The notes under the pieces are model-generated. The model did no database searches, was not told where the DNA came from, and saw only the letters and a list, made by a program, of their open reading frames with translations. The translations under genes were made by a program, and so were the position numbers. Positions 1 to 64,000 of a stretch of DNA of 64,000 nucleotides are shown here, piece after piece (the first letter of the stretch is position 1; each line of letters starts with the position of its first letter). The stretch lies in the sequence record OQ411014.1; one strand, 5' to 3'.

Positions 1-1
1 T

Positions 2-232
2 GAACGTGGTACAATCGTTGATAAACTAATTGCAGATGCAGAACAGTATCTACGTCTTCATGAAGAAAATCTTGAACGTGCTTATAACATCGACCCATCT
101 CGTCGTCCAGTAGTTGAAGCGGCTGGTGAAGAAGATGATACCACATTCTCTATCGTTCTTGAGAAAGGCGTTTCCCAAGCGAAAGCAATTGAAATCGTCA
201 AAAAAGCACTAGCAGCACAAAAGGCAAAATAA
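2..232 (+). CDS. 3' end of a hypothetical protein (partial, runs in from the window edge)
   Basis: Open frame from position 2 (ERGTIVDKLIADAEQYLRLHEENLE...KKALAAQKAK) to TAA at 230-232, with phage-typical codons (CTA, CGT); the next ATG follows at 234. Confidence 0.75.
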   Translation, partial: ERGTIVDKLIADAEQYLRLHEENLERAYNIDPSRRPVVEAAGEEDDTTFSIVLEKGVSQAKAIEIVKKALAAQKAK

Positions 233-233
233 T

Positions 234-530
234 ATGACTCGTGATGAAATCATTCAAATGATTCTCACTGAGCGTAATCGTCAAACAGAGAATCCAAACA
301 CTGTTTCTGACTTACACAAAACCAAAAATGATTGGGCTGCTTTGGCAGCCTATTATTTGTTTGAAGGTGCAAGTCGTTCCGATAAACATGTATCTTTCGA
401 AGAGTTTCGTAGTTCTCTAGTTCAAACTGCTGCCGTCATTATTGCAGCACTAGAAACCAGCTATGCTCATGAGAATGAAACGGTTCGAGATTTACTATCT
501 CAACTGGAAAATAAAGATGACAAGCAATGA
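234..530 (+). CDS. Hypothetical protein, possibly a MazG-like all-alpha NTP pyrophosphatase fold
   Basis: 98 aa. The pattern ERNRQ...W...EEFRSSLVQTAAVIIAALE resembles small phage MazG-like proteins, but the usual ExxE acidic cluster is not clear. Confidence 0.4.
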   Translation: MTRDEIIQMILTERNRQTENPNTVSDLHKTKNDWAALAAYYLFEGASRSDKHVSFEEFRSSLVQTAAVIIAALETSYAHENETVRDLLSQLENKDDKQ

Positions 531-1107
531 GTTACAACTTGCTCTTAGTGATCTAGATAATGTATGTTATAGTGGCGGTGCTAAAGGGGCAGACCGCCTC
601 TTTGGTATCTGGGCTACTGAAAATGGTTTTCAAGAAGTACATTTCTCTTTCAAGAAACATAATTATGTTGTAGATGAAAGTACTATCATTGAAATTCCAG
701 ATTCGATTCTACAGGATAGTACTGTAATCGATAAACTCAAGAAAGCGAACTACTCTTTAGGAAGAAGTATTCCAAAGAAAGGTTCTTATGTTTATAATCT
801 ACTTGCACGTAATACGTTTCAAGTTCTTCTTACTGAACGTGTGTATTGCATCAGTCCTTTAGCATCACCAACAACCGTTTCAGGTGGTACAGCATGGGCT
901 GTTCAAATGTACATTGACCAGTACGAGAATCCTGTAATTTACGGTTATGACCCACTTCGGAAAGAAGCATATCAGTACTGTAATACTAAGAAAGAATTCA
1001 TTACAGTTGATTCTGTTCCAGCACCTACTGGTAAATGGACAGGTATTGGTTCACGTGAAACTACAGAGAATCACATGCAAGCATTCGTTAGTTACTTCAG
1101 GAGTTGA
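517..1107 (+). CDS. SLOG-superfamily (DprA/YspA-like) nucleotide-binding protein
   Basis: Motifs SGGAKGAD, SGGTAWAV and GIGSR are typical of SLOG Rossmannoid domains. Start moved to ATG 517, which overlaps the upstream gene. Confidence 0.6.
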   Translation: MTSNELQLALSDLDNVCYSGGAKGADRLFGIWATENGFQEVHFSFKKHNYVVDESTIIEIPDSILQDSTVIDKLKKANYSLGRSIPKKGSYVYNLLARNTFQVLLTERVYCISPLASPTTVSGGTAWAVQMYIDQYENPVIYGYDPLRKEAYQYCNTKKEFITVDSVPAPTGKWTGIGSRETTENHMQAFVSYFRS

Positions 1108-1373
1108 TGATGAGTGATGAGTGTGATAATTGCGATTACCGTTATGAATCAGGCCACAGAGACGGATATGAGCAAGGTTGTAAAGACTCCAGTTCGGAAA
1201 ATTACGAACAAGGTTATAAAGATGCAAAAGACGAAGGTGCTAGAGAATTAGATGATCAATTAGCGAACATGAGTTCGAACTTCTCTAGTGTAATACGAGA
1301 TTTAGTTGCAAGGAATAAGCAACTACAGCAAGAAATTTATGAGATAAGGAAATCCAATGCAACAGCTTCATGA
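1104..1373 (+). CDS. Hypothetical protein with Y-x-x-G repeats and a C-terminal coiled coil
   Basis: 89 aa with YESGHRDGYEQG and YEQGYKD; overlaps both neighbours, consistent with translational coupling. Confidence 0.6.
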   Translation: MMMSDECDNCDYRYESGHRDGYEQGCKDSSSENYEQGYKDAKDEGARELDDQLANMSSNFSSVIRDLVARNKQLQQEIYEIRKSNATAS

Positions 1374-2289
1374 TTTATATTCAAAAGTACTAAACGAAGG
1401 TGTCACATCAGAAGACCGTACTGGTACTGGTACTATCAAACTGATTGGTCAACAAATGCGTTTCGATTTGAAAGAAGGCTTCCCAGCGACAACAACGAAA
1501 CGTCTAGCATGGAAAGCAATGACTTCTGAACTGTTGTGGTTCCTCGAAGGTTCACAAAACGAACGTCGTTTATGTGAAATTCTACATGGTACTACTGACC
1601 CAGAGAAACGTACAATCTGGACTGGTAACTATGAGAATCAAGGACAGAAACTTGGATACGTCAATGGCAATCTCGGCCCTGTTTATGGTAAACAATGGCG
1701 TGAGTGGGAAGATGTAGTTATCCTTCCTGGTGTGTACACTGAAGTAGTAAAACATACTGAAATGGGTTACAATCTAGTTGAACGTACTACTAGTGGTATG
1801 TATGTAATGCAACGTACTATTGACCAGATTGCAGTACTGGTTGATGGTTTGAAGAATGATCCAAACGGTCGCCGCCACATCCTATCTGCATGGAACGTTG
1901 GTGATTTAGATAAGATGGCACTACCACCTTGTCATAGTTTTGTTCAGTTCTTTGTGGTTGATGGTAAGCTAAGTTGCTCACTATATCAACGCAGTGCAGA
2001 TCTCTTTTTAGGTGTACCATTCAATATTTCAAGTTATTCTCTACTAACTCATATGCTTGCACAAGTGTGTGGTTTGGATGTTGGTGAGTTCATTTGGAAT
2101 GGTGGTGACTGTCACATTTATCTAAACCACATCGACCAAGTTCGTGAACAATTGTCACGTGAACCAAAAGAATTACCACAATTGTGGTTGGATGAAAATA
2201 TTACTGATATTGATACATTTACAATGGATTCGTTCAAACTTCTGAACTACAATCCTGATTCAGTAATCAAAGCACCAATGGCAGTTTAA
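1357..2289 (+). CDS. thyA: Thymidylate synthase (ThyA type)
   Basis: Motifs DRTGTGT, FPATTTKRL, YGKQWR, catalytic MALPPCH, YQRSADLFLGVPFN (Asn, dUMP-specific) and GDCHIYLNH. Confidence 0.97.
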   Translation: MQQLHDLYSKVLNEGVTSEDRTGTGTIKLIGQQMRFDLKEGFPATTTKRLAWKAMTSELLWFLEGSQNERRLCEILHGTTDPEKRTIWTGNYENQGQKLGYVNGNLGPVYGKQWREWEDVVILPGVYTEVVKHTEMGYNLVERTTSGMYVMQRTIDQIAVLVDGLKNDPNGRRHILSAWNVGDLDKMALPPCHSFVQFFVVDGKLSCSLYQRSADLFLGVPFNISSYSLLTHMLAQVCGLDVGEFIWNGGDCHIYLNHIDQVREQLSREPKELPQLWLDENITDIDTFTMDSFKLLNYNPDSVIKAPMAV

Positions 2290-2296
2290 TGCCAAA

Positions 2297-2326
2297 ATAA
2301 AAGGAGCCTAATGGCTCCTTTTTTAT
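2297..2326. terminator. Bidirectional rho-independent terminator between convergent genes
   Basis: aaaaggagcc-taat-ggctcctttttt, with an A-tract on the left and a T-tract on the right. Confidence 0.85.
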
Positions 2327-4245
2327 TATCTGTATGTTATGATGACACGACCATTAAAGCGAACATCTGGTGTTGCCGGAATGGACAGTACTGCATTAGT
2401 AGGGGAGATAGATACACTATCAACTTCTACTAGGTTGTAATTAGAACCAACTAGTTCTTGAACTACGATTGACTGAATGTTAGTACCTGTGATAGTATAA
2501 GTGTAATATGAACCACTTAATACCCAAGAACTTGTAGTAAATGATTGTTCAACACCACCACCACTTACAGTAGTCCATTGACCATTTGACTTCTGCATTA
2601 CAGTGTTACGTTGAGTACTGTAAGCAATCATACCATCTTCACCCACAGCGTTGTCTATTGGATTAAGTTTAGGAAGACCAATACCATAACGGTTGAACTT
2701 AGTTCTTACTGCTGCTCCATCATTAATTGTCATATCACCAAAAGCTGTCATGTCTAATTTTAGATTACCAGTAATTTGTGATATTGCTGTTGCAGTTGTT
2801 GCATGTTCAAATGTCAAAATTCCTGCTGGCATCATGTTAAGATTTTTGAATCTATTACTTGAACCATTGAAAGTTGTAGTTGTTTGAAAAGCACTATTCG
2901 CATTAACAACGAGAGTATCAGTATTTGTGTCACCGAGAATTGTATTCCCCTTAACTGTCATATTAGCATCAGTAATAACTGCTCCGTGGAATTCAGTACT
3001 GGCATCTTTGAACTCAACTTGGTTCTTATTTGCAATACTAACGGTCATGATATTATTGATTGCACTTAGACCAACGTTCGCTGTATTACCAGTACCTTGG
3101 AATTGTAATGCAGGAGCAGTTGTTGGGTTAACGTTAGCTGCTTGAATTACAATAATACCAGTTGGGTTGATTCTAAATTTCTCAACTCCTGAAGTACTGA
3201 AACCCATTGTTCCGGTTGCTTGGTGGAATATACCAGTTTTAGTATCAGTCCATTGTGTTGGGTCAATACCAGTATTAGTTACTGGGTCATATAATGCATC
3301 GTTAAATGCAATTGCTGGTTCAGTAGCAGAGCCATATACAACACCTAAACGTCCTTTACCTGCACCACCCTTGTTCATAGAGTCACCTGTGCGACGTAGA
3401 GCACCTAGAGCGGACGCATCGATAATAGACTGTACGGTACTATCATCACCTTCAAAACCGCGTCCTGAGCTATCTAGGAGCGTACTATCATACATTACAG
3501 TACTTGCAAGAATACTTACACGGCTGTTACGTAGGCGTTGTGCACGAGTACCGTTAAGGATTACCCAGTCACCATCGGTTAATGCTCTTTCTGTTGCTGG
3601 AGTTGCAGTGCTGACAAATGCATCAGTTAATTCGGTATCTTCAGCAAGGGAAGTTAAACCACCATGACCTGCTGGAACTGGAGTGATAATACGTCCGAAT
3701 GCGGATGTTACTTGACGAGAACCAGGAACGGTTGGGTTCGAATCTAGGTAGTACTTTATTTGTAACCAGTTACCTTGTCCACTAGGGTTTGTTGGTGTGA
3801 AAATAACCGAAGCTGCTGCTGTTGGGTTTGCATTGAAGTGAGTTTGTGCAGCATTCATAATACCACGAACGATATAGTACTCACCTGAGTTTGCCGTTGT
3901 TGGTGTGGGGAGTGGGGTATACACACCTGGGGTTAATGGTGGATCAATATCATCAGATAATGGGGAATATGTACCCACATAATGTAGCCCTGCTAATATC
4001 GAGTCCGGTAGTTGTGAAGTAAGTAAACGTCCATTATCGTCGAGCATTGCAAAACGGCGATACGCTACAGAACCGTCATCAAAAGTAATTGCCCCTTCAA
4101 ATGCTTCCCATCCTTTGTTATATCTAAACATACCAGCACGTTGAGTGTCATTAGTAGCTTTGCTTGGTGCTTTAGGCACTTCAAGGAATGTAGCACTATC
4201 AATGACTACACCACCTTCACCTTTAATTCTATATACACTAGCCAT
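2326..4245 (-). CDS. Virion structural / fibre-associated protein
   Basis: 639 aa, Thr/Gly/Asn-rich beta repeats (NMTVKGNTILGD) and fibre-like G-x-x-x-Y...W modules; late-promoter-like AATAAATA upstream at 4277-4284. Confidence 0.6.
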   Translation of the reverse strand: MASVYRIKGEGGVVIDSATFLEVPKAPSKATNDTQRAGMFRYNKGWEAFEGAITFDDGSVAYRRFAMLDDNGRLLTSQLPDSILAGLHYVGTYSPLSDDIDPPLTPGVYTPLPTPTTANSGEYYIVRGIMNAAQTHFNANPTAAASVIFTPTNPSGQGNWLQIKYYLDSNPTVPGSRQVTSAFGRIITPVPAGHGGLTSLAEDTELTDAFVSTATPATERALTDGDWVILNGTRAQRLRNSRVSILASTVMYDSTLLDSSGRGFEGDDSTVQSIIDASALGALRRTGDSMNKGGAGKGRLGVVYGSATEPAIAFNDALYDPVTNTGIDPTQWTDTKTGIFHQATGTMGFSTSGVEKFRINPTGIIVIQAANVNPTTAPALQFQGTGNTANVGLSAINNIMTVSIANKNQVEFKDASTEFHGAVITDANMTVKGNTILGDTNTDTLVVNANSAFQTTTTFNGSSNRFKNLNMMPAGILTFEHATTATAISQITGNLKLDMTAFGDMTINDGAAVRTKFNRYGIGLPKLNPIDNAVGEDGMIAYSTQRNTVMQKSNGQWTTVSGGGVEQSFTTSSWVLSGSYYTYTITGTNIQSIVVQELVGSNYNLVEVDSVSISPTNAVLSIPATPDVRFNGRVIITYR

Positions 4246-4295
4246 TTAATTGTCCTTAGAATAGATTTATATTAAGTATTTATTTGATGACCCCA

Positions 4296-4326
4296 AAAGA
4301 AAAGGCCAACCGAAGTTGACCTTTTT
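4296..4326 (-). terminator. Rho-independent terminator (UUCG loop on the minus strand)
   Basis: Minus strand reads AAGGTCAAC-TTCG-GTTGGCCTT-TTCTTTT. Confidence 0.8.
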
Positions 4327-4338
4327 TCTAATTTCAAA

Positions 4339-4971
4339 TTATAGGATTACATCTCCCCATTTAGCTGCTAGACGAACTGCTTCATAATCTTGTGCTGCAT
4401 CAATTGCAGAACAGATTTCTTGTTCAGTGTCAAACAAGCCGTCACGATACAAGGAAATTTCCAAGTATAGTGCTTTGATTTCAGCAGCAGACATTACTAC
4501 ATCATTTCCTGATTTATCACGAATAGAAAGACTTTCAATGCTTGGGTCTACTAGTAATTCAATTAGCAAACCTTGAAGTTCAAGTCTACCTTCACTAGAT
4601 AGGTCAAATACATTCAAATCTTTTTCGTATTCAGATGTTGCGAGATAAGAACGATGTGCTTCAACACGTTGTTTCATCTCTGCACGAACGATTGCCAAAT
4701 CCATTGGCTTGTAGGTATAGGTATTAATGATTTTACCTTCTACATCATCCATCACAACTTCTTTTTTCTCAAATTCGCAGAACTCACCAGTACCGACATA
4801 ATTATCTTCTTGAATCCAAAAACCGTGAGTTAGACGCCCTTCGGCGTCTAACTTGGTAATGTCTCCAATAGTATAACCAGATACTAATGAACGTTGTCCT
4901 ACGGTGGAACTTGTATATTTCACGAATTCCCATTGGTCGAGTTCGTTCTTGTTAACTACTACATAAACCAT
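4339..4971 (-). CDS. Putative tail fibre assembly/chaperone protein (DUF4376-like C-terminus)
   Basis: 210 aa directly downstream of the giant fibre gene. The C-terminal helical region (AHRSYLATSEY...EQEICSAIDAAQDYEAVRLAAKW) resembles fibre-chaperone domains. Confidence 0.5.
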   Translation of the reverse strand: MVYVVVNKNELDQWEFVKYTSSTVGQRSLVSGYTIGDITKLDAEGRLTHGFWIQEDNYVGTGEFCEFEKKEVVMDDVEGKIINTYTYKPMDLAIVRAEMKQRVEAHRSYLATSEYEKDLNVFDLSSEGRLELQGLLIELLVDPSIESLSIRDKSGNDVVMSAAEIKALYLEISLYRDGLFDTEQEICSAIDAAQDYEAVRLAAKWGDVIL

Positions 4972-4995
4972 TTGATTTATCTCCTTTAATTGATA

Positions 4996-7900
4996 TTATA
5001 CGTTACGTTGTGCAATAAACACGTCAATGGTAGAACCTACACCGCTGTATACTAACTGACAGATAGATACAGAGTTTGGAGTGGTGTTAATCGCAGTATC
5101 AGCACCAATCACACTATATGGAGGTGGTAGAGTTAGCGAGTGGTTACCAGTTGCGTCTTGTGTTACATATACGAACCAAGAACCTGCATATCCTGGGGTG
5201 ATTGGTAGGTTACCAACGGTAGTATCACCTGTTAGGGTAATGTTATACACGTTAGAAGTACCATCAGGAGTCCAAGTACCAGTTGCAGAAGCAGCCGGAG
5301 CAGCTTTAACTAGGTATTTGCTAGTACTTACCGATTCAGTTACTAGGTCGCCGATATCAGCAGTTAGTGTACCAGTTACTGTTAGGTTGTTAGCATTAAT
5401 TGTACCAGTACTATCAATATCAACAGCAGTTACTTTACCAGTGAAATCGGAGGTTCCAGATACAGTAAGGCTTGTAGCAGTGATTGCACCTGTGGTTACA
5501 GCAGCTAAGGTAGAAGTACCAGTTACTGTTAGAGTATCAGTTTCTAGACCGCCAGTAATTGCAGCACCATCAGCACTAACAGTTAGTTTACCACCAGTAG
5601 TTAGTGTAGTACCTACGCTCGCCGCAGCAGAGAAAGTAGCAGTACCAGTGCTGGATAGAGTACCAGTTACTGTGGTTGCACCAGTAATTGCAGCACCATC
5701 AGCACTAACAGTTAGTTTACCACCAGTAGTTAGTGTAGTACCAACTGTTGCAGCACCAGTAACTTCAAGAGTTACACCTTTCAAGAAGGAAGTGGAAGTA
5801 ACAGATTGTGCAACTAGATCAGAAGTACTTTGGTCTAGTGTACCAATGATACGACCATTAACAGTAAAGTCACCAGTACAAACTGCGTTACCGTTAAGCT
5901 GTAGGTTGTTGTTTACAGAACCACTTGCACCGATAACAGCAGAGTCAATTGTTGCTTGACCTTTAACTTCGAGTGTAGTACCAACAGATACCGCTTGGGA
6001 AGTTGTTACAGACCGTGGAGAAATATCACGACCAGTTAAGTCGATTTGAGCAGTGATAGTACCATCAACATCCAAGTTACCTGTGATGTGGGTGTTACCA
6101 GAAATCTCAGCAATATATTCTTCTTCGTCCCATACTAGAGTACCTACGTGTAGGTTTGTGGTAGAGGTCTTCTTGAAAGAAGCGGTTGCAGTTGCAGCAC
6201 CGTTCTGTGCGATATTACCAGCAGTTACTGTTAGGTCACCAGTAGTAATTGTTGCACCGTTATCAGAAGTTACAGAACCAAATTTACCTGCACCTGAAGC
6301 AGTGATTGCACCACCTAGGGTTGTTGCACCAGTAGTTACGGTTAGACCGTTATCAGAGGTTACAGAACCAAATTTACCTGCACCAGTACTGGTTAGAGTA
6401 CCACCAACAGTTGTGTTGCCAGTTACACCTAGTGTAGTACCAACAGTTGCACCAGCAGCAGTAGAAACACTATTAACAGATAGGTCAGCACCCGCGAGGT
6501 TTAGACCACCAGCAGGAGTGAATGTACCATTAACGGTCATGTCACCAGTTGCTACCGTGTTACCTGTGATATCTAGTGATGCTAGAGTTGCTTTACCTGA
6601 AGTACTTAGAGTACTAACAGATGTTGCATCAGCAGTTACATCAGCTAGGGTAGATGCACCAGTTACATTTAGTGTAGTACCGATATTTGCACTGTTTAGA
6701 GTTGCTAGACCAGAAGTACTTACAGTACTTAGGGAAGTATTACCAGATACACCTAGGGTTGTAGTAACGCTTGCAGCGTTCGCATTGACAGTTCCTAGAG
6801 TAGATACGCCAGTTACTTCTAGAGTAGTGTTAACTTTAGCACCGTTTAGTGTTGCCAAACCAGTAGTCGTTAGTGCATCAGTAGTTACATCAGCTAGGGT
6901 AGATGCACCAGTTACATTTAGAGAACCACCAACAGTTGTGTCGTTAGTACTGGATAGTGTTAGTGCACTTAGGTTAGTTGCACTTAGGTCGAATTGACCA
7001 TCAACAGTCAAATCACCAGTTACATGAGCGTTACCGAGAGAGTTAAGAGACTTAACAGTTACATCAGTTGTGCTTAGGTCGATTGCTCCAGCAGTTAGTG
7101 TACCAGTTGCATGGAAATCACCAGTTACGTTGGTAGATTTAGCAAGTTGTACAGTAGTTCCAGCAGTTGTAAAGGAAGCAGCAGATACAGCACCAGTTGC
7201 GGATACAGATGAAGCACCAATTGCACCAGCAGTTACACCAGCAAGAGTAGTTTCACCAGTTACTGCTAGAGTACCAGAAGCAGTTACATCAGCCAGGGTT
7301 GAAGCGGCAGATACAGTTACAGCACCTAGAGTTGCTTCGTCGCTTGCTAATTTAGGGAATGTATTTGTTTTAGCAGCATCAGTAGATACAAAACTTAAAG
7401 CAGTTACATCAGCACCAGATAAGTCAACAGTACCAGATACAGCTAGGTTGCCACCGATTGTTGCACCTTCAGTAGTCGTAATAGACTTGGAAGCAATATC
7501 AACAGAAGATAGGTCAAAACCACCAACTGGGGTAAATGTCCCATTAACTGTTAGGTTTTTATCAGCAACAACATCACTTGCTAGAGTTACTGTGCCAGCA
7601 CCAAGTGGAGCAGCTTGAACAGTTGCGGATTCTACCGAAGCACCTTTAACAATACCAGTTGCAGTAATGTTTGTTGCAGAGATATCACCAATGGATTCAA
7701 TACCGCCATTAGGCTTGAAAGAACCAGTTACAGTTAAGTCTTTTGCAGCGACTGCATTACTTGCCAATGTTACTGTACCAGCACCAGCAGCAGCACCTTG
7801 AATAGATGGAACAGTTGCAGTTGCAGCACTTACATCACCAGTTGCAGCGAAAGATACAGCACTGATATCACCAGTTGCATCAATATCACCAGCATTTACA

Positions 7901-10605
7901 GTACCAGCAGTGATGGTAGTACTAGATAGAGTTGGGATGGTGCTTTGTGCAACAGTTGCAGTAATAGATTTAACATTAATATCCGCAGCACTTAGGTCGA
8001 ATGTACCGTCAACAACAAGGTTTCCACCAACGTTTACGTTACCTGTAGTGGTTACAGATGCAGCATCAACAGCAGTAGTACTTAGGTCAATTGAAGCTGG
8101 GGTTAGAACACCAGAAATAGTTACGTCATTTGCAAAAGTGGTATTACCAGTAATGCTTGGAACAACTAATGAATCAGCAGTTACTGAAGCTAATGTTGAA
8201 GCACCAGTTACGCTTAGAGATGCAGCAGATGCAGCACCGATTGCAGAAGCACCAGTTACATTTAGAGAACCACCATTAACTTCACCAGTTGCAGTGACAG
8301 AAGCAGCAGTTACAGCACCAGTTGCCGCGACAGATTCAGCAGAAACGCCAGCAGTTGCTACAACAGAGTTCGGTGCGATATCAAGACCGTCAACGTTTGC
8401 AGCAGCAGTTACACCAGTAGTAGTACCAGTTACAACTAGGTCTTTAACAGTTACAGTTTGACCATTAACAGTTACGTTACCACCAATTGTTGCACCAGCA
8501 GTTGCAGTGATTTCACCTGTTACGCCTAGAGTACCACCAACAGTTGCGTTGCCAGTTACAGCAGCGTTACCACCTACAGATAGATCAGTACCAACAGTAG
8601 TGGTGGTTACAGATTCTAGAGTATTACCATTAAGGGCAGCAGTTGCTACAACAGAGTTAGGTGTTAGGTCTTGACCACTAACATCAACAGTTAGACCAGT
8701 TACAACACCAGTAAATTCAACATCAGCAAGAATTGATTTACCATCAACTTTTAGTTGTGGTTGTGCAGTACCGATAGTACTGTTACCTTGGATGTGAACA
8801 TAATCCATAGTGGATTTGCCTAGTGCAGTTAGACCAGCAGTACCACCAACGTTACCAACAGATGCGTTCTGTAGTAGTGCTTTATCAGCTACAAGGTCAG
8901 AAGTTGCGATTTTGTATGGTTCGATGCTGGATTTGGTGTCGCTTGGGCGAGCCGGATCGTTATATGCAAATTGTAAAATACCGTGGTTACCAGATTCGCC
9001 ATCAATAACGTTTAGAGTACTAAAGTTAGCGATTGAAGTTCTTGCACCAGTTAAGTTACCAGATAGAGTTAGGTTTTGTAGAGTACTTGGACCAGAAACA
9101 TTTAGAGATGTTGCATTAATATCAGTAAATGAAAGACCAGATACTGCACCAGTAATAATCAAATCACCAACTGTGGTTTTTTGTAGTACTGTATCACCAG
9201 TTACTTCTAGTTTTGGTGTTGCTTCACCAATAGTACTGTTACCAGTAATGCTTAGGTAATCAATAGTTGCTTTACCTAGTGCTTTTAGACCAGCAGTACC
9301 TGCTACATCACCAACTTCAGCAGCTTTAAGAACAGCTTTGTCAGCTACTAGATCAGAAGTTGCCATTTTGTATGGTTCGATACTTGATTTTGTGTCATTT
9401 GGACGAAGTGTGTCATTATAAGCGAATTGTACAATGCCGTGGTTTCCAGCAGTACCGTCATCAACAGTAAAAGTACTGAAGCGTGCTACTGAAGAGTTAC
9501 CACCAGTTAGGTTGCCACTCATGTTAACGCCAGCTAGAGTTGATGCACCAGATACGTTTAGAGTTGCTACGTTTAGGTCAGTGAATGAAAGACCAGATAC
9601 TGCACCAGTAATTGTTAGGTTACGAACTGTAGTATCTTGTAGTACTGATTTACCAGTTACTTCTAGGAAGTTATCAGCAGTACCAATAGTACTGTTACCA
9701 GCAATTTTTAGGTAATCGATTTTTGCATTACCGAGAGCGTGTAGACCGTGGTCATCGCCACCACCAACAACACCAACGGTTGCTACGTCAGTTTGGATAT
9801 CGTTGGTATCAATTTCTTGAGTACTAACTTTGTACGGCTCAAGGCTAGTTTTGATATCAGAAGGACGTAGTGGGTCGTTATATGTGAACTGAACACTACC
9901 AGTTTGACCGGAAACACGATATTGGTTTACGGATACAGTACTGTTTGCACCAGTTACGTTACCTTGGATAGTAGTTGCACCTTTAATGTTTACGTTGTTA
10001 AGATCACTTAGTGTTTTAACTTCGATGTTATTGAAAGTACCAGCATCCATAGTGTAAGTGCCACTTAGAGTACCATTGATTTCCACATCACCTAGTGTTG
10101 TTTTGCCAGTTACGTCTAGAGTACTGTCAAGTACTGCTGCACCTTTAGCATGTAGGGCTTCAGTAGTTGTACTACCTAGAGCTACAGTACTAGTTGGTTC
10201 AGTAGAAAGATTGCCATTAACTTTTGCATTACCAGATACGGTTAGGCTATCAGCAGAAGTTTCTTTAAATGAAGCACTACCAGTAGTTTGAGTAATATTT
10301 GAATTAAAAGTTGCTTCGGCATCAACAGCCAAAGTACCTTTAACACTTACTGTATCAGTTAGAGCGTCACCAAGAACGGTATTACCAGATACGTTAAGAT
10401 TTCCGAGATTAGAAGTACCAGTACTTGTAATGTCAGCGAATTGAGCAGAACCCGTCACTGTGATAGCAGTGAATGTGGCATCTGCGAAAGAAACAGTGCC
10501 TTCTACAGAAAGATTTTGCTTGAATACAGCATTACCCTTCAATAGTAGGTCTTTGTCAATCGTTGCTCCACCGAGAACGCCTAGATCAGTTTTAATTGAA
10601 TACAT
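4996..10605 (-). CDS. Very long repetitive fibre-like virion protein
   Basis: 1869 aa dominated by T/G/A/V/S beta repeats (LTVTG, LNVSG), with three QF[TA]YND..RP.D.K.S.EPYK units. The C-terminal domain (YNITLTGDTT...YVTQDATGNHSLTLP) is typical of fibre tips. Perfect TATAAATA upstream. Confidence 0.7.
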   Translation of the reverse strand: MYSIKTDLGVLGGATIDKDLLLKGNAVFKQNLSVEGTVSFADATFTAITVTGSAQFADITSTGTSNLGNLNVSGNTVLGDALTDTVSVKGTLAVDAEATFNSNITQTTGSASFKETSADSLTVSGNAKVNGNLSTEPTSTVALGSTTTEALHAKGAAVLDSTLDVTGKTTLGDVEINGTLSGTYTMDAGTFNNIEVKTLSDLNNVNIKGATTIQGNVTGANSTVSVNQYRVSGQTGSVQFTYNDPLRPSDIKTSLEPYKVSTQEIDTNDIQTDVATVGVVGGGDDHGLHALGNAKIDYLKIAGNSTIGTADNFLEVTGKSVLQDTTVRNLTITGAVSGLSFTDLNVATLNVSGASTLAGVNMSGNLTGGNSSVARFSTFTVDDGTAGNHGIVQFAYNDTLRPNDTKSSIEPYKMATSDLVADKAVLKAAEVGDVAGTAGLKALGKATIDYLSITGNSTIGEATPKLEVTGDTVLQKTTVGDLIITGAVSGLSFTDINATSLNVSGPSTLQNLTLSGNLTGARTSIANFSTLNVIDGESGNHGILQFAYNDPARPSDTKSSIEPYKIATSDLVADKALLQNASVGNVGGTAGLTALGKSTMDYVHIQGNSTIGTAQPQLKVDGKSILADVEFTGVVTGLTVDVSGQDLTPNSVVATAALNGNTLESVTTTTVGTDLSVGGNAAVTGNATVGGTLGVTGEITATAGATIGGNVTVNGQTVTVKDLVVTGTTTGVTAAANVDGLDIAPNSVVATAGVSAESVAATGAVTAASVTATGEVNGGSLNVTGASAIGAASAASLSVTGASTLASVTADSLVVPSITGNTTFANDVTISGVLTPASIDLSTTAVDAASVTTTGNVNVGGNLVVDGTFDLSAADINVKSITATVAQSTIPTLSSTTITAGTVNAGDIDATGDISAVSFAATGDVSAATATVPSIQGAAAGAGTVTLASNAVAAKDLTVTGSFKPNGGIESIGDISATNITATGIVKGASVESATVQAAPLGAGTVTLASDVVADKNLTVNGTFTPVGGFDLSSVDIASKSITTTEGATIGGNLAVSGTVDLSGADVTALSFVSTDAAKTNTFPKLASDEATLGAVTVSAASTLADVTASGTLAVTGETTLAGVTAGAIGASSVSATGAVSAASFTTAGTTVQLAKSTNVTGDFHATGTLTAGAIDLSTTDVTVKSLNSLGNAHVTGDLTVDGQFDLSATNLSALTLSSTNDTTVGGSLNVTGASTLADVTTDALTTTGLATLNGAKVNTTLEVTGVSTLGTVNANAASVTTTLGVSGNTSLSTVSTSGLATLNSANIGTTLNVTGASTLADVTADATSVSTLSTSGKATLASLDITGNTVATGDMTVNGTFTPAGGLNLAGADLSVNSVSTAAGATVGTTLGVTGNTTVGGTLTSTGAGKFGSVTSDNGLTVTTGATTLGGAITASGAGKFGSVTSDNGATITTGDLTVTAGNIAQNGAATATASFKKTSTTNLHVGTLVWDEEEYIAEISGNTHITGNLDVDGTITAQIDLTGRDISPRSVTTSQAVSVGTTLEVKGQATIDSAVIGASGSVNNNLQLNGNAVCTGDFTVNGRIIGTLDQSTSDLVAQSVTSTSFLKGVTLEVTGAATVGTTLTTGGKLTVSADGAAITGATTVTGTLSSTGTATFSAAASVGTTLTTGGKLTVSADGAAITGGLETDTLTVTGTSTLAAVTTGAITATSLTVSGTSDFTGKVTAVDIDSTGTINANNLTVTGTLTADIGDLVTESVSTSKYLVKAAPAASATGTWTPDGTSNVYNITLTGDTTVGNLPITPGYAGSWFVYVTQDATGNHSLTLPPPYSVIGADTAINTTPNSVSICQLVYSGVGSTIDVFIAQRNV
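5552..5742. repeat. 62-bp exact direct repeat (5552-5613 and 5681-5742) inside the fibre gene
   Basis: ccagtaattgcagcaccatcagcactaacagttagtttaccaccagtagttagtgtagtacc occurs twice, 129 bp (43 codons) apart. Confidence 0.9.
6257..6384. repeat. 38-bp near-exact direct repeat (6257-6294 and 6347-6384)
   Basis: ccgttatcaga(a/g)gttacagaaccaaatttacctgcacc, 90 bp apart, encoding GAGKFGSVTSDNG twice. Confidence 0.85.
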
Positions 10606-10664
10606 GTAATCCCTCCATTGGATTGTTAATAAGGAACACTTTTCCTGAGCTATGTTATTTCTTA

Positions 10665-10672
10665 TATTTATA
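10665..10672 (-). promoter_or_regulatory. T4-type late promoter TATAAATA
   Basis: Exact T4 gp55 -10 consensus, ~60 nt upstream of the 1869-aa gene. Confidence 0.75.
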
Positions 10673-10687
10673 CATCTTCATAATAAT

Positions 10688-10730
10688 AAAACCGGATTAG
10701 GTCGATCCTTTCCGGTTTTATTTTTTATTT
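10688..10730 (-). terminator. Probable terminator hairpin after the 293-aa gene
   Basis: aaaaccgga...tccggtttt inverted repeat flanked by A- and T-tracts. Confidence 0.55.
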
Positions 10731-10732
10731 TT

Positions 10733-11614
10733 TTATTTCCCACTAATTACAACTTTCCCACTAAATGGTAGATAAGATGAGAACGTTACATTACCAGCTA
10801 CGTCGATAGTACTGTCAACAGTTACAACGTTATATGGGGAACTTGATGTTGCAGAATCAACCTCATTTTCCATAATAGCCAAATACAACGGACCAATTTC
10901 TTGACCATGTGTTGATTGCGGAATTGTTAGTGAATATTTCCCAGCAGAAGAACTCCATTGAGCCTTATTGACTGGTGAACTATATGGTGCTGTCATAGTT
11001 GTTGCTCCTATAAGTTTTACTATTACATATTCTGTCGGTACTGCGTCTGTACTGATTGTCACATTACCTACTGCATCAAGTGTTACGTTCATACCAATTG
11101 TATTCCCGCCTGGATCTTGCACTTGTACAAGCAGATCTGAACCGCGTTTGTGTACGGATTCAGGTAGACTAAACACATATTGTGAACCTTGCAAAACGAA
11201 ATCACCAGGCATCGAGGTGTGTGCAGTAACATAGTCGGAATCTGTTGTTGGGGCGGGTTTCTTAAAAGGTTTCCAGATGTCCTGGTCTTTAAAGAATATT
11301 TGTACAATACTAGTACCGTCAACTTGGAAATAAGTATCTCCATTAATCCCTAATGAAACGTCAGGCTCATCAGTTCCTGATAAAGCACCACCGGAACCGC
11401 CAGCGTTGTGCTCATTAAAGTAATTCAATGTTACTAAGTGTGATGGATTTATCGGTGCACCTGCACTGACGGGAACAAGTTCAGTTCCTTGATAGTTTTG
11501 GACTTGCATTTCTGTTTTGCCAGGAGCATAATCTACTGAACTAAAACGAACTCCACCCTTACCAAGAAAGAACGTCTTCTTCATGGTTCCTTCTAAGTTA
11601 GAAAAAACTGCCAT
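10733..11614 (-). CDS. Virion structural protein with two tandem beta-sandwich-like repeats
   Basis: 293 aa. Two similar C-terminal units (YVFSLPESVH...GNVTIS and YSLTIPQSTH...GNVTFS) resemble the C-terminus of the 639-aa protein. Confidence 0.55.
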   Translation of the reverse strand: MAVFSNLEGTMKKTFFLGKGGVRFSSVDYAPGKTEMQVQNYQGTELVPVSAGAPINPSHLVTLNYFNEHNAGGSGGALSGTDEPDVSLGINGDTYFQVDGTSIVQIFFKDQDIWKPFKKPAPTTDSDYVTAHTSMPGDFVLQGSQYVFSLPESVHKRGSDLLVQVQDPGGNTIGMNVTLDAVGNVTISTDAVPTEYVIVKLIGATTMTAPYSSPVNKAQWSSSAGKYSLTIPQSTHGQEIGPLYLAIMENEVDSATSSSPYNVVTVDSTIDVAGNVTFSSYLPFSGKVVISGK

Positions 11615-11629
11615 TGTGAGTTCTCCTTA

Positions 11630-12748
11630 TTATATGTTATTTGAAATTGGCACATCTGGTAGTTGATATGCCATTTGGATAGTGACATTCATTTTACCAG
11701 TTGGACTGTTGTTAACTGATGAATCAAAAACACAAGAAAGAATTTCATCTTTATCACTTGGTTCGTGATTAACTTCGTTTACTATGTATTTACGTGCTTC
11801 TGCAATATCAAAATAATCTTTAGGTGCAATTACAGTACCGTCAATTTTTGATTGTGCTGTACCACCAAAACGAACGAACATACCATCTTCAATCATTGAG
11901 TAACCTTGAGTAACATCAATTTGAATATCAGTTACTACATAACCTTTAGGACATGTTCCAACCACTAGTACTGCGTTAGTGAATGAGTTATCAATTACGT
12001 TATGAACGATGTAAACACTATCACCATTTTTACCTGGGTCGCCTTGAATACCTTTATCACCCTGAATACCCTGCTTACCACGGAAAGGAATTGGATTACT
12101 CCATTCTTTTTGACCCGGAACACTAGCACTTTCTTTTACATAGTATAACATACCATCATCAGTGTCATATACAGTGTAATTGTATGGAAGGTTAGTAATA
12201 TCTGGAAGTTCAGTTGCTTCTAAATCGATTTTAAAAACACCCTGTTCACCTTTAGGGCCAGTCCACTGATAAGGACCACGCCAATCAGTTGTAGGTTCAT
12301 CATACATCCAAATAGAGCCAGTACTGGTATCGAAGAAAGTATACTCATCGAATAAGTTAGTTGTAGGCTTTGTAGTACCACTGGAATCAATTGTGAATGG
12401 GCGGCCTGGGTCACCTTTTTCACCTTTACCGATTTCAGTACTGTTCCATGTTACTGGTGTTACATCTACATCAGAGGTTTTAAAATAGAGGATACTCTTA
12501 TTGTTTGCTAGACTTAGATATGACCAACCCAATGGTTTTTCGGGTCTAAAAGTCATGTCTGGAATTTCAAATCCAACTTCATCTGGGTAGAAGTCTGTAC
12601 CGTTCTTACCATTCATACCAACAACGTGGCCTAAGTTTTCGATGGTGTTATCGGGGTAGGTACAAATCAAATCACCAGAGGCGTTTATCTTGAATTTTAG
12701 TCCAGCGTTATTACAGGAAGATGAAGATCCATTAAATGAAATTGTCAT
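11630..12748 (-). CDS. Collagen-like fibre protein
   Basis: G-X-Y runs (GEKGDPG, GPKGEQG, GKQGIQGDKGIQGDPGKNG) separated by aromatic modules; late-promoter-like GATAAATA at 12783-12790. Confidence 0.7.
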   Translation of the reverse strand: MTISFNGSSSSCNNAGLKFKINASGDLICTYPDNTIENLGHVVGMNGKNGTDFYPDEVGFEIPDMTFRPEKPLGWSYLSLANNKSILYFKTSDVDVTPVTWNSTEIGKGEKGDPGRPFTIDSSGTTKPTTNLFDEYTFFDTSTGSIWMYDEPTTDWRGPYQWTGPKGEQGVFKIDLEATELPDITNLPYNYTVYDTDDGMLYYVKESASVPGQKEWSNPIPFRGKQGIQGDKGIQGDPGKNGDSVYIVHNVIDNSFTNAVLVVGTCPKGYVVTDIQIDVTQGYSMIEDGMFVRFGGTAQSKIDGTVIAPKDYFDIAEARKYIVNEVNHEPSDKDEILSCVFDSSVNNSPTGKMNVTIQMAYQLPDVPISNNI

Positions 12749-12814
12749 ATTTATTTCCTTTTTTAAATTGCTTTATTATGAATATTTATCACTCTCTGAT
12801 TACATTCGCTGCCG

Positions 12815-12822
12815 TATAAATA
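12815..12822 (+). promoter_or_regulatory. T4-type late promoter TATAAATA
   Basis: Exact consensus upstream of the 12855-15079 plus-strand gene block. Confidence 0.75.
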
Positions 12823-12854
12823 AGTAAAAGTTCATAAAAGAGGGGCTTATTAAA

Positions 12855-13352
12855 ATGGCTTTAAGATCAAAGAATTTTCTATTCAAAAGAAAGGGTAAAG
12901 ATGGCGAGTGGTATGATTTCCAAGATTCAGACTCGTGGTACGATACCAATAACGATTATCATTGGAATGAAGTTTCGTTACCACTGGCTGCTGGGGGATA
13001 CTATGGCAGTACTACAGGATTACATACAATTGCATTCACACTACGTCAATTCGTTGGTCGTATATATGTTGAAGCAACTCTGTCAAGCAACCCTGAAGAA
13101 GCGGATTGGTTCCCAATTAAGTTTACTGAATCTTGTCGGTACTATATGGAATTCACGGATACCAGAATTTACGATGAAAATCGTGACAATTTTATTGAAG
13201 AATCAGGGGCAACCGGAACATTTGCCGAAACTCTAGTTGGTAACTTCACATACCTTAGAGTCGGTATTGAACGTAATTACATTAGTATTGACCCAACCGA
13301 GTATCAGAAACGCAAAGGTGGGAAATTAGAAGAAGTTCAAATTAATTTCTAA
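12855..13352 (+). CDS. Hypothetical, probably virion, protein
   Basis: 165 aa with RBS gagggg; first gene of a late-promoter operon. Confidence 0.6.
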   Translation: MALRSKNFLFKRKGKDGEWYDFQDSDSWYDTNNDYHWNEVSLPLAAGGYYGSTTGLHTIAFTLRQFVGRIYVEATLSSNPEEADWFPIKFTESCRYYMEFTDTRIYDENRDNFIEESGATGTFAETLVGNFTYLRVGIERNYISIDPTEYQKRKGGKLEEVQINF

Positions 13353-13363
13353 GGAAAAATAAA

Positions 13364-13972
13364 ATGGAAAACAAAATCGAACAACCAAGATTGTTTGTTA
13401 AAGGTCATGTGCTGATTACTGATGTTACTGACCCAGAAAACACAAAAGTAGTTTTGGATAAATCAAACGCAATCCATCCAGAAAACATGAGTCGTGCTAT
13501 TGCAAACGCTCTGGCAGCAAACGTAGATAGTGCTGGAGTAAGTTTAGGGGCTGTTTCTGAAATGCGTTTTGGTAATGGTGGTACTGTAGTGTTGAGTACT
13601 GGGCGTGTTACCTATAAATCCCCACGCGTCACTTCGTATGGTGGTTTGTATTCTGAAACTTATTCTAAAAAGATTAACCCACGTATTAATACTGGTGTTG
13701 ATGAACAATATAATAACATCACGACCGTTCACATTCCCGGACAGGCATATACTGACTTGGTATGCTTATGTACATTAGGTTTAAGTGAGCCGTCAGACCA
13801 AGCTGTTAGTTCCAGTACTTCAATGGATGGAACTTATGTATTTGATGAACTCGGTCTATATACTGACGGTACTAGTGGTTTACCACTATCACATATTATT
13901 TTCCATCCAGTTGAGAAAAGTGCAAACCGTATTCTACAAGTAAAATATACTGTGCGTGTTCAACTTCAATAA
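13364..13972 (+). CDS. Virion structural protein (baseplate/fibre-attachment-like)
   Basis: 202 aa with RBS aaggaa. FVKGHVLI...MRFGNGG...FDELGLY...HPVEKSANRILQVKYTVRVQ resembles phage baseplate/fibre-joining domains. Confidence 0.5.
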   Translation: MENKIEQPRLFVKGHVLITDVTDPENTKVVLDKSNAIHPENMSRAIANALAANVDSAGVSLGAVSEMRFGNGGTVVLSTGRVTYKSPRVTSYGGLYSETYSKKINPRINTGVDEQYNNITTVHIPGQAYTDLVCLCTLGLSEPSDQAVSSSTSMDGTYVFDELGLYTDGTSGLPLSHIIFHPVEKSANRILQVKYTVRVQLQ

Positions 13973-13981
13973 GGATAAGAT

Positions 13982-15079
13982 ATGATTAACTATGAAATTA
14001 AACGTGCCAATGGTAAAATATATGCATCAATCCCCAATAACGCAATATTGGGTCCGAACTCACCAAACCAAAACCCAGTACCGATCAACTTGGTCGGTCG
14101 TAATAAGGTAGGTTATGGTCAAGCATACAATGAAAACGCATTGTGGTTAGCAGAAAACTTTGCTGGTCAATATGCACCAAAGGGTAACGTAACAGGCCAA
14201 CTATGGTATAAGTATACATCTGGTACAGGGGAATTACTAGTAGCTCTTAAAGATGATGCTGCTCAACCAGTAGATTCACAAACCGAATTAGAATGGGGTG
14301 CTATCCCTGCTATTACAGTGTTTAATACTGTCCCTGATGGTACTAACTCAATTATGGGGCGTATGGTACTAACAAATAATGGCGACCGTCTGATGGTTCT
14401 CATGAAGGATAAAGAGTGGCGTGAAATTCAAACTACTCGTCCTTCTAACAAACAGTATGAACGTCTACTAGATATTAACTATGACACAGGTGAGAAATTC
14501 ATTTCTTATACACAAACTAACAGTACTAAACCAGTTGCATACTTTAACGTTGGTGGTGCTCCTATTGTTGATTCGAACGGTTATACTACCTTCCAAGATG
14601 GCGATGGTGTATTCAACTTCGGTGCGAACTATTTCTTTGAAATGAATATTATCGCCCGTCAAGTCACTAATACTGGCACTACTGTAGTTCCCCAACCTGC
14701 AAACTATAAGACTTGGCAGATTAAAGGTCAGTTTTATGTTGATAACGCTGGTAATTTCACACCTGGCGTTACTGTGGCTTCGGCTCTACCAGATCCACGT
14801 AAGGTTGCTAACCTAACACAGATTAAAGATGAAATCACTAGTACTCAAGGTACATGGGATGTTAACGTAGTAATCAACGGGGTTGATACATCAGTCCCTG
14901 GTGCAAACGGAAATACTGGGGCTGATTATGAAAACTACGTCCTAGGTTCACTAAACTCTACAAAACACTTAGGTATTCGTATTGACGGTACTGTTTCTGG
15001 TCTTGGTGCTGGTCAATCTACTCTAACACAGTGGAGTGTACTACTAAAAATCACGGGTGTTCCTCCGGTTGGTGTTTAA
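13982..15079 (+). CDS. Virion structural protein (baseplate/fibre-associated)
   Basis: 365 aa with RBS aagga; the N-terminal LVGRNKVGYGQAYNENALWLAENFAG...GQLWY is a fibre-like motif. Confidence 0.5.
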   Translation: MINYEIKRANGKIYASIPNNAILGPNSPNQNPVPINLVGRNKVGYGQAYNENALWLAENFAGQYAPKGNVTGQLWYKYTSGTGELLVALKDDAAQPVDSQTELEWGAIPAITVFNTVPDGTNSIMGRMVLTNNGDRLMVLMKDKEWREIQTTRPSNKQYERLLDINYDTGEKFISYTQTNSTKPVAYFNVGGAPIVDSNGYTTFQDGDGVFNFGANYFFEMNIIARQVTNTGTTVVPQPANYKTWQIKGQFYVDNAGNFTPGVTVASALPDPRKVANLTQIKDEITSTQGTWDVNVVINGVDTSVPGANGNTGADYENYVLGSLNSTKHLGIRIDGTVSGLGAGQSTLTQWSVLLKITGVPPVGV

Positions 15080-15087
15080 TACAAATG

Positions 15088-15113
15088 AAAAAAGGAACCC
15101 GAAGGTTCCTTTA
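15088..15113. terminator. Terminator between convergent genes
   Basis: aaaaaaggaacc-cgaa-ggttccttt; UUCG loop and U-tract on the minus strand. Confidence 0.85.
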
Positions 15114-15587
15114 GAATATATATGGCAAGCTGTTGAAAAATGGCTTGCCATTTTTTATTGATTGCCATAGTGAGTTAAAGTCTGTTATAATATTGGTATT
15201 ATACAAAGTGCTTTTAGCTCCAGGGTGTAGTGGTTTAGGCCAGTTTCCTATCTTGACCCACGAATATCCTGCACTTTCATGGTTAAGTTCTGGTATAAAT
15301 TCACCCTGTACCACAACTATAAATGAATAATATTTAAACTTTCCATTTTTAGTACAGAATACATCGAAAGGGATTATATCTTCAATGTCCGGTACTGAAT
15401 CACCCAACTCTTCTGAGATTTCTCTATGAAGTGCTTGAATAGGAGTTTCAGTACTTTCAATCTTCCCACCAACGAAACCCCAGTTGTTTGCATATGTAGA
15501 AGTGTCTGAACGCAAGTTCAGCATCATCCTTCCAGTATTCTTCGATAAAAATATTGCTCCTACTGCTTCGTTAGTCATCTTTGTCAT
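15111..15587 (-). CDS. Nudix hydrolase
   Basis: Intact Nudix box GGKIESTETPIQALHREISEELG (GX5EX7REUXEEXG). Confidence 0.92.
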   Translation of the reverse strand: MTKMTNEAVGAIFLSKNTGRMMLNLRSDTSTYANNWGFVGGKIESTETPIQALHREISEELGDSVPDIEDIIPFDVFCTKNGKFKYYSFIVVVQGEFIPELNHESAGYSWVKIGNWPKPLHPGAKSTLYNTNIITDFNSLWQSIKNGKPFFNSLPYIF

Positions 15588-15589
15588 CC

Positions 15590-16930
15590 TTATGTGTTTC
15601 TAAAGCCAATCCTCCAATACCCTTGTCTATATTTGTTCATAATGGCCTTGTGCCAGCCAAACTTTGTGGTATACTTATACATTCCACTATCACTTGAGTT
15701 ATAAACATAATCAGTAATACTTGCTGGAGGGATAAGTTCAATACCTTGAGAAGTTATTCGAACAATATATTCAGGTGGGATACGATTATCCTTGTAGAAA
15801 ATATCACGTTCTGATATATTTACATAATATTGCTCCGGTATAGCTCCATTTAACTCTTGACTTTCAGTGACGAAAGCAACAATTGCCAATTGACGCTTCA
15901 TTAGTGAGTTATCAACTTCAACAATAATCTTATTCGCGGTATCATCAGAACCAATACTCAGTACTGTACCTTTGATTGCGGATGTGTCTTCAATTCCTCG
16001 TTGGAATTTGATGAACATTTCCTTCTTATCGAAGCTCGGTTCCAAATATTTGAGGTATATAGGCCATGAGAAGATTTTGTTATTGGCACTCAGCTTGTTA
16101 AGAGATGAATTCACAAGTGTTAGCTCATATTTTGACGTGGATGCACCTGGCTGTGTGATTTCATCCACCAATATACACATGTTTTTCGGTGTGAAGACAT
16201 CAACAATCGGTTCAGACCAGTTAGTTAGTTCAATATCGAGTTCGTCTTTCGCGTTATGCACGTTAGTAACGATTTGACTAATGAGTTTTGGTTTTTCAAC
16301 TGTTCCTGGAAGAGAAAACCACACAGTACTTTTGAATGATAAGGTCATTATGTCCATATCAGTGTCTGTGCCTTGTGGCATAGCACGAGAACTGAACTGA
16401 CAATCAATCAATTCAACATCAGTTGCTGAAGTCCAGTCTAATGGGTTCTCCGAAAGCTGTAAAGTTATCGATGGACTGAATAAAGTTGTGATTTGTTCGA
16501 ACAATTCCATTTTATTAGTTAATGTAGTTGTCCAAATGTTCAAATCAAACACAAATGTCCACGGAACAGGGTTGTATCTGGTAATCAAGTACTGTTCATC
16601 CAGTTCTTTTGTGTACTCGTTCTGTGCAGGGGACTTATTAGTCCCCATAATCACCTGTTCAGCCACTGGTGAGCGAATAGAATTGCGTTCCATCTTCAAT
16701 GACTGTACACTTATAGTCATCATTGGAGCAGTTGGTACTGTGTTTTCTGAACCTCCACTGATAATATACGCAGCTAAACGTGAAATATCAGCGTATCTGC
16801 AAGGTACACCACGATAAACTGGTAGACCTGCATCGTCAATTGAGTGTAGTACTTTGAAATCACCAAAAACTCTTATTAAGTGTTTCAGTACTCGTCTGAA
16901 TTGACCGTCATAATAATATTCTACTTTCAT
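15590..16930 (-). CDS. gp15: Tail completion / sheath stabiliser, T4 gp15-like, with C-terminal extension
   Basis: YYYDGQFRR...VFG, VPCRY, P(mm)TISVQ, YNPVPWTFVFDLNIWT and MELFEQI..LF.P are gp15-family patterns; adjacent to the gp14-like gene. Confidence 0.65.
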   Translation of the reverse strand: MKVEYYYDGQFRRVLKHLIRVFGDFKVLHSIDDAGLPVYRGVPCRYADISRLAAYIISGGSENTVPTAPMMTISVQSLKMERNSIRSPVAEQVIMGTNKSPAQNEYTKELDEQYLITRYNPVPWTFVFDLNIWTTTLTNKMELFEQITTLFSPSITLQLSENPLDWTSATDVELIDCQFSSRAMPQGTDTDMDIMTLSFKSTVWFSLPGTVEKPKLISQIVTNVHNAKDELDIELTNWSEPIVDVFTPKNMCILVDEITQPGASTSKYELTLVNSSLNKLSANNKIFSWPIYLKYLEPSFDKKEMFIKFQRGIEDTSAIKGTVLSIGSDDTANKIIVEVDNSLMKRQLAIVAFVTESQELNGAIPEQYYVNISERDIFYKDNRIPPEYIVRITSQGIELIPPASITDYVYNSSDSGMYKYTTKFGWHKAIMNKYRQGYWRIGFRNT

Positions 16931-16938
16931 GTTGTTCC

Positions 16939-18435
16939 TTATTTCTTATGAACACGGTAAACAATGTTCGGTTTAACTGCATCTTCCAACGGTACTCTGT
17001 TTGGACTATTAACAAAATCAGTTTTAGCTTTATCTGCACCAACCCACGGCTGACGACCGCCATAATCAAATATAGCCCATGATTTCTTATCGTCTGAGTA
17101 CTCCCAAAGCGTAACTGGGGTGTAATCAGTACGGTAAAAGTACTCACCATCAACTGGATTGCTTGGGAATTCAGTACCTTCACCTACAGTTCCTCTAGCT
17201 GGTGGAATCTTAGGTCTAGAGTCCGCAGAAAGAGTGATGTCGGCAGCAATACTACCTGAAGTGAATGGTACGTTGCTATGTTCATCAGGTGGAATCACCC
17301 ATGTAACACCATCATCCAGTACTTGATATAATTGTGGTTCAGCGTATAATACATAGAAGTCACCAGCGTCATTAGGTACACTTTCACCGGACTTAACGTA
17401 CGGTAAATCACAGTTCAACCATTTCTTGACATCTTTATCGTACTGATATAAAGTATATCCACTGACATCTGCTTCTTGCTCTTTAAAAAAGAAATCTCCG
17501 TCACTCGGTCTGCGAGGGAATGTGGTTCCGTACTTAACTTGGACTTCATCCCAGCTAGAATTCTCGAACTCCATCAGTACTGGATATGTTTTCTTAATGT
17601 AGAACATATTTGCTGAAGGTTTTTCAGGGAAATCATATCCACTTAAGATAACTCTTGACAGTTCCCATATATCTGATCTATCATTATATATGTGCTCATT
17701 AGTCCAGTGCATGTATGGCACTTCATCATCGGCTTGGATAATGATTTTGTTCATAATATCCATTTCGTTGTTGTAGTTACTGTTTTCACTACCACCATTA
17801 TTACCACTTGAGTTACCATTTCCGTTATTCGGATCATCTGGGTCATCTGGGAAGTTGTTATTGTCTAGGATTCCAGAATATTCAGGACTATCGGTTAGTG
17901 GTTTAACACGAAGTTTGAAAATATGGTGTTGCCATGTGACGGAGTAACCTTCGGATGTTCTAAACGCATCTTGAACGACATAGAAACGGTTCAAACCTGA
18001 ATCTTTTCCTATAACGTCAAAATCGCGTAAGTTAGGAAGTTCGATGACATCGCCTGGAATAATTTTTCTTCCCACGCGTTGCATCATTGTGTTATAATGG
18101 ATTGTAATGTCCATAGTGTTAAAGTTGAAGAAAATCCCTGGCATTTTTAAGTCAGGAGTTGCTTCTTGAATTTGGTACACTGCACTAAGTGTTATAGCTT
18201 CTAAGTTATATTCACGTTGTGCTGATTCACCGAAGATAATGTCACCGATACTAGAAATATCTAGTTGACCATCTCCGGTTTGTAGTGTACCATCATCATT
18301 AGTTGCTAATTGTTTTGGACCAACATAAGCGTACAGCCACATATCAACACCACCGATATTGTACTGTTCGGCAATGTTGCGGTCGATGAAACTATAATCA
18401 TTAGTTCGACCTTTTTTCCACATTTTGTATGCCAT
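16939..18435 (-). CDS. gp14: Neck / head-closure protein, T4 gp14-like, with a repeat-containing C-terminal extension
   Basis: Start at ATG 18435 (RBS ggag). N-terminal motifs include GGVDMWLY and IIPGDVIELP...FYVVQD, followed by F-P-x-x-P...W repeats. Confidence 0.55.
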   Translation of the reverse strand: MAYKMWKKGRTNDYSFIDRNIAEQYNIGGVDMWLYAYVGPKQLATNDDGTLQTGDGQLDISSIGDIIFGESAQREYNLEAITLSAVYQIQEATPDLKMPGIFFNFNTMDITIHYNTMMQRVGRKIIPGDVIELPNLRDFDVIGKDSGLNRFYVVQDAFRTSEGYSVTWQHHIFKLRVKPLTDSPEYSGILDNNNFPDDPDDPNNGNGNSSGNNGGSENSNYNNEMDIMNKIIIQADDEVPYMHWTNEHIYNDRSDIWELSRVILSGYDFPEKPSANMFYIKKTYPVLMEFENSSWDEVQVKYGTTFPRRPSDGDFFFKEQEADVSGYTLYQYDKDVKKWLNCDLPYVKSGESVPNDAGDFYVLYAEPQLYQVLDDGVTWVIPPDEHSNVPFTSGSIAADITLSADSRPKIPPARGTVGEGTEFPSNPVDGEYFYRTDYTPVTLWEYSDDKKSWAIFDYGGRQPWVGADKAKTDFVNSPNRVPLEDAVKPNIVYRVHKK

Positions 18436-18477
18436 TTTGAATCTCCAAAAAGAAATCGTATAAATGTATTTATTTTT

Positions 18478-18507
18478 TTGAGACAAATGCAAAAGATGTG
18501 ATATAAT
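18478..18507 (+). promoter_or_regulatory. Early/middle sigma70-like promoter upstream of clpA
   Basis: TTGAGA-N18-TATAAT with an extended TGTG before the -10; the same motif occurs at 41586, 46471 and 60870. Confidence 0.75.
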
Positions 18508-18554
18508 AGATTATGAAGCACATAAAACTACTTTTTTTTTAGGAGAGAATTATA

Positions 18555-20840
18555 ATGAGTCAAACTTTCATTCAAATCTTCACCGATACTGAAAACTTTG
18601 CACAGAGTCTTGGTCATCGTTATATGTCTATCGACCATCTTTCAGTAACCGTGCTACAAATTCCTAGCATCATTGAAGCGTTGAATGCAATGTCTCTCGA
18701 TGCGGAACAAATCCAAGAACGTGTTCACCAGTACTTGAAAAGTGCTAACATTCCAGAGATTCCACAGAGTACGATGGAAGCTATTGGTGAAGATCGTGCG
18801 GCTATGAGCATTCAAATGTCTCGTATCATGGCTGAACTAAGCAAGAAAGCTGTACTGGAACAATTGAAGACTGATGATTATACTATTGCTCCGTACTTTG
18901 TACTTTTTGAATGTTTGTCCTTCCCTAATACTGCAATTGAAGCAGTACTGGAAGAATTAGGAACAACTCGTACTGAAGTGGCTCGTTCTCTTCAGAAACA
19001 TGTTGAACAAGTTGAACCATCAGTAGAACTAACTAAAACTTTCCAAGAACCGACTAAAGAGGGTAAACGAGTGGCACAACAACCACAGTCCAAGTCTAAG
19101 GGTATTGAAGATTACACCACTAACCTGACAGAAAAAGCTCGTAATGGCAATCTTGACCCGATGATTGGTCGTACCAAGGAACTCCAGAACCTAATCGAGA
19201 TTGTTTCTCGTAAGAATAAAAAGAATGCGTGTCTGACTGGTGAACCTGGTGTTGGTAAAACTCAAATCATTGATGGTTTGGCTCAAGCAATCGCTGATGG
19301 GAATGTTCCAGAGCATTTACAAGGTATTGAGATTCTTTCTCTGAACATGGGTGCGTTTACTGCGGGTACTAAGTATCGTGGTGAGTTCGAAGAACGTGTT
19401 GATGATTTCTTGAAAGAATTGAAAACTCGTGATAACGTAATCGTATTCATTGACGAACTACATACTATCATGGGTGCAGGTTCCAACAGTTCTGGTTCTA
19501 TGGATATGAGTAATCTTATCAAACCAGCACTATCAAGTGGTGAAATCCGTGTTATCGGTGCAACTACTTACGAAGAATATCGTAAACACATTGAGAAAGA
19601 TGGTGCACTAGCACGTCGCTTCATGAAAGTTGATATTGTTGAACCTTCTTTCAGTGAAACTCGTGAAATTGTACTCGGCGTTACCAGTACTTATGAGAAG
19701 TTCCATGAAGTTTCTTTCAGTGAAGCAGCAATTGAAGCAGTACTGAACCTGTCTAACAAGTTCATGAAAAACAAGCGTTTCCCTGACAAAGCACTAGATC
19801 TTCTTGATGCAGCAGCGGCAATGAAACGTACTCGTGGTGAAGACGATAATATCGTTCAAGAATCACACATCCAAGAAGTTGTGGCACGCATTGCTAACCT
19901 GGATATTTCTGTGGTAGCATGTAACGAAAGCGAACGCATGTCTAACCTACCAAATGCACTACGTTCTCGTGTATTCGGTCAAGATGATGCAGTTGAAAAA
20001 CTGGTTGATAACGTAATGGTTGCTCGTGCAGGTCTACGTGATAGTGCGTCAGTACAGGGTGCGTTCATTTTCCAAGGGCCGTCCGGTACTGGTAAAACTG
20101 AAATCGCTAAAGCACTTGCTGATGCAATGGGTTCTGAACTAATTCGTTTCGATATGTCAGAGTTTGCTCAAGAGCATACTGTATCCAAACTAATCGGTTC
20201 CCCTCCAGGTTATGTTGGTCACGAATCCGGCAACGGTCTACTGTTAGACAAAGTAGAACAATTCCCGAACTGTGTCCTGCTTCTGGATGAAATTGAAAAG
20301 GCTCACCCTAACATTCTACTAACCTTTCTACAGGTTCTAGATGAAGGTCGTCTAACTGGCTCTCAAGGTAAAACAGTATTCTTCAATAACGTAACTGTTA
20401 TCATGACTACTAACCTAGGTGCTAAACAAGCAGAAGTTCGTGCAATCGGTGGTTCCGGTGGCGACGATGGTATGGACAAAGCACTAAAAGCGTTCCTCCG
20501 TCCAGAGTTTCTAAACCGTATCGACAGTGTTGTGAAATTCAAAGAACTATCTGCTGAGGCAATTGATTCTGTAATCACCAAGTTCATGGCTTCTCTGGAA
20601 GAAACCGTTGCACCTAAAGGTGTTACCGTGAAACTAACTACCGAAGCACGTGCATGGTTGGCTAAGAATGGTGTTCAGGTTGGTATGGGTGCACGTCCAA
20701 TGAAACGTACCATCGAAAAACACATTCGTGTCCCACTAGCTAAAGAAATGCTTTGTGGTTCTCTACAAAATGGTGGTTCAATTACGTTTGACGTGATTGA
20801 TGGAACTCTAGGTGTAAAATCCAAACGTTCTAAAAAATAA
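18555..20840 (+). CDS. clpA: ClpA-like Hsp100 AAA+ chaperone/unfoldase
   Basis: 761 aa: Clp N-domain, Walker A GEPGVGKT and GPSGTGKT, Walker B VFIDELH and LLLDEIEK, pore loops KYRG and GYVG, PEFLNRID; no ClpB middle coiled coil. Confidence 0.9.
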   Translation: MSQTFIQIFTDTENFAQSLGHRYMSIDHLSVTVLQIPSIIEALNAMSLDAEQIQERVHQYLKSANIPEIPQSTMEAIGEDRAAMSIQMSRIMAELSKKAVLEQLKTDDYTIAPYFVLFECLSFPNTAIEAVLEELGTTRTEVARSLQKHVEQVEPSVELTKTFQEPTKEGKRVAQQPQSKSKGIEDYTTNLTEKARNGNLDPMIGRTKELQNLIEIVSRKNKKNACLTGEPGVGKTQIIDGLAQAIADGNVPEHLQGIEILSLNMGAFTAGTKYRGEFEERVDDFLKELKTRDNVIVFIDELHTIMGAGSNSSGSMDMSNLIKPALSSGEIRVIGATTYEEYRKHIEKDGALARRFMKVDIVEPSFSETREIVLGVTSTYEKFHEVSFSEAAIEAVLNLSNKFMKNKRFPDKALDLLDAAAAMKRTRGEDDNIVQESHIQEVVARIANLDISVVACNESERMSNLPNALRSRVFGQDDAVEKLVDNVMVARAGLRDSASVQGAFIFQGPSGTGKTEIAKALADAMGSELIRFDMSEFAQEHTVSKLIGSPPGYVGHESGNGLLLDKVEQFPNCVLLLDEIEKAHPNILLTFLQVLDEGRLTGSQGKTVFFNNVTVIMTTNLGAKQAEVRAIGGSGGDDGMDKALKAFLRPEFLNRIDSVVKFKELSAEAIDSVITKFMASLEETVAPKGVTVKLTTEARAWLAKNGVQVGMGARPMKRTIEKHIRVPLAKEMLCGSLQNGGSITFDVIDGTLGVKSKRSKK

Positions 20841-20846
20841 GAAAAT

Positions 20847-20875
20847 AAAAAGGAGCCTTTCGGCTCCTTTTTTTT
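20847..20875. terminator. Bidirectional terminator
   Basis: aaaaaggagcc-tttc-ggctcctttttttt between the convergent clpA and 3344-aa genes. Confidence 0.9.
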
Positions 20876-23800
20876 ATTTGATTAATCCAATAAGAATTAC
20901 AGGTGCAATATCCAAACTATCAGAATAAGTACTCAATGGGATTGGTTCATAACCATCACCGTATACTGCAATTTCATTAGTGTTACCTAAATTCAATCCA
21001 GTACTGGTATACGTTACATCCTTTTCGTAATAATTCTGAACAGTACCGTTATAAGCTCGAACAACGAAGTTGTTTTTGCGAACAAGCATTTGTTCTGCAT
21101 TAGATAGGATAATATCGTCAGGTACAACACCAGGCATTGTAGCGATACCATTTTCATAGGTCATGGTGCTTGCCATCTTCGGCTGACTTACGTGAGTGAA
21201 GCTGTCAAACATTGACTTATAAACAACAGTAACAGTACTGTTAGTGTTAATATACACACCATCAACTAGTGGTTTACTATAGATCCAAGAACCATTGTTA
21301 GCAGTAGGGTTAATTTCAGCTACATCGTATTCAAATACTGAAATTTCCAACGCGTCGGTCATTTTAGTACGAACCAATTCACTTAGTACACCTTTACCGT
21401 ACACTGGTAGGTAATATCCATTATCAACCACAGTTCCATCTTCTAGTGTTTGTGTCTCATTAGTACTGTACCATACATCATAGTCATTGGTAGTTAGTTC
21501 TGGTTCATAATTACCACCAATTAAGGAAGTGTCATAGAACACATCATAATCTAGAGCATCGACTCTGTAAGAACGGTTATTAGTATAACGAGTAATTCCA
21601 CCAGCACTAAACTCTGGGTCATTGAAAGATGTAACTCTAACAATGTTGATACTAGTTGGTTTGTTCTGGTTGTAAAGTGATTCATCAGTACTGTTATAAG
21701 TACTAGTGAAAGTTAATCCACCAATAGTTACAGTATTACCAGATACCGAAGTTACTTTAAACAACTTAGGACGATTAGCATCTTTAATTGTTGCTACACT
21801 CAATACAGTTTTCCAAGAACCATCGTTAATAGCGACTGCGTAATCTGAATTGTCTGGGACAAATACAGCTACCGTTTCGCCAACAACGAAATCATTATCA
21901 CCGTCAAGTTCAACAACACCACTTACTGAAGTTACGTTCTTAATACGATATGAATATTGAATTTCATTCTTTTCCAAAATGCTTCTATTCATGTATTCAA
22001 GAGCAACATCATAACGTGGAATACTTACAAGGGCTTCTGAGCGATTATATGGGTTTTGTACGATATAACCTTCAATATTAAAGTTACCTTGATCACGTAA
22101 TTGTGTCTGTACTGAAGTATCAAATCCATATCCATCAACTGTGAATCTTAGCTGTGCCATATCACGTTTAGATGGGTTAAGTTCTGAAATGTCTACAAAT
22201 ACAGGATCGTTAGTACTGTTAGCGACACCAACAACGGAGTTAATAATAGTTTTAGTTTGTGATTCTAGAGCTAAGTTATCGAATGCGTTTTTATCATCAA
22301 AGAATACTTCTTTATTCAAGCCTGACATGATTTGTAAGAAATCACTATATAGTGGGTTCTTATCATCTTCTGGAACGTCATCAAGTGATGGTTGGCTTAG
22401 GCGAACCATATCCCCATCAGTGATATACACTTCTTCCATATATTCTTCTATGCCAACATTCGAAGGAATGCTATAATCTTTTCCTGGAGTAGTTTCACTC
22501 ATTAGGAAAACATATTTCCTAGGCATCAACACTACTGCATAAGCATCAACATCAAGATTCTCTAATACTTTCTCTGCTGCACTATACGGGTCAGTTTCAT
22601 CAGGATTATAAGTCCCTCTAAGTGCTGATAGAACGTGTACTGCATCAGTATAGAAACGATTAGATTCTGGATTATCATCAGTTTCAGGGATTACATATTT
22701 CCATGTATATAAACCGTATTCATATTCCATGTACTCTAGAATCTCAATGTGAGAGAATCCAGGGTTTGCTTCCTTAACTTGATCATAAATCAAATCATAC
22801 ATTGGTTTGCTGTAAGAGATATAACCATAGTTTTCACCATTGCTTGCACTAAATCCAAACGGCAACCTTGTGCTTGGGTTATCACTCAGTACTAGACCTT
22901 TAAATGGACAACCTACTTCAGAACCAATAGTTTCATCAGATTTGGAAGTTGTTAGCTTCAAACGGTTTGAAAGCGTGTTGTACTGAACATAGTTGCGTAC
23001 TTCACTAACCGATTCAGATTTCTCTTCTGCTTCTGCAATTACACGATTAAGTGTAGCTGTAAATTCATCAGATGCTTCAACATCATTAATTAGTGTTGCA
23101 TACATTTGGTCTAAACCATATTTCAAACCACTACTAATATTCATGTTCGGATAGTACTGCGTAATACCGTTCATGATTAATGTTTCCAACTCAGCATTAT
23201 TAATTTCAGGGAAAGTATATGCATAACGCTGGAGCATGTAGTGGGAGCCTTTTACAAGGAAGTCACCAGTATTAGATTGGTATTTCTTGTTCACGTTTTC
23301 TAGTGTTGTTATATCTGCCATATCGGAAGATGGTTTGCACTGGAAGTTGTCAAAGTCAAGAATAACATCAATCTCTTGGAAACGGCGGTTTGGTAGTACG
23401 AAGTTATTTGGTAGTGAGCCTACGATTTCCCACTTCTGACTTACATCGTTGAATTGAGCATATTCGTAATCCCAAATATCTTTTTGTGTTTTAACCCAAG
23501 CACCATCAACATAGATATAACCGTTAGGATCTAAATCGTTTAATAGACCGTTGATTTCATCTTCATCAGATGTCTTCTGCTCTATTTGTGAACGGATTTT
23601 AGTTCTGTATGGTTTCACTTCTTCAAAGTACTGTACGATTTCATTTATTAAATTACCATCAGTAGTTGATCTTTGTTGTAGTGATTGGTCTAGACCAATA
23701 ATATAAATGTAAGAGGTTTTGAATACCCAGTCCACGACTTTCTGCTCAGTGTGTACGTACTTAACCATGTCAAATACTACAGTACTTTGTACAGAGTTGA

Positions 23801-26800
23801 ATGAACCTTTGAGTAGTGCTAATGCTGCACGAACGTTTTTCTCATTATTCGTTAATGCACCATCGCTGTTGTATTGTGAGTAGTTGTTATAAAGAACATT
23901 GTTCAATTGTACAGTGCTCTTCTCACGACCAACTGCTACCCATTGAACTTGACCACGTGATTCAGTTTTTTCATATAATGTCCAGACACCATCGGCATCG
24001 GTAATACGAATCAAATCACCAATCTGGTAGTTTTTAGTGTTAGCAATTTGAATGCTTGTTTCTTCGGTATATTCTGATTCTTCATCAAAACCAACACTAT
24101 ACCAATCAGCATAATCCCAGTAGGTTGTCATATCTAATGAAGTACCAAGCTGATCAATATAGTCAGTTTGCTTAATCATAGTATGTTGACCTTCACCACG
24201 ACTCTCTAGAGTGATAGTTACCGCAGTACCAGAAGTACTTGGGCTATTCATCAAGTGAATGTAACCGTTGTCGTCGTAATGCACAAAGTACACACTAGTA
24301 CGGTTTAGTGGTGCTGGTAATGTACCATTAGTATTAACCAGTACTGCGTCATTCTCTACAAATTTGTTTTCATTTGTGGTGATAACCAATTCGTTGTTAT
24401 AAGTTAGTACTTTAAATCCAACTTCGTTCGGGTTCACAGCGTCAGTCTTCTTAAAGAAGATATCATCCATTACTACAGTGTCAGTTGTCATGTTAATATG
24501 CTTGTACACATTGTTTGCTGAATCAACAAACGTCCTACGAGCTTCTATAACGTCCATAAACCATGTTTTGTTTGCACCTAGACCCAAGTCAGTACTTGGA
24601 TAAGATAACTCAACCACGTTGCCGTTTAGGAGGGTTTCTTGAGACTCCAAAGAGTTCCATAGAGAATTCCAAATAGCTGGGTTGAAGTTGTATTCTTCAC
24701 CTTCTTTACAAAGTTGATACTGTTCATGTTTAATAACATCATCATTATTTTCTTTGTAAGAAACAGTCAATATACTCTTATCATCGTTAATGTCGTGCTG
24801 CATATTAGATAGAATAAAAGAATTCTCATCTACTGGGGAGAACCAAGGAACTCCGAGTACTGAAGGATCAGCAATAATGCGAGCAATCTCATTACAAGAT
24901 TTGGTACGATGCTTAACATGTGGAGTATAGATTGTATCTTTAACCCAGAAGTAATACATTGGCACATAAGTGTTAGTACTAGCATCATATTCAACAAAAT
25001 AAGAATAGTTTTCAGTAACTGCTGTACCGGATGGTAGGTAAGTGGTCTGGCCTTTATTTTGTTTTTGTTGTTCAGTGCAATACTGATCCCAGTTATATGG
25101 TTCTACTGGCGATTTAACCCATTCGTACACATCAATACTACCATGTGGAAGGATTTTACCCCAATTATAACGCTTATATTCTAGAGTCTTATTTACATCG
25201 ACGTTCCCATTAGCATCAAGGATTGGACGAGTATAATCCATGAAGAATGCAGAAGAAGTATCCCACCAAACTTCACCAACTTTATCAGAACCCCAAGCTA
25301 GTAATGTTTCACCATCACTATTGTAGGTTGCTGGGTCACGAGTAGAGGTATATGAAACGTTTGACATTGCCACACCAGGGATAATACCATTGATTGGGTC
25401 ATATGTGTTAATATACATCTCAACAACGTTAGTCATGGAGTTGTAGGTACTTGGGCGGTCGAACAACGAACTGTTAGGTGCTAAGTACTCATATTTTTTC
25501 TGAACGTATGCATCTTTCGCTGCTTTAGTACTGAAACGTGGAACGTATTTGTACATTACAGGTTCTGCACCACTGAAATCAAAATCTACAGTACTGTCGA
25601 ATGCAACAACTATAGTATTTGCAGTAACACCATAGAATTGTGTTTCTTCACGTAGGAAATCAGGCATATAACCGGACTCATCAACGAAGAAGTAAGTATC
25701 ACCATTACTTAGTGTAGATGAAGAACTTAATTCTAGTGTTACTTTCTGTGCTGCGTATTGGTCATCAGTAATAATTGGAGTAATTTTCTTCAAAGTGATA
25801 TTGGTTTTAACAATATCATAGATATTCCAGTTATCATTAGAATCCTGAAGAACCCATACAGACGATGGTAGTGTATTGTAATCGGAAGTATACTTAGAAC
25901 GGTCTTCATAAGCAGTTTGTAGGTCTAGAGTAGTGAATGACACTTCATCTAGAGTTACAGGGCCGATATTTGGCAACTGAATGTTGTCAGATGCACCTTT
26001 ACGCATTGGGAAAGAGAACAAACCATGTGGACGAGTAATCCAACGTGGGTCTACACCTGTTTTACCAAAATAAACGATGTTATTTGCAGTACTGTCCACA
26101 GTTGCATTCTGGTCGAATGTAACCAATTGTGGTTGTTGAGCAAATTCGTTGTTAATTAGTTGGAACTGTAGGTTCTTTTTGCCATATACGTTGCCATATT
26201 CACCGATTTTGAAAGCCCACTCTTGTAGTGCTTTGTAACCTTCGGTATTATAGGTTTTTGATACACGTAGAACACGTTCGAGTACTTGATTAGTACCTTT
26301 GTCACGGATGAAGCCTTTATAGAAATCAACGCGGGCTGGTTCTGATGTGATCATTTCGTTTAAGTAACTTCTGGACTGGTATCCAATTAAATGATTCGCT
26401 AGGGAACGCAATTGAACATCAGATACTGGATTTTCAGTGTCATAATAGTGTCTAAAGTCATCTACTAGTTTTTCAAAGTCAGGTAGTGTGCCAGTTTCGA
26501 GGATAATAAAGCCAGGTGCTTCCAAACGACCATTCCATGAGCCAGTTACATAACCGTACATACGAATCAATTCTTGAATTGAACCATAAGTTGGAATATA
26601 GATGTTATCACCAAAAATAGTTTTATCATCAAACACGATAGCATGTTCATAAGCGATTAAGCTCAAACGAATAAGAGCAATACGCTTGTTGTATTCTTCT
26701 AAACTACGAACAGTGATGATGTTACCGATACGTGCAGTTTCAATTTCATACGGACGAATACCTGTATTATTATCATCTAGTAGAGTCCATAGACCACCAC

Positions 26801-29800
26801 TATATTGTGCAACTGATTCAACAGAACCAAAAGACGCACCGAATTTAACACTTTTAGTACTTGGAGAACAAGAAATATATTCACCACGAGCTAGAGCAGT
26901 CTGACTCCAGTTCAAATAATCCTTCGCAATTTGATTCCAGTTTAGAGTGTTGCCGTTCTCGTCAGTTTCTTCGAAAATAAACCCAACACGTTCCAAATAT
27001 TCACCATAAGCACACAAGAAAGTGTAAACTTCTTGGAAAGAATTCAGTACTGTACCGTATTCAATACTTTGAACTTTATCAGTGTACTCATTGTAATGAA
27101 CTACTGTACGATTACCTTCACGAATAGTAACACGCTTACCATTACGGTTAGGAGTTAAGTATTTGAAGGATGCACCAACTAGATCATAACCAGTAATCTG
27201 ATATCCAGTGCCGTTCCATGTGATATCAACAGCACTCATTGATTCTTCACGGATGGAAGAGCTACGAACTAGACCGATATGTTGGTTTTCTTGAGAAATT
27301 AGACCGAATGTATCAGAATAAAAACTCAATTGGTCTTCTTTACTGAATCCACCAAGTTTATGACCCACATTAATATGTGAACTACGTAAAACGTCACCGT
27401 ACTTAGTAGTAATATCCATTTGTTTGTACTGTAGGTGATCAGTTATGAACATTTGGTATCCTAGGATACGGCTATTGTTCTCATTGTTCACTAGTGTAGT
27501 ACTGTTTAGGTTCAAACGTTGGTTGGTTTCACCAAATAGGAACTGTTCTTTACCACGATAAACTGTTTTAAGAGTACTACCACGAGTATCATAGAAATAG
27601 TTTGCAAACTGTGCTGGTTTAGCACGATATAGTAGTAGAGCTTCATCATATGGGAACATTGCAGTGTTGCGGTAAGTGAATTCAATATCACCCATGTCAC
27701 CATAAGACCACGGTTCTGCACGATGATCAAGGGAACCAGCCACTAAACCTAGAACTTCTGGAGCAATCAGTTCAAATGTGCGAATTTCTTCACCATCTGC
27801 TGTGAAATTACCAGTACCTTTAATAACGAATGGCTGTTTACCAAAACGTTTGTATTTTGCATAAGTTCCTTTGTTCTTACCATATAGAATTGTACCAGTA
27901 CTAGCGTCACCTTTAATACTACCAACATCCCATAGACCACTTGGTACTAATTGGTTGTTTTCATCAATAACTTCAGCTTCATACACGTATACAACTTCAG
28001 TTGGGTCTTCACCAATACGAATTTTGGTTGGTTCATATTCTTGGTTCCACCAAGATGGGCGTTGAGCAAAACCTAACATTTCCCACGGGTGGGTTGCTGG
28101 GCGATATGTACCGAACATGTCACTATAAATTGCTCTCCATGAGCCACGTGCTGGAATATCGGTAACAACGCCATCAACAACATAAGTTGTTCCTTTGTAG
28201 TTCCAAGTTAACCAGTTATTTGCATCATAATCATGTGTACTGTTATCAATACCGTTAGTTGCGATGAAGTTAGTGTAACCACGTAGTAGAAGTGTTTGCT
28301 TCTCGTCACGAGTATAGTCAGTTTCAGTAAAATAAGGAGTCGGGAATAGATCACTCTGAACAAGTTCAGGTACATAATCAATATCTTTGAAATCATTATC
28401 AATACTGTTGAAAATACGGTTTTCTAGTTCGTAAATCACATCATCCATACGACCTACACCATTCAGTACTTTATACGCCTTGGTAATTGTACCAGTATGG
28501 CTTACGTTATAACAACCTAGGTCACGACCAGCATACATATAAGTCGCTTTCTGTGGAGCGTACGCTTTTAGAATACCAATAAACTGTGGAGTCGGTGGAA
28601 TGAAGGCACGAATGTTAGAACTGGAACTACCCATCGCATCAATGAAGAATGGGAAAGTATTATTCTTACCAACGTTAATATTATTAAGAATTGCGTCAAC
28701 AATATTAGATGCACTGTTGGAAGTGAATGCAGATGGATCTTCATTGTACATATTAACCATTTGAGTATTGAATTTGTTCATGAAACGGAAGTATTCAGAT
28801 TGCATAAATTCAATTGCAGCAAATAGGTCAATATTTTCATTCGCTGTGTTAATCATTAGTGGAAGCATAGATGCTTCGTTCTGGATAATCTTAGTACCGA
28901 CAGAGTTATCAACTAGACCTTTAGCAAGACGTTCTTCGTAGTCGTTAAAATCATTTACTGTACCAGTAGTGATGTTACGTTGAATAATTTCTTGGAAATG
29001 TGGTGTATATAGACTTTGATCAATATAAGTGATAAAATCATTATACGGGTTGTTCTGTAGGTTGATTGGAATTTCATAAGAACCCAAGTTAGTATCTGGT
29101 GTTTGTACAGGACTGTAAGTTCTGATTTCAACAATGCTATCATCGGTTAGTTTGATAGAACTATCTAGAGTTATAGATTCAACAAGACCATTTTTATCCA
29201 ATTTAGTACTGAACTTTGTGGTTTCTTCTGTACCAACACGCACATAAAGTACATCTGTGCTTGATGATAGGTTGACACGTTGAGCTAGTTCAAATGTGTG
29301 GTTAAAAAGTTCAGATGGAACGTAGTCATTACCAGCTTCACGATGCCAGTCCATAAAAGTACTGTTATCTGCTTTGTAATATTTGAATGTTGCATCAATA
29401 TCCATTACATAAGCGTACATATTTTCAATTGGATTTTGGAAATTATTCATCTCTTGTACAGTACTGAATACATTGTACATAGAGGTTTTGGTCATAGCAG
29501 GAACTTGACGAACATACTGTTTGGTAAATTCATCGCTACGATCCCAGTCTGATTTTAGATTTACTGAACCGTCAGAACCAATTACGTTATAGTAATACAA
29601 ACCAGAAATTTCAGTAGTTGCTCCAACTTTATCATAATCATAACGAGTACTCTGAATGAAGTTCTCGAAAACATAATAGTTGTAAGAGTTCAATTCAACG
29701 TTAGTGTTATAGATTTTATTGTAGTTGTAGTCAAAGTTAACTTTAAGGCCAAATAGTGGGGAACCTTTAAAAGAACTACTTGGGTAAATTTGAGGATCGT

Positions 29801-30887
29801 TTAGTTTAGTCCCGTTGCGATCATACAATTGGAACAATGGGGTACTGTTAATACCTGATTTAACTTGTGTACGAATCCATGCTGAACCATTCCAGTACAT
29901 AGAAGTGTTTTCATAAACTTGACCAGATTTAATTAGAACAACGTCACCACGCAAAGGTTCACCCGTTGGGCGTAGCTCAGATTCTTCATCTTCATCAAGA
30001 GCAAGACCATATACACGAGTGCCAGCTTCGGTTTGTTTAATGTAAACTTTATAGATTCTGTTATTTTCACCGCTGTTACCGATACTAGTGAATAGAATAC
30101 GGTCACCAGCTTTAAGAATAAAACCATCAACACGAATTTCATCAGAAACTGATTTCTGTACAATATCTTCTGGTTTGATGGAGTCTGATAGGTACGTGAC
30201 TACACCACGGAAAGTAGTTCCGTAATTCATTAGTTCGATGTTTTTGTTATATTCAATGATTGGTGCTTGAGCATGAGTGAAGCGTTCATCTTGAGTCATG
30301 TCATCAGTTAGTACTGTGCCGTCTGGTAATTCTTGACCTACAGTAAACCAATAGTTTTGTAGTGACCATGTGTTACCGTTATCAGCACCACGTTCCATAA
30401 CGATATAATCCGGTGCAATACCAAATTCGTTATTATTGTCCCAAACATAAGAACTGTAGTTCATCATTTTATTTGGGTTGATTGGTGGAGTCCATGAATA
30501 AAACTTACCATCAAATAGGCGTGACTGGTTATCAGTTAAGGAACCATAATGGGACATATATCCTACTAGGTCTTCATAGAACTGCATAGAGCGAACGCTT
30601 GTGTCGGTATTACGAGACACATAAACTGGTGATAGTTGGTAGTCTTGGCGTTGTTGAGAACTTTCTTTGATGAAAATCTTTCCAGCCGCTGACGGAGTAC
30701 CACGGTCACCTATATACCCGTCAACAATTTCTTGTTCGGCAGGGTTGAACCATTGCTGGATTACATCATCACAAAAAGTTTGGATCTGTTCTAGACCTTG
30801 CATCCACTCAGGCAATCTTTTAATGAATAGCTTTTTTTGTACAGCATCTGCCGCTAGGGTTGGCTGGAACTTAAATTCATTCGACAT
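20874..30887 (-). CDS. Giant (~3340 aa) virion protein, probable baseplate wedge / fibre-network subunit
   Basis: Single uninterrupted ~10 kb ORF directly downstream of the gp6-like gene, with its own late promoter; start placed at MSNEFK (RBS ggag). Function inferred from context only. Confidence 0.6.
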   Translation of the reverse strand: MSNEFKFQPTLAADAVQKKLFIKRLPEWMQGLEQIQTFCDDVIQQWFNPAEQEIVDGYIGDRGTPSAAGKIFIKESSQQRQDYQLSPVYVSRNTDTSVRSMQFYEDLVGYMSHYGSLTDNQSRLFDGKFYSWTPPINPNKMMNYSSYVWDNNNEFGIAPDYIVMERGADNGNTWSLQNYWFTVGQELPDGTVLTDDMTQDERFTHAQAPIIEYNKNIELMNYGTTFRGVVTYLSDSIKPEDIVQKSVSDEIRVDGFILKAGDRILFTSIGNSGENNRIYKVYIKQTEAGTRVYGLALDEDEESELRPTGEPLRGDVVLIKSGQVYENTSMYWNGSAWIRTQVKSGINSTPLFQLYDRNGTKLNDPQIYPSSSFKGSPLFGLKVNFDYNYNKIYNTNVELNSYNYYVFENFIQSTRYDYDKVGATTEISGLYYYNVIGSDGSVNLKSDWDRSDEFTKQYVRQVPAMTKTSMYNVFSTVQEMNNFQNPIENMYAYVMDIDATFKYYKADNSTFMDWHREAGNDYVPSELFNHTFELAQRVNLSSSTDVLYVRVGTEETTKFSTKLDKNGLVESITLDSSIKLTDDSIVEIRTYSPVQTPDTNLGSYEIPINLQNNPYNDFITYIDQSLYTPHFQEIIQRNITTGTVNDFNDYEERLAKGLVDNSVGTKIIQNEASMLPLMINTANENIDLFAAIEFMQSEYFRFMNKFNTQMVNMYNEDPSAFTSNSASNIVDAILNNINVGKNNTFPFFIDAMGSSSSNIRAFIPPTPQFIGILKAYAPQKATYMYAGRDLGCYNVSHTGTITKAYKVLNGVGRMDDVIYELENRIFNSIDNDFKDIDYVPELVQSDLFPTPYFTETDYTRDEKQTLLLRGYTNFIATNGIDNSTHDYDANNWLTWNYKGTTYVVDGVVTDIPARGSWRAIYSDMFGTYRPATHPWEMLGFAQRPSWWNQEYEPTKIRIGEDPTEVVYVYEAEVIDENNQLVPSGLWDVGSIKGDASTGTILYGKNKGTYAKYKRFGKQPFVIKGTGNFTADGEEIRTFELIAPEVLGLVAGSLDHRAEPWSYGDMGDIEFTYRNTAMFPYDEALLLYRAKPAQFANYFYDTRGSTLKTVYRGKEQFLFGETNQRLNLNSTTLVNNENNSRILGYQMFITDHLQYKQMDITTKYGDVLRSSHINVGHKLGGFSKEDQLSFYSDTFGLISQENQHIGLVRSSSIREESMSAVDITWNGTGYQITGYDLVGASFKYLTPNRNGKRVTIREGNRTVVHYNEYTDKVQSIEYGTVLNSFQEVYTFLCAYGEYLERVGFIFEETDENGNTLNWNQIAKDYLNWSQTALARGEYISCSPSTKSVKFGASFGSVESVAQYSGGLWTLLDDNNTGIRPYEIETARIGNIITVRSLEEYNKRIALIRLSLIAYEHAIVFDDKTIFGDNIYIPTYGSIQELIRMYGYVTGSWNGRLEAPGFIILETGTLPDFEKLVDDFRHYYDTENPVSDVQLRSLANHLIGYQSRSYLNEMITSEPARVDFYKGFIRDKGTNQVLERVLRVSKTYNTEGYKALQEWAFKIGEYGNVYGKKNLQFQLINNEFAQQPQLVTFDQNATVDSTANNIVYFGKTGVDPRWITRPHGLFSFPMRKGASDNIQLPNIGPVTLDEVSFTTLDLQTAYEDRSKYTSDYNTLPSSVWVLQDSNDNWNIYDIVKTNITLKKITPIITDDQYAAQKVTLELSSSSTLSNGDTYFFVDESGYMPDFLREETQFYGVTANTIVVAFDSTVDFDFSGAEPVMYKYVPRFSTKAAKDAYVQKKYEYLAPNSSLFDRPSTYNSMTNVVEMYINTYDPINGIIPGVAMSNVSYTSTRDPATYNSDGETLLAWGSDKVGEVWWDTSSAFFMDYTRPILDANGNVDVNKTLEYKRYNWGKILPHGSIDVYEWVKSPVEPYNWDQYCTEQQKQNKGQTTYLPSGTAVTENYSYFVEYDASTNTYVPMYYFWVKDTIYTPHVKHRTKSCNEIARIIADPSVLGVPWFSPVDENSFILSNMQHDINDDKSILTVSYKENNDDVIKHEQYQLCKEGEEYNFNPAIWNSLWNSLESQETLLNGNVVELSYPSTDLGLGANKTWFMDVIEARRTFVDSANNVYKHINMTTDTVVMDDIFFKKTDAVNPNEVGFKVLTYNNELVITTNENKFVENDAVLVNTNGTLPAPLNRTSVYFVHYDDNGYIHLMNSPSTSGTAVTITLESRGEGQHTMIKQTDYIDQLGTSLDMTTYWDYADWYSVGFDEESEYTEETSIQIANTKNYQIGDLIRITDADGVWTLYEKTESRGQVQWVAVGREKSTVQLNNVLYNNYSQYNSDGALTNNEKNVRAALALLKGSFNSVQSTVVFDMVKYVHTEQKVVDWVFKTSYIYIIGLDQSLQQRSTTDGNLINEIVQYFEEVKPYRTKIRSQIEQKTSDEDEINGLLNDLDPNGYIYVDGAWVKTQKDIWDYEYAQFNDVSQKWEIVGSLPNNFVLPNRRFQEIDVILDFDNFQCKPSSDMADITTLENVNKKYQSNTGDFLVKGSHYMLQRYAYTFPEINNAELETLIMNGITQYYPNMNISSGLKYGLDQMYATLINDVEASDEFTATLNRVIAEAEEKSESVSEVRNYVQYNTLSNRLKLTTSKSDETIGSEVGCPFKGLVLSDNPSTRLPFGFSASNGENYGYISYSKPMYDLIYDQVKEANPGFSHIEILEYMEYEYGLYTWKYVIPETDDNPESNRFYTDAVHVLSALRGTYNPDETDPYSAAEKVLENLDVDAYAVVLMPRKYVFLMSETTPGKDYSIPSNVGIEEYMEEVYITDGDMVRLSQPSLDDVPEDDKNPLYSDFLQIMSGLNKEVFFDDKNAFDNLALESQTKTIINSVVGVANSTNDPVFVDISELNPSKRDMAQLRFTVDGYGFDTSVQTQLRDQGNFNIEGYIVQNPYNRSEALVSIPRYDVALEYMNRSILEKNEIQYSYRIKNVTSVSGVVELDGDNDFVVGETVAVFVPDNSDYAVAINDGSWKTVLSVATIKDANRPKLFKVTSVSGNTVTIGGLTFTSTYNSTDESLYNQNKPTSINIVRVTSFNDPEFSAGGITRYTNNRSYRVDALDYDVFYDTSLIGGNYEPELTTNDYDVWYSTNETQTLEDGTVVDNGYYLPVYGKGVLSELVRTKMTDALEISVFEYDVAEINPTANNGSWIYSKPLVDGVYINTNSTVTVVYKSMFDSFTHVSQPKMASTMTYENGIATMPGVVPDDIILSNAEQMLVRKNNFVVRAYNGTVQNYYEKDVTYTSTGLNLGNTNEIAVYGDGYEPIPLSTYSDSLDIAPVILIGLIK

Positions 30888-30922
30888 TTTATTCTCCATA
30901 AAATTCATTTCTTCATTTGTTT

Positions 30923-30930
30923 TATTTATA
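30923..30930 (-). promoter_or_regulatory. T4-type late promoter TATAAATA
   Basis: Exact consensus ~35 nt upstream of the giant ORF. Confidence 0.75.
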
Positions 30931-30934
30931 AAAG

Positions 30935-30960
30935 AAATAAAGGCGACCGAAGTCGCCTTT
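30935..30960 (-). terminator. Terminator after the gp6-like gene
   Basis: Minus strand reads aaaggcgac-ttcg-gtcgccttt-atttcttt. Confidence 0.8.
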
Positions 30961-30964
30961 AATG

Positions 30965-33900
30965 TTAGTTACCAATATTAATGTTACTCTTAGCCAAAGA
31001 ACTGACTATCTGAACGTTATCTACCGTTGCAGTACTGATAAACAACTGGTCAGGTCTACAAGGTATTTCAAACAATTCACCGAACTTACTATTGGGGTCT
31101 TGTGGAACGATCACAACTGCTGCCACATCAGTAGCCATACTTACTTGAATGTAAGTACTCAATTCTGTGAAGTAGAATGTCTCACCAAAGTCCCAGTTCT
31201 GAACATCGAAGTAATTACGAGTCAACTCGACAACTTTCTGACGAATTTCATCATTACTCAATGTGGTAGTAGGTAGTTTAACGATTTTTAAATCTGCACG
31301 ATAATCTTCATCTGCACTTGCACCAAATAGTTTTAAGAACTCAGCACTATGCCAAATGGAACTATCACTAATTACCATTTTACCCTCAACTTCAGTAAAC
31401 ATGTCTTGTAATTCAACTGATGTTGGTGGTTTAGGGAATTCACCAACTGCACCATTCTTAATCCAGATATTAACTGAATCATAATAGTTAGTAGTTAGAA
31501 CATACATATCAATTAAGTTTGTACGGCTTGGGTCGATACGGTTATCATCTGGAGCATAATGTTTCCATTGGAAATTTATACCGGTACGTGCACCAGTCCT
31601 GACAGTGTATTCATTACTCACATCAACATAACCATAATAAGACAATTTTAGCTTCTCGTCTTTATCATCTTGACCTTCATTCTGTGTTGCACGATAGAAT
31701 GCGAGTTCAGGACTGATAGTACTAGTGTCAGTTGGTAGCATCAGGTTGGAAATGAAATTATCAAGACGTTCGTTGTTGTTACCAACTGTTTGTTGAATGA
31801 AATGATATTCACCATCGTACTGATATGCAATCAAATACCCTGAACCATGATTATACAAATCACTAAAAGAATTGCTTCTTATTTGAACATTTCGCAAGAA
31901 CTCTTTTCTACGATACGCATTCACTTCTGCGTTTGCTTGTGCAGTGGTGTAAGTCCATGATGTATCAAGAATAGTATATGAATCATCATCTTCCAACATA
32001 TCAATAGTAAAATCATCGTTCTCATGGAATATCAACACACCACCATATTTTTGAAGGTCAGTACCGGACAATGTTGGAACTAAGCTACTGTACAAATCTG
32101 GTTCAAGAGGAATACCGTTGCTATCAGTGTTTTTACTAGTTATGATAACACGAGAACCATCAAGATATCCATTCTCTTGTTGAATAGTATCGTAGATTTG
32201 GAAATCAATATTCTGACTGTAACCCAAGTTACTTGTGTAAGATGCGTTATTGTTTAGGATTGCAATCTTGTCAGACTGAACAGTACCAGTACTGATATCA
32301 CTAATCTTCTTGGATGAAACAAAGTAGAATTTAACTTTAGAACCACCAACAAAAATGTACTCAACACCATTACTAACAAATTCCCATGATTCCGCAGTGT
32401 ATTGAACGTTCACTAGAATTGGATATGTAATACCATTATATAGAATTGTTGAACCACTGTATGTTCCTTCAATTGGAATCCATGTATGGGATGATGTGTC
32501 ATAGATGATAACGAAATCAGTCTTCTTATCAATGGCTGCTGCAATTTGTTGAACTTCAGAAGTATTGAACTTAACACGATATGGTTCAATATAAGAATCA
32601 ATAGTCATTGCTGCATCTACTGGTGTAGACAATACATAATAACCATCATCCAGTACTGATACGATAGAAGTCCAAACGGAGTTACCAGTAGTACCTTCCA
32701 TCTTAATCAACGTACCAACTTCATAGGTTTCAATCGGTACACCACTCTGTAGGAATTGACCATAAGTATTGTTCGTATAAGATGAGTTGTGCTCTGGAGT
32801 CCATATTTGGTTAAACGTAACAACGATTGTGTTGCTGTCCCATTGTTGATAATATTGAATAACAGAGTTCTCCCCAAGCAATGGTTGAATATTATCTATC
32901 ACAATACTTTCATTGCTTTTTGGTGATGGTAGAAGAAGAGTGTTACTCTTATTCACGTTCTCTTTATACATTGCACCATCATCACTAAACACATCAGTGT
33001 TTTGATATTTCCCAGTAGGGTCATTGATATCAATGAATCTGGACATACCGCTATAGATACGGTTTAGTGCTTTTCCTTTAATTACTGCGTTACCTAGCAT
33101 TAGTGGTGCGATATTATAATCTTCACCAGTAACGAAACGGTCTTGGGTGTAATACATTTGTGGAGCACGGTCTTTAATCTGTTCGATGGTTTCAGCACTC
33201 TGTGCTAGTCTGGATTCACGTTGTAGTGTGAATTTGACATCCAATGAACTATTTTCATAATCAGTTTGTGACTTAGTACGGTAAACATACTTAACACTTT
33301 TATTCTGAATTGAACTGGTCTTGATAGTGTATGATTTACCATTACTAACACGATACCATACACGGTATGTACCACGAGGAACAGTACCTGAACGTGCATC
33401 TGGATACTTAATTGTGATTTGGTCACGGTCACGAGTAGTTACAGAATAAATTGTTTTCTTTTGACGATCAACTGAGTTATATGCAATACTTTCCATTGAT
33501 GGAACTTGTGTCCATTTGGTTCTTACTATACCATCTTCGTTGATTTCTTGAACCCATACATCAGTTTGGTTTATATTGTCAACGTTCACATCCTGTAAAC
33601 GGTTTTCAATTCGAGTATCATACTGATAATCACTATAAGACAATGAACCTTGTTTAAAGTAAACAAAGAAGCCTGTATCTGGTGAACTAAAACCATTACC
33701 ATCATTTGAATAGATAATGTACTTCTGGTCTTGTGGTTCTGGCATACGTTCAGAAACACCAACAGTACTGATATCTGGGTTAACAACTTCGAACGTTACT
33801 GTTTCGCCGTTGATGTTTGCACTAAATGGCATATTAGGAGCACTCATAGGTAGAGTGTTCATGCGATACAATTGAGTGTTAATACCATTAATCATAATCT

Positions 33901-34426
33901 TCTTAACTGGATTACCAAATTGGTTAGTACTGATGAATGAACTATTCATAACTAGAATAAAGTTCTCGTACCAGTTAGGATCTGCTGGGTCATTCCATTG
34001 AATCGTACGGCCTTTAAGAGATTGGTTGTAGCTGTTTAGTACGTCTTGGTTTGTTTTAATTTCAGTAATTTTGGCTACTGCACGACCTGGATAAGCACGC
34101 TTAGGTGAATACGAAATCATCTTAGCAAGTTTCAGTACTGAAGCTCTGCGTTCTGCGGTATCTAGGAAGTTTTCACGAGTGTTCATGTCCATACGGAATG
34201 CCAAGTTCTGCCCTAGCATACTAATGGTGTCGAGAATGAAGATGAATTCGTCGTTTTCAATCCAGTCGTTGAACTGATCTGGATAAGTGATTCGTAGATA
34301 CTCTACCATACTTTCACGAATCGTATCAAAGTCAAAAGCGGTAAGGTTGATCTTATAAAAACTCTCATACACCTGCTTCCAGTCCTCGGCAGTGTATAAG
34401 TTGGACTGTCTTTTTTGTTGTGCCAT
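30965..34426 (-). CDS. gp6: Baseplate wedge protein, T4 gp6-like (extended)
   Basis: NLTAFDFDTIRESMVEYL, FILDTISMLGQNLAF, NFLDTAERRASVLKLAKMISY, ETIEQIK.RAP and QDRFVTGEDY are gp6-family motifs; start at ATG 34426. Confidence 0.8.
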   Translation of the reverse strand: MAQQKRQSNLYTAEDWKQVYESFYKINLTAFDFDTIRESMVEYLRITYPDQFNDWIENDEFIFILDTISMLGQNLAFRMDMNTRENFLDTAERRASVLKLAKMISYSPKRAYPGRAVAKITEIKTNQDVLNSYNQSLKGRTIQWNDPADPNWYENFILVMNSSFISTNQFGNPVKKIMINGINTQLYRMNTLPMSAPNMPFSANINGETVTFEVVNPDISTVGVSERMPEPQDQKYIIYSNDGNGFSSPDTGFFVYFKQGSLSYSDYQYDTRIENRLQDVNVDNINQTDVWVQEINEDGIVRTKWTQVPSMESIAYNSVDRQKKTIYSVTTRDRDQITIKYPDARSGTVPRGTYRVWYRVSNGKSYTIKTSSIQNKSVKYVYRTKSQTDYENSSLDVKFTLQRESRLAQSAETIEQIKDRAPQMYYTQDRFVTGEDYNIAPLMLGNAVIKGKALNRIYSGMSRFIDINDPTGKYQNTDVFSDDGAMYKENVNKSNTLLLPSPKSNESIVIDNIQPLLGENSVIQYYQQWDSNTIVVTFNQIWTPEHNSSYTNNTYGQFLQSGVPIETYEVGTLIKMEGTTGNSVWTSIVSVLDDGYYVLSTPVDAAMTIDSYIEPYRVKFNTSEVQQIAAAIDKKTDFVIIYDTSSHTWIPIEGTYSGSTILYNGITYPILVNVQYTAESWEFVSNGVEYIFVGGSKVKFYFVSSKKISDISTGTVQSDKIAILNNNASYTSNLGYSQNIDFQIYDTIQQENGYLDGSRVIITSKNTDSNGIPLEPDLYSSLVPTLSGTDLQKYGGVLIFHENDDFTIDMLEDDDSYTILDTSWTYTTAQANAEVNAYRRKEFLRNVQIRSNSFSDLYNHGSGYLIAYQYDGEYHFIQQTVGNNNERLDNFISNLMLPTDTSTISPELAFYRATQNEGQDDKDEKLKLSYYGYVDVSNEYTVRTGARTGINFQWKHYAPDDNRIDPSRTNLIDMYVLTTNYYDSVNIWIKNGAVGEFPKPPTSVELQDMFTEVEGKMVISDSSIWHSAEFLKLFGASADEDYRADLKIVKLPTTTLSNDEIRQKVVELTRNYFDVQNWDFGETFYFTELSTYIQVSMATDVAAVVIVPQDPNSKFGELFEIPCRPDQLFISTATVDNVQIVSSLAKSNINIGN

Positions 34427-34502
34427 AATTAATCCTTGCGTTCTAATATGAGTTATATATCTTACGTTTTCTATGCACACGTATTATGAATTTATTTATC
34501 CA

Positions 34503-34528
34503 AAAAGAAAGACACCCGAAGGTGTCTT
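34503..34528 (-). terminator. Terminator after the gp25-like gene
   Basis: Minus strand reads aagacacc-ttcg-ggtgtctttcttttt. Confidence 0.8.
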
Positions 34529-34533
34529 AGAAA

Positions 34534-34926
34534 TTATGCGGCATTTGAAACAATTGCCATCTTTTCGTTCGCTTCTCTGTCGAACTGTATGAATAGAGTT
34601 TCTTCGGTGTCGAGTTCCACATAGTAAAGGAACAAGTTAACACGAAAACCTCTATCAGTACTTAGGACTTCAACATATTGGAGTGAAACTCTAGGGTCAC
34701 CAGCAACAATGCGACGAGCATCCGCTTCTAATAGATTTTTATTACTATAAATGTCCAATTCAAATAATAAATCCCACCCTACAAATCCATATTGTGCATC
34801 CATAGCACGTTCACCTTTTCTGGTGTTGAAGTGGTTTAATAGATCGCGTTTGACTAGCTCCACATCATAAAGAACTTCAGTTCTTCCCACCTGTGGGGAT
34901 GCAAACCCCTTGTATATCACTGCCAT
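34534..34926 (-). CDS. gp25: Baseplate wedge subunit, T4 gp25-like
   Basis: 130 aa: LVKRDLLNHFNTRKGER.M...YG...LLFE...DPRV. Confidence 0.85.
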   Translation of the reverse strand: MAVIYKGFASPQVGRTEVLYDVELVKRDLLNHFNTRKGERAMDAQYGFVGWDLLFELDIYSNKNLLEADARRIVAGDPRVSLQYVEVLSTDRGFRVNLFLYYVELDTEETLFIQFDREANEKMAIVSNAA

Positions 34927-34941
34927 ATTATTTTATCCTTA

Positions 34942-35430
34942 TTATTGGGATTCTACAATACGAGCTAATTTCTCTGCACGTGAAGTAGTTTGCTTATACC
35001 AAGTACTATCACGCATTTGACGTCCAGCTTCTTTATAATCACCCGCACCCATAGCAGCTAATGCTTTTTTGAAACCTAGAACACGACGTTTACCCATTTG
35101 AAAACACATTTGCCACAATACACGCTGGAGATCAATACCACCTTTCATACCGAATTGCTCATAAATCTCTTTTGCGTCATTAAATGCAACAGTTGCGTCT
35201 TTAATTAGTAGTGCATCGCCTTCTGACTCAGTTAAACCATTAGGAAATGTTTCGCCATTTACTAGCAAGTGACCATAACCAATAGTTGGTAAACCTAGAC
35301 TGTCTTTATATACATGAAACCGCCCGTTTTTAAAATATCCCTTCTTAGTTTGATAAGCGATAGTACCTTCATGCTCACGTACTTCTTTGTGGAAGATACT
35401 ATCGTCATTTTTTAAAACCCAATTGCTCAT
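34942..35430 (-). CDS. T4-type lysozyme (GH24 muramidase)
   Basis: Catalytic-type triad in REHEG...YKDSLGLPTIGYGH, plus QMCFQMG and DSTWYKQT; late-promoter-like CATAAATA at 35461-35468. Confidence 0.9.
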   Translation of the reverse strand: MSNWVLKNDDSIFHKEVREHEGTIAYQTKKGYFKNGRFHVYKDSLGLPTIGYGHLLVNGETFPNGLTESEGDALLIKDATVAFNDAKEIYEQFGMKGGIDLQRVLWQMCFQMGKRRVLGFKKALAAMGAGDYKEAGRQMRDSTWYKQTTSRAEKLARIVESQ

Positions 35431-35463
35431 AATTTACCCTCTGTTATGTTAGTGGTAAATTAT

Positions 35464-38157
35464 TTATGCACATGCCTCGATTCTGCGTGCTAATTCCTCA
35501 ACACGTCTACGAGTTTGTCTATACCAAGTACTGTCACGCATTTCATGGGCTGCTAATTTGTAATTGCCTGCTGCTAGTGCTTTTAAGAAATTGGTAAACC
35601 CACGAACGCCACCACCACGTGTTTTACTACCAGCACCAAGCTGGAATACCATCTCTGTCAGTACTATCTGTGCCATATAAGGTGTTTGCATCTTATATTC
35701 AGCATAAATTTGACATGCAGAGTTTACGGATGAAACCAAATCTTTTTTAAGAATAGTTTCAGCTTCAGCTTCTGTAATACCATTAGGGAAACCACCATCT
35801 GCTCTAGTTAGGAAGTGACCATAACCAATTGTCAGACCATGAGCATCAACATAAGGCCAGAATCTACCATTACGGAAGGTTCCAACTGATGTTTGGTATC
35901 CAATGTTACCTTCAAACTCTTTAATATCCGAAACAAGCTGGTTATCACTCGGTTGTACCTTCCAACCAATCTTGGATTTGTCAATAGAACTCAAATCAAC
36001 ACGTGAAGCAGGTGGCTCATTGGTTGCATTACTAGTTGAGCGTCGTTTCGCTGTTGTTCTTCGTGGGATACGTTTAGAACCACGTTGTGCATATCCAGTA
36101 CCGATACCACTTACCTTGCGAATGACAACCAAATCAGTACTGTCAACCGAACTTTGACTATCTGTAATTGGTGGAGCGTTCTTATTCGATACTTCACCCT
36201 TAGTTAGTGACTTGCCAGCGGCATCTTCACCTTGTCCAGTGACTGTTGTGTAGAATAATCCAGGGTCAACTGTACCACTAAAGCCAAATAAGTTTGCAGA
36301 ACGGGTTCTGACCTCAAAATTGAGCACTCCATTAACTGTACCAATTACTGCACCCTTTTGTACCATATCTTTATTGTACAAATTAGTACTGATACCGTAG
36401 AATATACTCTTATAACCACTCTTATGTGTAATTACTAAACCATTCTTACCTACAGTTGTGATTAATCCACCATCAGGGGCAACTACATCACCTTTGGCTT
36501 GAATAATCCAACCATTTCTGTTAGTTTGTGTTCCCTTATCAGTAGGTACTTGTTTACCCCAATAACCGAACTCACGAATAACACCACTCACAGGCATTAC
36601 CATCTGTAATCCTTCAAATGTTTGTGGATATGTCATTTCTGATGGAGATTGTGTTAAATCTTGTGTCATTACTTCACCAACTTCTTCAGTAGTGTTTATG
36701 AACTGAACTGCTTCTGTTTCCTGAACTGGAACAGTTTGAACTTCAACATCATTTGCTGGTTCTGGCTGTACTGGGTCAGTTGTTGAGCTTCTACCACCAC
36801 CATTTACTGGAGGATTCATTGCATCACTATGGTTTTCTGCATCAGTGAACTGTGAGTGATAGTGGATGTGGTCATTAAGGCCAACACTAGGAGTTTTGAA
36901 GTTTGGAGCCATAAATTCTGCACTTCCGTGGTTACCAGATGAATCAACTGTTAGTGTTTGTCCACCCCCACTAATATTAACTGTGGTTCCACCAATCAAG
37001 TTAGCAGATGTTTCACCTTTAATGGAAACAGTTGTTCCAGCAGTCATGTCCGTATTAGATCCACTCTGCATACGCAAAGATGCAGCAGTAACTAGACGTA
37101 AATCTGCTCCAACGTTAACAACTACCTGACCAGATACTTTAGTATCTAAAGAACCAAGCAATTCTAACTTAGTAGCTCCTGCTACACGCCAGTTCATATC
37201 TTTACCTACATCAAAGTTAACAGAACCTGTTGCATTGAAGTTAATGTCTTGACCAGAACGAATATTCACGTTCTTGTCACAATATAAATCAATATCACCA
37301 TCAGCAGTAAATTTAATACGAGCAGTACCATCGCGGTTAATCAAAAGAACGTCACCACTTGCTTCACTCAATAGTAATTGAGCACCACTACGAGTTCTTA
37401 GTACAATGCCTTCGTTTTTACGACCACCAACGGTTGTATCATTGACTGGGTTACTAAATTGGGTATCCTGATAACCATCTGGGTCATCAGCCCATGTAGG
37501 AGCATTCAATTCAGCATCTGTGTAGCCATCATCCAGAATAAAACTGTTTCCACGAGGTGAAGACATACCATAAACAGTACTGGTAGTTTGTCTAGTGGAA
37601 CTTCTGTTAGCAACACCTGCTTCTTCATCATATAGTAAGTTTTGTTTCTTCAATCCTTCAATCATTGGGACGTTTGGGTACTTTTCTTCACGATTTGTTT
37701 GAATTGTGTTACGATCATAGTCAGTTACTGGTACTGGCATGTCATGACCACTATTAGGCATCACTTCGGTTGCCATACCAGGAACCATTGTGTTCATACG
37801 CTCATCATATAGACATGCAAACCAATAAGCATCGAAAATACGACCTTGCTTAAAGCATACGGCAACTGTACAACCAACATCCGGTGGTACAGCCCAGAAT
37901 CCGTATCCTTTTGGGTACTGTTGATATGAGTTAGCTCCAGGAACACCCGGAGTTCTTCCTGCGAATGGGGCAAGATATCTTGCCTCAATCCATGAATCTT
38001 TAGAATCTCTGTCACTCTGAGAACCTTCAATCCAAACCTTTAGTTTCCCACTATGAGTTGGGTCACGGTTATCCATTACTGTAGCTAATTGGATAAATCT
38101 GGGGTCAAAACGTGCTAGTTGGTTTTCAGCGAACTGTTTACTGTTATTGGTCGCCAT
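35464..38157 (-). CDS. gp5: Baseplate central spike, gp5-like: OB fold, beta-helix, HxH apex, degenerate M23 domain, C-terminal lysozyme
   Basis: VMDNRDPTHSGKLKVWI...GFWAVPPDVGCTVAVCF (OB fold); RTRSGAQLL and beta-helix repeats; LNDHIHYH; M23-like PVSG...VQKGAVIG..LNFEVR; lysozyme KEFEG...TIGYGH...DSTWYRQT. Confidence 0.8.
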   Translation of the reverse strand: MATNNSKQFAENQLARFDPRFIQLATVMDNRDPTHSGKLKVWIEGSQSDRDSKDSWIEARYLAPFAGRTPGVPGANSYQQYPKGYGFWAVPPDVGCTVAVCFKQGRIFDAYWFACLYDERMNTMVPGMATEVMPNSGHDMPVPVTDYDRNTIQTNREEKYPNVPMIEGLKKQNLLYDEEAGVANRSSTRQTTSTVYGMSSPRGNSFILDDGYTDAELNAPTWADDPDGYQDTQFSNPVNDTTVGGRKNEGIVLRTRSGAQLLLSEASGDVLLINRDGTARIKFTADGDIDLYCDKNVNIRSGQDINFNATGSVNFDVGKDMNWRVAGATKLELLGSLDTKVSGQVVVNVGADLRLVTAASLRMQSGSNTDMTAGTTVSIKGETSANLIGGTTVNISGGGQTLTVDSSGNHGSAEFMAPNFKTPSVGLNDHIHYHSQFTDAENHSDAMNPPVNGGGRSSTTDPVQPEPANDVEVQTVPVQETEAVQFINTTEEVGEVMTQDLTQSPSEMTYPQTFEGLQMVMPVSGVIREFGYWGKQVPTDKGTQTNRNGWIIQAKGDVVAPDGGLITTVGKNGLVITHKSGYKSIFYGISTNLYNKDMVQKGAVIGTVNGVLNFEVRTRSANLFGFSGTVDPGLFYTTVTGQGEDAAGKSLTKGEVSNKNAPPITDSQSSVDSTDLVVIRKVSGIGTGYAQRGSKRIPRRTTAKRRSTSNATNEPPASRVDLSSIDKSKIGWKVQPSDNQLVSDIKEFEGNIGYQTSVGTFRNGRFWPYVDAHGLTIGYGHFLTRADGGFPNGITEAEAETILKKDLVSSVNSACQIYAEYKMQTPYMAQIVLTEMVFQLGAGSKTRGGGVRGFTNFLKALAAGNYKLAAHEMRDSTWYRQTRRRVEELARRIEACA

Positions 38158-40489
38158 TGCTTGCTGTTCCTTCATCATAATCAGTAGTTTGGTCACGACG
38201 ACGTAGTGAACGGATCACTAATCCACCAGTTAATTGCTGGGTGAACTTACCAGAACCATCAAATTCACTCACAACACTGTTTACACGGTAAATTGTTTGC
38301 GTGAAGATGGTTGGTGTGTCGATTTCCAAAATACCTGTGTTGTTACTAATAGCAACAACGGGTTTAATATTCAATAGTAGATATGCTTCACTGTCAATGT
38401 AGTTTGCGAAGTGAATATCGTCATCACCGACAGCCATTTCTTGGTCATTTACAACTCTATCAAGGTATTGTAGGTAAGAGTAGTCACTCCATCCCAACCA
38501 GTACGGATCACCAATAACCTTCATGTCCAATTTACCTAAGAATGCACGGTTATAGTAGTTGTCACGCATCAAACGACGATCCATTTCGTATTCAGTACTG
38601 TTATCGTTTACAGAACCACTGGTTGCTGTTACGATGTTTGTTGGTTCCAACGGAATTGACTTAACTTGTCCATTATCAGAGCCAATACCTTCAGTACCTG
38701 CATAAGTTAGGTCATATTCATCACGATAGTCTTCAATATATTCATTTACACGAGCGTGAACGTCCAAACGTGTCTCAAGTTGTTCCTTGACACCTTCAAT
38801 TGATAAACCTAGTTTATCAGAAGCGGCTGCGGTTGCATCACGTATGAATTGTTGCTCTTCATCTGATAGTGCACGACCTTCACGCTCATCTTTCTCCAAC
38901 TGAACCTTCTTTGACCACATTGCAGTTACGTTTGTGGTTACTGACGTATCATATCGAACATCATCGAGTACTAATATTTCAGCATTGTGAGTACCTAAAC
39001 GGTTGTCGAAGTCGATTTGTGTTGTTGGGTTACGTGTTACTGCTAAGTTGAATCCTTGGTCGAATTTAATATCCAGATTAAGAATTTCTTGGTTAAGACC
39101 TGTAAACTGATAGTCATAACGTTTAATATTCAATTTAGGAGTATTGTCATTTGGGTCTGCGAATTTATCTGCATTCTCAAAGAAGTATTCAATGTTGAAT
39201 TTGTCTTGCTTTAAGTCATCTTCACTAGTTACATCACCAATTTTATATTTTACAATATAGAAATCGTTTTTATAGACTGATGTATTACGAATATTATCAA
39301 ATCCGACATAACGACGAACTGGAATGATATTCACGAACTGACGTTTGCGGTCAGTACTTTCATGTAGAGGAACACAACAGTCCAGTACATCATCTATTGC
39401 ACGAGAGAATGGCACGTTAGCAGCCCAAGAGAAGTTCTTAGCACCTTGTTGACCATTCTTAGTATTACCAACTTCAGTACTTTGTTTAGCATCATAGTTG
39501 ATAGTCATAGTTGCTAGTTCAGAAGGAACATGAATAGTAAAGAATTCATTGTTTGCAAATTCTGGATATTTAAATGTTAAATAACCATACTGTTCTTCTG
39601 CTTGTTCATTTAGTTTATCCTGAATGCTTTGAAGAAAGTCACCAAAGGTTGCTGATGTGCATGTATATGGTTCTAGCATTGTCCAGTCTTTGTTATCAAC
39701 CAATGCAGTACGGTTTGCCACTAAATTCATGTCGTACTTAACAGTACCACCAGATTCAGTTGCACGACCTTTAATATCGTTAATCCTCACACACCATTTA
39801 CGGTTCAATCCAGTTATAGTTTCTGGTTTACCAGTATTTTGGTCATATCCAACGAAGTTCAATTCTAATACCATTGGCACGTCCATGAATTTTTGATATC
39901 CAAGACGGTTAGACATTACAACTATCTCATCCCATAAACTCATACCTGAGTCTTCTGAAATTTCAATAGTACATTCGTTGAATGAGAAGTTTGAAGTACT
40001 GGCTGGTGTCGCTGGTGCTACACTTTTGATTTTTACGTTAGTAATTGAATATCTTCCAGTTACCCCAGATTGTGCTATAATATATTTTGTAATTTGTTGG
40101 TTCGGTGATGACCAAAACAACGCATATTCTTCGGGTTCCATACTGTACAAAGAAAAGTTCCAAGTTACATTATGATACTTCAAAAGAATATTTTCATATG
40201 GTAGTACTATGTCGTTTAGGTTCCAGTCATTCTTAACTGACAAGTCATCAGTACTTCTAGCGTTAGTATTCTTTGGTCTTTCATCATTCGGTTTAGCACT
40301 AAATGGGTTAGAAATATTTGGCATTGCACCTTTAACCACATTAGTGACTTCTCCTTTGACAGTACTTTTTACTTTATCGATTGAAGGAATCTTACCTTTA
40401 ATTTCGGCAACTTTCTCTTGAGCAACTTCAACTGGTCTGTTGAGTTGGTCAACTGTAGCTGTAACGATTCCTTGTACATTATTTGCCAT
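38144..40489 (-). CDS. Baseplate hub protein (putative)
   Basis: 781 aa between gp53-like and gp5-like genes; the C-terminal KVIGDPYWL...YRVNSVVSEF..GKFTQQL resembles hub/gpD-like domains. Confidence 0.5.
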   Translation of the reverse strand: MANNVQGIVTATVDQLNRPVEVAQEKVAEIKGKIPSIDKVKSTVKGEVTNVVKGAMPNISNPFSAKPNDERPKNTNARSTDDLSVKNDWNLNDIVLPYENILLKYHNVTWNFSLYSMEPEEYALFWSSPNQQITKYIIAQSGVTGRYSITNVKIKSVAPATPASTSNFSFNECTIEISEDSGMSLWDEIVVMSNRLGYQKFMDVPMVLELNFVGYDQNTGKPETITGLNRKWCVRINDIKGRATESGGTVKYDMNLVANRTALVDNKDWTMLEPYTCTSATFGDFLQSIQDKLNEQAEEQYGYLTFKYPEFANNEFFTIHVPSELATMTINYDAKQSTEVGNTKNGQQGAKNFSWAANVPFSRAIDDVLDCCVPLHESTDRKRQFVNIIPVRRYVGFDNIRNTSVYKNDFYIVKYKIGDVTSEDDLKQDKFNIEYFFENADKFADPNDNTPKLNIKRYDYQFTGLNQEILNLDIKFDQGFNLAVTRNPTTQIDFDNRLGTHNAEILVLDDVRYDTSVTTNVTAMWSKKVQLEKDEREGRALSDEEQQFIRDATAAASDKLGLSIEGVKEQLETRLDVHARVNEYIEDYRDEYDLTYAGTEGIGSDNGQVKSIPLEPTNIVTATSGSVNDNSTEYEMDRRLMRDNYYNRAFLGKLDMKVIGDPYWLGWSDYSYLQYLDRVVNDQEMAVGDDDIHFANYIDSEAYLLLNIKPVVAISNNTGILEIDTPTIFTQTIYRVNSVVSEFDGSGKFTQQLTGGLVIRSLRRRDQTTDYDEGTASNGDQ

Positions 40490-40503
40490 GTTGATTTATC
40501 CTT

Positions 40504-40815
40504 TTATTTTACGTTACGTGATCCACTCAAGTAGCTTTGGACTCGCTGGACTGTAGGTATACGAATTGTCTTTCCAGCTTGAAAATCATAGATTGGGTCT
40601 TCTAGTGATGGATTTAATAATGAAAAGATGTATAATAGTCTTTCATTACCATATAGTTCAGCAGCAAGTCTCCACGGCTGACAGTCATACTTCGATGGGA
40701 TGACATAATCTACATCAGAGTCTGCTGGTAGCAGACCGCGTGGAAGATTGTAATCCAGATACCACGTTTGTTTAACTTTTGAGTACGGTGAGTACTGGCT
40801 ATATTTAGAGGCCAT
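40504..40815 (-). CDS. gp53: Baseplate wedge subunit, gp53/LysM-like
   Basis: YVIPSKYDCQPWRLAAELYGNERLLYIFSLLN...DPIYDFQAGKTIRIP. Confidence 0.7.
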   Translation of the reverse strand: MASKYSQYSPYSKVKQTWYLDYNLPRGLLPADSDVDYVIPSKYDCQPWRLAAELYGNERLLYIFSLLNPSLEDPIYDFQAGKTIRIPTVQRVQSYLSGSRNVK

Positions 40816-41546
40816 TAGATGAACCCTCCTTTGCGTAATAGTTTACCTGTTTTATAGTCATTTAGGTTGAACTTCTTTGTCATAAAATCAGATGTTGGTT
40901 GTTCTTCCATCTGAAGAGTTACAGATACTTTCTGTGGAACCCAGACTTCATTCTCTGCGTTCATGAATCCAGTACTTCTAAGTTGTTGGAAGAAAGCACG
41001 AGTACCTTTATCGGTAAAATCGTACGTATCAGAGCTTGTATTCACTGGCACTTGTATGTATGATACGTCATTAGCTAAGTTAATGGTGTAGCTTTTAAGT
41101 ATCACAGGAATATCATTGTACATGTACCGACCATAACCACTTAGTAATAGGATTGGTGGTGGTGCACCAACGACTGCACGGTTTTCAACTTGGTTAGCTG
41201 CTGCTTTTCGACCGAAGTCCATCAACGAGACGGAACGAATGAAATGTAAGCAACTCAACAAGTACATACCTTCTGCTGCTGTATTGGCATAGAAGTCACC
41301 TTGGATGGTGAAGTTCGTGTTGGAAGTACATTTATAGTTGTTGTATGAACTATTAGAATGAACTGGTTGTTCTGTTTCATAGTTCACTTGTCTACTTTCT
41401 GAGATAATAGGGGTATAGTTCCATACCATACCGTTAGTTGAACGTAGAAACGATAGTATTGTAGGATTCTTTGTGTCACCCAAGTCTCCGTACACGTAAT
41501 CACGTGCGGCATCCTTCGGGCGTAAACGGATTCTGCGGTCAATCAT
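40815..41546 (-). CDS. Baseplate tail-tube initiator/cap-like protein (gp48/gp54-like)
   Basis: WNYTPIISES..VNY....PVHSN...FTIQGDF...GAPPPILLLSGYG; start at ATG 41546; adjacent to the gp53-like gene. Confidence 0.5.
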   Translation of the reverse strand: MIDRRIRLRPKDAARDYVYGDLGDTKNPTILSFLRSTNGMVWNYTPIISESRQVNYETEQPVHSNSSYNNYKCTSNTNFTIQGDFYANTAAEGMYLLSCLHFIRSVSLMDFGRKAAANQVENRAVVGAPPPILLLSGYGRYMYNDIPVILKSYTINLANDVSYIQVPVNTSSDTYDFTDKGTRAFFQQLRSTGFMNAENEVWVPQKVSVTLQMEEQPTSDFMTKKFNLNDYKTGKLLRKGGFI

Positions 41547-41585
41547 TTTTATTCTCCAAAAATTTGTCATTTGATGTATTTATGA

Positions 41586-41615
41586 TTGAGACAACCAGAA
41601 AAAATGTGATATAAT
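41586..41615 (+). promoter_or_regulatory. Early/middle sigma70-like promoter of the gp55-47-46 operon
   Basis: TTGAGACAA-N-TGTGATATAAT, the same spacing as the other three copies. Confidence 0.75.
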
Positions 41616-41668
41616 AGAGTGGTAGGACACGGATAGTCCTCTGAGATGTAAAACATGGAGACAATATA

Positions 41669-42532
41669 ATGATAAACACTAAGCCGAAGCGTAAGAAGTA
41701 TTTGAATAACGCTGACTTACTAAGAGAGATACACATAAGTAAAATGTCGTATTGCTATCTGCTAGATCGTGCTTATAGTATGTATGACTACATAGTTTTT
41801 GATGAATCCGAAATCACTGAAGAAATCTTAGAAAAGGCTTCAGCGGCTCGAATCAAACGACTAAACAATGAAGCGATTGACAAGATTCGCGTAAAAGATG
41901 GACTATCAGCTAAGAAAGCGAAAGAACAAGCTGAAAGTTTAGGTGTAGTATTGAGTACTGTACCACAAGATGAAGTAGTGATTCGTGTAATCACCGATGA
42001 ACATATCCCTTTCGATGCTTCCAACAAGAAAGGTGAGAAGTTCCGAGTAAACTTTGAACCATTCAAACACTACATCGTTGATGATTGTGGAGAGATAGTT
42101 GAAGTTGGTCGGTCACATTGGCGTGGTGATTTAGAAAACGGTGAGTTCTCAATGGACCACGGTCGAATTACAAATGAACTCGGTAAAATGTTTATCAAAC
42201 TTGCTGAACAGATTTCACACAAGACTAACTATAGACGTTATACGTACTTGGATGAAATGATGGGCGATGCTCGTGTTCAACTAGTCAAGAATGCTCTTCT
42301 CTTCAAAGAAAGTATTCTGTACAAAAAAGTGAAACCTGCTGTGCAGTTGAATCCCTTTTCATATTATACATCGTTTGTTAACAACGCGTTTCGTTCAGTA
42401 CTGAATGCTGAAAAGAATGTACGTAACATCCGTGATGATTTGTTGGAATTGAATGGCTTTAACCCAAGTCATACTCGTCAACTAGAAATCGAAATTCAAA
42501 TGCAAGAAAGGAAAAACAATGGCACTATTTGA
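41669..42532 (+). CDS. gp55: Late transcription sigma factor, T4 gp55-like, with a large insertion
   Basis: YLNNADLLREI, ELGKMFIKLAEQIS...NYRRYTYLDEMMGD and NPFSYYTSFVNNAF match the gp55 layout; T4 synteny 55-47-46; TATAAATA promoters are present in the window. Confidence 0.8.
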   Translation: MINTKPKRKKYLNNADLLREIHISKMSYCYLLDRAYSMYDYIVFDESEITEEILEKASAARIKRLNNEAIDKIRVKDGLSAKKAKEQAESLGVVLSTVPQDEVVIRVITDEHIPFDASNKKGEKFRVNFEPFKHYIVDDCGEIVEVGRSHWRGDLENGEFSMDHGRITNELGKMFIKLAEQISHKTNYRRYTYLDEMMGDARVQLVKNALLFKESILYKKVKPAVQLNPFSYYTSFVNNAFRSVLNAEKNVRNIRDDLLELNGFNPSHTRQLEIEIQMQERKNNGTI

Positions 42533-43553
42533 TAAAGCAGTTACTTTTACAGATATTCATCTTGGTCTAAAGAACAACAGTAAAGAACACAACGAAGATT
42601 GTTTGAACTTCGTGAAGTTCATGATTGCTGAAGCGAAGAAACAAAATATACGTACTTGCATCTTTATGGGAGATTTCTTCCATAATAGAAGCAACGTAAA
42701 CATAAGTACTTTGAACTATGGTTTGGAAGTTATGAAACTTCTAAACGAGAACTTCGATAAAGTATATTTTCTTGTCGGGAACCACGATATGTACCACAAG
42801 AACAAACGTGACATTACCAGTATCAATATGGCACAGGCGTTCGAGAACATACATTTCGTGAATGAGATGGAAACTATTGATGATTGCACTTTCATTCCTT
42901 TTATGATTGATGACGAATACACAAAGTTACCATCTCTACGAAGCAAATACGTTTTTGGTCACTTAGAATTACCTGGATACCTCTTGAATAAAATGGTCGA
43001 AATGCCTAACCACGGTAAAGAGACTCAAGAGTCATTCAATGGTTGTGAATACGTCTTTAGTGGACACTTCCATAAACGACAATCTAAAATTACACCAAGC
43101 GGTACTAAGGTACTGTACACTGGAAACTGTTTTCCACATGACTTTTCTGATACATGGGATGATGCACGTGGTATTATGATTCTTGAACACGGTAAAGACC
43201 CATATTTTGTTGCTTGGGATAAAGCACCGAAGTATAGAACCTTTACTTTGTCTGAACTTCTGTCTGACCCATCATATTACGTCCAAGATGATGTAATTGC
43301 TAAAGTTCAAATTGATATTCCTGTTACTATGGATGAGATTAGTTACATTCGTGAACTATTCAGTACTATTCATAATATCAGAGAGTTCAACGTAGTAACG
43401 AACAAGAAAGCAGTGATGGATGATGTTGAGAAGATGGTGGATTCATCTGAAGGGACTGAAACAGTCGATGAGATTGTACTACGTCAAATCAGTGAAATTG
43501 ATTCACCAATATTCGACAAGAATCTACTAATGCAAATTTACACATCACTATAA
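42519..43553 (+). CDS. gp47: Recombination endonuclease subunit (Mre11/SbcD-like)
   Basis: Metallophosphoesterase motifs TDIHLG, GDFFH, VGNHD, GHLE and SGHFH. Confidence 0.93.
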   Translation: MALFDKAVTFTDIHLGLKNNSKEHNEDCLNFVKFMIAEAKKQNIRTCIFMGDFFHNRSNVNISTLNYGLEVMKLLNENFDKVYFLVGNHDMYHKNKRDITSINMAQAFENIHFVNEMETIDDCTFIPFMIDDEYTKLPSLRSKYVFGHLELPGYLLNKMVEMPNHGKETQESFNGCEYVFSGHFHKRQSKITPSGTKVLYTGNCFPHDFSDTWDDARGIMILEHGKDPYFVAWDKAPKYRTFTLSELLSDPSYYVQDDVIAKVQIDIPVTMDEISYIRELFSTIHNIREFNVVTNKKAVMDDVEKMVDSSEGTETVDEIVLRQISEIDSPIFDKNLLMQIYTSL

Positions 43554-43568
43554 TCAAGGAGAGCACGG

Positions 43569-45713
43569 ATGCTTACAATCAAGAATATTACAATGAGAAA
43601 CTTTTTCTCCTTTGGGAATGCACCACAGACTGTAGTACTGGATAGTACTGATATATCCTTAGTTCTGGGTCAGAACAATGATGTACTTCTCGATGGAGCA
43701 GACAATTCCGGTCGTCGTAATGGGGTGGGTAAATCTGCCCTCATTCAAGGCATCGTATATGGTCTGTATGGTAAAAGTATCGGTAATGATATCAAGATTT
43801 CTAACTTGGTGAATAAAATCAACACTAAGAACTGTGAAGTATTCTTAGAGTTCAGTAAAGATGGTGTTGATTATCGAGTTGAGCGTGGGCGTAGCCCAAC
43901 GTATTTCAACTTCATCACCATGAATCAGGATAAAGCTGATGATGAATCTCGTGGTGAGAAGAAAGATACCCAAGAAGATCTAATTGAAGTTCTTGGTATC
44001 TCGCAACAATTGTTTGAACACATTGTAGTACTGAATGCTAACGTTGAGCCGTTCTTGTCATTGCCTGTTATCAAACAGCGTGATATGATTGAAGAACTTC
44101 TTGGTATTACTCAACTAACCGAGAAAGCTGAACTACTAAAGGACATGCATAAAGAATCGAAACGTCAAGCTGAACAAGAAAAGTTCAAGATTGAAACTAT
44201 TACTGCTTCGAACGAGCGTATCCAGCAGAGTATTTCTATTCTCCAGGATCAAGCCGCTGCGTTTGAGAAAGCTAAGTCTGAAAAGATTGATAGTATCCAA
44301 TCTAAGCTGGTGGATTTTGAGGGAGTTGATTTTGCTAACTTATTTGAAGTTGCGACTAAGAATGAGATGGCTAAACAATGTAATGCAGACAGAGCAGTTC
44401 TTGAAGGTCGAGTGAATACACTTGCTCAGAAATATCAAGACTACGATGCACAGTTAGTTGCAAATAAAGAGTTGATTCAACAAAGCATCCAAGAATTGAA
44501 CACTATTGACATTGTTCAGGAATTGAGTAACCACAATGAATTATCTTCGTGGTTAGAATTGGAGAAGATTCTAAAAGAATCATTGAGTACTAAGAAATTC
44601 AAGGAACAACAGATCAGTACTGCTGAACGTAACTTGAATATGCTAAAAAGTACTTTAGCAAAAGAAGAAAGTTCACTCCAAGATGTTCTTGATAACAAAT
44701 GTTCTCTATGTAAGGGTAATCTAGACCATGATGAAAATCATAAAACTCTAAAAGAGAAAGTACTAAGTTCGATTCAATCACTAAAGGAAGAGATTTCAGT
44801 TGTGGAATTGCAGATTAGTGCAACCGTAGCAGAAATTGATGCTTTGGAGATATTTGACTTGCCAGCTAAACCAGTTACAGTGTATCCTACATTGTCTGGT
44901 GCACAACTTCATGAACATAAACTAGCTGAATTAGTAAAACAGTTAGATGAAGTACAGGTCAATATCTATGAAGAAGAGTTACAGAATTCATATGCTAAGT
45001 TAGCAGAGACACCAGTACTGGAAGTACTAGATTGGTATAGTGTTCAAGAAGTTACTGAATTGAATTTCATGTTCGATGGACTAAAGTCTGATTTAGAACG
45101 AGAAATGAAGTCTGAGAATCACTTCGTATCTCAAATTGAGACACTAAAAACTACATCTCTACAAGCTGTATCGTATGATGAGTTCAATGAGTTCGATAAG
45201 TTGGCTAATCACCAAGAATTCTTGGCTAAATTGCTAATCAATAAGGACTCTTATGTTCGTAAACGTATCATTGAACAGAATATCTCGTTCTTGAATACAC
45301 GTTTACAGTACTATATCGATGCTGTTGGTTCATCTCATCAGGTAGTATTCATGAATGACCTAAGTGTTGATATTACATTGAATGACCAGACCTATGACTT
45401 CAAACAATTGTCTCGTGGTGAGCGTACTAGGGTTAACATTGCGTTATCCTTAGCATTCCGTGATACCTATGAGTCTCTATACCAAGCAATTAACCTCATT
45501 TGTATTGATGAGATGATTGATGTTGGTCTTGATAGTTCTGGTGTAATGAAAACGTGGACAATATTCCAAGATCTTGCAGCTATTCGTAACAAGAACGTAT
45601 TTGTCATCTCTCATAGAGAGGAATTACTCAGTAAAACTGACAAGATACTCAAGATTACGAAAGAAGCTGGATTTAGTTCAGTTGCTTATACAACATTGGA
45701 TGATTTTTTCTAA
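43569..45713 (+). CDS. gp46: Recombination ATPase subunit (Rad50/SbcC-like)
   Basis: Walker A NGVGKS, coiled coil with CSLC zinc hook, signature LSRGE, Walker B IDEMID, H-loop VISH. Confidence 0.93.
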   Translation: MLTIKNITMRNFFSFGNAPQTVVLDSTDISLVLGQNNDVLLDGADNSGRRNGVGKSALIQGIVYGLYGKSIGNDIKISNLVNKINTKNCEVFLEFSKDGVDYRVERGRSPTYFNFITMNQDKADDESRGEKKDTQEDLIEVLGISQQLFEHIVVLNANVEPFLSLPVIKQRDMIEELLGITQLTEKAELLKDMHKESKRQAEQEKFKIETITASNERIQQSISILQDQAAAFEKAKSEKIDSIQSKLVDFEGVDFANLFEVATKNEMAKQCNADRAVLEGRVNTLAQKYQDYDAQLVANKELIQQSIQELNTIDIVQELSNHNELSSWLELEKILKESLSTKKFKEQQISTAERNLNMLKSTLAKEESSLQDVLDNKCSLCKGNLDHDENHKTLKEKVLSSIQSLKEEISVVELQISATVAEIDALEIFDLPAKPVTVYPTLSGAQLHEHKLAELVKQLDEVQVNIYEEELQNSYAKLAETPVLEVLDWYSVQEVTELNFMFDGLKSDLEREMKSENHFVSQIETLKTTSLQAVSYDEFNEFDKLANHQEFLAKLLINKDSYVRKRIIEQNISFLNTRLQYYIDAVGSSHQVVFMNDLSVDITLNDQTYDFKQLSRGERTRVNIALSLAFRDTYESLYQAINLICIDEMIDVGLDSSGVMKTWTIFQDLAAIRNKNVFVISHREELLSKTDKILKITKEAGFSSVAYTTLDDFF

Positions 45714-45716
45714 CAG

Positions 45717-45742
45717 AAAGGGAGCTTTATGCTCCCTTTTTT
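45717..45742. terminator. Bidirectional terminator
   Basis: aaagggagc-ttta(t)-gctcccttttttt between convergent gp46 and gp49. Confidence 0.85.
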
Positions 45743-46218
45743 ATTAATCTCATATCTAACTTACCTTCCTTGATGAGTGTCCTCGCTTGGTTGGCTCTTT
45801 TCTTAACATTAGTCTCTGGTTCAGTACCTAATGAACTCAGTACTTCACATTGCTGCTTTGCTGGTAGTGCTTTAAACTTCTTCACATCCACTGTAAGAGC
45901 CGTATGGTGAATAACTTGCTCTTCTGGTGGTATATTGTTATGATGCTCTAGATAGTCTGCTAGATTGCGTAGAACTTCGTATAATGGCTTATCAGTCAAG
46001 TGCCTTACACACCTATTAAATGAGTTCTGTACGCGTCCCTCCCAGCCGTTAACCTCATTCTGTAGTACTCCCCTACAGTGCTGGTTATCTTGGTGGTAGT
46101 GGTCTAATACGGGCTTTGTGATGGGTATTTGAAGGATAGGATCAATACCACCTTGTGCCTTTAGTAGTTCCTTACGATATTTTGCTGCATCGTCAGGGTT
46201 TTTAAGTCTTCTTTTCAT
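45727..46218 (-). CDS. gp49: Recombination endonuclease VII (Holliday junction resolvase), T4 gp49-like
   Basis: QGGIDPIL...PVLDHYH...CRGVLQNEVNGWEG is the Endo VII His-Me finger; C-terminal helical domain present. Confidence 0.8.
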   Translation of the reverse strand: MKRRLKNPDDAAKYRKELLKAQGGIDPILQIPITKPVLDHYHQDNQHCRGVLQNEVNGWEGRVQNSFNRCVRHLTDKPLYEVLRNLADYLEHHNNIPPEEQVIHHTALTVDVKKFKALPAKQQCEVLSSLGTEPETNVKKRANQARTLIKEGKLDMRLIKKGA

Positions 46219-46470
46219 ATCTACACCTTTTGGACAATGATTCTAGTTACTTTATTTAGTTTAAGTACTATCATTGTCATCCACCAGCATTCAGTACTTC
46301 TATTATGCATGTTCTGTGTATACAGGAATCACAAAAGTACTAATGACCTTTCTGAAATCCTTGCAGTACTAAGGATGTCCAAAACTCTTGGAGAATGTAC
46401 TTAGTTGCAGTACATAGAGAAGAGTACTATGCTCACGTAATGAAATTATTTTCGAAAAAGTACTAGAAAA

Positions 46471-46500
46471 ATGAGATGCAAACATAAAATGTGATATAAT
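46471..46500 (+). promoter_or_regulatory. Early/middle sigma70-like promoter with no downstream protein gene
   Basis: ATGAGA-N18-TATAAT (TGTGATATAAT), matching the clpA, gp55 and dsbA promoters. Confidence 0.7.
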
Positions 46501-46506
46501 ATAAGT

Positions 46507-46950
46507 ACAAGTTCATAAGGTCAGTTTTTACTGATACAGATTAAACCCAATTCACTCGAAAATGTAGAGGATGGATGAGTAGACTTATGACTACGTAGTG
46601 CAAAAGAAACCCGTTAGGAGATGGCATAGTTTGTACCACCCACGGCAATGTGGCACTTTAAATGAACGCGATAAGCAGACAGACGTTCACTAGATAGACA
46701 TATAAGGCTACCTTACCACACTTGCTAAGGGAGTTCAGTTCAGAACTTGTTTTGAGCTTGAACAGCATTAAGATTCGATTGTATGGATTTTAATGTATGC
46801 GTACTAAGACTACGACCGTTGCACATGACCGTGATAGAGAGAAACAGAGCAACCCGCTTTCGTTCTGACTTGTTCAGAAATTCACGATACAATAATTCCG
46901 ATGCTATCAGCGTCAAGCAATATTTCAGATCCTTAATTGGGTCTTTTTTA
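46507..46950 (+). ncRNA. Candidate structured non-coding RNA (~440 nt), family unrecognised
   Basis: Bounded by the conserved promoter and a terminator-like gatcc-ttaatt-gggtc-tttttt; several hairpins found by eye (46734-46762, 46765-46796, 46865-46879); no convincing ORF. Confidence 0.45.
46927..46950 (+). terminator. Probable terminator of the non-coding transcript
   Basis: agatcc-ttaatt-gggtct followed by a T-tract. Confidence 0.6.
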
Positions 46951-47179
46951 TTGTCTTCATTCCCCTGCGGGGGGATGAAATTGCCTCAACAAATCTCGTC
47001 AAGTATTAAAGTATTAATTAGTTCTTAATAATTAAATTATTAAATGAATTGAGATTCATTAGAGTGAAACGAAGTGAACGATAAATGAATTGAAGATTCT
47101 TAGACAATCGAAGATTGGCTAATCAAATACTTTCTCCTAAAGAATGATTCAATAATAATTCTTAATGAATTTTAAATAC

Positions 47180-47205
47180 AAAAAAAACCAGCAACAATGT
47201 GCTGG
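47180..47205 (-). terminator. Terminator after the gp26/gp51-like pair
   Basis: Minus strand reads ccagca-cattgt-tgctgg-tttttttt. Confidence 0.8.
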
Positions 47206-47415
47206 CTATTGATTCATTTTCTTCATTCTTTTGTTATACGACTTCACCATTAAATCCCTTGTCTGTACTGGCATATTCAGTAATGACTCATAGGAAGTGT
47301 TCTCTATAGCAACAGCAGCATCCATCAATGACACCTGAATGTCATTGACATTAAACTCCATATCACTTAGAATCTCTTTTATTTCTTCCGGTTCACTAAT
47401 GAGAAGTCTAGTCCG
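47206..47415 (-). CDS. Short gp51-like ORF in the -1 frame of the gp26-like gene (probable frameshift extension)
   Basis: RTRLLISEPEEIKEIL...YESLLNMPVQTRDLMVKSY resembles short ORFs that follow gp26 in T4-like phages; the frame is open from the slippery T-TTT-TTC. Confidence 0.55.
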   Translation of the reverse strand, partial: RTRLLISEPEEIKEILSDMEFNVNDIQVSLMDAAVAIENTSYESLLNMPVQTRDLMVKSYNKRMKKMNQ

Positions 47416-48245
47416 AAAAAATGGGATGGGTCGTATTTTAGTCCAGTCAATTCCCACTGATGATTACAGTTACTACATTCAACATCCATAGTATGACTGA
47501 TACCTACATCAAATACACTATCAGACTTTTCACTAATGATTTTGAGATCATTCTTGTTCAAAGTACCAAGCCATTCAGAAATAAATTCTGGTTCAGTTAC
47601 TTCTTCATCATTAGGAGTGACTATCTTCGCAATACTACTGCAAATCATATCATAGTTCAGTTGAGTCATTTTCTCAAAAATGTCACTGAAAATTTCCATT
47701 CTTTCTTTCTCTTCCAAATCAGCACTCATATCAATAACACGAGAACGACTTTGTTGAGCAAACATACGCTCACCAAAAGCAGAATGCTCTTCCCATGTAT
47801 GTGGTCTAAAGTATACTGTTAGTCCATTTTCCATTAGTACTACAGGCTCTTCAGTAAATGAAGTAGTAGTATTGAGTAGATAGTTCAAATCACGACTAAA
47901 TCCACCCACATGTTCACACTCTGGACATGTAACATTGATATCATATGATTCATCTTTAGTAGCTAATTTAATAGCAATAAGTAGTTGCTCTACGTCGTTT
48001 ACATAGAGTTTAGAAGCATCAAGTACTGAAGGGACACAGTTCTCAATTACTTTAGCAATGGCATCACCACCAATTAGTGCATCAGCAGTATTAAGTAGAA
48101 TTTCATCACGTGCAGAACGAGCACATACACCACACTTAGTATTACTTACTACACCTTCAGGGTACTTGATTACATCGTTTGAAACTAGTTTAGTGAACAG
48201 TACTTCAATTTTACTGTACTGTGACAAAGGGTTCATCTTGCTCAT
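47379..48245 (-). CDS. gp26: Baseplate hub assembly protein, T4 gp26-like
   Basis: NPLSQY, ARDEILL...ALIGG.AI..VIENCVP, DVEQLLIAIKLAT, and two CxxC pairs (CPEC, CSNC). Confidence 0.75.
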   Translation of the reverse strand: MSKMNPLSQYSKIEVLFTKLVSNDVIKYPEGVVSNTKCGVCARSARDEILLNTADALIGGDAIAKVIENCVPSVLDASKLYVNDVEQLLIAIKLATKDESYDINVTCPECEHVGGFSRDLNYLLNTTTSFTEEPVVLMENGLTVYFRPHTWEEHSAFGERMFAQQSRSRVIDMSADLEEKERMEIFSDIFEKMTQLNYDMICSSIAKIVTPNDEEVTEPEFISEWLGTLNKNDLKIISEKSDSVFDVGISHTMDVECSNCNHQWELTGLKYDPSHFFGLDFSLVNRKK

Positions 48246-48298
48246 ATATACTCCATATCATAAATAGTTTTAATATAATTATTTATTAAGGATAGGAT

Positions 48299-50491
48299 AT
48301 GGCAATTTCACAGAGTGATTACTTATTGCAAGAGATGTTGAATAAATCATCCAGTGCAAATGATAATCTTAGTGCTATGCGTGATTTGCTCATAGAACTG
48401 AATAAAAACGTTAAAAAAGGGTCAAGTAACTCACCTGGGAGTGGTGGTGGCGGTGGTTCTGGTGGTGGCGGCAGCGGCAGTTCTGATAGTAATGGAGCAG
48501 ATCCGAAGAAGTACTCAAACATGTTTAAACAGATGTTCGGTAATATGAGAGGGGCCGGAAACACCATACTTGGAAACAACGGAAATGCTGCTAACGTAAT
48601 GGGTTCACTAGGAACTACAGCAACTGGCCTTGCATCGTCATTAGGTAGGGCAATTCCAGTAGTTGGTGGGGTAACTCAAGCATTTACATTATTAGTAGAC
48701 GCTGGAATGGCAGTTTACAACTATATGAATGCTCAGTTGGAGATGTATAATGAGTTAAACAGTTCAGGTTTGACACTTGCAACTGGTATGAGTACGCTAG
48801 AACGTGCTTCTGCTAAGAGTTTGATGAGTAATGCAGAATTTGGTGAAGCATTGAAACGAAACTCTGACGTTTTAGCAGCTATGGAAGGTCAATATGGTCA
48901 TGGTGTTGAAGGTTTTGGTAATTTATTGAATACAGTTCAGAAATTGCAATCAGTTAACGGTCTATATGGTGTTTCTCAACAACAATTAGCTGATATGGCA
49001 GCAAGAAACTTCAAATATCAGAAATTATATGGCACACAAGAGTCATTACGCTCTGCTGCACAGGCTCAAAGTACTGATCTCTTTGTTCGTCAGATGACTT
49101 CATTGAGTAAGAGTGTTGGTAAGAGTGTTGACCAACTATTAGGTAATTTTGAGAACCTAACTGACAGTTTTGACAGTCAAACAAACGCCCGTTCATTGGA
49201 ACGTTTCTGGGGTCTATCAACAGACCAAGCGGCTGATGTAAACAAGGCAATGAACACTGTTTATGCTAGTTTAGGTGAAGTTGGTGTTAAGTTGCAAGCA
49301 GCAAACACTATGAAAATGTCCCAACAGCCATTGACTGAAGAATTTAATAACTTTTTTACACAAATGTTAACCGATAGAATGCGTGAAATACAACGTGCTG
49401 GTGTAAAAGATCCGAAACAAATACAGAAATATCTATCTGACTATATAAAATCTCATCAAAAGCAATTGCAGCTTGAAATTGATGCACAATATGATGCAAA
49501 AAATATACCAGCAGCAAAATTCCTTGAAGATTTGCGTAATTCAATGCAAATGTTGAACGAAAATACTTCTGATGTTAGTCCAGTAATGGAAGAATTTACA
49601 AATAGATTCAATACATGGCTACAAGACTCAGTAACTGGACCATTTAAAACTATGTGGGCTGATACACGTGATAGTGCATTGCGTTATTTGATGGATACAT
49701 ATGATTCAGTTGACAGTATATTCATGATGCCAGCACAAATGATGAAAGATTTGTTATCATATATAACTGAAGGTATGGGAGGAATGGGAACTCTGTTCTT
49801 AGGACTACCAGGACAACTGATGGATATAATTACAACAAACTTTGGTCCTGTTAAGGAAGCATTTGGTAAATTCATGGGTGATTTGATGGATATCCCAGGT
49901 CGATTGGGTGAATTCCTATGGGGAATGCTCACTGGTGATGGTTTATCTAAGAGTGCTGAGGGTCTTCAGAAGACAATTAATAGTCTATTTGGTCATATTA
50001 CTGAGATGTTTGACGGTATTATGGATTTAGAATTCAATTATGATGACATGAAAGAGAAAGTACTGGGTGTTTTCCAATCAATGAAGGATAAATTATCTGG
50101 AATTTGGGATAGTGCTAAGTCATGGATTATGGGTGACGACAAAAAAACACCAGAACCTAGTAAAAAATCCAAAACTGAAAAACTTTCAGAGAAAAATAAG
50201 ACAGAAACTAAAGCACCAACGCCTCCACCTACTAGTGTTGAGAAGAAACATCAAACAGCACAGGTAACGGAACCTCCACAATATACAAAACCTGAGAAAA
50301 TTGAGAAGGTAGAGAAGGAAGTAGCACCAGTAATGGATGTTGCTAACAATCAAGCGACGCTAGAAGAGAGCATTTTAAAAACACTAAATAATCTCATGAG
50401 TGTTGCAGAACAAACTAACCAAATCAATAATAACGCTGGCATGTATCTACGTCAAATCGCAGAAAACACCGCTGGTGCACAGAATGTATAA
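48299..50491 (+). CDS. Tape-measure-like / baseplate hub protein (gp29-like)
   Basis: 730 aa, helical and Ala/Gly/Met-rich with periodic aromatics; divergent from the gp26-like gene; late-promoter-like CATAAATA at 48259-48266. Confidence 0.55.
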   Translation: MAISQSDYLLQEMLNKSSSANDNLSAMRDLLIELNKNVKKGSSNSPGSGGGGGSGGGGSGSSDSNGADPKKYSNMFKQMFGNMRGAGNTILGNNGNAANVMGSLGTTATGLASSLGRAIPVVGGVTQAFTLLVDAGMAVYNYMNAQLEMYNELNSSGLTLATGMSTLERASAKSLMSNAEFGEALKRNSDVLAAMEGQYGHGVEGFGNLLNTVQKLQSVNGLYGVSQQQLADMAARNFKYQKLYGTQESLRSAAQAQSTDLFVRQMTSLSKSVGKSVDQLLGNFENLTDSFDSQTNARSLERFWGLSTDQAADVNKAMNTVYASLGEVGVKLQAANTMKMSQQPLTEEFNNFFTQMLTDRMREIQRAGVKDPKQIQKYLSDYIKSHQKQLQLEIDAQYDAKNIPAAKFLEDLRNSMQMLNENTSDVSPVMEEFTNRFNTWLQDSVTGPFKTMWADTRDSALRYLMDTYDSVDSIFMMPAQMMKDLLSYITEGMGGMGTLFLGLPGQLMDIITTNFGPVKEAFGKFMGDLMDIPGRLGEFLWGMLTGDGLSKSAEGLQKTINSLFGHITEMFDGIMDLEFNYDDMKEKVLGVFQSMKDKLSGIWDSAKSWIMGDDKKTPEPSKKSKTEKLSEKNKTETKAPTPPPTSVEKKHQTAQVTEPPQYTKPEKIEKVEKEVAPVMDVANNQATLEESILKTLNNLMSVAEQTNQINNNAGMYLRQIAENTAGAQNV

Positions 50492-50506
50492 TAATGGAGA
50501 TCTCCG

Positions 50507-52261
50507 ATGAGTAGTTGGAAACGACATATGACCACCGCCCGTTCTAAAGTTTCAACAACCAAACAGGAACAGGCAAAAAACAAATCAGGATTGGAAACAT
50601 CAGGTTCTAAATCTAACTTTGCTTCATATCTCCCAGTGGTATACACTGGGTTACCAAACCGTACTGATAGATATCGTCAGTACGATCAAATGGACCAAGA
50701 CCCTGAAATCCGAACCGCATTAAACATCATTGCTGACTTTTGTACTCAAAGTACTGAAGATTTTGGCCTACCATTTAAGATTAAGTATAGAGATAACATT
50801 GGTGATACTGAAGTTACTACTCTTGAAGACCGTCTTGAATCATGGGCTGACCAGAATGATTTTAAAACCAGAATGTATGAAATTGTTCGTGGTCTATTAA
50901 AGTATGGCGACCAATTCTTTATCCGTGACCCAGAAACATTTGACTGGTACTGGGTAAACCCAATGAACGTAGAGCAGGTATTCGTAAACGAAGCTACTGG
51001 TAAGAACCCAGTTGTTTATTATATCCGTGACGTATCATTGAACCTACATGATAAAGTATTTTCTAACTTACAAATTGGTTTTGACCGTATGACATATCCT
51101 GGTGCAGTACCGAACGGTATGAACACTAACAGTAATATGTTTAGTAACAGTTCTGGTGGTGGATATGGTAACAGTGCAAACAGTGCTGACCCATTCAACA
51201 CAAATGGACGTATGGATATTATCCCAGTTGCCGCAGAACACGTTATTCACTTAACATTAAATACTGGACAAGATGGTGTATGGCCTTTCGGTACTAGTAT
51301 CTTAGAAGATGTGTTTAAAGTTTATAAACAAAAAGAACTTCTTGAAGATAGTATCATTATCTATCGTGTACAACGTGCTCCAGAACGTCGTGTATTTAAA
51401 ATTGACGTTGGTGATATGCAAATACCACAAGCAATGGCACACGTAGAGCGTATCAAGAATGAAATCCACCAGCGTCGTATACCTTCCAATAAAGGTGGCA
51501 GTACTTCATTAATGGATGCAGCGTATAACCCACTTAGTATTCTAGAAGACTACTTCTTCCCACAAACATCTGAAGGTCGTGGTTCATCTGTTGAAACTCT
51601 TCCTGGTGGTGATAACCTAGGTCAGATTGATGACTTGCGTTACTTCAATGATAAATTGATTCGTGGCTTACAGATTCCATCTTCTTATCTACCAATGGGG
51701 CCAAGTTCTGATGGTGGCGTTTCCTTATTTGGTGACGGTGCTACTCAAGCTATGGCAAGTGAATTACGCTTTAACAACCAATGTATGCGTTATCAACGTT
51801 TGGTTGCACGTGTATTTGATAAAGAATTCAAACGTTATATGATTTACAATGGTTATACTATTAGTGATTCTTCGTTTGAAGTGATTTTCAATCCACCAAT
51901 CAACCTAGCGTCTTATCGTCGTGCTGAACTTGATGCTCGTCTAATTAACACTTATCTACCACTAAATGACATTCCATACATTGCGAAACAAACCATTCTT
52001 AATAAGATGGGCTTTGACCAAGGTGAAATTGTCAAGAACGAACAGCTATGGATTCAAGAAAATCCAGATGCATTTGACGGTACTGGTGCTAATCCAGATG
52101 GTGAAGAAGAAGCAGGTCTTGCGTCAGTAGGTATTAATGCACCAAACGATGCTGGTACTGATTTAGGTATTGATGATGATGGAAATCTAGAAAGTGCCGA
52201 TGCGAAGTTCCAGGACATGCAAGCGGATTTTAACCCTAATACATTAGGCGATTCTTTCTAA
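50507..52261 (+). CDS. gp20: Portal protein, T4 gp20-like
   Basis: YRQYDQMDQDPEIRTALNII, LLEDSIIIYRVQRAPERRVFKIDVG, LEDYFFPQTSEGRGSSVETLPGGDNLGQIDDLRYF. Confidence 0.95.
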   Translation: MSSWKRHMTTARSKVSTTKQEQAKNKSGLETSGSKSNFASYLPVVYTGLPNRTDRYRQYDQMDQDPEIRTALNIIADFCTQSTEDFGLPFKIKYRDNIGDTEVTTLEDRLESWADQNDFKTRMYEIVRGLLKYGDQFFIRDPETFDWYWVNPMNVEQVFVNEATGKNPVVYYIRDVSLNLHDKVFSNLQIGFDRMTYPGAVPNGMNTNSNMFSNSSGGGYGNSANSADPFNTNGRMDIIPVAAEHVIHLTLNTGQDGVWPFGTSILEDVFKVYKQKELLEDSIIIYRVQRAPERRVFKIDVGDMQIPQAMAHVERIKNEIHQRRIPSNKGGSTSLMDAAYNPLSILEDYFFPQTSEGRGSSVETLPGGDNLGQIDDLRYFNDKLIRGLQIPSSYLPMGPSSDGGVSLFGDGATQAMASELRFNNQCMRYQRLVARVFDKEFKRYMIYNGYTISDSSFEVIFNPPINLASYRRAELDARLINTYLPLNDIPYIAKQTILNKMGFDQGEIVKNEQLWIQENPDAFDGTGANPDGEEEAGLASVGINAPNDAGTDLGIDDDGNLESADAKFQDMQADFNPNTLGDSF

Positions 52262-52326
52262 GAATAAATAACTATGATTAGATAATTCACCCCTTCAGTG
52301 GGGTGAATAACATTTAGGAGTGAACA

Positions 52327-52557
52327 ATGTTAGATGAAATCTTTGAATCAAGAGACGATTCTATGTACGACCCTGAAGATGATCAGACTGTTTATAAACT
52401 AACTGATACCAGAAAACCTAAATTGACGCTTCAGATTTTAAATAATCTAAGAAAATATCGTGAATTTAAGAAGAATGAAGAGGCACGTCGTGCTTCTGTT
52501 GTATCTGTTGTGTATGCAACACCATCTGAACCATCCGGTGGAAGTGGAATGATGTAA
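52327..52557 (+). CDS. Small prohead core-like protein (gp67/gp68 position)
   Basis: 76 aa with RBS aggag, between the portal and prohead genes. Confidence 0.55.
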   Translation: MLDEIFESRDDSMYDPEDDQTVYKLTDTRKPKLTLQILNNLRKYREFKKNEEARRASVVSVVYATPSEPSGGSGMM

Positions 52558-52560
52558 AAG

Positions 52561-52597
52561 AGCGATTTTAAACCCCTTTTAAAAATCGCTTTTTTTA
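52561..52597 (+). terminator. Terminator-like hairpin
   Basis: agcgatttt...aaaaatcgct followed by a T-tract. Confidence 0.6.
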
Positions 52598-52602
52598 AAA
52601 AG

Positions 52603-52610
52603 TATAAATA
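52603..52610 (+). promoter_or_regulatory. T4-type late promoter TATAAATA
   Basis: Exact consensus upstream of the acidic core protein gene. Confidence 0.75.
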
Positions 52611-52655
52611 ATCACATACTGAAATATAAAATTTTGTATATCTTTGGAGGATATC

Positions 52656-53525
52656 ATGGCAAACAAAAAATTACTACAAGAAGCTATTCAGGCTTTTGCA
52701 AATGGTGAACACGCTGTTGCTGATAAAAAACTACGTAAATATTTTATCGAAACCGCTCAAGAAATTAACAAGAAACTAGAAGAAGAAATGGAAGCGGAAG
52801 AGTGTGAAGAAATCTCTGAAGCGGAAGAAGTAGAAGACTGTGAAGAAGTCGTTGCTGAAGACATTCATTCTGGTCAATCAGAAGATCTAACTGGTGAAAT
52901 TCAATATGCACTAGGTGAAGCTGAAGACGAAGAAGTTGAAGCTGGCGAAGAAGAAATTGGTATCGACGGTGACGAAGAAGTTGCTGGCGAAGAAGAAGTT
53001 GAAGTTGAGTCTGGTGACCTACCAACTCAAGACCAATGGGCTTCCATTAAAGATGCAATTGATTCTCTAAGCAAGCGTTTCGATGAAATCGAAGGCGAAG
53101 GCGACATTGACCTAGATGTTGAAGGTGATGATGTTGGTGATGAAGAAGAAATTTCCGATTTCGAAATTGACGATGCAGGTGAAGAAGAATTTGGTGATGT
53201 ACAGTTCGGTGATGAGAAATTTGGCGAATCTTACAAAATGAAACCAGTTTCTAAACCAGGTAACGATGCAGCTAAATCTAAATCTCCAGTTGCACCAAAC
53301 GCTAAATCTCCAGTAGACGGCGTTGACCCAGTTAAGATCAAAGATGGTAACGTTGTTACTAACGATGGCGAACTTCTAAAAAATAAAGATGCTGACACTG
53401 CTAAAGTGGAAGACATGAACAACGTTATGGATAATGCTAAAGGTCTAATGAAAGACGTTAAGAAACCAGCTAATAAAGCTGACAAATCTAAGTCTGTAGT
53501 TCCATCAAAAGCACCAAAGTTCTAA
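52656..53525 (+). CDS. Highly acidic prohead core / internal scaffold protein
   Basis: Start at ATG 52656 (RBS ggagg); Glu/Asp-rich middle and Lys/Pro-rich tail; head-module position. Confidence 0.65.
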   Translation: MANKKLLQEAIQAFANGEHAVADKKLRKYFIETAQEINKKLEEEMEAEECEEISEAEEVEDCEEVVAEDIHSGQSEDLTGEIQYALGEAEDEEVEAGEEEIGIDGDEEVAGEEEVEVESGDLPTQDQWASIKDAIDSLSKRFDEIEGEGDIDLDVEGDDVGDEEEISDFEIDDAGEEEFGDVQFGDEKFGESYKMKPVSKPGNDAAKSKSPVAPNAKSPVDGVDPVKIKDGNVVTNDGELLKNKDADTAKVEDMNNVMDNAKGLMKDVKKPANKADKSKSVVPSKAPKF

Positions 53526-53559
53526 TCATAAATAATATAAAGAAAGGAGATCATTAATT

Positions 53560-54183
53560 ATGAACATGATAAGAGAGTGGTCTTCATTCAGTGATTCGAA
53601 CATTGTACTTGAATATCAAGAAAACAAATTAGGCGGTAAGGATTGCTACCTTCGTGGTATTGCAATCCAAGCCGATAAACGAAACCTGAACGAACGTATC
53701 TACCCACTAAATGAAATTGCTCATGCTGTTGAAGTTATGCAACAACGTCTGCAACGTGGTGAGAGCATTCTTGTTGAATGTGACCACCCAGAAACACTAA
53801 CTATTAACTTAGACCGAGTTGCAGCCAAAATTACGAAAGTATGGATGGAAGGTCACAATGGTATGGCAGAAATTAAACTTCTACCAACCTCACATGGCAA
53901 AAACATTCGGGCTATGCTCGAAGCAGGTGTAAAATTGGGTGTAAGCTCACGTGGTTCTGGTAACGTTGACCATAACGGTATCGTATCAGATTTCGAAATT
54001 GTTACTATTGATATTGTTGCTCAACCAAGTGCTCCAGATGCTTATCCAGAAGCAGTATTTGAGTCTCTAAACTATAAGTACGGTTCACCTGCTAACGGAA
54101 GAAAATCTATCGTTGAAAACAAGAAAGTTCCTACTTCAGTAGAAAACGAAATTCACGATTTTTTCAAGAAATTAAAAGGTTAA
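53560..54183 (+). CDS. gp21: Prohead protease, T4 gp21-like
   Basis: LRGIAIQADKRNLNERIYP, ECDHPE, LGVSSRGSG and DIVAQPSAPDAY. Confidence 0.95.
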   Translation: MNMIREWSSFSDSNIVLEYQENKLGGKDCYLRGIAIQADKRNLNERIYPLNEIAHAVEVMQQRLQRGESILVECDHPETLTINLDRVAAKITKVWMEGHNGMAEIKLLPTSHGKNIRAMLEAGVKLGVSSRGSGNVDHNGIVSDFEIVTIDIVAQPSAPDAYPEAVFESLNYKYGSPANGRKSIVENKKVPTSVENEIHDFFKKLKG

Positions 54184-54194
54184 AAAAAATTTTT

Positions 54195-54202
54195 TATAAA
54201 TA
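54195..54202 (+). promoter_or_regulatory. T4-type late promoter TATAAATA
   Basis: Exact consensus upstream of the gp22-like gene. Confidence 0.75.
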
Positions 54203-54255
54203 TTTGTACATCAAAAGTGCTAATATTTAAAAAGTACTTTAAAGGAGAACAAACA

Positions 54256-55371
54256 ATGTCGAAATTAGATAAGTTTCTAAACGAATCTAGTCTTTCTGAT
54301 GAGGCTAAAGCACTTATCCAGGAAGCATGGAATGAAGAAAAAGCTATTGTAGCTGCCGAAATGCGTGAAGAAATGAAAGGACGTTACCAAGAAGATTTAG
54401 GTCGCTTAACTGAAGGTCTAAATACAATGATGACTGGTGTCATCAACGAAGAAATGAAAACCGTATATGATGAACGTAAACGTCTATCAGAAGATCGTGT
54501 TACTCTTCGTAAAACCCTTGGCAACTTTTCACAATTTGCAAACGGTGTGCTAGCTGAAGAAGTTAAAGGTATGCGTACTGAACGTATCCAAGTTCAAGAA
54601 AGTCTAGACAAGTTCATCGGTTTTAGTAATAAAATCCTAGCTGAAGAACTAAAAGACTTCCATACAGAAAAAACCCAACTAGTTGAAGCACGCGTTAAAC
54701 TAATCGCTGAAGGTCATAAGCAAATTGCTGAAGCCCGTCAGAACTTTGTAAAACGTGCCGCTGAATCCGCTGCTGTTTATATCGCAGAAACCACTCACAA
54801 AAATCTATCGTCTCTTAAAGATGATCTTCGTGAAGCTAAACAAAATATGTTTGGTCGTAAAATTTTCGAAGCGTTTGCGAATGAGTTCCACAATAAACAA
54901 TATAGCGAAAATTCAATTCTACGTCAGTTGACCGAATCTGTGAAACAACATGAAAGCGAAGTGATGGATATGAAGGTCGCTCTTCAAGAATCCAAACAAG
55001 TAGCTGCTGATGCACAACGTAAGATGCGTATCATGGAAGATACTCAAGCTCGTGCAGCAATCATGTCTGAACTGGTTAAGCCTCTTAACCCACAGCAAAA
55101 ACAAATTATGGAATCACTACTTCAAACTTCCCCTACTGCGAAGCTAAAAGACGATTTCAACAAGTATCATAAATCTGTACTGAAAGGTACACTAAATGAG
55201 TCTGCTGCAAAAGGCCGCCCAGCAGTTGATAATAAGGCAAACAAACAAACTCTAGCTGAAGGTAAAGTTATTACCGGAAATCGAGCAGCGATTGTTGAAA
55301 ATGAAATGGACAGTACTGATATGGCGTTCCTCAAAGAAATCGAACACCTTGCAGGAATGACCAAAAAATAA
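54256..55371 (+). CDS. gp22: Prohead core scaffolding protein, T4 gp22-like
   Basis: Start at ATG 54256 (RBS aaggag); long coiled coil; FGRKIFEAFANEF; lies between gp21 and gp23. Confidence 0.8.
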   Translation: MSKLDKFLNESSLSDEAKALIQEAWNEEKAIVAAEMREEMKGRYQEDLGRLTEGLNTMMTGVINEEMKTVYDERKRLSEDRVTLRKTLGNFSQFANGVLAEEVKGMRTERIQVQESLDKFIGFSNKILAEELKDFHTEKTQLVEARVKLIAEGHKQIAEARQNFVKRAAESAAVYIAETTHKNLSSLKDDLREAKQNMFGRKIFEAFANEFHNKQYSENSILRQLTESVKQHESEVMDMKVALQESKQVAADAQRKMRIMEDTQARAAIMSELVKPLNPQQKQIMESLLQTSPTAKLKDDFNKYHKSVLKGTLNESAAKGRPAVDNKANKQTLAEGKVITGNRAAIVENEMDSTDMAFLKEIEHLAGMTKK

Positions 55372-55454
55372 TTATTTTATAAAGCTAATCTTTTTCAGTG
55401 ATAAATAATAACATACTGAAAAGCGAAATAAACCATCTTTTAAGGAGATATAAA

Positions 55455-56630
55455 ATGTCACAACTATTAACTGAATCTAAATGGGCACAAGTTAAGAGCA
55501 AACTAACCGAAGGTCTAAAAGACAACCGTAAACTAGTAATGGAATCTGTTCTAGAAAACCATCGTAAAGTAATGCTAAACGAAAACGCTTCTGGCGGTGC
55601 AACTTCTGCTGGTAACATTGCTACCCTAAACAAAGTAATTCTACCAATCATGCGTCGTGTAATGCCAACCGTTATCGCTAACGAAATCATCGGTGTTCAA
55701 CCAATGTCTGGCCCAGTTGGTCAAATCCATACCCTACGTGTTCAATATGCTGATAACGCACCAGGCGTTGTAGCTGGTGAAGAAATGCTATCCCCATACA
55801 AAATCGCTAAGTCCTATACTGGTGATGTGAATGGCGATAACGAAAATCCACGTGCTGCTCCTACTAGTCAACTAGAAGGTACTATGGGTCGTCGCGTTAA
55901 CATCCGTATCCTACGTGAAACCGTTGAAGCGAAATCTCGTCGTCTATCCGCTCGTTGGACTGTTGAATCTGCACAAGATGCACAATCTCAACACGGTATC
56001 GATATCGAAGCTGAACTAATGGCTGCTATCGCTCAAGAAGTTACTACTGAAATCGACCAAGAGCTACTACACAAACTACGTGCTCTACCTGGTGCTGCTG
56101 CTGTAACTTATGACCAATCCAAAGTTACTGGTGTTGCTACTTTCGTTGGTGATGAACATGCTGCTCTAGCTACTCTAATCAACCGTCAAGCGAACGAAGT
56201 TGCTCGTCGTACCAAACGTGGTGCTGCAAACTGGGCTGTTGTTTCCCCAACCGCACTAACCATTCTACAGTCTGCAACTACTTCTAGCTTTGCTCGTACC
56301 ACCGAAGGTACTTTCGAAGCACCAACTAACGTTAAGTTTGTTGGCGTACTAAACAGTACTATGCGTATCTATGTTGATACCTATGCAGATGACAGTACTG
56401 ATGTACTAATCGGTTACAAAGGTAATGCTGAAACTGATGCTGGCGTGTTCTACTGCCCGTACATCCCACTAATGGCTTCCGGTACTGTAATGGACCCTAA
56501 CACTGGGGAACTCGTAACAACATTCTTAACCAGATATGGCTACGTACAGTTGACCGACAGTACCAGTTCTCTTGGTAACGCGGCTGACTACTACAGCAAA
56601 ATTGCTATCCGCAACGTAACCTTCATGTAA
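55455..56630 (+). CDS. gp23: Major capsid protein, T4 gp23-like
   Basis: Start at ATG 55455 (RBS taaggag); ILPIMRRVMP..IANEIIGVQPMSGPVGQI, KSRRLSARWTVESAQD, EIDQE and FYCPYIPL...RYG; strong codon bias. Confidence 0.96.
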   Translation: MSQLLTESKWAQVKSKLTEGLKDNRKLVMESVLENHRKVMLNENASGGATSAGNIATLNKVILPIMRRVMPTVIANEIIGVQPMSGPVGQIHTLRVQYADNAPGVVAGEEMLSPYKIAKSYTGDVNGDNENPRAAPTSQLEGTMGRRVNIRILRETVEAKSRRLSARWTVESAQDAQSQHGIDIEAELMAAIAQEVTTEIDQELLHKLRALPGAAAVTYDQSKVTGVATFVGDEHAALATLINRQANEVARRTKRGAANWAVVSPTALTILQSATTSSFARTTEGTFEAPTNVKFVGVLNSTMRIYVDTYADDSTDVLIGYKGNAETDAGVFYCPYIPLMASGTVMDPNTGELVTTFLTRYGYVQLTDSTSSLGNAADYYSKIAIRNVTFM

Positions 56631-56646
56631 TATGTTTTAAAACCTT

Positions 56647-56678
56647 AAAAGGGACTCTTGACGAGTCCCTTTTCTTTT
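56647..56678 (+). terminator. Terminator after the major capsid gene
   Basis: aaaagggactc-ttgac-gagtcccttttctttt. Confidence 0.9.
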
Positions 56679-56728
56679 ATTATAATCACACGTATACAAA
56701 GAAACCCCAACTGAAGAGAATTAAAAAA

Positions 56729-57823
56729 ATGCCTAAATCATCAATGACTCAACAAGAATTCGAAACTAAAATGACCGAGAAGTATGGTAAAGTAGATTTC
56801 AGTACTATGACGTTTAAGTTGAGTAAAACTACAATCAATTGTCCTAAGTGTGGAAACGCAAATACCAAATCTGCAATCCGACACATTGAATGTACTTGTG
56901 CAAACTGTTTTTCCAATATGTCACAACGTTCTAGTAATGAAATTTTCATCGAAAAAGTAGAAAACAAATTCGGAGCAGGTAAGTTCAAATTCGACAAACT
57001 AAATTATCATAACGCCAAAACTCCGGTTGAATTGTTCTGCACTGAACATAATGCATATTTCACCATTGTCCCAAATAAAATGCTCACTGGACATGGTTGT
57101 AATGTATGTAATAAAAATGAAGCACATACTACTGAAAGTTTCATTACAATTGCGAAAAAGAATTATGGCACTACCACGTTTGACTTCACTAATACAGTGT
57201 ATGTTAACCGCCAAACTAAAGTATCAATCCATTGTAACGAAGGTAATCACGAATGGTTAGTTAACCCAGCAACTATAATCGCCGGAATAAACCAATGTGG
57301 TGTCTGTAAACGCAAATCTGGTATGACAACGGAACGTTTTATTAGTGATGCAAACTCTGTACATGATAATGCATACACATATGAGAACACTGTTTATAAA
57401 AGAAGTGAATGTGTCGTAGATATCACATGTCCAAAGCATGGAAACTTTACACAATCACCAAAGTCACACCTTCGTGGTCGTGGATGTCCAAAGTGTGGTA
57501 AGTATGGTTATCAACAAACACAGCCAGGTTACTTCTATATTCAGAAGTTGACGAATGAGAACAAAACTGTGTATAAGTACGGAATCACTGGTGACATGAA
57601 ACGTCGCGTCCAAGAACAATCCCGTGATTCTGTATTTGAACACGAAGTGCTTGTTGAAATGTACTTTGAAGACGGAAAGAAACCAATGGCATTAGAATCA
57701 CTGTTGAAGAACTATATTGAGAGTGGAGTCACCAGTACTGAAGAATTGCCATCAGGATTTTCGGAAACCTTTGATGAGAAGTACTTAGATGAAGTACTAT
57801 CCATAGTAAATAACTTTAGGTAA
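56729..57823 (+). mobile_element. Free-standing putative homing endonuclease (Cys-rich DUF723-like repeats plus C-terminal GIY-YIG-like domain)
   Basis: 364 aa with repeated FDF..T.Y...K..V.I.C..H..F...P...L.G.GC..C units, then GYFYIQKL...YKYGIT..MKRRVQE. Confidence 0.75.
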
Positions 57824-57843
57824 TAACAGAAGGACAAGAATTC

Positions 57844-58236
57844 ATGGATGAAAACACAATAGTAACGGTATATCGATTCGGAAAGGAAGTTTACCTAAAG
57901 AACAGTACTGGAAACTTTGAATCTCTCATTGAAGGATACCCATTAGTAGCATATAATGCAGATACAGAAGAGCTATACCAGTATCAGGATGCACATAGAT
58001 ACAGTAAAGGTAGTTTTGTGCAGGATATGCTACAGATTGACGGCACTGAGATGAGTTATAAGATGTACTTAGACGTCTACAAGGCTGAAATGAACAAGAA
58101 ACACATCTCTGCACCAGTACTGGCAGAGATTTACGAAAATCAACACCAAAATCCGCACTTAACTGATGATTTGAAGCCAGTTAATGCGTTTGACAAGCTA
58201 AGTAAGCTCGGATTGAACTTCAAAATCAGTAGATAA
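57844..58236 (+). CDS. Hypothetical protein
   Basis: 130 aa ORF with RBS aagga; no motif recognised. Confidence 0.55.
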   Translation: MDENTIVTVYRFGKEVYLKNSTGNFESLIEGYPLVAYNADTEELYQYQDAHRYSKGSFVQDMLQIDGTEMSYKMYLDVYKAEMNKKHISAPVLAEIYENQHQNPHLTDDLKPVNAFDKLSKLGLNFKISR

Positions 58237-58276
58237 ATAATCCCAGAGTACAATTCAGTACTATGGGAGAGATTAA

Positions 58277-58582
58277 ATGCAAATATGTTACGTAATCACC
58301 AATAAAGCATGGCCTGAGTGGGTAAAAATTGGATTCACATCTAAATCAGAGATGAAATCCAGACTAAGTACATACCAGACGGGTTCACCATTTAGAGATT
58401 ATGAAGTATATCATGAAGTACTATTTGATGATGCGAAATCCGCTGAAAAAGAAGTACATAAGCGTTTAAAACAAATGAATGCAACTAGATCACCAGGGAC
58501 TGAGTGGTTTAAAATGAGTAAAAAAATAGCAGCCAATATGATTGATTCAGTTCTAGATGATATAGAGAACGACTTGCTATAA
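58277..58582 (+). CDS. T5orf172/MUG113-like (GIY-YIG superfamily) single-domain protein
   Basis: ICYVITN...WVKIGFT...RLSTYQTGSP.RDY...AEKEVHKRL...EWF. Confidence 0.8.
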   Translation: MQICYVITNKAWPEWVKIGFTSKSEMKSRLSTYQTGSPFRDYEVYHEVLFDDAKSAEKEVHKRLKQMNATRSPGTEWFKMSKKIAANMIDSVLDDIENDLL

Positions 58583-58585
58583 ATA
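58578..58585 (+). promoter_or_regulatory. T4-type late promoter TATAAATA
   Basis: Exact consensus ~40 nt upstream of the tail fibre gene. Confidence 0.75.
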
Positions 58586-58622
58586 TCAATATATTGACAT
58601 ACGATAAAAAGGATTTTATAAT

Positions 58623-60332
58623 ATGAGTATTAGTTTTAACCATCCTTCCAACATTGTAACGAGTACGAGTACTCTTGAGATTACAGCATTGGGTGGAACA
58701 GCTAGTAATCCTAAACCAATACGTTTGAATGCATCATCGTTGATTGTTCCGGTTAAACCTCTTCCAGCAGGTGAAATGGGTGCATTAGTATTCGACAATT
58801 CAACCCATACTATGAAGTATCATGACGGTACTAGTTGGGTAGAACTATTGGCTAAAGATGTAATACTACAACCAATCATTAATGATATTGCAACCATTAA
58901 TACTAAATTAGGAACTAAAGTAGATAGTGTTACTTACTCATCTAGTGCCATCCCAAGTGCATCTGTGAGTGGTACAACATTAAACATTATCTTCCCAACT
59001 GGTAGTACTGGCGGTACTGGCCCAACAGGGTTGTATACTTCCCTTAAACCTGGTACAATAACCCACTATGCATTAACATCAGGTCAAAACGCAGCATCTA
59101 TTCGTGAACAGATGTCTGGTGTTTCCGGTGGTCAATCAGGCCGCAACGGAACTTCAGGATCTCCATACAAAACTTCCGATGGTTGGTGTTTCGCTGATGG
59201 ATTATACTGGACATGGGCTGGTGAAAATGGTACAGTAACAAAACAGGTTCCGAACTTAAACCAAGATGCTTATTTGAAACCAATGACTGTTTCTGGTGTA
59301 ACACAAATCGCATCTGTTATTGCTGGTTCAGCACAAATTGGTCAAACTGCATTATCTATTGCTCAATTGCCACCACACAGCTTCACTGTGAGTGGACAAA
59401 CAAGCACAGCGGGTGAGCACATCCACTCCCAACAACTTAGAGGTAATGACCGTTCAGGACACACTGCAATCACTTCTTCTGCTGATGCAGGTATCCCAAC
59501 AGTAATTACTAACGTTAACGCTGCTGGTAATCACATCCATACATTCTCTGGTTCATCCAATACTATTGGTTCTGGTCAGGGTCATGGACATACAATTTCA
59601 AATATTGATGTTAACCACTTTACTGTTGCTGTTTTATATAACATCGCAGAAGGTTCAGTTGCATTGAGTGAGAAAGTTGCAAGTACTAAGTACGTACTGA
59701 AAGCTGGAGACGTAATGACTGGTTCACTTACTATTGCCAACGCATCAATTCTTCGTGGTGATGACGCTTCTCTAGTCCAGTACTTCAGATATGCAAACAA
59801 CACAGAACGTGCAGCAATTTATCATTCATCTTCTAACAACACATTACGTTTACGTAGTAGTGGTGGCACAGAAGTAACGATTGCCAATAACGGTACTTTG
59901 TTCGCTAGTGCATTAACAGGTTCGTCTGGTAACATCAGCGGTACTTTAACAGCTAGTACTATTAGTGCAACTAACGGTACTTTCAGCGGTACTTTAACTG
60001 TTAACTATACCAATACATCTTCATTGAACGTAACAAGTCAATCTGCTGTAGTTGGTGGTAAGAACATTGTTCGCTCCATTAACGGTACTGGTGCTGATGG
60101 AAACGGTAACGTAACACTAACTCTAGGTGCTATCCAAAATATTAAACTTGGGCCACGCCGCCAAACTCCAAAAATGAAAGATGCTTCTTGGACGCATGTC
60201 GAAGCAGGTGGTTTATTGGATGGTGCTTGGATTTCTGTCAACGGTAGTTCAGGAACACACTTAGAAAGATTGAGTTATAGAATGGTTTCTGTTATGGTTA
60301 ACGGCGTATGGAAAACAATTGACGTTGAATAA
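58623..60332 (+). CDS. Tail fibre protein
   Basis: 569 aa: collar-like GWCFADG...VPNL, His-rich metal-binding repeats (HSFTVSG, GEHIH, GNHIH, GHGH), YVLKAGDVMTGSL, and tip IVRSING...VNGVWKTI; followed by a Tfa gene. Confidence 0.8.
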   Translation: MSISFNHPSNIVTSTSTLEITALGGTASNPKPIRLNASSLIVPVKPLPAGEMGALVFDNSTHTMKYHDGTSWVELLAKDVILQPIINDIATINTKLGTKVDSVTYSSSAIPSASVSGTTLNIIFPTGSTGGTGPTGLYTSLKPGTITHYALTSGQNAASIREQMSGVSGGQSGRNGTSGSPYKTSDGWCFADGLYWTWAGENGTVTKQVPNLNQDAYLKPMTVSGVTQIASVIAGSAQIGQTALSIAQLPPHSFTVSGQTSTAGEHIHSQQLRGNDRSGHTAITSSADAGIPTVITNVNAAGNHIHTFSGSSNTIGSGQGHGHTISNIDVNHFTVAVLYNIAEGSVALSEKVASTKYVLKAGDVMTGSLTIANASILRGDDASLVQYFRYANNTERAAIYHSSSNNTLRLRSSGGTEVTIANNGTLFASALTGSSGNISGTLTASTISATNGTFSGTLTVNYTNTSSLNVTSQSAVVGGKNIVRSINGTGADGNGNVTLTLGAIQNIKLGPRRQTPKMKDASWTHVEAGGLLDGAWISVNGSSGTHLERLSYRMVSVMVNGVWKTIDVE

Positions 60333-60347
60333 TAATAGGAATATAGT

Positions 60348-60860
60348 ATGCTTAATCTGAAAAATTTCAAAAAGTACAAACCGGAAGGTATCATTGACGG
60401 TTTTATGTATCTTATATCAGAAGATGGGTTAGATTGGTATGAGGCACGTGAAATGTTCCAAGAAGATACAGTGAAGATTTTGTATGAGAATGACGGCACT
60501 ATTGTATGTGCCGACTACACGGCACTATTCATGCCCCCATTAGATTGTAGTATTGCTGAAATATACTATGACGGAAACTTGAATGATTTGTATGGGATGG
60601 TTTTCGATGGTGAAAAAGTAGTACCATACGATGAACCAAACTCTGAACGGATTGAGCGTTTAAAATCTGAGCAAAAGAATCTTAAAGTATCTGCAATCAA
60701 CGAACTGAATAACTTAAAAATGGCAATCGACCTTGATGTAGCAACCGAAGATGAAAAGAAACTCTTCCCAGTACTGAAGAGTTACATCATGAAACTATCC
60801 ACTTTCACTGATGATGATTTCACTGATAAACTGTTTGAATTTCCAGTTAAACCAGTTTAA
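60348..60860 (+). CDS. tfa: Tail fibre assembly chaperone (Tfa / Caudo_TAP-like)
   Basis: LKNFKKYKP...YLISEDGLDWYE...LKMAIDLDVATEDEK...LKSYIMKL...FPVKPV. Confidence 0.8.
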   Translation: MLNLKNFKKYKPEGIIDGFMYLISEDGLDWYEAREMFQEDTVKILYENDGTIVCADYTALFMPPLDCSIAEIYYDGNLNDLYGMVFDGEKVVPYDEPNSERIERLKSEQKNLKVSAINELNNLKMAIDLDVATEDEKKLFPVLKSYIMKLSTFTDDDFTDKLFEFPVKPV

Positions 60861-60869
60861 CAAAAAAAT

Positions 60870-60899
60870 ATGAGACAAATCGAAAACGTCTGATATAAT
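60870..60899 (+). promoter_or_regulatory. Early/middle sigma70-like promoter of dsbA and DNA polymerase
   Basis: ATGAGACAA-N-TGATATAAT, 18-nt spacer. Confidence 0.75.
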
Positions 60900-60956
60900 A
60901 GAGTCATCTGACATGGTGTTAGATGACTTTTCTAAAATCCAAATGGAGAAAACATA

Positions 60957-61256
60957 ATGGCTAAGAAACTCGAAAACAAAGTTGAACTACACGATCTAAA
61001 CGATGAACAACGTAAACGTCTAGGTGACGGCTTGACAAATGCTGTAGTTCAGCTAACATACCATAAGAGTGTAAAAGAGTCTTACAAAGAGTTTATCAAC
61101 AGCCTAGCTGATGAACTTGGTATTGATGCTGGAACTATTCGTGCAGCAGCAGCCCGTATGGAAAAAGGTGATTTCTTCGAGAAGGTTCGTAAGCAAGATG
61201 AAATCGAAACTATGCTACAAATCACTGGTAATCTACCAGCAGAAGATGACGAGTAA
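60957..61256 (+). CDS. dsbA: Small dsDNA-binding protein, T4 DsbA-like
   Basis: 99 aa; YKEFINSLADELGIDAG...RMEKGDF...DEIETM parallels the DsbA helical pattern; RBS ggag. Confidence 0.55.
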   Translation: MAKKLENKVELHDLNDEQRKRLGDGLTNAVVQLTYHKSVKESYKEFINSLADELGIDAGTIRAAAARMEKGDFFEKVRKQDEIETMLQITGNLPAEDDE

Positions 61257-61270
61257 TAACAAGTAACTAT

Positions 61271-61300
61271 AAGCCTCCAAATGATTGGGGGCTTTTATTT
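61271..61300 (+). terminator. Terminator-like hairpin between dsbA and DNA polymerase
   Basis: aagcctccaa-atga-ttgggggctt-ttatttt. Confidence 0.7.
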
Positions 61301-61338
61301 TGCATTAAGTTTATCGTTTATTTTATAAGGAGATAAGT

Positions 61339-64000
61339 ATGTACGTAGATGGATATATGGAACGTAAGCGTGGTTCAGAAGTTCTTCACGTAGCTGAACG
61401 TGTCAATGGTAAACGTGTACTACGAGAACTAGATCCAGTGTACGAGTACTATGTTGAGTCACCGTACGGTACACAAAAGACAATTCACGGAACTATGGCT
61501 GAGAAGTTTGAGTTCAGTACATATCGTGATATGAAAGCATCCCTAGAGCGTCACGCCGGATGCAAAATCTTTGAATCTGACTGTAACGTCACCTTCAAAA
61601 CACTAGCTAAACGTTATATGGGTAAAGCATCACCAGACCTGAACGTATTGTTCTTCGATATCGAGACAGACTTTCATGAAAAGTTTGGTTATGCACCAAC
61701 ACATGATCCATTCAACCGTGTAACTGCAATTTCTCTGTATCAAAGTTGGACTGGTTGTGATTATGTTCTAACACTACCACCTGCAAGTATGAGTCTTATC
61801 CAGGCACAAGAAATTGTGAATGAACTCAACGCAGAGACTAATGATGAAAACAGTAAAGTAATTCTTTACACTGACGAAAAAGAGATGTTCATCGAATTCT
61901 TCTCTCTAATGCAGGACGCAGATGTATTGTCCGGCTGGAACAGTGAGTTCTATGATATTCCTTACATGATCAACCGTACTAAGAAGCTATTCAATGAAGC
62001 AATGTTGGCTCATTGGTGTCTTTGGAACAAAAAACCTGTTTCCCGTGAAGCTGATAACTTTGGTAAAGTTGTTGTTACATATGACCTAGTAGGTCGTGTA
62101 CACCTTGACTACTTAGCACTTTACAAGAAACACGCCGGACAAGTTGAACAGTCCTATCGTCTAGATGATATTGCTGAGAAAGTAACTGGCGAAAACAAAG
62201 TTGCATACGATGGTTCTTTGAACAAACTATACAACGAAGATTACAAAATGTTCTTACGATATTCTAAGCAGGATAGTATCCTACTGAAGAAAATTGATGA
62301 GAAGATGGACTTCATCAGTCTACATAACCGACTAGCTCATAAAGAATGTGTACTAATCAGTACTACAATGGGTTCGGTAGCACTAATCGACACATCTATC
62401 ATCAACAAAGCACACAAACGTGGTGAAGTAGTTTTTGATAAGAAGAATCAGGACGAAGTTGAAGTTGATGATCGTTATGATTTTATGGGTGACGATAATG
62501 ATGATGGTGAAGAAGAGAAAGTAGCAGCAAAAGCAGCGGGTGCATGGGTACAAGATCCAGTACTGGGTTTAGTTGACTTCTTAGGATGTACTGACTTTAA
62601 CAGTCTATATCCAACAGTTCTTCGTTCACTAGGTATGAGTACTGAATGTATTATCGGGCAATTGCGTCATGATTATACTGAAGCACACCTTGAGAAACGT
62701 GTTGCAGACCAACGTGCTAAATCTAAATCCAAAGCATTTGAACCGGATTGGACAGCAGCATGGCATGGTTTGTTTGCTAGTATTGAGTTCACAATGGTTC
62801 GTGAGAAATCACAAAGCCTAATCAATGTTGATTTGGAAGATGGTAGTACTTTCCAAGCAACTGGTGAACAACTATATGAACTAATCTTTGCTGAAGATAG
62901 TACTATTGTTCTTTCCGCTAACGGAACACTATTTGATAAAACCAAAAATGGTGTAATCCCAGAGATCCTTACTGAATGGTACTCTGAGCGTAAATGTCAG
63001 CAGAAGATGGTCATCGATTATAAACACATGTACAGTGACGGTTGGGAATTGCCTTCATCTTCTCTTGACAAGATTGAAGCTGCTATGCAAAACTACACAG
63101 CAGGTACAGAATTTTACCGTACTAACTTACATGATGATGACCCAGTATATCTCCTACGTATTGCACTAACTAATGCAAACTATGAAGATGTAGCTAAACT
63201 TGTGGTTGAGAACGGTCTAGTACTGAAAGATGGTCGTCTATTCTGTAAGAAAGAAGATAAAGACTACTTCAAGAAACAAAGTGCGTTCTGGAAACAGAAC
63301 CAGCAGATTCGTAAGATTCTTCTGAACTCCCTCTATGGTGCACTACTAAACAAAGGTTCTCGTTTCTTTGATAAGCGTCTAGGTCAGTCTGTAACCCTAA
63401 CAGGTCGTAGTATGACTAAACACATGGCATCTCGTATCAATGAGATTGTTACTGGTGAATACAACCACGAAGGTGGATGTGTAATCTATGGTGATACCGA
63501 CTCCGTATATTTCAGTGTTGCTCACTATATGAAAGAACAAGGTTTTGAATTCAACCTAAACCGTACTGAAGTAGTTGATTTGTATGTCAAGATTGGTGAT
63601 GAAATGGGTGAAAACTTCTATGAATTCATGAATGATAGCTTCAACACTGGTATTGAGAAAGGTAAATTGGTTGGTGCAGATCTTGAGATGGTTGGTTCAC
63701 GCGGACTATTCCTGAAGAAGAAGCGTTATGCTATTCTGAAGTACTGGGAAGATGGTTTCCGTAAAGATGAAAATGGTGAAGTTGGTGAAATCAAAGCGAT
63801 GGGATTGGAAATCAAACGTTCCGATACACCTAAGTACATCCAGAACTTCCTACAAAGTACTTTGATTGCACTACTTGTTGGTGAATCCGAAGATGAACTT
63901 CGTGCTCGTGTTCGTGAATTCAAATGTACATTCAAGGATAAACCATCACATGAGAAAGGTGCTCCACGTACAGTGAAGAAGTACACTCATCACGAGGAAG
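61339..64000 (+). CDS. gp43: Family B DNA polymerase, T4 gp43-like (5' part, runs off the window)
   Basis: ATG 61339 with RBS aaggag. My translation gives ExoI DIETD, ExoII WNSEFYD, ExoIII YSKQD, motif A DFNSLYP, motif B RKILLNSLYG, motif C YGDTDS and KKKRY; no stop before 64000. Confidence 0.95.
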   Translation, partial: MYVDGYMERKRGSEVLHVAERVNGKRVLRELDPVYEYYVESPYGTQKTIHGTMAEKFEFSTYRDMKASLERHAGCKIFESDCNVTFKTLAKRYMGKASPDLNVLFFDIETDFHEKFGYAPTHDPFNRVTAISLYQSWTGCDYVLTLPPASMSLIQAQEIVNELNAETNDENSKVILYTDEKEMFIEFFSLMQDADVLSGWNSEFYDIPYMINRTKKLFNEAMLAHWCLWNKKPVSREADNFGKVVVTYDLVGRVHLDYLALYKKHAGQVEQSYRLDDIAEKVTGENKVAYDGSLNKLYNEDYKMFLRYSKQDSILLKKIDEKMDFISLHNRLAHKECVLISTTMGSVALIDTSIINKAHKRGEVVFDKKNQDEVEVDDRYDFMGDDNDDGEEEKVAAKAAGAWVQDPVLGLVDFLGCTDFNSLYPTVLRSLGMSTECIIGQLRHDYTEAHLEKRVADQRAKSKSKAFEPDWTAAWHGLFASIEFTMVREKSQSLINVDLEDGSTFQATGEQLYELIFAEDSTIVLSANGTLFDKTKNGVIPEILTEWYSERKCQQKMVIDYKHMYSDGWELPSSSLDKIEAAMQNYTAGTEFYRTNLHDDDPVYLLRIALTNANYEDVAKLVVENGLVLKDGRLFCKKEDKDYFKKQSAFWKQNQQIRKILLNSLYGALLNKGSRFFDKRLGQSVTLTGRSMTKHMASRINEIVTGEYNHEGGCVIYGDTDSVYFSVAHYMKEQGFEFNLNRTEVVDLYVKIGDEMGENFYEFMNDSFNTGIEKGKLVGADLEMVGSRGLFLKKKRYAILKYWEDGFRKDENGEVGEIKAMGLEIKRSDTPKYIQNFLQSTLIALLVGESEDELRARVREFKCTFKDKPSHEKGAPRTVKKYTHHEE

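Follow-up and report, generated by a model that had tools for sequence, protein, structure and literature searches.

Hyper-abundance of the palindrome AGTACT in Escherichia phage EJP2 and related jumbo phages, and its possible recognition by a phage protein

The closest described counterpart to the pattern reported here is HIP1 of cyanobacteria (GCGATCGC). HIP1 is an 8-bp palindrome with a 6-bp core, exceeds chance frequency by one to two orders of magnitude, at about one copy per few hundred bp, lies in non-coding DNA and in all frames of coding DNA, where it is kept at synonymous sites, and shows single-nucleotide deviations mostly at its outer positions; its genomes hold orphan methyltransferases. 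All of these traits recur for the word AGTACT in Escherichia phage EJP2 (349 kb, E. coli host), a RaK2/121Q-like jumbo phage. A first-pass annotation of a 64,000-nt stretch of this genome (hereafter, the window) had likened AGTACT to HIP1, and the comparison is apt, since single-nucleotide deviations are outermost in both. However, the EJP2 motif is AT-rich and is neither GCGATCGC nor a GC-rich alternative HIP, is viral rather than cellular, is also embedded in a class of promoters, and occurs in a genome that otherwise eliminates palindromes.

Other described systems share some of these features. E. coli Dam, with SeqA and MutH, acts on the palindrome GATC, which occurs about once per 200-270 bp and clusters in regulatory DNA at helical-turn spacing, as AGTACT does in EJP2 promoter pairs; both Dam/GATC and the Dam-dependent pac site of phage P1 suggest a possible tie of replication state to promoter activity or packaging. 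In contrast to AGTACT, which needed approximately 11-fold enrichment to reach a similar density, GATC is not above chance. Uptake sequences (USS of Pasteurellaceae and DUS of Neisseria) and Chi are likewise short words of high genome-wide density involved in self-recognition, and their positions turn over and favour less constrained parts of proteins. These words are non-palindromic, with Chi being strand-oriented, are read by uptake or RecBCD machinery, and are cellular, whereas AGTACT with its preferred flanks is fully palindromic, unlike oriented words such as Chi, KOPS, and USS. Finally, in SPO1 and in T4-type PeSL cassettes, small early genes are arrayed, each with a strong host-type promoter. 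The SPO1 protein TF1 has a preference for phage DNA and binds to early promoters within the terminal redundancy, but discrimination is by hydroxymethyluracil and not by a sequence word, and a genome-wide iterated palindrome is not reported for PeSLs.

The density at which natural selection holds AGTACT, together with its embedding in early promoters, points to a phage protein that reads the word. Specifically, it is our leading, though tentative, reading that AGTACT may be the recognition site of a predicted symmetric (dimeric) DNA-reading protein of RaK2/121Q-like Enterobacterales phages, kept by selection at high density genome-wide and possibly linked to methylation.

AGTACT abundance and codon-level tests

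AGTACT is the top-ranking hexamer in the window, where it occurs 175 times (2.7 per kb) against 21-25 expected; dinucleotide-preserving shuffles gave a mean of 25.2 (sd 5.6, maximum 44). It is also the commonest hexamer of the whole genome, with 1,312 copies (11 times the expectation), or one site per 266 bp. This is approximately 60 times the density in a 50-kb E. coli K-12 sample and similar to the density of GATC in that sample (one per 208 bp). No earlier description of AGTACT hyper-abundance in RaK2/121Q-like phages was found in the literature. The over-representation claimed in the first-pass annotation is real and stronger than stated: every position that it cited is present, the approximately 35 sites that it counted in the first 11 kb number 38, and the nine in the gp46 gene number 10. 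Its roughly 10-fold excess is borne out as a raw 8-fold excess in the window, but about half of this reflects amino-acid and codon composition, leaving 3-4-fold at the synonymous level. It did not include the extended 8-mer, the purge of other palindromes, or the embedding in early promoters, which lie outside the window. Non-palindromic neighbours, which it had named as a comparison, are not similarly enriched (AGTACA, 23; TGTACT, 33; also AGTACG, 17, and AGTACC, 60).

Of the window sites, 173 are within annotated coding sequences, on both strands. Across the genome, non-coding DNA has 5.6 sites per kb versus 3.55 in coding DNA, although outside the early-gene arrays non-coding DNA is not denser (1.9-4.8 versus 2.7-4.8). 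No repeat unit surrounds the window sites, and the most frequent 12-mers of the window have only 3-4 copies; the only repeats, about 20 early-promoter cassettes, lie outside the window, unlike the pattern of an interspersed repeat or mobile element family. The following features of the window are referred to below:

6601..6729, minus strand: two AGTACT pairs, each 9 bp apart (6601/6610 and 6715/6724), with the pairs 114 bp apart
20874..30887, minus strand: gene encoding a virion protein of 3337 aa, with 33 sites (3.3 per kb)
43569..45713, plus strand: gp46-like (Rad50/SbcC-like) gene, 10 sites (4.7 per kb)
46264..46464, no strand assigned: densest cluster of the window, with six AGTACT sites spread over about 200 bp
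51506..54232, plus strand: longest AGTACT-free stretch of the whole genome, 2,733 bp
56355..56399, plus strand: two sites of the major capsid gene (55455-56630) that encode Ser-Thr in frame as AGT-ACT

Synonymous choices in coding sequences were strongly biased towards AGTACT. Shuffling synonymous codons, with each protein and the codon usage of each gene kept, gave 42.5 ± 5.7 sites (maximum 60), and shuffles that also kept dinucleotides gave 56.0 ± 5.6 (maximum 67), compared with 173 observed; the ratio does not approach 1, as the first-pass annotation had allowed that it might. For instance, 109 of the 167 Ser-Thr dipeptides in the window use AGT-ACT (30 expected). Both capsid pairs, at 56355 and 56394, do so as had been noted, while Ser in that gene is mostly TCT or TCC (17 of 26 codons), and the gene of the 1869-aa protein (4996-10605) that holds the paired sites at 6601..6729 has 25 sites and 41 Ser-Thr dipeptides. 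The bias extends to the other frames: Tyr in the context NAG-Tyr-Tnn is TAC 17 times and TAT twice (TAC is 35% overall), Val-Leu following an A-ending codon is encoded by GTA-CTN in 47 of 63 instances, and the dicodon GTA-CTG occurs 32 times versus 2.8 expected, CTG being a rare codon. The earlier claim that sites fall in every reading frame and in non-coding DNA is thus supported by both frame analysis and non-coding enrichment. Because the excess outlasts codon-aware shuffles and spans all frames and non-coding DNA, it acts at the DNA level and not through protein or codon usage.

An explanation of AGTACT as a by-product of composition, of codon-pair or tRNA adaptation, or of the avoidance of many other words has a negligible probability. 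The codons AGT and ACT are preferred, the tRNAs encoded by the phage include tRNA-Ser(ACU), tRNA-Ser(GCU), and tRNA-Thr(UGU), and codon and amino-acid usage by itself doubles the expected count. However, this by-product explanation is refuted by the shuffles, by the out-of-frame synonymous bias with its choice of rare CTG, and by the enrichment of non-coding DNA, and it is at odds with the symmetric flanks of the motif and the lack of similar enrichment among non-palindromic neighbours.

In the gp46-like gene, the pairs 43634/43644 and 45014/45023 are about one helical turn apart. Outside the early ends of the genome, spacings of 9-11 bp are in excess (25 versus 12 expected) and spacings of 12-16 bp are deficient (8 versus 20 expected), while long-range helical phasing of dispersed sites was not significant (p = 0.17). 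The cluster at 46264..46464 lies at one end of a gene-poor stretch of 1.1 kb (46219-47378) that separates the endonuclease VII gene from a baseplate-hub gene; the two small ORFs annotated in this stretch, EJP02_244 and 245, are doubtful. The clustered sites do not share a longer repeat unit, the cluster matches no Rfam family, and its promoter-like matches are weak only. Sites are fewest in the highly expressed, conserved head genes, and the AGTACT-free stretch at 51506..54232 spans the last part of the portal gene together with the genes for prohead core, protease, and scaffold.

Motif shape, phyletic distribution, and turnover

The full motif is c-a-GTAC-t-g, and the 8-mer CAGTACTG occurs 425 times in the EJP2 genome versus about 4 expected (about 100-fold enrichment) and 38 times in the window versus fewer than one expected. 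Window sites are preceded by C (position -1) in 43% of cases and followed by G (position +6) in 46%. Observed/expected ratios of single-nucleotide variants of the 8-mer fall inwards, from 7.5-20 for positions 1 and 8 through 4-9 for positions 2 and 7 to 1.6-4.4 within GTAC (positions 3-6). Variant tolerance is therefore graded like a recognition matrix, and this and the flanks that extend the palindrome count in favour of symmetric recognition. AGTACT is a type II restriction site (ScaI/Eco255I). As in phage restriction-site avoidance, EJP2 almost entirely lacks approximately 27 other palindromic hexamers as well as GCGC, but for AGTACT the sign is reversed, with 11-fold enrichment.

The enrichment is common to every Enterobacterales-infecting relative sampled, with observed/expected ratios of 4.5-8.4 in Hallingskeid, Munch, BF, WPEC3, RaK2, and GAP32, and of 19 in the early region of PBECO4. 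Among uncultivated contigs, the ratio is 3.2-6.5 where the capsid is at least 91% identical (n = 17), 2.4 at 73% (n = 1), and 0-1.3 at 68% or less (n = 10). Distant relatives infecting Pseudomonas and Xanthomonas instead deplete AGTACT (PA5oct, 3 versus 16.6 expected; XacN1, 0 versus 12.6), and the same-host phages rV5 and phAPEC8 are not enriched (ratios of 0.8 and 0.4). The excess is specific to one phage clade and not to the host.

This distribution bears on whether an Enterobacterales host protein, for example the nucleoid-occlusion factor SlmA, reads AGTACT and is exploited or titrated by the phage. The clade with enrichment maps exactly onto Enterobacterales hosts, and the SlmA binding site, GTGAGTACTCAC, is a 12-bp palindrome with an AGTACT core and with GT and AC at its outer positions. 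However, rV5 and phAPEC8 infect E. coli and yet lack the enrichment, and AGTACT is under-represented in the host itself (3 versus 11.6 expected in the one 50-kb sample). Additionally, the 349 kb contain no copy of GTGAGTACTCAC and two of GTNAGTACTNAC, and of all flank combinations, GAGTACTC is seen least often (11 of 1,312). With G/C flanks the least used and no GTGAGTACTCAC copies, SlmA is largely refuted as the reader, and a host reader in general is very unlikely.

Individual sites are retained over short evolutionary distances and replaced over longer ones. In a relative with 86% genome identity, 50 of 74 AGTACT sites are kept (68%) compared with 41.5% of frame-matched hexamers, and in-frame sites are kept in 28 of 35 cases; as judged from this comparison, AGTACT sites are under purifying selection and are protected from substitution in the short term. 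In relatives whose aligned codons are approximately 67-69% identical at the nucleotide level, only 9-33% of AGTACT sites coincide with those of EJP2 although totals are similar, and conserved Ser-Thr pairs are AGT-ACT in the relative regardless of the EJP2 codons. Recurrent losses are G2>A and C5>T, plus the symmetric double change AATATT. Because sites are conserved in the short term and yet their positions turn over across the clade, density is the maintained quantity.

Such turnover would also follow from molecular drive, in which individual sites are functionless and near-cognate words are converted to AGTACT and accumulate where constraint allows, either by sequence-biased mismatch repair or gene conversion, as proposed for HIP1, or by biased packaging or recombination, as for uptake sequences. 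In line with drive, positions turn over while totals are kept, conserved Ser-Thr pairs become AGT-ACT independently in each lineage, the most constrained genes have the fewest sites, single-nucleotide deviations concentrate at outer positions as in HIP1, and a full recombination apparatus is encoded (UvsX, UvsY, gp46/47, and endonuclease VII). Against drive, the single-nucleotide neighbours of the motif show no depletion, unlike those of CTWGG in E. coli, where very-short-patch repair acts. Outside the early arrays, moreover, sites are no more frequent in non-coding than in coding DNA, and early promoters exceed the remaining non-coding DNA about fourfold in site density. Drive is thus improbable, and since it too requires a sequence-specific protein, it overlaps with the reading favoured here.

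Early promoters and candidate readers

Early promoters were predicted as sigma70 consensus matches in the terminal early-gene arrays. AGTACT lies within -43 to -7 in 32 of 38 such matches at the early ends compared with 7 of 53 elsewhere, although cassette copies are paralogues and the 32 are not independent events. Non-coding DNA at the early ends has 12.9-13.6 sites per kb versus 1.9-4.8 elsewhere. Early promoters often carry two sites one or two helical turns apart (11 bp and 20-23 bp), bracketing the -35 or abutting the -10 element; of 26 occurrences of the 11-bp spacing, 20 are the cassette AGTAC-TTGCAy-AGTACTG. The same architecture is found in RaK2 (9 of 11 promoters) and in PBECO4. As in SPO1 and the PeSLs, these arrays of small genes have a strong host-type promoter for each gene, which in EJP2 is followed by a 5'-UTR hairpin, and the arrays are within direct terminal repeats annotated in relatives. 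The variable position of AGTACT could instead reflect general motif pressure on unconstrained spacer.

Under the recognition-site reading, dispersed sites would mark DNA as self and so draw the reader to phage rather than host DNA, and promoter sites would act as operators through which the reader, or the methylation state that it makes, shuts off early genes. Why more than 1,000 intragenic sites should be needed by a repressor is, however, not evident. The earlier proposal of a phage-lineage system that uses the hexamer at the DNA level is supported in this general form by the codon-aware shuffles, the use of all frames, clade specificity, and purifying selection, while the particular roles that it listed (methyl-directed repair, self-marking, packaging, a nucleoid protein, or a recombination cue) are hypothetical.

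Alternatively, the reader may be an abundant non-enzymatic protein of the nucleoid or repressor type, which binds AGTACT without methylation, organises or coats phage DNA, and represses early promoters as it accumulates. Its binding would be selective because AGTACT is so much denser in phage than in host DNA, and this strong contrast, the operator-like placement of paired sites on one helical face, the graded variant tolerance, the 9-11-bp excess with the 12-16-bp deficit, and the location of early genes in terminal repeats are all consistent with it. However, more than 1,000 tightly bound intragenic sites would block transcription and replication unless binding at single sites is weak. The G2>A and C5>T losses and the AATATT change also fit cytosine modification. 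No candidate, TF1-like or otherwise, was found among 39 scanned proteins, and this explanation is a serious but rather unlikely contender. SeqA, MutH, HTH, and HU-type domains were absent from 30 hypothetical replication-module proteins and several window proteins, and no SeqA or MutH homologue, as would complete the likeness to Dam, was present among the 39 Pfam-scanned proteins (of 540 in the genome) or in the GenBank annotation.

Within the recognition-site reading, the preferred version is a private Dam-like system, in which an orphan methyltransferase would mark AGTACT, so that methylated DNA could be told from newly replicated DNA both at promoters and along the genome. The genome search called for in the first-pass annotation yielded exactly two candidates, both orphan enzymes: a Dam-family N6-adenine enzyme (NPPY motif, EJP02_076) and a C5 enzyme. 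Enzymes are therefore present, but the search did not link either one to AGTACT. The Dam-family enzyme appears to be clade-specific in its full-length form, with a full-length homologue in approximately 72 phage records (the clade has 73), all RaK2-like among the matches listed. EJP02_076 is thus the candidate marker, although the proposal as a whole is doubtful. RNA has been proposed as the substrate of a small DAM family found in subgroup 2.2 jumbo phages (PMC7824862), a family to which EJP02_076 may belong. The C5 enzyme is also found in phi92-like phages, and phAPEC8, the only sampled member of that subfamily, is not AGTACT-enriched; this phyletic pattern argues against the C5 enzyme as the putative AGTACT methyltransferase. 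Bisulfite data for RaK2 place 5mC in a CpG context.

AGTACT in the window and across the EJP2 genome

The window matches positions 124001-188000 of Escherichia phage EJP2 exactly (OQ411014.1, 349,185 bp, genus Asteriusvirus), a RaK2/121Q-like jumbo myovirus. It encodes thymidylate synthase, very large virion proteins, baseplate proteins, gp46/gp47 and endonuclease VII, together with a head module extending from portal to capsid and the first part of DNA polymerase. AGTACT is the most frequent hexamer in the window, with 175 copies compared to 25.2 +/- 5.6 (maximum 44) in dinucleotide-preserving shuffles. The positions cited for this ScaI site in the first-pass annotation, which had proposed a window-wide excess by eye, can all be confirmed (38 sites within the first 11 kb and 10 in gp46), and the capsid gene does contain two in-frame AGT-ACT pairs although its serines otherwise prefer TCT/TCC. 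Neither outcome that the first-pass annotation had named as refuting was obtained. When synonymous codons were shuffled within each gene, such that every protein and the per-gene codon usage were kept, 42.5 +/- 5.7 sites were obtained versus 173 observed, and 56.0 +/- 5.6 when every dinucleotide was preserved as well. The non-palindromic neighbours are near expectation in the window (AGTACA, 23; TGTACT, 33; AGTACG, 17).

In the window, a synonymous-position bias toward AGTACT is seen in each reading frame. Ser-Thr pairs are encoded as AGT-ACT in 109 of 167 cases (30 expected), Tyr between NAG and Tnn is encoded by TAC 17 times and by TAT twice (background TAC, 35%), and Val-Leu following an A-ending codon is GTA-CTN in 47 of 63 cases. 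GTA-CTG occurs 32 times versus 2.8 expected, such that the rare Leu codon CTG is recruited, and the sites are preceded by C in 43% of cases (position -1) and followed by G in 46% (position +6); together, these features show the unit to be the 8-bp palindrome CAGTACTG. A compositional artefact, whether of base composition, codon pairs or tRNA supply, is excluded by the codon- and dinucleotide-preserving shuffles and by the out-of-frame and non-coding enrichment. A longer repeat or mobile element as the carrier of the sites was likewise rejected.

Genome-wide, with the sequence outside the window read piecewise for the counts, AGTACT is the commonest hexamer in EJP2 (1,312 copies, 3.76 per kb, 11.3 times compositional expectation), and CAGTACTG is present in 425 copies versus about 4 expected. 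Approximately 27 of the 64 palindromic hexamers have 0-2 copies each in 349 kb, including AAGCTT (0 versus 116 expected), GGTACC, CAGCTG and GGATCC (0 each), and no copy of the GCGC tetramer is present (441 expected). Avoidance does not extend to EcoRI and EcoRV sites. EJP2 therefore multiplies one restriction-type site under very strong restriction-site avoidance. In the usual picture, restriction-type palindromes are only lost by phages. Genomes that delete about 27 palindromes and GCGC, yet multiply one, are contrary to this picture, which implies either protection of AGTACT or a gain from it that exceeds the danger posed by ScaI/Eco255I-type enzymes.

Single-nucleotide variants of CAGTACTG are enriched in a graded manner in EJP2, with observed/expected ratios (O/E) of 7.5-20 for changes at the outer C/G, 4-9 at the A/T and 1.6-4.4 inside GTAC, and none of them is depleted. 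A protein recognition matrix would give such graded tolerance, and conversion of a single neighbour by repair would not. One rival explanation of the excess is a drive by repair or conversion, of the kind put forward for HIP1, the highly iterated palindrome of cyanobacteria, which shares the statistical behaviour of AGTACT; very-short-patch-type conversion of one specific neighbour was rejected, as no neighbour is depleted. With a crude ORF mask, AGTACT density is 5.6 per kb in non-coding and 3.55 in coding DNA genome-wide, and the overall spacing of sites is Poisson-like (CV 0.98).

EJP2 also encodes a tRNA-Ser with the unusual anticodon ACU, an exact match to AGU (EJP2 267102-267191; genome piece L007:29102-29191), alongside tRNAs for Ser(GCU), Ser(UGA), Thr(UGU), Arg(UCU) and Met; these may reflect adaptation to the AGU/ACN load imposed by the motif. 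The E. coli Chi octamer GCTGGTGG is over-represented as well (27 versus about 1.7 on the + strand and 10 versus 1.35 on the - strand, by compositional expectation), which may be explained by codon usage, namely GCT-GGT-GG in Gly-rich proteins.

Phylogenetic extent and turnover of AGTACT sites

The figures for relatives come from pieces of 20-50 kb each. Samples of 46-50 kb from Erwinia phage Hallingskeid, Salmonella phage Munch, Serratia phage BF, Escherichia phage WPEC3, Klebsiella phage RaK2 and Cronobacter phage GAP32 have AGTACT O/E of 4.5-8.2, contain no GCGC and lack 23-31 palindromic hexamers. More distant relatives deplete the site, with 3 copies versus 16.6 expected in Pseudomonas phage PA5oct and 0 versus 12.6 in Xanthomonas phage XacN1. 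A further 28 capsid-anchored loci from uncultivated viruses were compared. The 17 with capsid-protein identity of at least 91% all show 3.2-6.5-fold enrichment and are without GCGC, and the 10 loci at 68% identity or less have O/E of 0-1.3. One locus (IMGVR_UViG_3300027985_000435), at 73% capsid identity, has 2.4-fold enrichment and retains 18 GCGC sites, and may be transitional between the two styles of genome. GCGC absence thus accompanies AGTACT enrichment in EJP2, the six sampled phage relatives and the 17 closest loci, but not in this 2.4-fold locus. No different hyper-abundant palindrome was found in any of the 28 loci or the sister lineages sampled.

The E. coli phages rV5 and phAPEC8 show no enrichment (O/E 0.8 and 0.4), on which basis a generic effect of the E. 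coli host was rejected; some of the early small genes are common to these two phages and EJP2. In one 50-kb sample of E. coli K-12, 3 sites were found versus 11.6 expected, such that AGTACT is approximately 60 times denser in phage than in host DNA as judged from that sample. Taken together, the relatives, the same-host phages and the host sample show that the trait belongs to one phage lineage, and neither to the host nor to E. coli phages generally. A host factor as the protein that reads AGTACT is an unlikely rival; one example, the nucleoid-occlusion factor SlmA, shares the AGTACT core in its own site and is excluded as a reader. When SlmA-binding sites, Chi, USS and repeat elements were considered as the identity of the motif, AGTACT lacked their defining features.

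Codon alignments of EJP2 with its relatives (9,400-10,000 codons) show both conservation and turnover. Half of the EJP2 sites (50%) are shared with Hallingskeid, at a background hexamer identity of 25%, and only 9-33% with Munch, BF and WPEC3 (background 13-18%), although genome totals are similar. Where a site is not shared, the relative mostly encodes a different amino-acid pair, and some new sites are gained at the cost of an amino-acid change. Where Ser-Thr is conserved, the relative has AGT-ACT in about 75-85% of cases irrespective of the choice made in EJP2. Between WPEC3 and G17 (86% identity), 50 of 74 sites are kept versus 41.5% for hexamers of the same wobble pattern, as are 28 of 35 in-frame AGT-ACT pairs; G2>A and C5>T account for most losses, and AATATT, a symmetric double change, is recurrent. 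Existing sites are therefore protected while new ones still arise, and density is the maintained quantity. The fewest sites occur in the most constrained, highly expressed head genes, which include a 2.7-kb gap.

Predicted early promoters

The sole anomalous spacing between EJP2 sites is 11 bp (26 pairs versus about 5 expected), and 20 of these 26 pairs lie in one intergenic cassette found at each end of the genome (EJP2 1-9 kb and 338-349 kb). Its layout is aaaAGTAC-TTGCAy-AGTACTG-N9-TATAAT-gtttta, followed by a 5'-UTR hairpin and a ribosome-binding site, and it reads as a strong sigma70-type promoter with a -35 element bracketed by two AGTACT sites. In other cassettes, the site is placed directly after TTGACA, about 22 bp apart on either side of the spacer, or against the -10 element. 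Non-coding AGTACT density is 12.9-13.6 per kb at the early ends and 1.9-4.8 elsewhere, where it does not exceed coding density. Among consensus matches to sigma70-like promoters, which include paralogous cassette copies, 32 of 38 at the early ends have AGTACT within -43 to -7, compared to 7 of 53 elsewhere. The early region of phage PBECO4 has an O/E of 19, with AGTAC-TTGCAA and TTGACA-N9-AGTACTG-TATAAT promoters, and in RaK2, the most divergent enriched relative sampled, the site is present in 9 of 11 such predicted promoters. No match to the exact cassette was found in IMG/VR. Among sites beyond the early ends, 9-11-bp spacings are in excess (25 versus 12 expected) and 12-16-bp spacings in deficit (8 versus 20); a long-range 10.5-bp helical periodicity of the dispersed sites was not significant (p = 0.17).

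The early ends (genome pieces L009 and L003:1-9000) hold arrays of about 40 small early genes, some of which are common to rV5-like and phi92-like phages, and the region is annotated as a direct terminal repeat in relatives. Most of these genes have a near-identical cassette comprising an A-tract, a sigma70-type promoter, the conserved 5'-UTR hairpin GCGGGAA-N3-TTCCCGC and a ribosome-binding site, which resembles the promoter-early stem-loop cassettes of T4-type phages. An annotated RpoD-like sigma factor (EJP2 289759-290751; genome piece L008:1759-2751) has sigma70 regions 2 and 3 only; as region 4 is undetected, this predicted protein may be unable to read a -35 element.

Candidate proteins and possible functions

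AGTACT is a DNA-level, palindromic, clade-specific word that selection maintains at high density and that is wired into predicted early promoters, and we infer that it is read by a symmetric phage-encoded protein. On this reading, the dispersed sites would identify phage DNA as self, and those at early promoters would be operators or methylation-sensitive elements. The first-pass annotation had suggested a genome search for a methyltransferase or DNA-binding protein. Two DNA methyltransferase-like proteins were found, EJP02_076 (172 aa, Pfam Dam PF05869, NPPY motif) and EJP02_365 (285 aa, C5 PF00145), and no reader was recovered among 39 Pfam-scanned proteins. No further amino-methyltransferase is evident, as the [DNS]PP[YFWH] motif occurs only in EJP02_076 among EJP2 ORFs. 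The C5 enzyme also occurs in phi92-like phages and ICP1, and 5mC has been reported in CpG context in RaK2 DNA (PMC3622015), making it a poor candidate; it is unlikely to be the cognate enzyme, since phAPEC8, the one phi92-like member sampled, is not enriched.

A full-length homologue of EJP02_076 is present in about 72 records, a number close to the clade size (73 records), and its full-length matches are from RaK2-like phages only, among the matches listed. The alignment of ordinary phage Dam enzymes is confined to residues 8-126, EJP02_076 scores under the NCBIfam equivalog cut-off, and no homologue of solved structure was found. A pattern-based IMG/VR scan for the phyletic profile of the methyltransferase returned three close contigs only, too few to be informative. 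The small DAM family of subgroup 2.2 jumbo phages, which possibly includes EJP02_076, has been suggested to act on RNA (PMC7824862). The EJP02_076 gene is always followed by a cytidylyltransferase-like gene (PF01467), which it overlaps in EJP2 (38014-39064; the same coordinates in genome piece L003); the pair is conserved in relatives and could be a modification module rather than a plain methylase.

AGTACT occurs once per 266 bp in EJP2, and GATC once per 208 bp in the E. coli sample. Because a hexamer attains GATC-like density only when enriched about as strongly as AGTACT is, the specific version we favour, though only tentatively, is a private Dam-like system acting on AGTACT. A fuller form, in which a methyltransferase of RaK2-like phages marks AGTACT and a reader uses the marking difference as a private epigenetic system, is best regarded as unlikely. 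In such a system, sites would be marked at Dam-like density. The parental genome would be fully marked and progeny DNA unmarked or half-marked, and this difference could let the reader shut off early promoters at replication onset, and tell phage from host DNA for repair, organisation or packaging. A rival is a non-enzymatic nucleoid or repressor protein like TF1, which binds SPO1 early promoters. No SeqA, MutH, HU or HTH domain was detected in the 39 scanned proteins (30 hypothetical replication-module proteins and 9 others); the scan recovered only a RecB/Cas4-like PD-(D/E)XK protein and a small, conserved window protein of T5orf172 (GIY-YIG-like) type.

HIP1, which the first-pass annotation had named as precedent, is the closest known phenomenon; AGTACT differs from it in sequence, genome type and genomic context, and has a promoter link in addition. 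No description of the motif appears in the genome papers of EJP2 and RaK2, a comparative study of jumbo phages or a survey of restriction avoidance, and full-text literature searches found none. Iterated palindromes of the HIP1 type have been on record for some 30 years and still lack an established function. A signal of this kind in a culturable E. coli phage is testable, because it switches on and off at a sharp phylogenetic boundary, comes with just two candidate methyltransferases and is directly linked to one promoter class, and if the private epigenetic reading were true, it would be the first HIP-type iterated palindrome with an assignable function, in a genetically tractable E. coli system. 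In addition, AGTACT flags a probable regulator of early, host-takeover genes, separates phage from host DNA about 60-fold in density (one host sample), and predicts how DNA of these therapeutic-candidate phages behaves in ScaI and RsaI digests.

Two further regions of the window were noted. No Rfam family was matched anywhere in the window, including a gene-poor 1.1 kb at 46219-47378 between the endonuclease VII and baseplate-hub genes, where small ORFs are doubtful and relatives have a gap or unrelated small ORFs. It contains the following:

46927-46944, terminator-like hairpin
47041-47104, AT-rich block with 23-nt direct repeats
47186-47207, terminator-like hairpin

The T5orf172/GIY-YIG-like protein (58277-58582, 101 aa) is encoded between capsid and tail-fibre genes, within the late structural module. 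It is present clade-wide, is annotated as a homing endonuclease in relatives, and is possibly a DNA-binding or nicking protein.

Follow-up and report, generated by a model that had tools for sequence, protein, structure and literature searches.

What does the stretch at positions 46471-46950 of Escherichia phage EJP2 (an Asteriusvirus, 349 kb) encode, if not a protein? The 64,000-nucleotide part of record OQ411014.1 in which it lies, hereafter the window, had been read once before from its letters alone, and that preliminary description proposed a promoter- and terminator-bounded, hairpin-rich transcript of ~440 nt. Our analysis confirmed that the flagged stretch is a genuine gene for a large, intricately folded non-coding RNA, although no expression data are available for any member of its family and a literature search found no transcriptome of an Asteriusvirus or a relative. 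On the plus strand, positions 46471 to ~47125 comprise a promoter followed by ~0.5 kb of RNA without a conserved ORF. We are nearly certain that 46471 to ~47003, and probably on to ~47125, is a large non-coding RNA gene with a phage promoter directly upstream, whose product has a conserved fold with a pseudoknot and numerous unpaired bases that never vary, that it is one of five ancient paralogues in EJP2, and that its family, absent from Rfam 15, is carried by every Rak2-like jumbo phage searched and also by small integrative islands in Enterobacterales. What had been described as a ~440-nt transcript bounded by a terminator is merely a shorter version of this conserved unit.

The locus met the generic criteria for a structured non-coding RNA, i.e., compensatory changes beyond relatedness, strand-specific G-U pairs and the lack of a conserved ORF. 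The single-sequence fold was only modestly better than chance (z = -2.1 on the plus strand, -0.6 on the minus strand), and the real evidence for RNA structure is comparative. RNAalifold detected compensatory changes in 44 of 72 pairs. Across 60 representatives, 94.7% of cells were canonical, compared with 77% in shuffles and ~40% in slid controls. Covariation was strong in a sub-alignment of 41 sequences, in which 95.8% of cells paired (70.6% in shuffles) and 35 of the 43 pairs showed double changes; none of 500 shuffles reached the observed values. Family-wide, G-U cells far outnumbered A-C cells (571 vs 93), indicating that the plus-strand RNA is what is selected, as the G-U pairs noticed at the outset had suggested. 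Attributing the region to a small ORF or to a spurious fold is a negligible alternative, already contradicted. An 81-codon ORF does run from 46783 to 47028 in the window copy, and "hypothetical proteins" are annotated over the region in some phage records, but the ORF is not kept in place or length among 30 family members, whose longest ORFs vary in both respects, and indels are not multiples of three. A chance structure is excluded by the covariation statistics.

We searched positions 45500-48000 against the 4227 models of Rfam 15, which include RNase P, tmRNA, group I and II introns, 6S, GOLLD, ROOL, OLE, HEARO, hammerhead and riboswitches, and obtained only weak terminator-type matches outside the core (E <= 10). 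Nine other copies gave nothing on the RNA element (E <= 5), ARAGORN reported no tRNA or tmRNA genes in the 64-kb window, and literature searches for the family yielded no match. The first of the two original readings, a large structured RNA of the phage other than a tRNA, tmRNA, RNase P or group I intron, thus has strong support: base pairs covary, G-U pairs are strand-specific, no ORF is conserved and neither Rfam nor ARAGORN gives a match. The RNA matches no catalogued family. Two individual resemblances were pursued and rejected. One was to the M1 specificity domain of RNase P; nhmmer found no match to E. coli rnpB, our covariance model did not match rnpB either, and the Smith-Waterman score of 22 compared with 18.2 +/- 2.1 for shuffles, 24 of 300 of which scored as high. 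A hammerhead-like CUGAUGAG...GAAA did not fit the motif, and Rfam was silent on it.

Table 1. Features of the RNA gene, with positions in the window.
Feature	Positions	Strand	Details
Promoter	46471-46500	+	-35-like ATGAGA 46471-76; extended -10 TGTGATATAAT 46490-46500; predicted start near 46506-46508
Variable 5' hairpin UCAGU/ACUGA	46520-46535	+	most copies have a sequence-unrelated hairpin here
P1 helix	46547-46574	+	46547-57/46567-74; conserved loop CGAAAAUGUA; 7 of 8 pairs covary
Invariant GAUGAG, then hairpin P2	46576-46594	+	P2 46579-83/46590-94; paralogue variants
P3	46597-46657	+	46597-601/46653-57; encloses GAAACCCGUUAG, variable insert, P3a 46611-14/46642-45, CACGGCAAUG
P4 hairpin UGAAC/GUUCA	46663-46689	+	5 of 5 pairs covary
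Conserved GAUAGAC, hairpin AAGG/CCUU, invariant CUAAGGGA	46693-46732	+	hairpin 46704-07/46711-14; CUAAGGGA 46725-32
Variable stem P6	46733-46763	+	closing 5 pairs covary; other copies hold insert module UACAAUAUAGAUCCGUCCAAAAUUU
Long hairpin P7, 13 bp	46765-46796	+	double changes at 12 of 13 pairs
Pseudoknot 5' strand, P7 loop AUUGUA	46778-46783	+	partner 46888-46893
Hairpin P8	46799-46829	+	46799-804/46810-16; invariant ACGACCGUUG 46812-21; small invariant helix
P9	46830-46886	+	46830-34/46882-86; encloses P10 and P11
P10	within P9	+	46837-41/46857-61; invariant loop GAAACAGAGCAACCCGC 46841-57
P11	within P9	+	46863-67/46875-79
Pseudoknot 3' strand UACAAU	46888-46893	+	partner 46778-46783
Hairpin P-A	46900-46917	+	anti-box GAUGC 46900-04 with Box A GCGUC 46910-14; Box A motif CUAUCAGCGUCAAG 46904-17
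T1, intrinsic-terminator-like hairpin and U-run	46927-46950	+	optional family insert; hairpin part 46927-46944
G+C-rich hairpin H2	46956-46979	+	UUCAUUCCCC-UGC-GGGGGGAUGAA; 3' arm invariant
Box B (AAAUCUCGUCAAG)	46991-47003	+	direct repeat of Box A
Probable 3' extension	47004-47125	+	A+T-rich spacer; late-promoter-like motif TATTAAAG; module GAAUUGAG...CGAAGUGA; hairpin GACAAUCGAAGAUUGGC 47103-19

The consensus structure is listed in Table 1. Its pseudoknot was exceptionally well supported, with all six pairs covarying and 99.6% of cells pairing, and P2 was kept as GUAG/CUAC, GUAC/GUAC, GCAUG/CAUGC or GUUG/CAAC in the paralogues. The exact pairing around the AAGG/CCUU hairpin is less sure, because the alignment is gappy there. 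Among 30 aligned sequences 89 columns were invariant, and a separate count for a 130-nt subdomain gave 29. Several helices first picked out by eye were borne out by covariation, namely gaacg/cgttc (46663-67/46685-89), cctta/taagg (as AAGG/CCUU), tctga/tcaga (46863-67/46875-79) and the 12-bp stem, which is 12-13 bp long (46765-77/46784-96). Two survived in part: only the closing pairs of the ~14-bp stem covary (46733-37/46759-63), the rest being variable, and the 5' hairpin tcagt/actga has a counterpart at the same place in most copies, but not one of related sequence. The remaining three have to be given up, as tcataag/cttatga clashes with the covarying P2, ccac/gtgg is absent from other copies, and the 5'-3' closure ctgata/tatcag shows no covariation. 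A different closing helix between the 5' and 3' parts, GAUGAG/CUCGUC, is proposed by RNAalifold but can only be regarded as possible, its bases being invariant or without compensation in divergent members.

The promoter recognized earlier at the head of the gene is a sigma-70-type match with an extended -10 (10/12; TG present). With at most one mismatch, TGTGATATAAT occurs at four sites in the window (18497, 40071, 41605 and 46490), and a TGAGA(C/T) -35-like box is common to sites 18497, 41605, 46490 and 60889. The whole EJP2 genome contains 25 exact copies of TGTGATATAAT, five of which head RNA copies. The same promoter type, TGAGA(C/T)-N16-17-TGTGATATAAT, stands upstream of all five EJP2 copies and of an E. 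coli island copy.

A covariance model run on the whole EJP2 genome returned exactly five matches, all on the plus strand (E <= 1e-23) and each within its own annotation gap. Matches were found in 62-72 records of Rak2-like phages, at four to five places in each. In a tree, each of the five EJP2 lineages groups with copies from other genomes, which shows that the lineages are old. The five loci occupy fixed syntenic places on the same strand, spaced 43-93 kb apart; for five random points on a circle, the calculated probability of a smallest gap this large is ~0.02. The five paralogues, the members in bacterial islands and the length of the conserved unit beyond ~440 nt had not been visible in the preliminary description.

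The function of the family is not established, and of the explanations that we weighed, control of transcription elongation in cis ranks first, a trans-acting RNA or ribonucleoprotein (RNP) second and an R-loop replication origin third. The last of these draws on the dispersed, fixed, same-strand positions. In line with the second alternative of the preliminary description, an RNA priming replication through an R-loop as at T4 origins, it supposes that the transcript forms a persistent R-loop that primes DNA synthesis, in the style of T4 oriF/oriG or ColE1 RNA II, that the five copies are the phage origins and that islands captured one for amplification, perhaps transduction. Like those RNAs, the EJP2 RNA is promoter-driven, ~0.5 kb long and has a G-run and an A+T-rich stretch near its end, the former being an invariant G6 run on the non-template strand that precedes the latter; its several copies per genome parallel T4, for which several origins using promoter transcripts have been reported. 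Among the phage genes are those for RNase HI, a Pol I-like enzyme and recombination and replication functions of T4 type, and islands carry the RNA without a recognizable replication gene. However, GC skew tracks gene orientation and gives no signal at the five loci, there was no match on 72,556 plasmids, and the A+T-rich spacer is not uniform among island copies. T4 R-loop origins are not known to need an elaborate RNA fold, and the fold seen here is conserved far more strongly than they or ColE1 RNA II require. We consider an origin unlikely, though it is neither shown nor excluded.

Full-length copies were also present in small integrase-bearing islands of E. coli, Citrobacter, Serratia, Enterobacter, Buttiauxella and Silvania, as single copies rather than the four to five of the phage records. 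Island and phage copies are interleaved in the tree, and the family has been exchanged several times with small chromosomal islands. As far as searched, it is restricted to Rak2-like jumbo phages and enterobacterial islands; a search of viral contigs with a second DNA pattern revealed no new members. The island RNA adjoins a tyrosine or large serine integrase or stands at the island edge, and in the islands its gene lies between the integrase and a CI-like repressor. Proteins encoded beside it comprise integrases, a CI-like S24 repressor, an HTH_35 protein, a three-TM membrane protein, LprI-like secreted proteins and a resolvase; BLAST revealed no relative of any of them adjoining a phage copy, and none has the look of an RNA-binding protein.

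At the 3' end, the terminator first placed at 46927-46950 was found again as a hairpin with a T-run, but it is not the 3' boundary of the family: it is an optional insert, and conserved RNA continues to ~47003. By a strict rule, 20 of 60 representatives have a T1-type terminator, and further, weaker ones occur in the clade of EJP2 copy c2, the stems being different; in all, about a third to half of the copies carry the insert, with conserved sequence continuing past it. Beyond T1, the 5' arm of H2 varies through C/U opposite G (UG:19 / CG:11 and similar). The 3' extension probably belongs to the RNA unit, being kept in phage and island copies and having a covarying hairpin (CAAU/AUUG, CAUU/AAUG, CAUA/UAUG), but its membership of the same transcript has not been shown; BLAST conservation with 121Q-type phages reaches ~47209.

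Box A and Box B change in concert, and their partner is the anti-box directly upstream of Box A, which is able to pair with either. In one lineage (L175) all three changed compensatingly. In the c2 clade the terminator uses Box A as its 5' arm, while Box A is paired with the anti-box as well, an arrangement not general to all copies. Partners for the boxes in P1, the GAUGAG motif or the H2 flank were rejected for want of covariation, and a likeness of GCCUCAACAAAUC to rrn or lambda boxA is merely conjectural and carries no weight. Box A and Box B, being direct repeats with linked changes, might instead be recombination or insertion scars, and the RNA a remnant or part of a mobile element with ties to integrase function or to att sites. 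The integrases beside island copies and the interleaved tree could be read in this way. There is, however, no recombinase near the phage copies, the age and synteny of the paralogues speak against recent mobility, and the repeats are at least partly explained by anti-box pairing, leaving this reading highly improbable.

Our leading explanation, tentative for identity and mechanism taken jointly, is that this RNA is a leader of very large size heading a transcription unit and works in cis, on the complex that transcribes it or on the transcript itself. This is inferred, and no step has been shown experimentally. The conserved core would fold during synthesis, and the 3' domain (anti-box, Box A, optional T1, H2, Box B) would adopt alternative pairings. 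The choice of pairing might then decide between stopping, which would yield the ~440-nt RNA, and continuing through the conserved 3' modules to the genes that follow, according to the logic of promoter-proximal antitermination or attenuation sites. Islands may have captured the element with its phage-type promoter so that their own genes are transcribed during jumbo-phage infection.

In favor of cis action, each copy starts directly after a strong promoter, a promoter-proximal placement shared with HK022 put, lambda nut/qut, EAR and attenuators. Copies c1, c4 and c5 have no terminator between the RNA and the next plus-strand ORF, which starts 107-171 nt after Box B. Where a terminator is present, it lies just after the core but inside the conserved unit, with conserved covarying sequence behind it. 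The alternative pairings of the anti-box with Box A and Box B, the three-way compensation in L175, the Box A shared by terminator arm and anti-box pairing in the c2 clade, and the syntenically fixed spacing of the five loci all count on the same side. Against it, T1 is missing in more than half of the copies, and of the five promoters in EJP2 just one has a terminator before it. Not every copy is followed by genes on its own strand: those next to the window copy are on the opposite strand, with a plus-strand block resuming only at 48299, and in Serratia-type islands at least 3.7 kb downstream of the RNA is oppositely oriented. The late-promoter-like TATAAAG after Box B could drive downstream genes independently. 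Known RNA antiterminators such as HK022 put and EAR measure ~70-120 nt, not ~500 nt, making the present RNA ~5 times larger, and Rfam searches of the window and nine other copies gave nothing to liken it to them in sequence or structure.

The degree to which unpaired bases are conserved would fit a trans-acting RNP or ribozyme equally well. Here the product would be a stable RNA, alone or in an RNP, that binds or acts on a macromolecule of host or phage, whether as scaffold, decoy, sponge or ribozyme, with the paralogues providing dosage or different specificities and the island copy acting as an anti-phage decoy or useful accessory gene. A core with a pseudoknot and many invariant unpaired bases is in keeping with such a role, as is the absence of a co-oriented gene directly downstream of the window copy and many island copies. 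The terminator right behind the core in a third to half of the copies would free a discrete ~440-nt RNA. Prophages often keep exclusion genes between the integrase and a CI-like repressor, the position that the RNA gene takes in the islands. The family also recalls the Rfam families GOLLD and ROOL, ornate large RNAs from phages and prophages, which likewise are several hundred nt long, combine many covarying helices and pseudoknots with highly conserved unpaired bases, are encoded by phages or mobile elements without a protein partner alongside and have no known function. It differs from them in matching no Rfam model at the thresholds given above, in its five fixed, ancient paralogues per genome with promoters of their own, and in not lying beside tRNA genes. 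Promoter-proximal, long, ORF-less RNAs are known from a distantly related jumbo phage, Pseudomonas phage PA5oct, whose ncRNA001-004 ("lncRNAs") measure 236-619 nt; two of these account for 1.2-5.1% of the phage reads at the three time points (PMC7318152), indicating that phages of this kind make abundant long non-coding RNAs. Homology between these and the EJP2 RNA, which would have brought RNA-seq support, was not detectable by nhmmer, motif search or covariance model. A trans-acting RNA remains possible but doubtful: neither a target nor a partner protein nor a catalytic motif came to light, the phage copies have no BLAST relatives of island proteins beside them, and the fixed, spread-out positions and the conserved sequence past the terminator are left unexplained.

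A broader and rather unlikely conjecture goes further. The five position-fixed RNAs might serve in cis as "entry sites" on the jumbo-phage chromosome, being replication origins with a folded RNA as primer or else places where the transcription complex becomes termination-resistant, and islands would repeatedly have captured a copy with which they ride on the phage (for amplification, expression or transduction) or sabotage it; alternatively, the RNA might be a new large ribozyme or a new RNP core. If the entry-site conjecture is true, this would be a hitherto undescribed RNA-based interface of helper and satellite or of phage and defense.

Large bacterial or phage RNAs conserved to such a degree are very few, and every discovery of one has started its own field of research (RNase P, tmRNA, group I and II introns, OLE, GOLLD and ROOL). 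The present family stands out by its ~0.5 kb length, covarying pseudoknot and dozens of invariant bases, and by its occurrence in every searched Rak2-like jumbo phage, always as several old paralogues at fixed places. It could be relevant to the way in which 350-kb phage genomes use host enzymes to organize their transcription or replication, and to the means by which mobile islands take advantage of jumbo phages or withstand them. The carrier phages include therapy candidates against E. coli, Klebsiella, Salmonella and Erwinia, and the exchange between phages and islands makes the function testable through ordinary phage genetics in laboratory strains. Finally, the small "hypothetical protein" calls over RNA copies in several phage records, e.g., 7t3, Hallingskeid and PHA46, need correcting.

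The region between 46200 and 47250 was identical in Escherichia phage EJP2 (OQ411014.1, Asteriusvirus, 349,185 bp), window positions being EJP2 record positions minus 124,000. The RNA gene sits within a ~990-bp annotation gap, where two tiny 'hypothetical proteins' ahead of the promoter are the record's sole annotations and 46500-47205 is blank. The promoter and the terminator-like hairpin of the preliminary description were both found, the former being of sigma-70 type with an extended -10 and the latter followed by a T-run; no ORF was conserved among family members. The small CDS calls in the gap and at homologous places elsewhere, together with those over the RNA in 7t3, Hallingskeid, PHA46 and SD-2_S15, are probably spurious. 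The - strand baseplate-hub operon ends in a terminator that faces the RNA gene, a CCAGCA-N6-TGCTGG hairpin whose T-run is on the - strand and which is weak in the + direction.

Features of the window copy and its surroundings (window coordinates unless stated)
Feature	Position	Strand	Remark
Endonuclease VII gene	45727-46218	-	one border of gap
Annotation gap	46219-47205		
Small 'hypothetical protein' CDSs	46237-46485		
AGTACT cluster	46264-46464		
Promoter	46471-46500		
Pseudoknot	46778-46783 with 46888-46893		
Anti-box	46900-46904		just upstream of Box A
Box A	46904-46917		
Terminator T1	46927-46950		optional
Hairpin H2	46956-46979		
Box B	46991-47003		
Hairpin of baseplate-hub operon	47186-47207	-	
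Small ORF and baseplate-hub-like gene	47206-48245	-	other border of gap
EJP2 RNA copies	record 36.8, 90.7, 170.5 (window copy), 250.4, 293.1 kb	+	

The extended -10, TGTGATATAAT, also occurs at window 18497, 40071 and 41605 (<=1 mismatch). Combined with a TGAGA(C/T) box that precedes it by 16-17 nt, it characterizes a class of promoters. Each of the five EJP2 copies has a promoter of its own with this -10, and of the 25 exact -10 matches genome-wide only five head RNA copies. Written as TGAGA(C/T)-N16-17-TG(T/C)GATATAAT, the class has window sites at 18497, 41605, 46490 and 60889. RpoD-like, TGAAACG-type and ATAAATA late promoters have been described in such phages (CBB paper), and the promoter seen here and a TATAAAG-like motif after Box B fit these types.

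Sequence ~46534-47209 matched 62 phage records at 67-89% DNA identity, all of them Rak2-like jumbo phages (including 121Q, PBECO4, phAPEC6, Munch, 7t3, GAP32, CBB, Serratia BF, Erwinia pEa_SNUABM, Yersinia fHe-Yen9 and XbC2), and a second query added RaK2 and K64-1, giving 72 records. Annotation at the matching places was absent in most records and consisted of small 'hypothetical proteins' in others. Synteny was kept in UE-S1 and G17, with the RNA beside endonuclease VII and the baseplate-hub gene, and the Hallingskeid match adjoins an annotated endonuclease VII. Phage records held four to five matching places each. The whole EJP2 genome carries five copies (c1-c5), all on the + strand and each in a separate annotation gap; a covariance model of a 130-position subdomain found exactly these five (E <= 1e-23) and nothing else. 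Pattern scans added 29 IMG/VR copies and 85 metagenome stretches, and complete ~350-370-kb contigs contained three to five pattern-matching copies apiece. A tree of 87 distinct sequences placed the EJP2 copies in five separate clades, each with copies from other genomes; duplication therefore took place before these genera diverged. The largest gene-poor gap seen in EJP2 (record 336,379-338,567, or L010:379-2567 in our sequence stretches; ~2.2 kb, only two tiny annotated ORFs) gave no match to the RNA model.

Folded alone, the + strand scored slightly better than shuffles (z = -2.1; - strand, z = -0.6), a margin so small that a lone sequence could not have settled the structure. A MAFFT alignment of 30 copies contained 89 invariant columns, between which helices of differing sequence retained complementarity, and RNAalifold predicted 72 pairs, 44 of them with compensatory double changes. 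Across 60 representatives (at most 93% identical; 92 predicted pairs), 94.7% of cells were canonical vs 77% in column shuffles and ~40% in slid controls, with 929 compensatory cells vs a shuffle mean of 240 (maximum 296). A covariation scan identified a pseudoknot, absent from the nested prediction, that involves the loop of the long hairpin. Covariation in related phages, the check put forward in the preliminary description, was borne out by an independent alignment of 41 sequences (window 46763-46896): 95.8% of cells paired (70.6% shuffled, 35-51% slid), 35 of 43 pairs changed on both sides, all six pseudoknot pairs covaried with 99.6% pairing, and none of 500 shuffles reached any observed measure. 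The argument from G-U pairs for a + strand RNA also held. G-U cells numbered 571 vs 93 A-C cells in the 60 representatives, and pairing dropped to 87% when read as the - strand; the selected structure therefore lies in the + strand transcript. We conclude that the window feature is a gene for a folded RNA. A ~25-nt insert, (G)UAC(A/G)NUAUAG(A/U)UCCGUC(C)AAAAUUU, which looks like a movable structural module, occurs at two places in different copies, the P6 stem and the P11 loop (alignment A1 columns ~370-403 and ~545-570; e.g., stretches L008:13700-13735 and L009:6770-6800).

Among complete E. coli genomes, 2 of 5,426 had a copy that was full-length against the family profile. The copy in LR-29-1 belongs to an island of ~10.8 kb, located between ffs and ybaA, that also encodes a resolvase, a tyrosine integrase interrupted by IS3, a DuOB/DUF488/mSLOG-DUF4326 cluster, and membrane and secreted proteins. 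A one-genome-per-species scan added nine carriers (Buttiauxella, Silvania, Citrobacter amalonaticus, Enterobacter chinensis, two Serratia, two other Enterobacteriaceae and one MAG, the last probably mis-binned). Islands usually run from an integrase (tyrosine or large serine) through the RNA to a CI-like S24 repressor on the opposite strand. Genes for an HTH_35 protein, a protein with three TM segments, a secreted protein (LprI-like or other) and a resolvase come next, in that order. In some islands no other element precedes the RNA. Phage-type promoters precede the island copies, which interleave with phage clades in the tree, implying at least three transfers. No relatives of the island proteins were found beside phage RNA copies. 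The RNA in the Serratia fonticola chromosome (L176) is a direct neighbour of host tilS and rof and lies at the margin of an element that, unlike the int-RNA-cI islands, encodes a large serine recombinase along with two ParB/RepB-like genes. The mSLOG-DUF4326, DUF488 and dual-OB (DuOB) trio (stretch L168:11882-13613, 2.5 kb from the island RNA) is a suspected conflict or defence system, its proteins having been scanned against Pfam and PHROGs only.

The five EJP2 loci are separated by 54, 80, 80, 43 and 93 kb, more even than random (P ~0.02, own calculation), which is weak evidence for a position-dependent role. The R-loop replication origin suggested in the preliminary description would suit five dispersed copies, a G6 run, an A+T-rich stretch and islands without replication genes; GC skew and a plasmid search added nothing to it, and we regard it as unlikely. 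The richness of the fold, and the lack of a co-oriented downstream gene at the window copy and in the Serratia islands, favour a trans-acting RNA or RNP, a reading about which we are somewhat doubtful.

The transcript had been proposed to end at T1. The hairpin and U-run are indeed present; as a family 3' boundary, however, T1 is wrong, being an insert. By a strict rule, hairpin and U-run occur there in 20 of 60 representatives, and stems are unrelated among copies (AGAUCC/GGGUCU, AGUAC/GUACU, GAGAC/GUCUC, GCAC/GUGC); the terminator of the c2 clade, the tree group around one EJP2 paralogue, is weaker. Every copy continues past T1 into the G+C-rich H2 (3' arm GGGGGGAUGAA invariant, 5' arm changing only C/U against G) and then Box B, beyond which small covarying hairpins common to phage and island copies reach ~47125 in the window. 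In c1, c4 and c5, a + strand ORF begins 107-171 nt past Box B, with no terminator before it. Boxes A and B are direct repeats that change together (a U/C position; CGUCA to UGUCA, CGACA or CUUCA). This is explained at least in part by the anti-box, which makes a hairpin with Box A and has Box B as an alternative pairing partner. In stretch L175 all three have changed compensatingly (GUCGAU / AUCGACA / GCGACA), and in the c2 clade GUCAG of Box A doubles as the terminator 5' arm. Attenuators share strands in the same kind of arrangement, but here it is not uniform across copies and not fully resolved. Our first choice among functional readings, held tentatively, is that the RNA may act in cis on transcription elongation. 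In its favour are the promoter-proximal location, a terminator falling inside the conserved unit, the absence of any terminator ahead of the downstream ORFs in three of five EJP2 copies, alternative pairings within the 3' domain, and the fixed, dispersed loci.

An Rfam 15 search of the window and nine other copies matched no model, and no tRNA or tmRNA was found, as had been supposed. A likeness to the RNase P specificity domain did not stand up to a direct test. The ncRNAs defined by RNA-seq in PA5oct, a distantly related jumbo phage (PMC7318152), are not homologous, and no description of the RNA was found by full-text literature searches or in the CBB and jumbo-phage comparative papers. The finding is real and of more interest than first apparent. 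These large structured RNAs form a hitherto uncatalogued family that has five ancient paralogues in each jumbo-phage genome, has been repeatedly exchanged between jumbo phages and chromosomal islands, and has a directly testable function.

The 64-kb window contains 175 copies of the palindrome AGTACT, both within and between genes, whereas shuffles predict 25 +/- 5.6. Conceivably these are sites of modification, binding or packaging. Six copies, with near-copies, cluster within the 200 bp upstream of the RNA promoter, in a stretch annotated as a repeat region in the UE-S1 record, and AGTACT recurs in hairpin stems of the RNA family.

What the first reader, a model, noticed from the sequence alone, without database searches (positions are those of the whole stretch)
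47206..47430. Canonical -1 slippery heptamer that would fuse the gp26-like ORF to the downstream gp51-like ORF
SEEN: the minus strand reads CAT TTT TTC GGA (His-Phe-Phe-Gly), so T TTT TTC at 47421-47415 is an X XXY YYZ heptamer in the correct phase, 11 codons before the gp26-like stop. The -1 frame stays open for 69 more codons (RTRLLISEPEEIKEIL...KRMKKMNQ). Predicted products are 288 aa and ~346 aa with a shared N-terminus. KNOWN: the lambda G/GT-type tail assembly chaperone pair is made this way, usually next to the tape-measure gene; here a tape-measure-like gene is the divergent neighbour. INFERENCE: the gp26/gp51-like pair of this T4-like phage may be a frameshifted tail-assembly chaperone pair rather than two independent genes.
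Basis: partly seen in the sequence, partly recalled or inferred. Interest (0 to 1): 0.7.

Follow-up and report, generated by a model that had tools for sequence, protein, structure and literature searches.

The report
Conserved frameshift in baseplate chaperone gene
A giant E. coli phage and every sampled relative carry a ribosome slip site near the end of their T4 gp26-type tail-hub chaperone gene, so one gene should make a short and a long protein; T4, long called the exception to this rule, appears to make the same two forms from two genes (26 and 51).

Summary
In detail: T_TTT_TTC lies in phase at window 47421-47415 (-), 11 codons before the stop of a 288-aa PF12322 (T4 gp26/gp51 family) gene, and the -1 frame stays open for 69 codons. 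The window is Escherichia phage EJP2, a 349-kb RaK2-like jumbo myovirus. One genome proves nothing: the heptamer is common, and a second such site in the window is chance. The comparative evidence is decisive. All 88 related loci (15 lineages below 40% identity) keep an in-phase slippery heptamer at the same Phe-Phe. All keep a short, variable 0-frame tail and a 69-79 codon -1 frame that aligns without gaps from the first codon after the site. Nineteen loci have no start codon there. A profile of the -1 piece finds natural proteins of 331-346 aa in which this domain is fused in frame to a PF12322 domain, each preceded, where context is held, by a short paralogue. T4 gp51 is itself PF12322 plus a C-terminal tail and gp26 is the short form. 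The best reading is a conserved programmed -1 frameshift giving short and long hub/tape-measure chaperones. It is analogous to lambda G/GT but not homologous. No record annotates it, and I found no report of it.

The parts
47379..48245 (-). 0-frame gene for the short form (288 aa), of the PF12322 T4_baseplate family (gp26/gp51 hub assembly chaperones). It has four invariant Cys (two CxxC pairs) and an invariant Phe-Phe at residues 276-277.
   Evidence: Pfam 1.5e-25, 90.6 bits against a cut-off of 24.5; phrog_150 baseplate hub; invariant columns; AlphaFold2 pLDDT 84.8, pTM 0.82, with residues 280-288 disordered; BFVD matches to T4-like baseplate hub assembly proteins.
47415..47421 (-). Slippery heptamer T_TTT_TTC, in phase (X_XXY_YYZ); the proposed site of the -1 ribosomal frameshift.
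   Evidence: It is kept in 88/88 relatives (76 TTTTTTC, 11 TTTTTTT, 1 AAATTTT). The wobble base before it is T in 21/21 although the amino acid varies, and the first Phe codon is TTT in 21/21 against 63% TTT elsewhere in these genes.
47379..47414 (-). 0-frame tail after the slip site (11 sense codons plus stop). It is not conserved in length and is predicted to be disordered.
   Evidence: The tail is 1-11 codons long across the 88 loci. pLDDT is below 50 for residues 280-288. Its QKK-type ending is the -1 frame PEEI motif read one base later.
47206..47415 (-). -1 frame extension (69 codons plus TAG) encoding the C-terminal domain of the long form; it belongs to phrog_18291 (unknown function) and is a predicted helical hairpin.
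   Evidence: phrog_18291 7.3e-23. Thirty pieces align gap-free from the first codon after the heptamer. AlphaFold2 pLDDT 83.2. The same domain is found fused in frame to PF12322 in P0315, P0323, P0335 and P0341.
47176..47207 (-). Intrinsic terminator (8-bp stem, loop of 6, T run) that starts at the stop codon of the -1 ORF; it marks the end of the transcription unit.
   Evidence: (3 terminator-like sites found against 0.3 expected).
48299..50491 (+). Divergent neighbour of 730 aa, the probable tail tape-measure protein and likely client of the chaperone.
   Evidence: phrog_14121 virion structural protein (6.6e-208) plus weak tape-measure PHROGs (9.8e-6, 2.7e-4). 730 aa x 0.15 nm = 110 nm against a measured tail of 111.1 nm. 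The CBB homologue was detected in virions with 29 peptides. The RaK2 record notes a tape-measure similarity. There is no Pfam hit, and similarity to T4 gp29 is only weak.

Best explanation
One gene makes two proteins by a conserved programmed -1 ribosomal frameshift. Most ribosomes read the PF12322 gene to its 0-frame stop and make the 288-aa short form. A minority slip back one base on U_UUU_UUC, with the two tRNAs re-pairing on UUU UUU, and continue for 69 codons to make a 346-aa long form with the same first 277 residues plus a small helical C-terminal domain. Shown here: the site, its phase, the conservation of the site and of the -1 frame, and the existence of natural in-frame long forms. 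Inferred: the two forms act together as non-virion assembly chaperones for the baseplate hub and tape measure, as T4 gp26 (short) and gp51 (long, needed catalytically) do. The extra domain would recruit a partner the short form cannot, as the T part of lambda gpGT does. The slip appears to need no RNA stimulator, so the long form is probably the minor product. The confidence of 0.82 is for the frameshift giving two isoforms; for the chaperone role on the tape measure I would say about 0.6.
For: Conservation: 88/88 loci, forming 15 clusters at 40% identity, keep an in-phase slippery heptamer at the invariant Phe-Phe. All have a 0-frame stop 1-11 codons later and a 69-79 codon open -1 frame. The annotated downstream ORF is in the -1 frame in 19/19 records. 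Nucleotide-level constraint at synonymous positions. The -1 frame opens only 0-3 codons before the heptamer in 67/88 loci, and the pieces align gap-free from the first codon after it. There is no ATG/GTG/TTG within 30 codons in 19 loci, including RaK2 and PA5oct, and where starts exist their positions are not conserved. Members whose 0 frame stops one codon after the site still keep the PEEI motif in the -1 frame. Rosetta-stone evidence: the profile of the -1 piece hits four proteins of 331-346 aa at their C-termini. All four are PF12322, have no T run at the junction, and in 3 of 3 contigs with context follow a short PF12322 paralogue. T4 gp26 is PF12322 only and ends 3 residues after its Phe-Phe; T4 gp51 is PF12322 plus a tail. 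U_UU.U_UU.C and U_UU.U_UU.U frameshift in E. coli without stimulators (PMC4066793). A terminator sits right after the -1 stop. The control heptamer at the end of the gp46-like gene is lost in relatives.
Against: No protein or ribosome data were available, so the trans-frame product has not been seen. No conserved downstream RNA structure was found (0 consensus pairs in 27 sequences; z = -1.06), so the efficiency is unknown and may be low. The same protein would result from transcriptional slippage. Homology of the -1 piece to the T4 gp51 tail is only modest. hhalign gives P = 3e-4 against shuffled controls of 9.3 +/- 2.1, and the full-length global comparison gives P = 4e-5. The HMM-to-sequence searches are not significant, the fold search is inconclusive, and no PF28602 hit is on record for the 69-aa ORF. 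The tape-measure identity of the neighbour rests on weak hits and a length match. The whole EJP2 genome was not scanned for a second paralogue; only the 64-kb window was.
Confidence: 0.82

Rival explanations
1. Transcriptional slippage: RNA polymerase adds one extra U on the T run, giving a minority of mRNAs in which the extension is in frame. The long protein would be identical to the one made by ribosomal frameshifting.
For: The site is a homopolymer of 6 T in 76 loci, 7 in 4 and 8 in 8. PMC4066793 notes that runs of seven U may cause transcriptional slippage. The protein outcome cannot be told apart from sequence.
Against: In 76 of 88 loci the run is exactly six T closed by C, which is short for slippage, and selection for slippage would favour longer runs. 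The run is always in the X_XXY_YYZ phase, and one locus uses A_AAT_TTT, which fits tRNA re-pairing. U_UU.U_UU.C is an experimentally active ribosomal motif.
Confidence: 0.07
2. Two independent genes: the short ORF is translated on its own, by coupling or re-initiation at an internal start such as the ATG at 47361, and no fusion protein exists.
For: All 21 public records annotate it that way or omit it. EJP2 has an ATG 20 codons after the site, and many relatives have some start codon.
Against: 19 loci have no ATG/GTG/TTG in the -1 frame within 30 codons of the site. Start positions differ between relatives: +3, +4, +7, +14, +20 and +22. The best-conserved motif (R-x-[RK]-L-L ... P-E-E-I) lies upstream of most of them and begins at the first codon after the heptamer. 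The downstream ORF is in the -1 frame in 19/19 records, and the heptamer is conserved at synonymous sites. The domain occurs in nature only as a C-terminal extension of PF12322 proteins or as this ORF.
Confidence: 0.04
3. Chance ORF, pseudogene or homopolymer sequencing error with no function.
For: The heptamer is common in this AT-rich genome, and one other in-phase heptamer in the window has a long -1 ORF by chance.
Against: The same architecture is seen in 88 independently sequenced loci down to 23% protein identity. The -1 piece has its own PHROG and 216 profile hits. The chance control is lost in relatives.
Confidence: 0.01

Closest known systems
Lambda gpG / gpGT tail assembly chaperone pair (conserved G-T frameshift of long-tailed phages)
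   Same: A -1 slip on an X_XXY_YYZ heptamer a few codons before the stop of the upstream ORF. Two products share an N-terminus, with the long one carrying a small extra C-terminal domain. The gene lies next to the tape-measure gene. The products are probably absent from virions. No strong RNA stimulator is present. (Description of G/GT: PMC5009743.)
   Different: A different protein family and fold: PF12322 with a four-Cys site, about 280 aa. There is no TAC Pfam hit and no fold match in the PDB. The gene is divergent from the tape-measure-like gene rather than between the tube and tape-measure genes. The client may be the hub as much as the tape measure.
T4 gp26 and gp51 (baseplate hub assembly chaperones)
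   Same: The same Pfam family. gp26 ends three residues after the conserved Phe-Phe, like the short form. gp51 carries a C-terminal tail after a conserved Phe that starts with the same K/R-L-L ... P-D/E-E-I/V motif, like the long form. Both are required for hub assembly, and the review states that gp51 is not in the particle (PMC3004832). They lie next to the operon that holds the tape measure gp29.
   Different: T4 uses two separate, divergently transcribed paralogous genes and has no slip site: its Phe-Phe is coded TTC TTT. Homology between the tails is only modestly supported.
Tandem short + long PF12322 gene pairs in uncultured phages (contigs L095, L096, L097)
   Same: The same two domains, the same C-terminal domain as the -1 piece (E about 1e-6 on the whole library), and in L097 the same synteny with a large protein and a T4-type portal.
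   Different: The long form is a normal in-frame gene, and the short form is a second gene 27-30% identical to it. Two of the short genes still carry an in-phase T-rich heptamer that leads nowhere.
U_UU.U_UU.C frameshift sites of IS elements in E. coli
   Same: The same heptamer, experimentally active and used in nature (PMC4066793).
   Different: IS sites usually have stimulators (a Shine-Dalgarno-like sequence, a hairpin or a pseudoknot); none is detectable here.

Membership tests
Programmed -1 ribosomal frameshift site | X_XXY_YYZ heptamer in the phase that lets both tRNAs re-pair in the -1 frame | tested here: met
   T_TTT_TTC at 47421-47415 (-), in phase.
Programmed -1 ribosomal frameshift site | Heptamer, phase and open -1 frame conserved in relatives beyond what coding needs | tested here: met
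   88/88 loci in 15 lineages below 40% identity; synonymous positions are fixed; the negative control is lost in relatives.
Programmed -1 ribosomal frameshift site | Downstream or upstream RNA stimulator (common but not obligatory) | tested here: not met
   0 consensus pairs in 27 sequences; single-sequence z = -1.06.
Programmed -1 ribosomal frameshift site | Trans-frame protein observed | not testable with these tools
   No proteomic or ribosome-profiling data were at hand. Natural in-frame fusions of the same parts exist.
Lambda G/GT-type tail assembly chaperone | [quoted passage not shown] | tested here: met
   Predicted products of 288 and 346 aa; this is inferred, not observed.
Lambda G/GT-type tail assembly chaperone | Gene lies directly upstream of the tape-measure gene on the same strand | tested here: not met
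   It is adjacent to but divergent from the 730-aa tape-measure-like gene. The same layout holds in most relatives.
Lambda G/GT-type tail assembly chaperone | Sequence or fold membership in known TAC families | tested here: not met
   The only Pfam hit is PF12322. There is no PDB sequence hit. The best PDB fold match has E = 0.33 and TM 0.12.
Lambda G/GT-type tail assembly chaperone | Products absent from the virion | tested here: inconclusive
   The part of the CBB virion mass-spectrometry table that was shown runs from CBB_247 straight to CBB_251, with no CBB_250. In the PA5oct record only the neighbour carries the ESI-MS/MS note. The CBB GenBank record nevertheless calls the protein 'structural protein'.
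Lambda G/GT-type tail assembly chaperone | Binds the tape measure (shared part) and the tube protein (extension) | not testable with these tools
   No interaction data.
PF12322 T4_baseplate (gp26/gp51 hub assembly chaperones) | Match to the family profile above the curated cut-off | tested here: met
   90.6 bits against 24.5, covering residues 17-269. T4 gp26 scores 215.6 bits and gp51 177.5 bits against the same model.
PF12322 T4_baseplate (gp26/gp51 hub assembly chaperones) | Same predicted fold as T4-like baseplate hub assembly proteins | tested here: met
   BFVD top hits have E = 6.7e-24 and TM 0.83, with 70 hits at E <= 0.001, many of them named baseplate hub assembly protein or chaperone.
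gp51 C-terminal domain (PF28602, seen only as a precomputed label) | The -1 piece is homologous to the gp51 tail | tested here: inconclusive
   For: hhalign P = 3e-4 with shuffled controls at most 15.0 against 22.3; a shared N-terminal motif; end-to-end collinearity of the natural long forms with gp51, P = 4e-5. Against: no precomputed Pfam hit on the 69-aa ORF; HMM searches with best E = 0.16; the fold search finds only its own orthologues.

The most novel reading that the evidence does not exclude
The PF12322 (gp26/gp51) family is the tail assembly chaperone of the T4 superfamily. T4's status as the one exception to the conserved G-T frameshift is then only apparent. The ancestral or alternative state, kept in RaK2-like jumbo phages, is one gene with a -1 slip site giving short and long forms, and T4 reaches the same short-to-long pair with two paralogous genes, 26 and 51. 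That would give the long-unexplained 'catalytic' gp51 a concrete role as the gpGT-like minor form that links the tape measure or hub to a partner protein.
Probability: 0.5. Interest if true: 0.8.

Novelty: new variant of a known kind. Interest (0 to 1): 0.72.

Why it matters
A standard review states that the G-T type frameshift is conserved among long-tailed phages 'except T4' (PMC5009743). [quoted passage not shown] This finding shows that T4-related jumbo phages do use such a frameshift, in the gp26/gp51 family itself. It offers three natural versions of the same solution (slip site, tandem genes, divergent genes) that can be compared. It makes the function of gp51 directly testable by descriptive means. 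It also corrects the annotation of about a hundred phage genomes, where the long form is missing and the extension is called a hypothetical protein or not called at all. Finally, it shows convergent use of the short/long chaperone principle by an unrelated fold.

Tried and rejected
(1) A conserved RNA stimulator downstream of the site: none found.

(2) PDB sequence and fold searches for a link to solved tail assembly chaperones: nothing.

(3) A fold search with the model of the -1 piece, to reach gp51-like proteins: it found only its own orthologues.

(4) HMM-to-sequence searches between gp51 tails and -1 pieces: not individually significant, although weak hits were enriched (21 of 52 hits against a background of 88 of 6176 fragments).

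(5) A precomputed Pfam label on the short ORF of 121Q-type phages: none on record.

(6) NCBIfam: no family model hit for either piece, only weak zinc-binding motifs.

(7) tblastn from a distant family member to reach T4-likes or cyanophages: it stays within the jumbo clade.

(8) Word-based protein search with the -1 piece: one hit only, because such short ORFs are rarely called.

(9) Literature: six searches linking gp26, gp51, jumbo phages and frameshifting found no report of this site. The EJP2, CBB and PA5oct papers do not contain the word frameshift.

(10) The second in-phase heptamer in the window (45704-45710): rejected as chance.

(11) tRNA and Rfam scans of the conserved stretch downstream: nothing.

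Not done: a scan of the whole 349-kb EJP2 genome for a second PF12322 paralogue (only the 64-kb window was scanned).

The motifs were used in no tool call and as no evidence, and they are not reproduced here. The accession was used only after a literature search showed it in 74 papers on T4. No sequence joining the two frames was built, written or saved; the two pieces were always handled apart.

Full report
WHAT THE WINDOW IS. The region is 100% identical to Escherichia phage EJP2 (OQ411014.1, genus Asteriusvirus, 349 kb), a RaK2-like jumbo myovirus. Around the finding lie gp47- and gp46-like recombination nuclease genes and an endonuclease VII gene. Then come the 288-aa gene of the finding on the minus strand, a divergent 730-aa gene, and a T4-type portal gene.

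THE OBSERVATION. On the minus strand the 288-aa ORF (48245..47379) reads CAT TTT TTC GGA. T_TTT_TTC at 47421-47415 is therefore an in-phase X_XXY_YYZ heptamer, 11 sense codons before the stop. The -1 frame continues for 69 codons to TAG at 47208-47206. The predicted products are 288 aa and 277 + 69 = 346 aa. An intrinsic terminator starts at that TAG.

IS IT MORE THAN CHANCE? Not in this genome alone. TTTTTTC occurs 12 times in the window against 19 expected. Among 55 in-phase heptamers in long ORFs, two have a long open -1 frame behind them. The other lies at the very end of the gp46-like gene (45704-45710, +), where the -1 frame runs antisense through the endonuclease VII gene. It is kept only in the closest relative and lost in the others. 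This serves as a negative control.

COMPARATIVE EVIDENCE. I fetched 20 GenBank relatives down to 23% protein identity: RaK2, 121Q, CBB, GAP32, Serratia BF, Xanthomonas XaC1/XbC2/Xoo-sp13, a Vibrio phage, Atu_ph07, PA5oct, Phosso, SCTP-2 and others. I also fetched 68 IMG/VR loci.
- All 88 loci with a complete gene end carry an in-phase slippery heptamer at the same invariant Phe-Phe: 76 TTTTTTC, 11 TTTTTTT and 1 AAATTTT.
- All have a 0-frame stop 1-11 codons later and a -1 frame open for 69-79 codons.
- The loci form 15 clusters at 40% identity and 31 at 70%.
- The annotated downstream ORF is in the -1 frame in 19 of 19 records.
- The base before the Phe codons is T in 21/21 although the residue there is H, S, N, R, Y, D or A. 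The first Phe codon is TTT in 21/21, against 63% TTT elsewhere in the same genes.
- The -1 frame opens only 0-3 codons before the heptamer in 67/88 loci.
- Thirty -1 pieces align essentially without gaps from the first codon after the heptamer. The motif R-x-[RK]-L-L ... P-E-E-I sits at their very start.
- Members whose 0 frame stops one codon after the site keep this motif, so selection acts on the -1 frame.

INDEPENDENT INITIATION IS EXCLUDED AS THE CONSERVED MECHANISM. Nineteen loci, among them RaK2 and PA5oct, have no ATG, GTG or TTG in the -1 frame from its opening to 30 codons past the site. Elsewhere the candidate starts lie at different positions, downstream of the conserved motif.

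NATURAL FUSIONS. An exhaustive profile search with the -1 piece against 1.84 billion representative proteins gave 216 hits. Nearly all are ORFs of 44-122 aa. Four are proteins of 331-346 aa with the domain at the C-terminus. All four are PF12322 proteins. Their junction reads x-F-[RK]-x-K-[LI]. Their DNA has no T run longer than 4 at the junction, so they are not assembly errors. In all three contigs with context, the long gene is preceded in tandem by a second, shorter PF12322 gene. That gene ends a few residues after the equivalent Phe. In one contig the pair lies divergent from an 843-aa protein and a T4-type portal, as in EJP2. None of the 120 listed close homologues of the EJP2 protein is longer than 301 aa. 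Within the frameshifting clade the two parts are therefore never fused.

T4. In T4 (record fetched after one search showed the accession in the literature) gene 26 is followed by gene 25. Gene 51 is the divergent neighbour, at the head of 51-27-28-29-48-54, where gp29 is the tape measure. Pfam shows that gp26 (208 aa) is PF12322 from end to end. gp51 (249 aa) is PF12322 over residues 1-201 plus a tail. The two are paralogues. gp26 ends three residues after its Phe-Phe, which is coded TTC TTT and is not slippery. The gp51 tail follows a nearly invariant Phe and begins K-L-L-x-x-P-D-E-[VI].

The evidence that this tail is related to the -1 piece is as follows. Profile-profile comparison of gp51-family tails with the -1 pieces gives a score of 22.3, P = 3e-4. 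Thirty column-shuffled controls gave 9.3 +/- 2.1 (maximum 15.0), and other gp51 segments scored at most 13.6. The natural long forms align end to end with the gp51 family (global P = 4e-5), with gp51 residues 195-249 against their C-terminal domain. HMM-to-sequence and fold searches do not confirm this. I rate the homology of the tails as likely but unproven. The architectural parallel (a short form and a long form of one family) is shown.

MECHANISM. No conserved RNA structure follows the site. U_UU.U_UU.C and U_UU.U_UU.U are among the heptamers that frameshift in E. coli at more than 0.1% without stimulators. H_HH.U_UU.Y is among the most efficient classes, and U_UU.U_UU.C is used by IS elements (PMC4066793). 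A low-level slip making a minor long form is thus plausible, as in lambda, where G and GT are made at about 30:1 (PMC5009743). Transcriptional slippage would give the same protein. The run is exactly six T in 76 of 88 loci and always in the tRNA re-pairing phase, which favours the ribosomal mechanism.

FUNCTION (INFERRED). The short form folds confidently (pLDDT 84.8), with four invariant cysteines from two distant CxxC pairs and a disordered 0-frame tail. It has no relative among solved structures. It matches predicted T4-like baseplate hub assembly proteins of many large myoviruses. The -1 domain is a helical hairpin. The neighbour has the right length for a ruler of the 111-nm tail, weak tape-measure PHROG hits, and a homologue abundant in CBB virions. 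The gp26-like protein does not appear in the part of the CBB virion table that was shown, and it carries no mass-spectrometry note in the PA5oct record. The T4 review lists gp26 and gp51 as hub assembly chaperones and says that gp51 is required but not in the particle (PMC3004832). Several records name gp51 homologues 'assembly catalyst'.

COMPARISON AND NOVELTY. It works like lambda G/GT but is not a member of that family. The fold and family differ and the gene order differs. It is a member of PF12322. None of the 21 public records annotates a joined product. Two records annotate no downstream ORF at all, and every source calls the short ORFs hypothetical. I found no report of this site in the held literature, though I cannot exclude one in journals that are not held.

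VERDICT. It is a new variant of a known kind.

Noticed in passing
window 45704-45710 (+): A second in-phase TTTTTTC lies at the very end of the gp46/SbcC-like gene (…DDFF*), with a 68-codon open -1 frame that runs antisense through the endonuclease VII gene. It is kept only in Erwinia phage Hallingskeid and lost in 121Q-type and other relatives, so it is chance.
   Followed up: yes
window 46900-47060 (-): A non-coding stretch just downstream of the terminator is 84-86% identical across dozens of jumbo phages whose flanking proteins are only ~55-60% identical. It holds two TTGAC-type -35-like boxes and two invariant hairpins, with only one covarying pair. No tRNA or Rfam family matches it. It is probably a conserved promoter/terminator block.
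   Followed up: partly
L095:1689-1695 and L096:2771-2777: In the two-gene lineages, two of the three short paralogues still carry an in-phase T-rich heptamer (TTTTTTC, TTTTTTA) a few codons before their stop, at the position of the EJP2 slip site. In L095, read by eye from the printed junction DNA, the -1 frame there stops almost at once; L096 was not checked. These are possibly relics of a frameshifting ancestor.
   Followed up: partly
L014:1501-2376, L004:1501-2331; proteins P0024, P0052, P0090, P0113: Misleading names for the gp26-like gene appear in public sources. The Yersinia phage fHe-Yen9-04 record calls it 'Lead, cadmium, zinc and mercury transporting ATPase', and the WPEC5 record calls it 'portal protein'. 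JGI names include 'ribosomal protein S27E', 'NrdR family' and 'Mu Com'. The zinc-protein names probably reflect its four-Cys zinc-ribbon-like motif.
   Followed up: no
L097:1-1142: The T4-type portal gene next to the tandem PF12322 pair in this uncultured contig encodes 1011 aa and carries a weak intein-splicing Pfam hit between two portal hits. This suggests an intein-interrupted portal gene.
   Followed up: no
EJP2 paper PMC10213699: The abstract calls the 111-nm tail 'non-contractile' while the results call it contractile; the phage is described as a myovirus.
   Followed up: no
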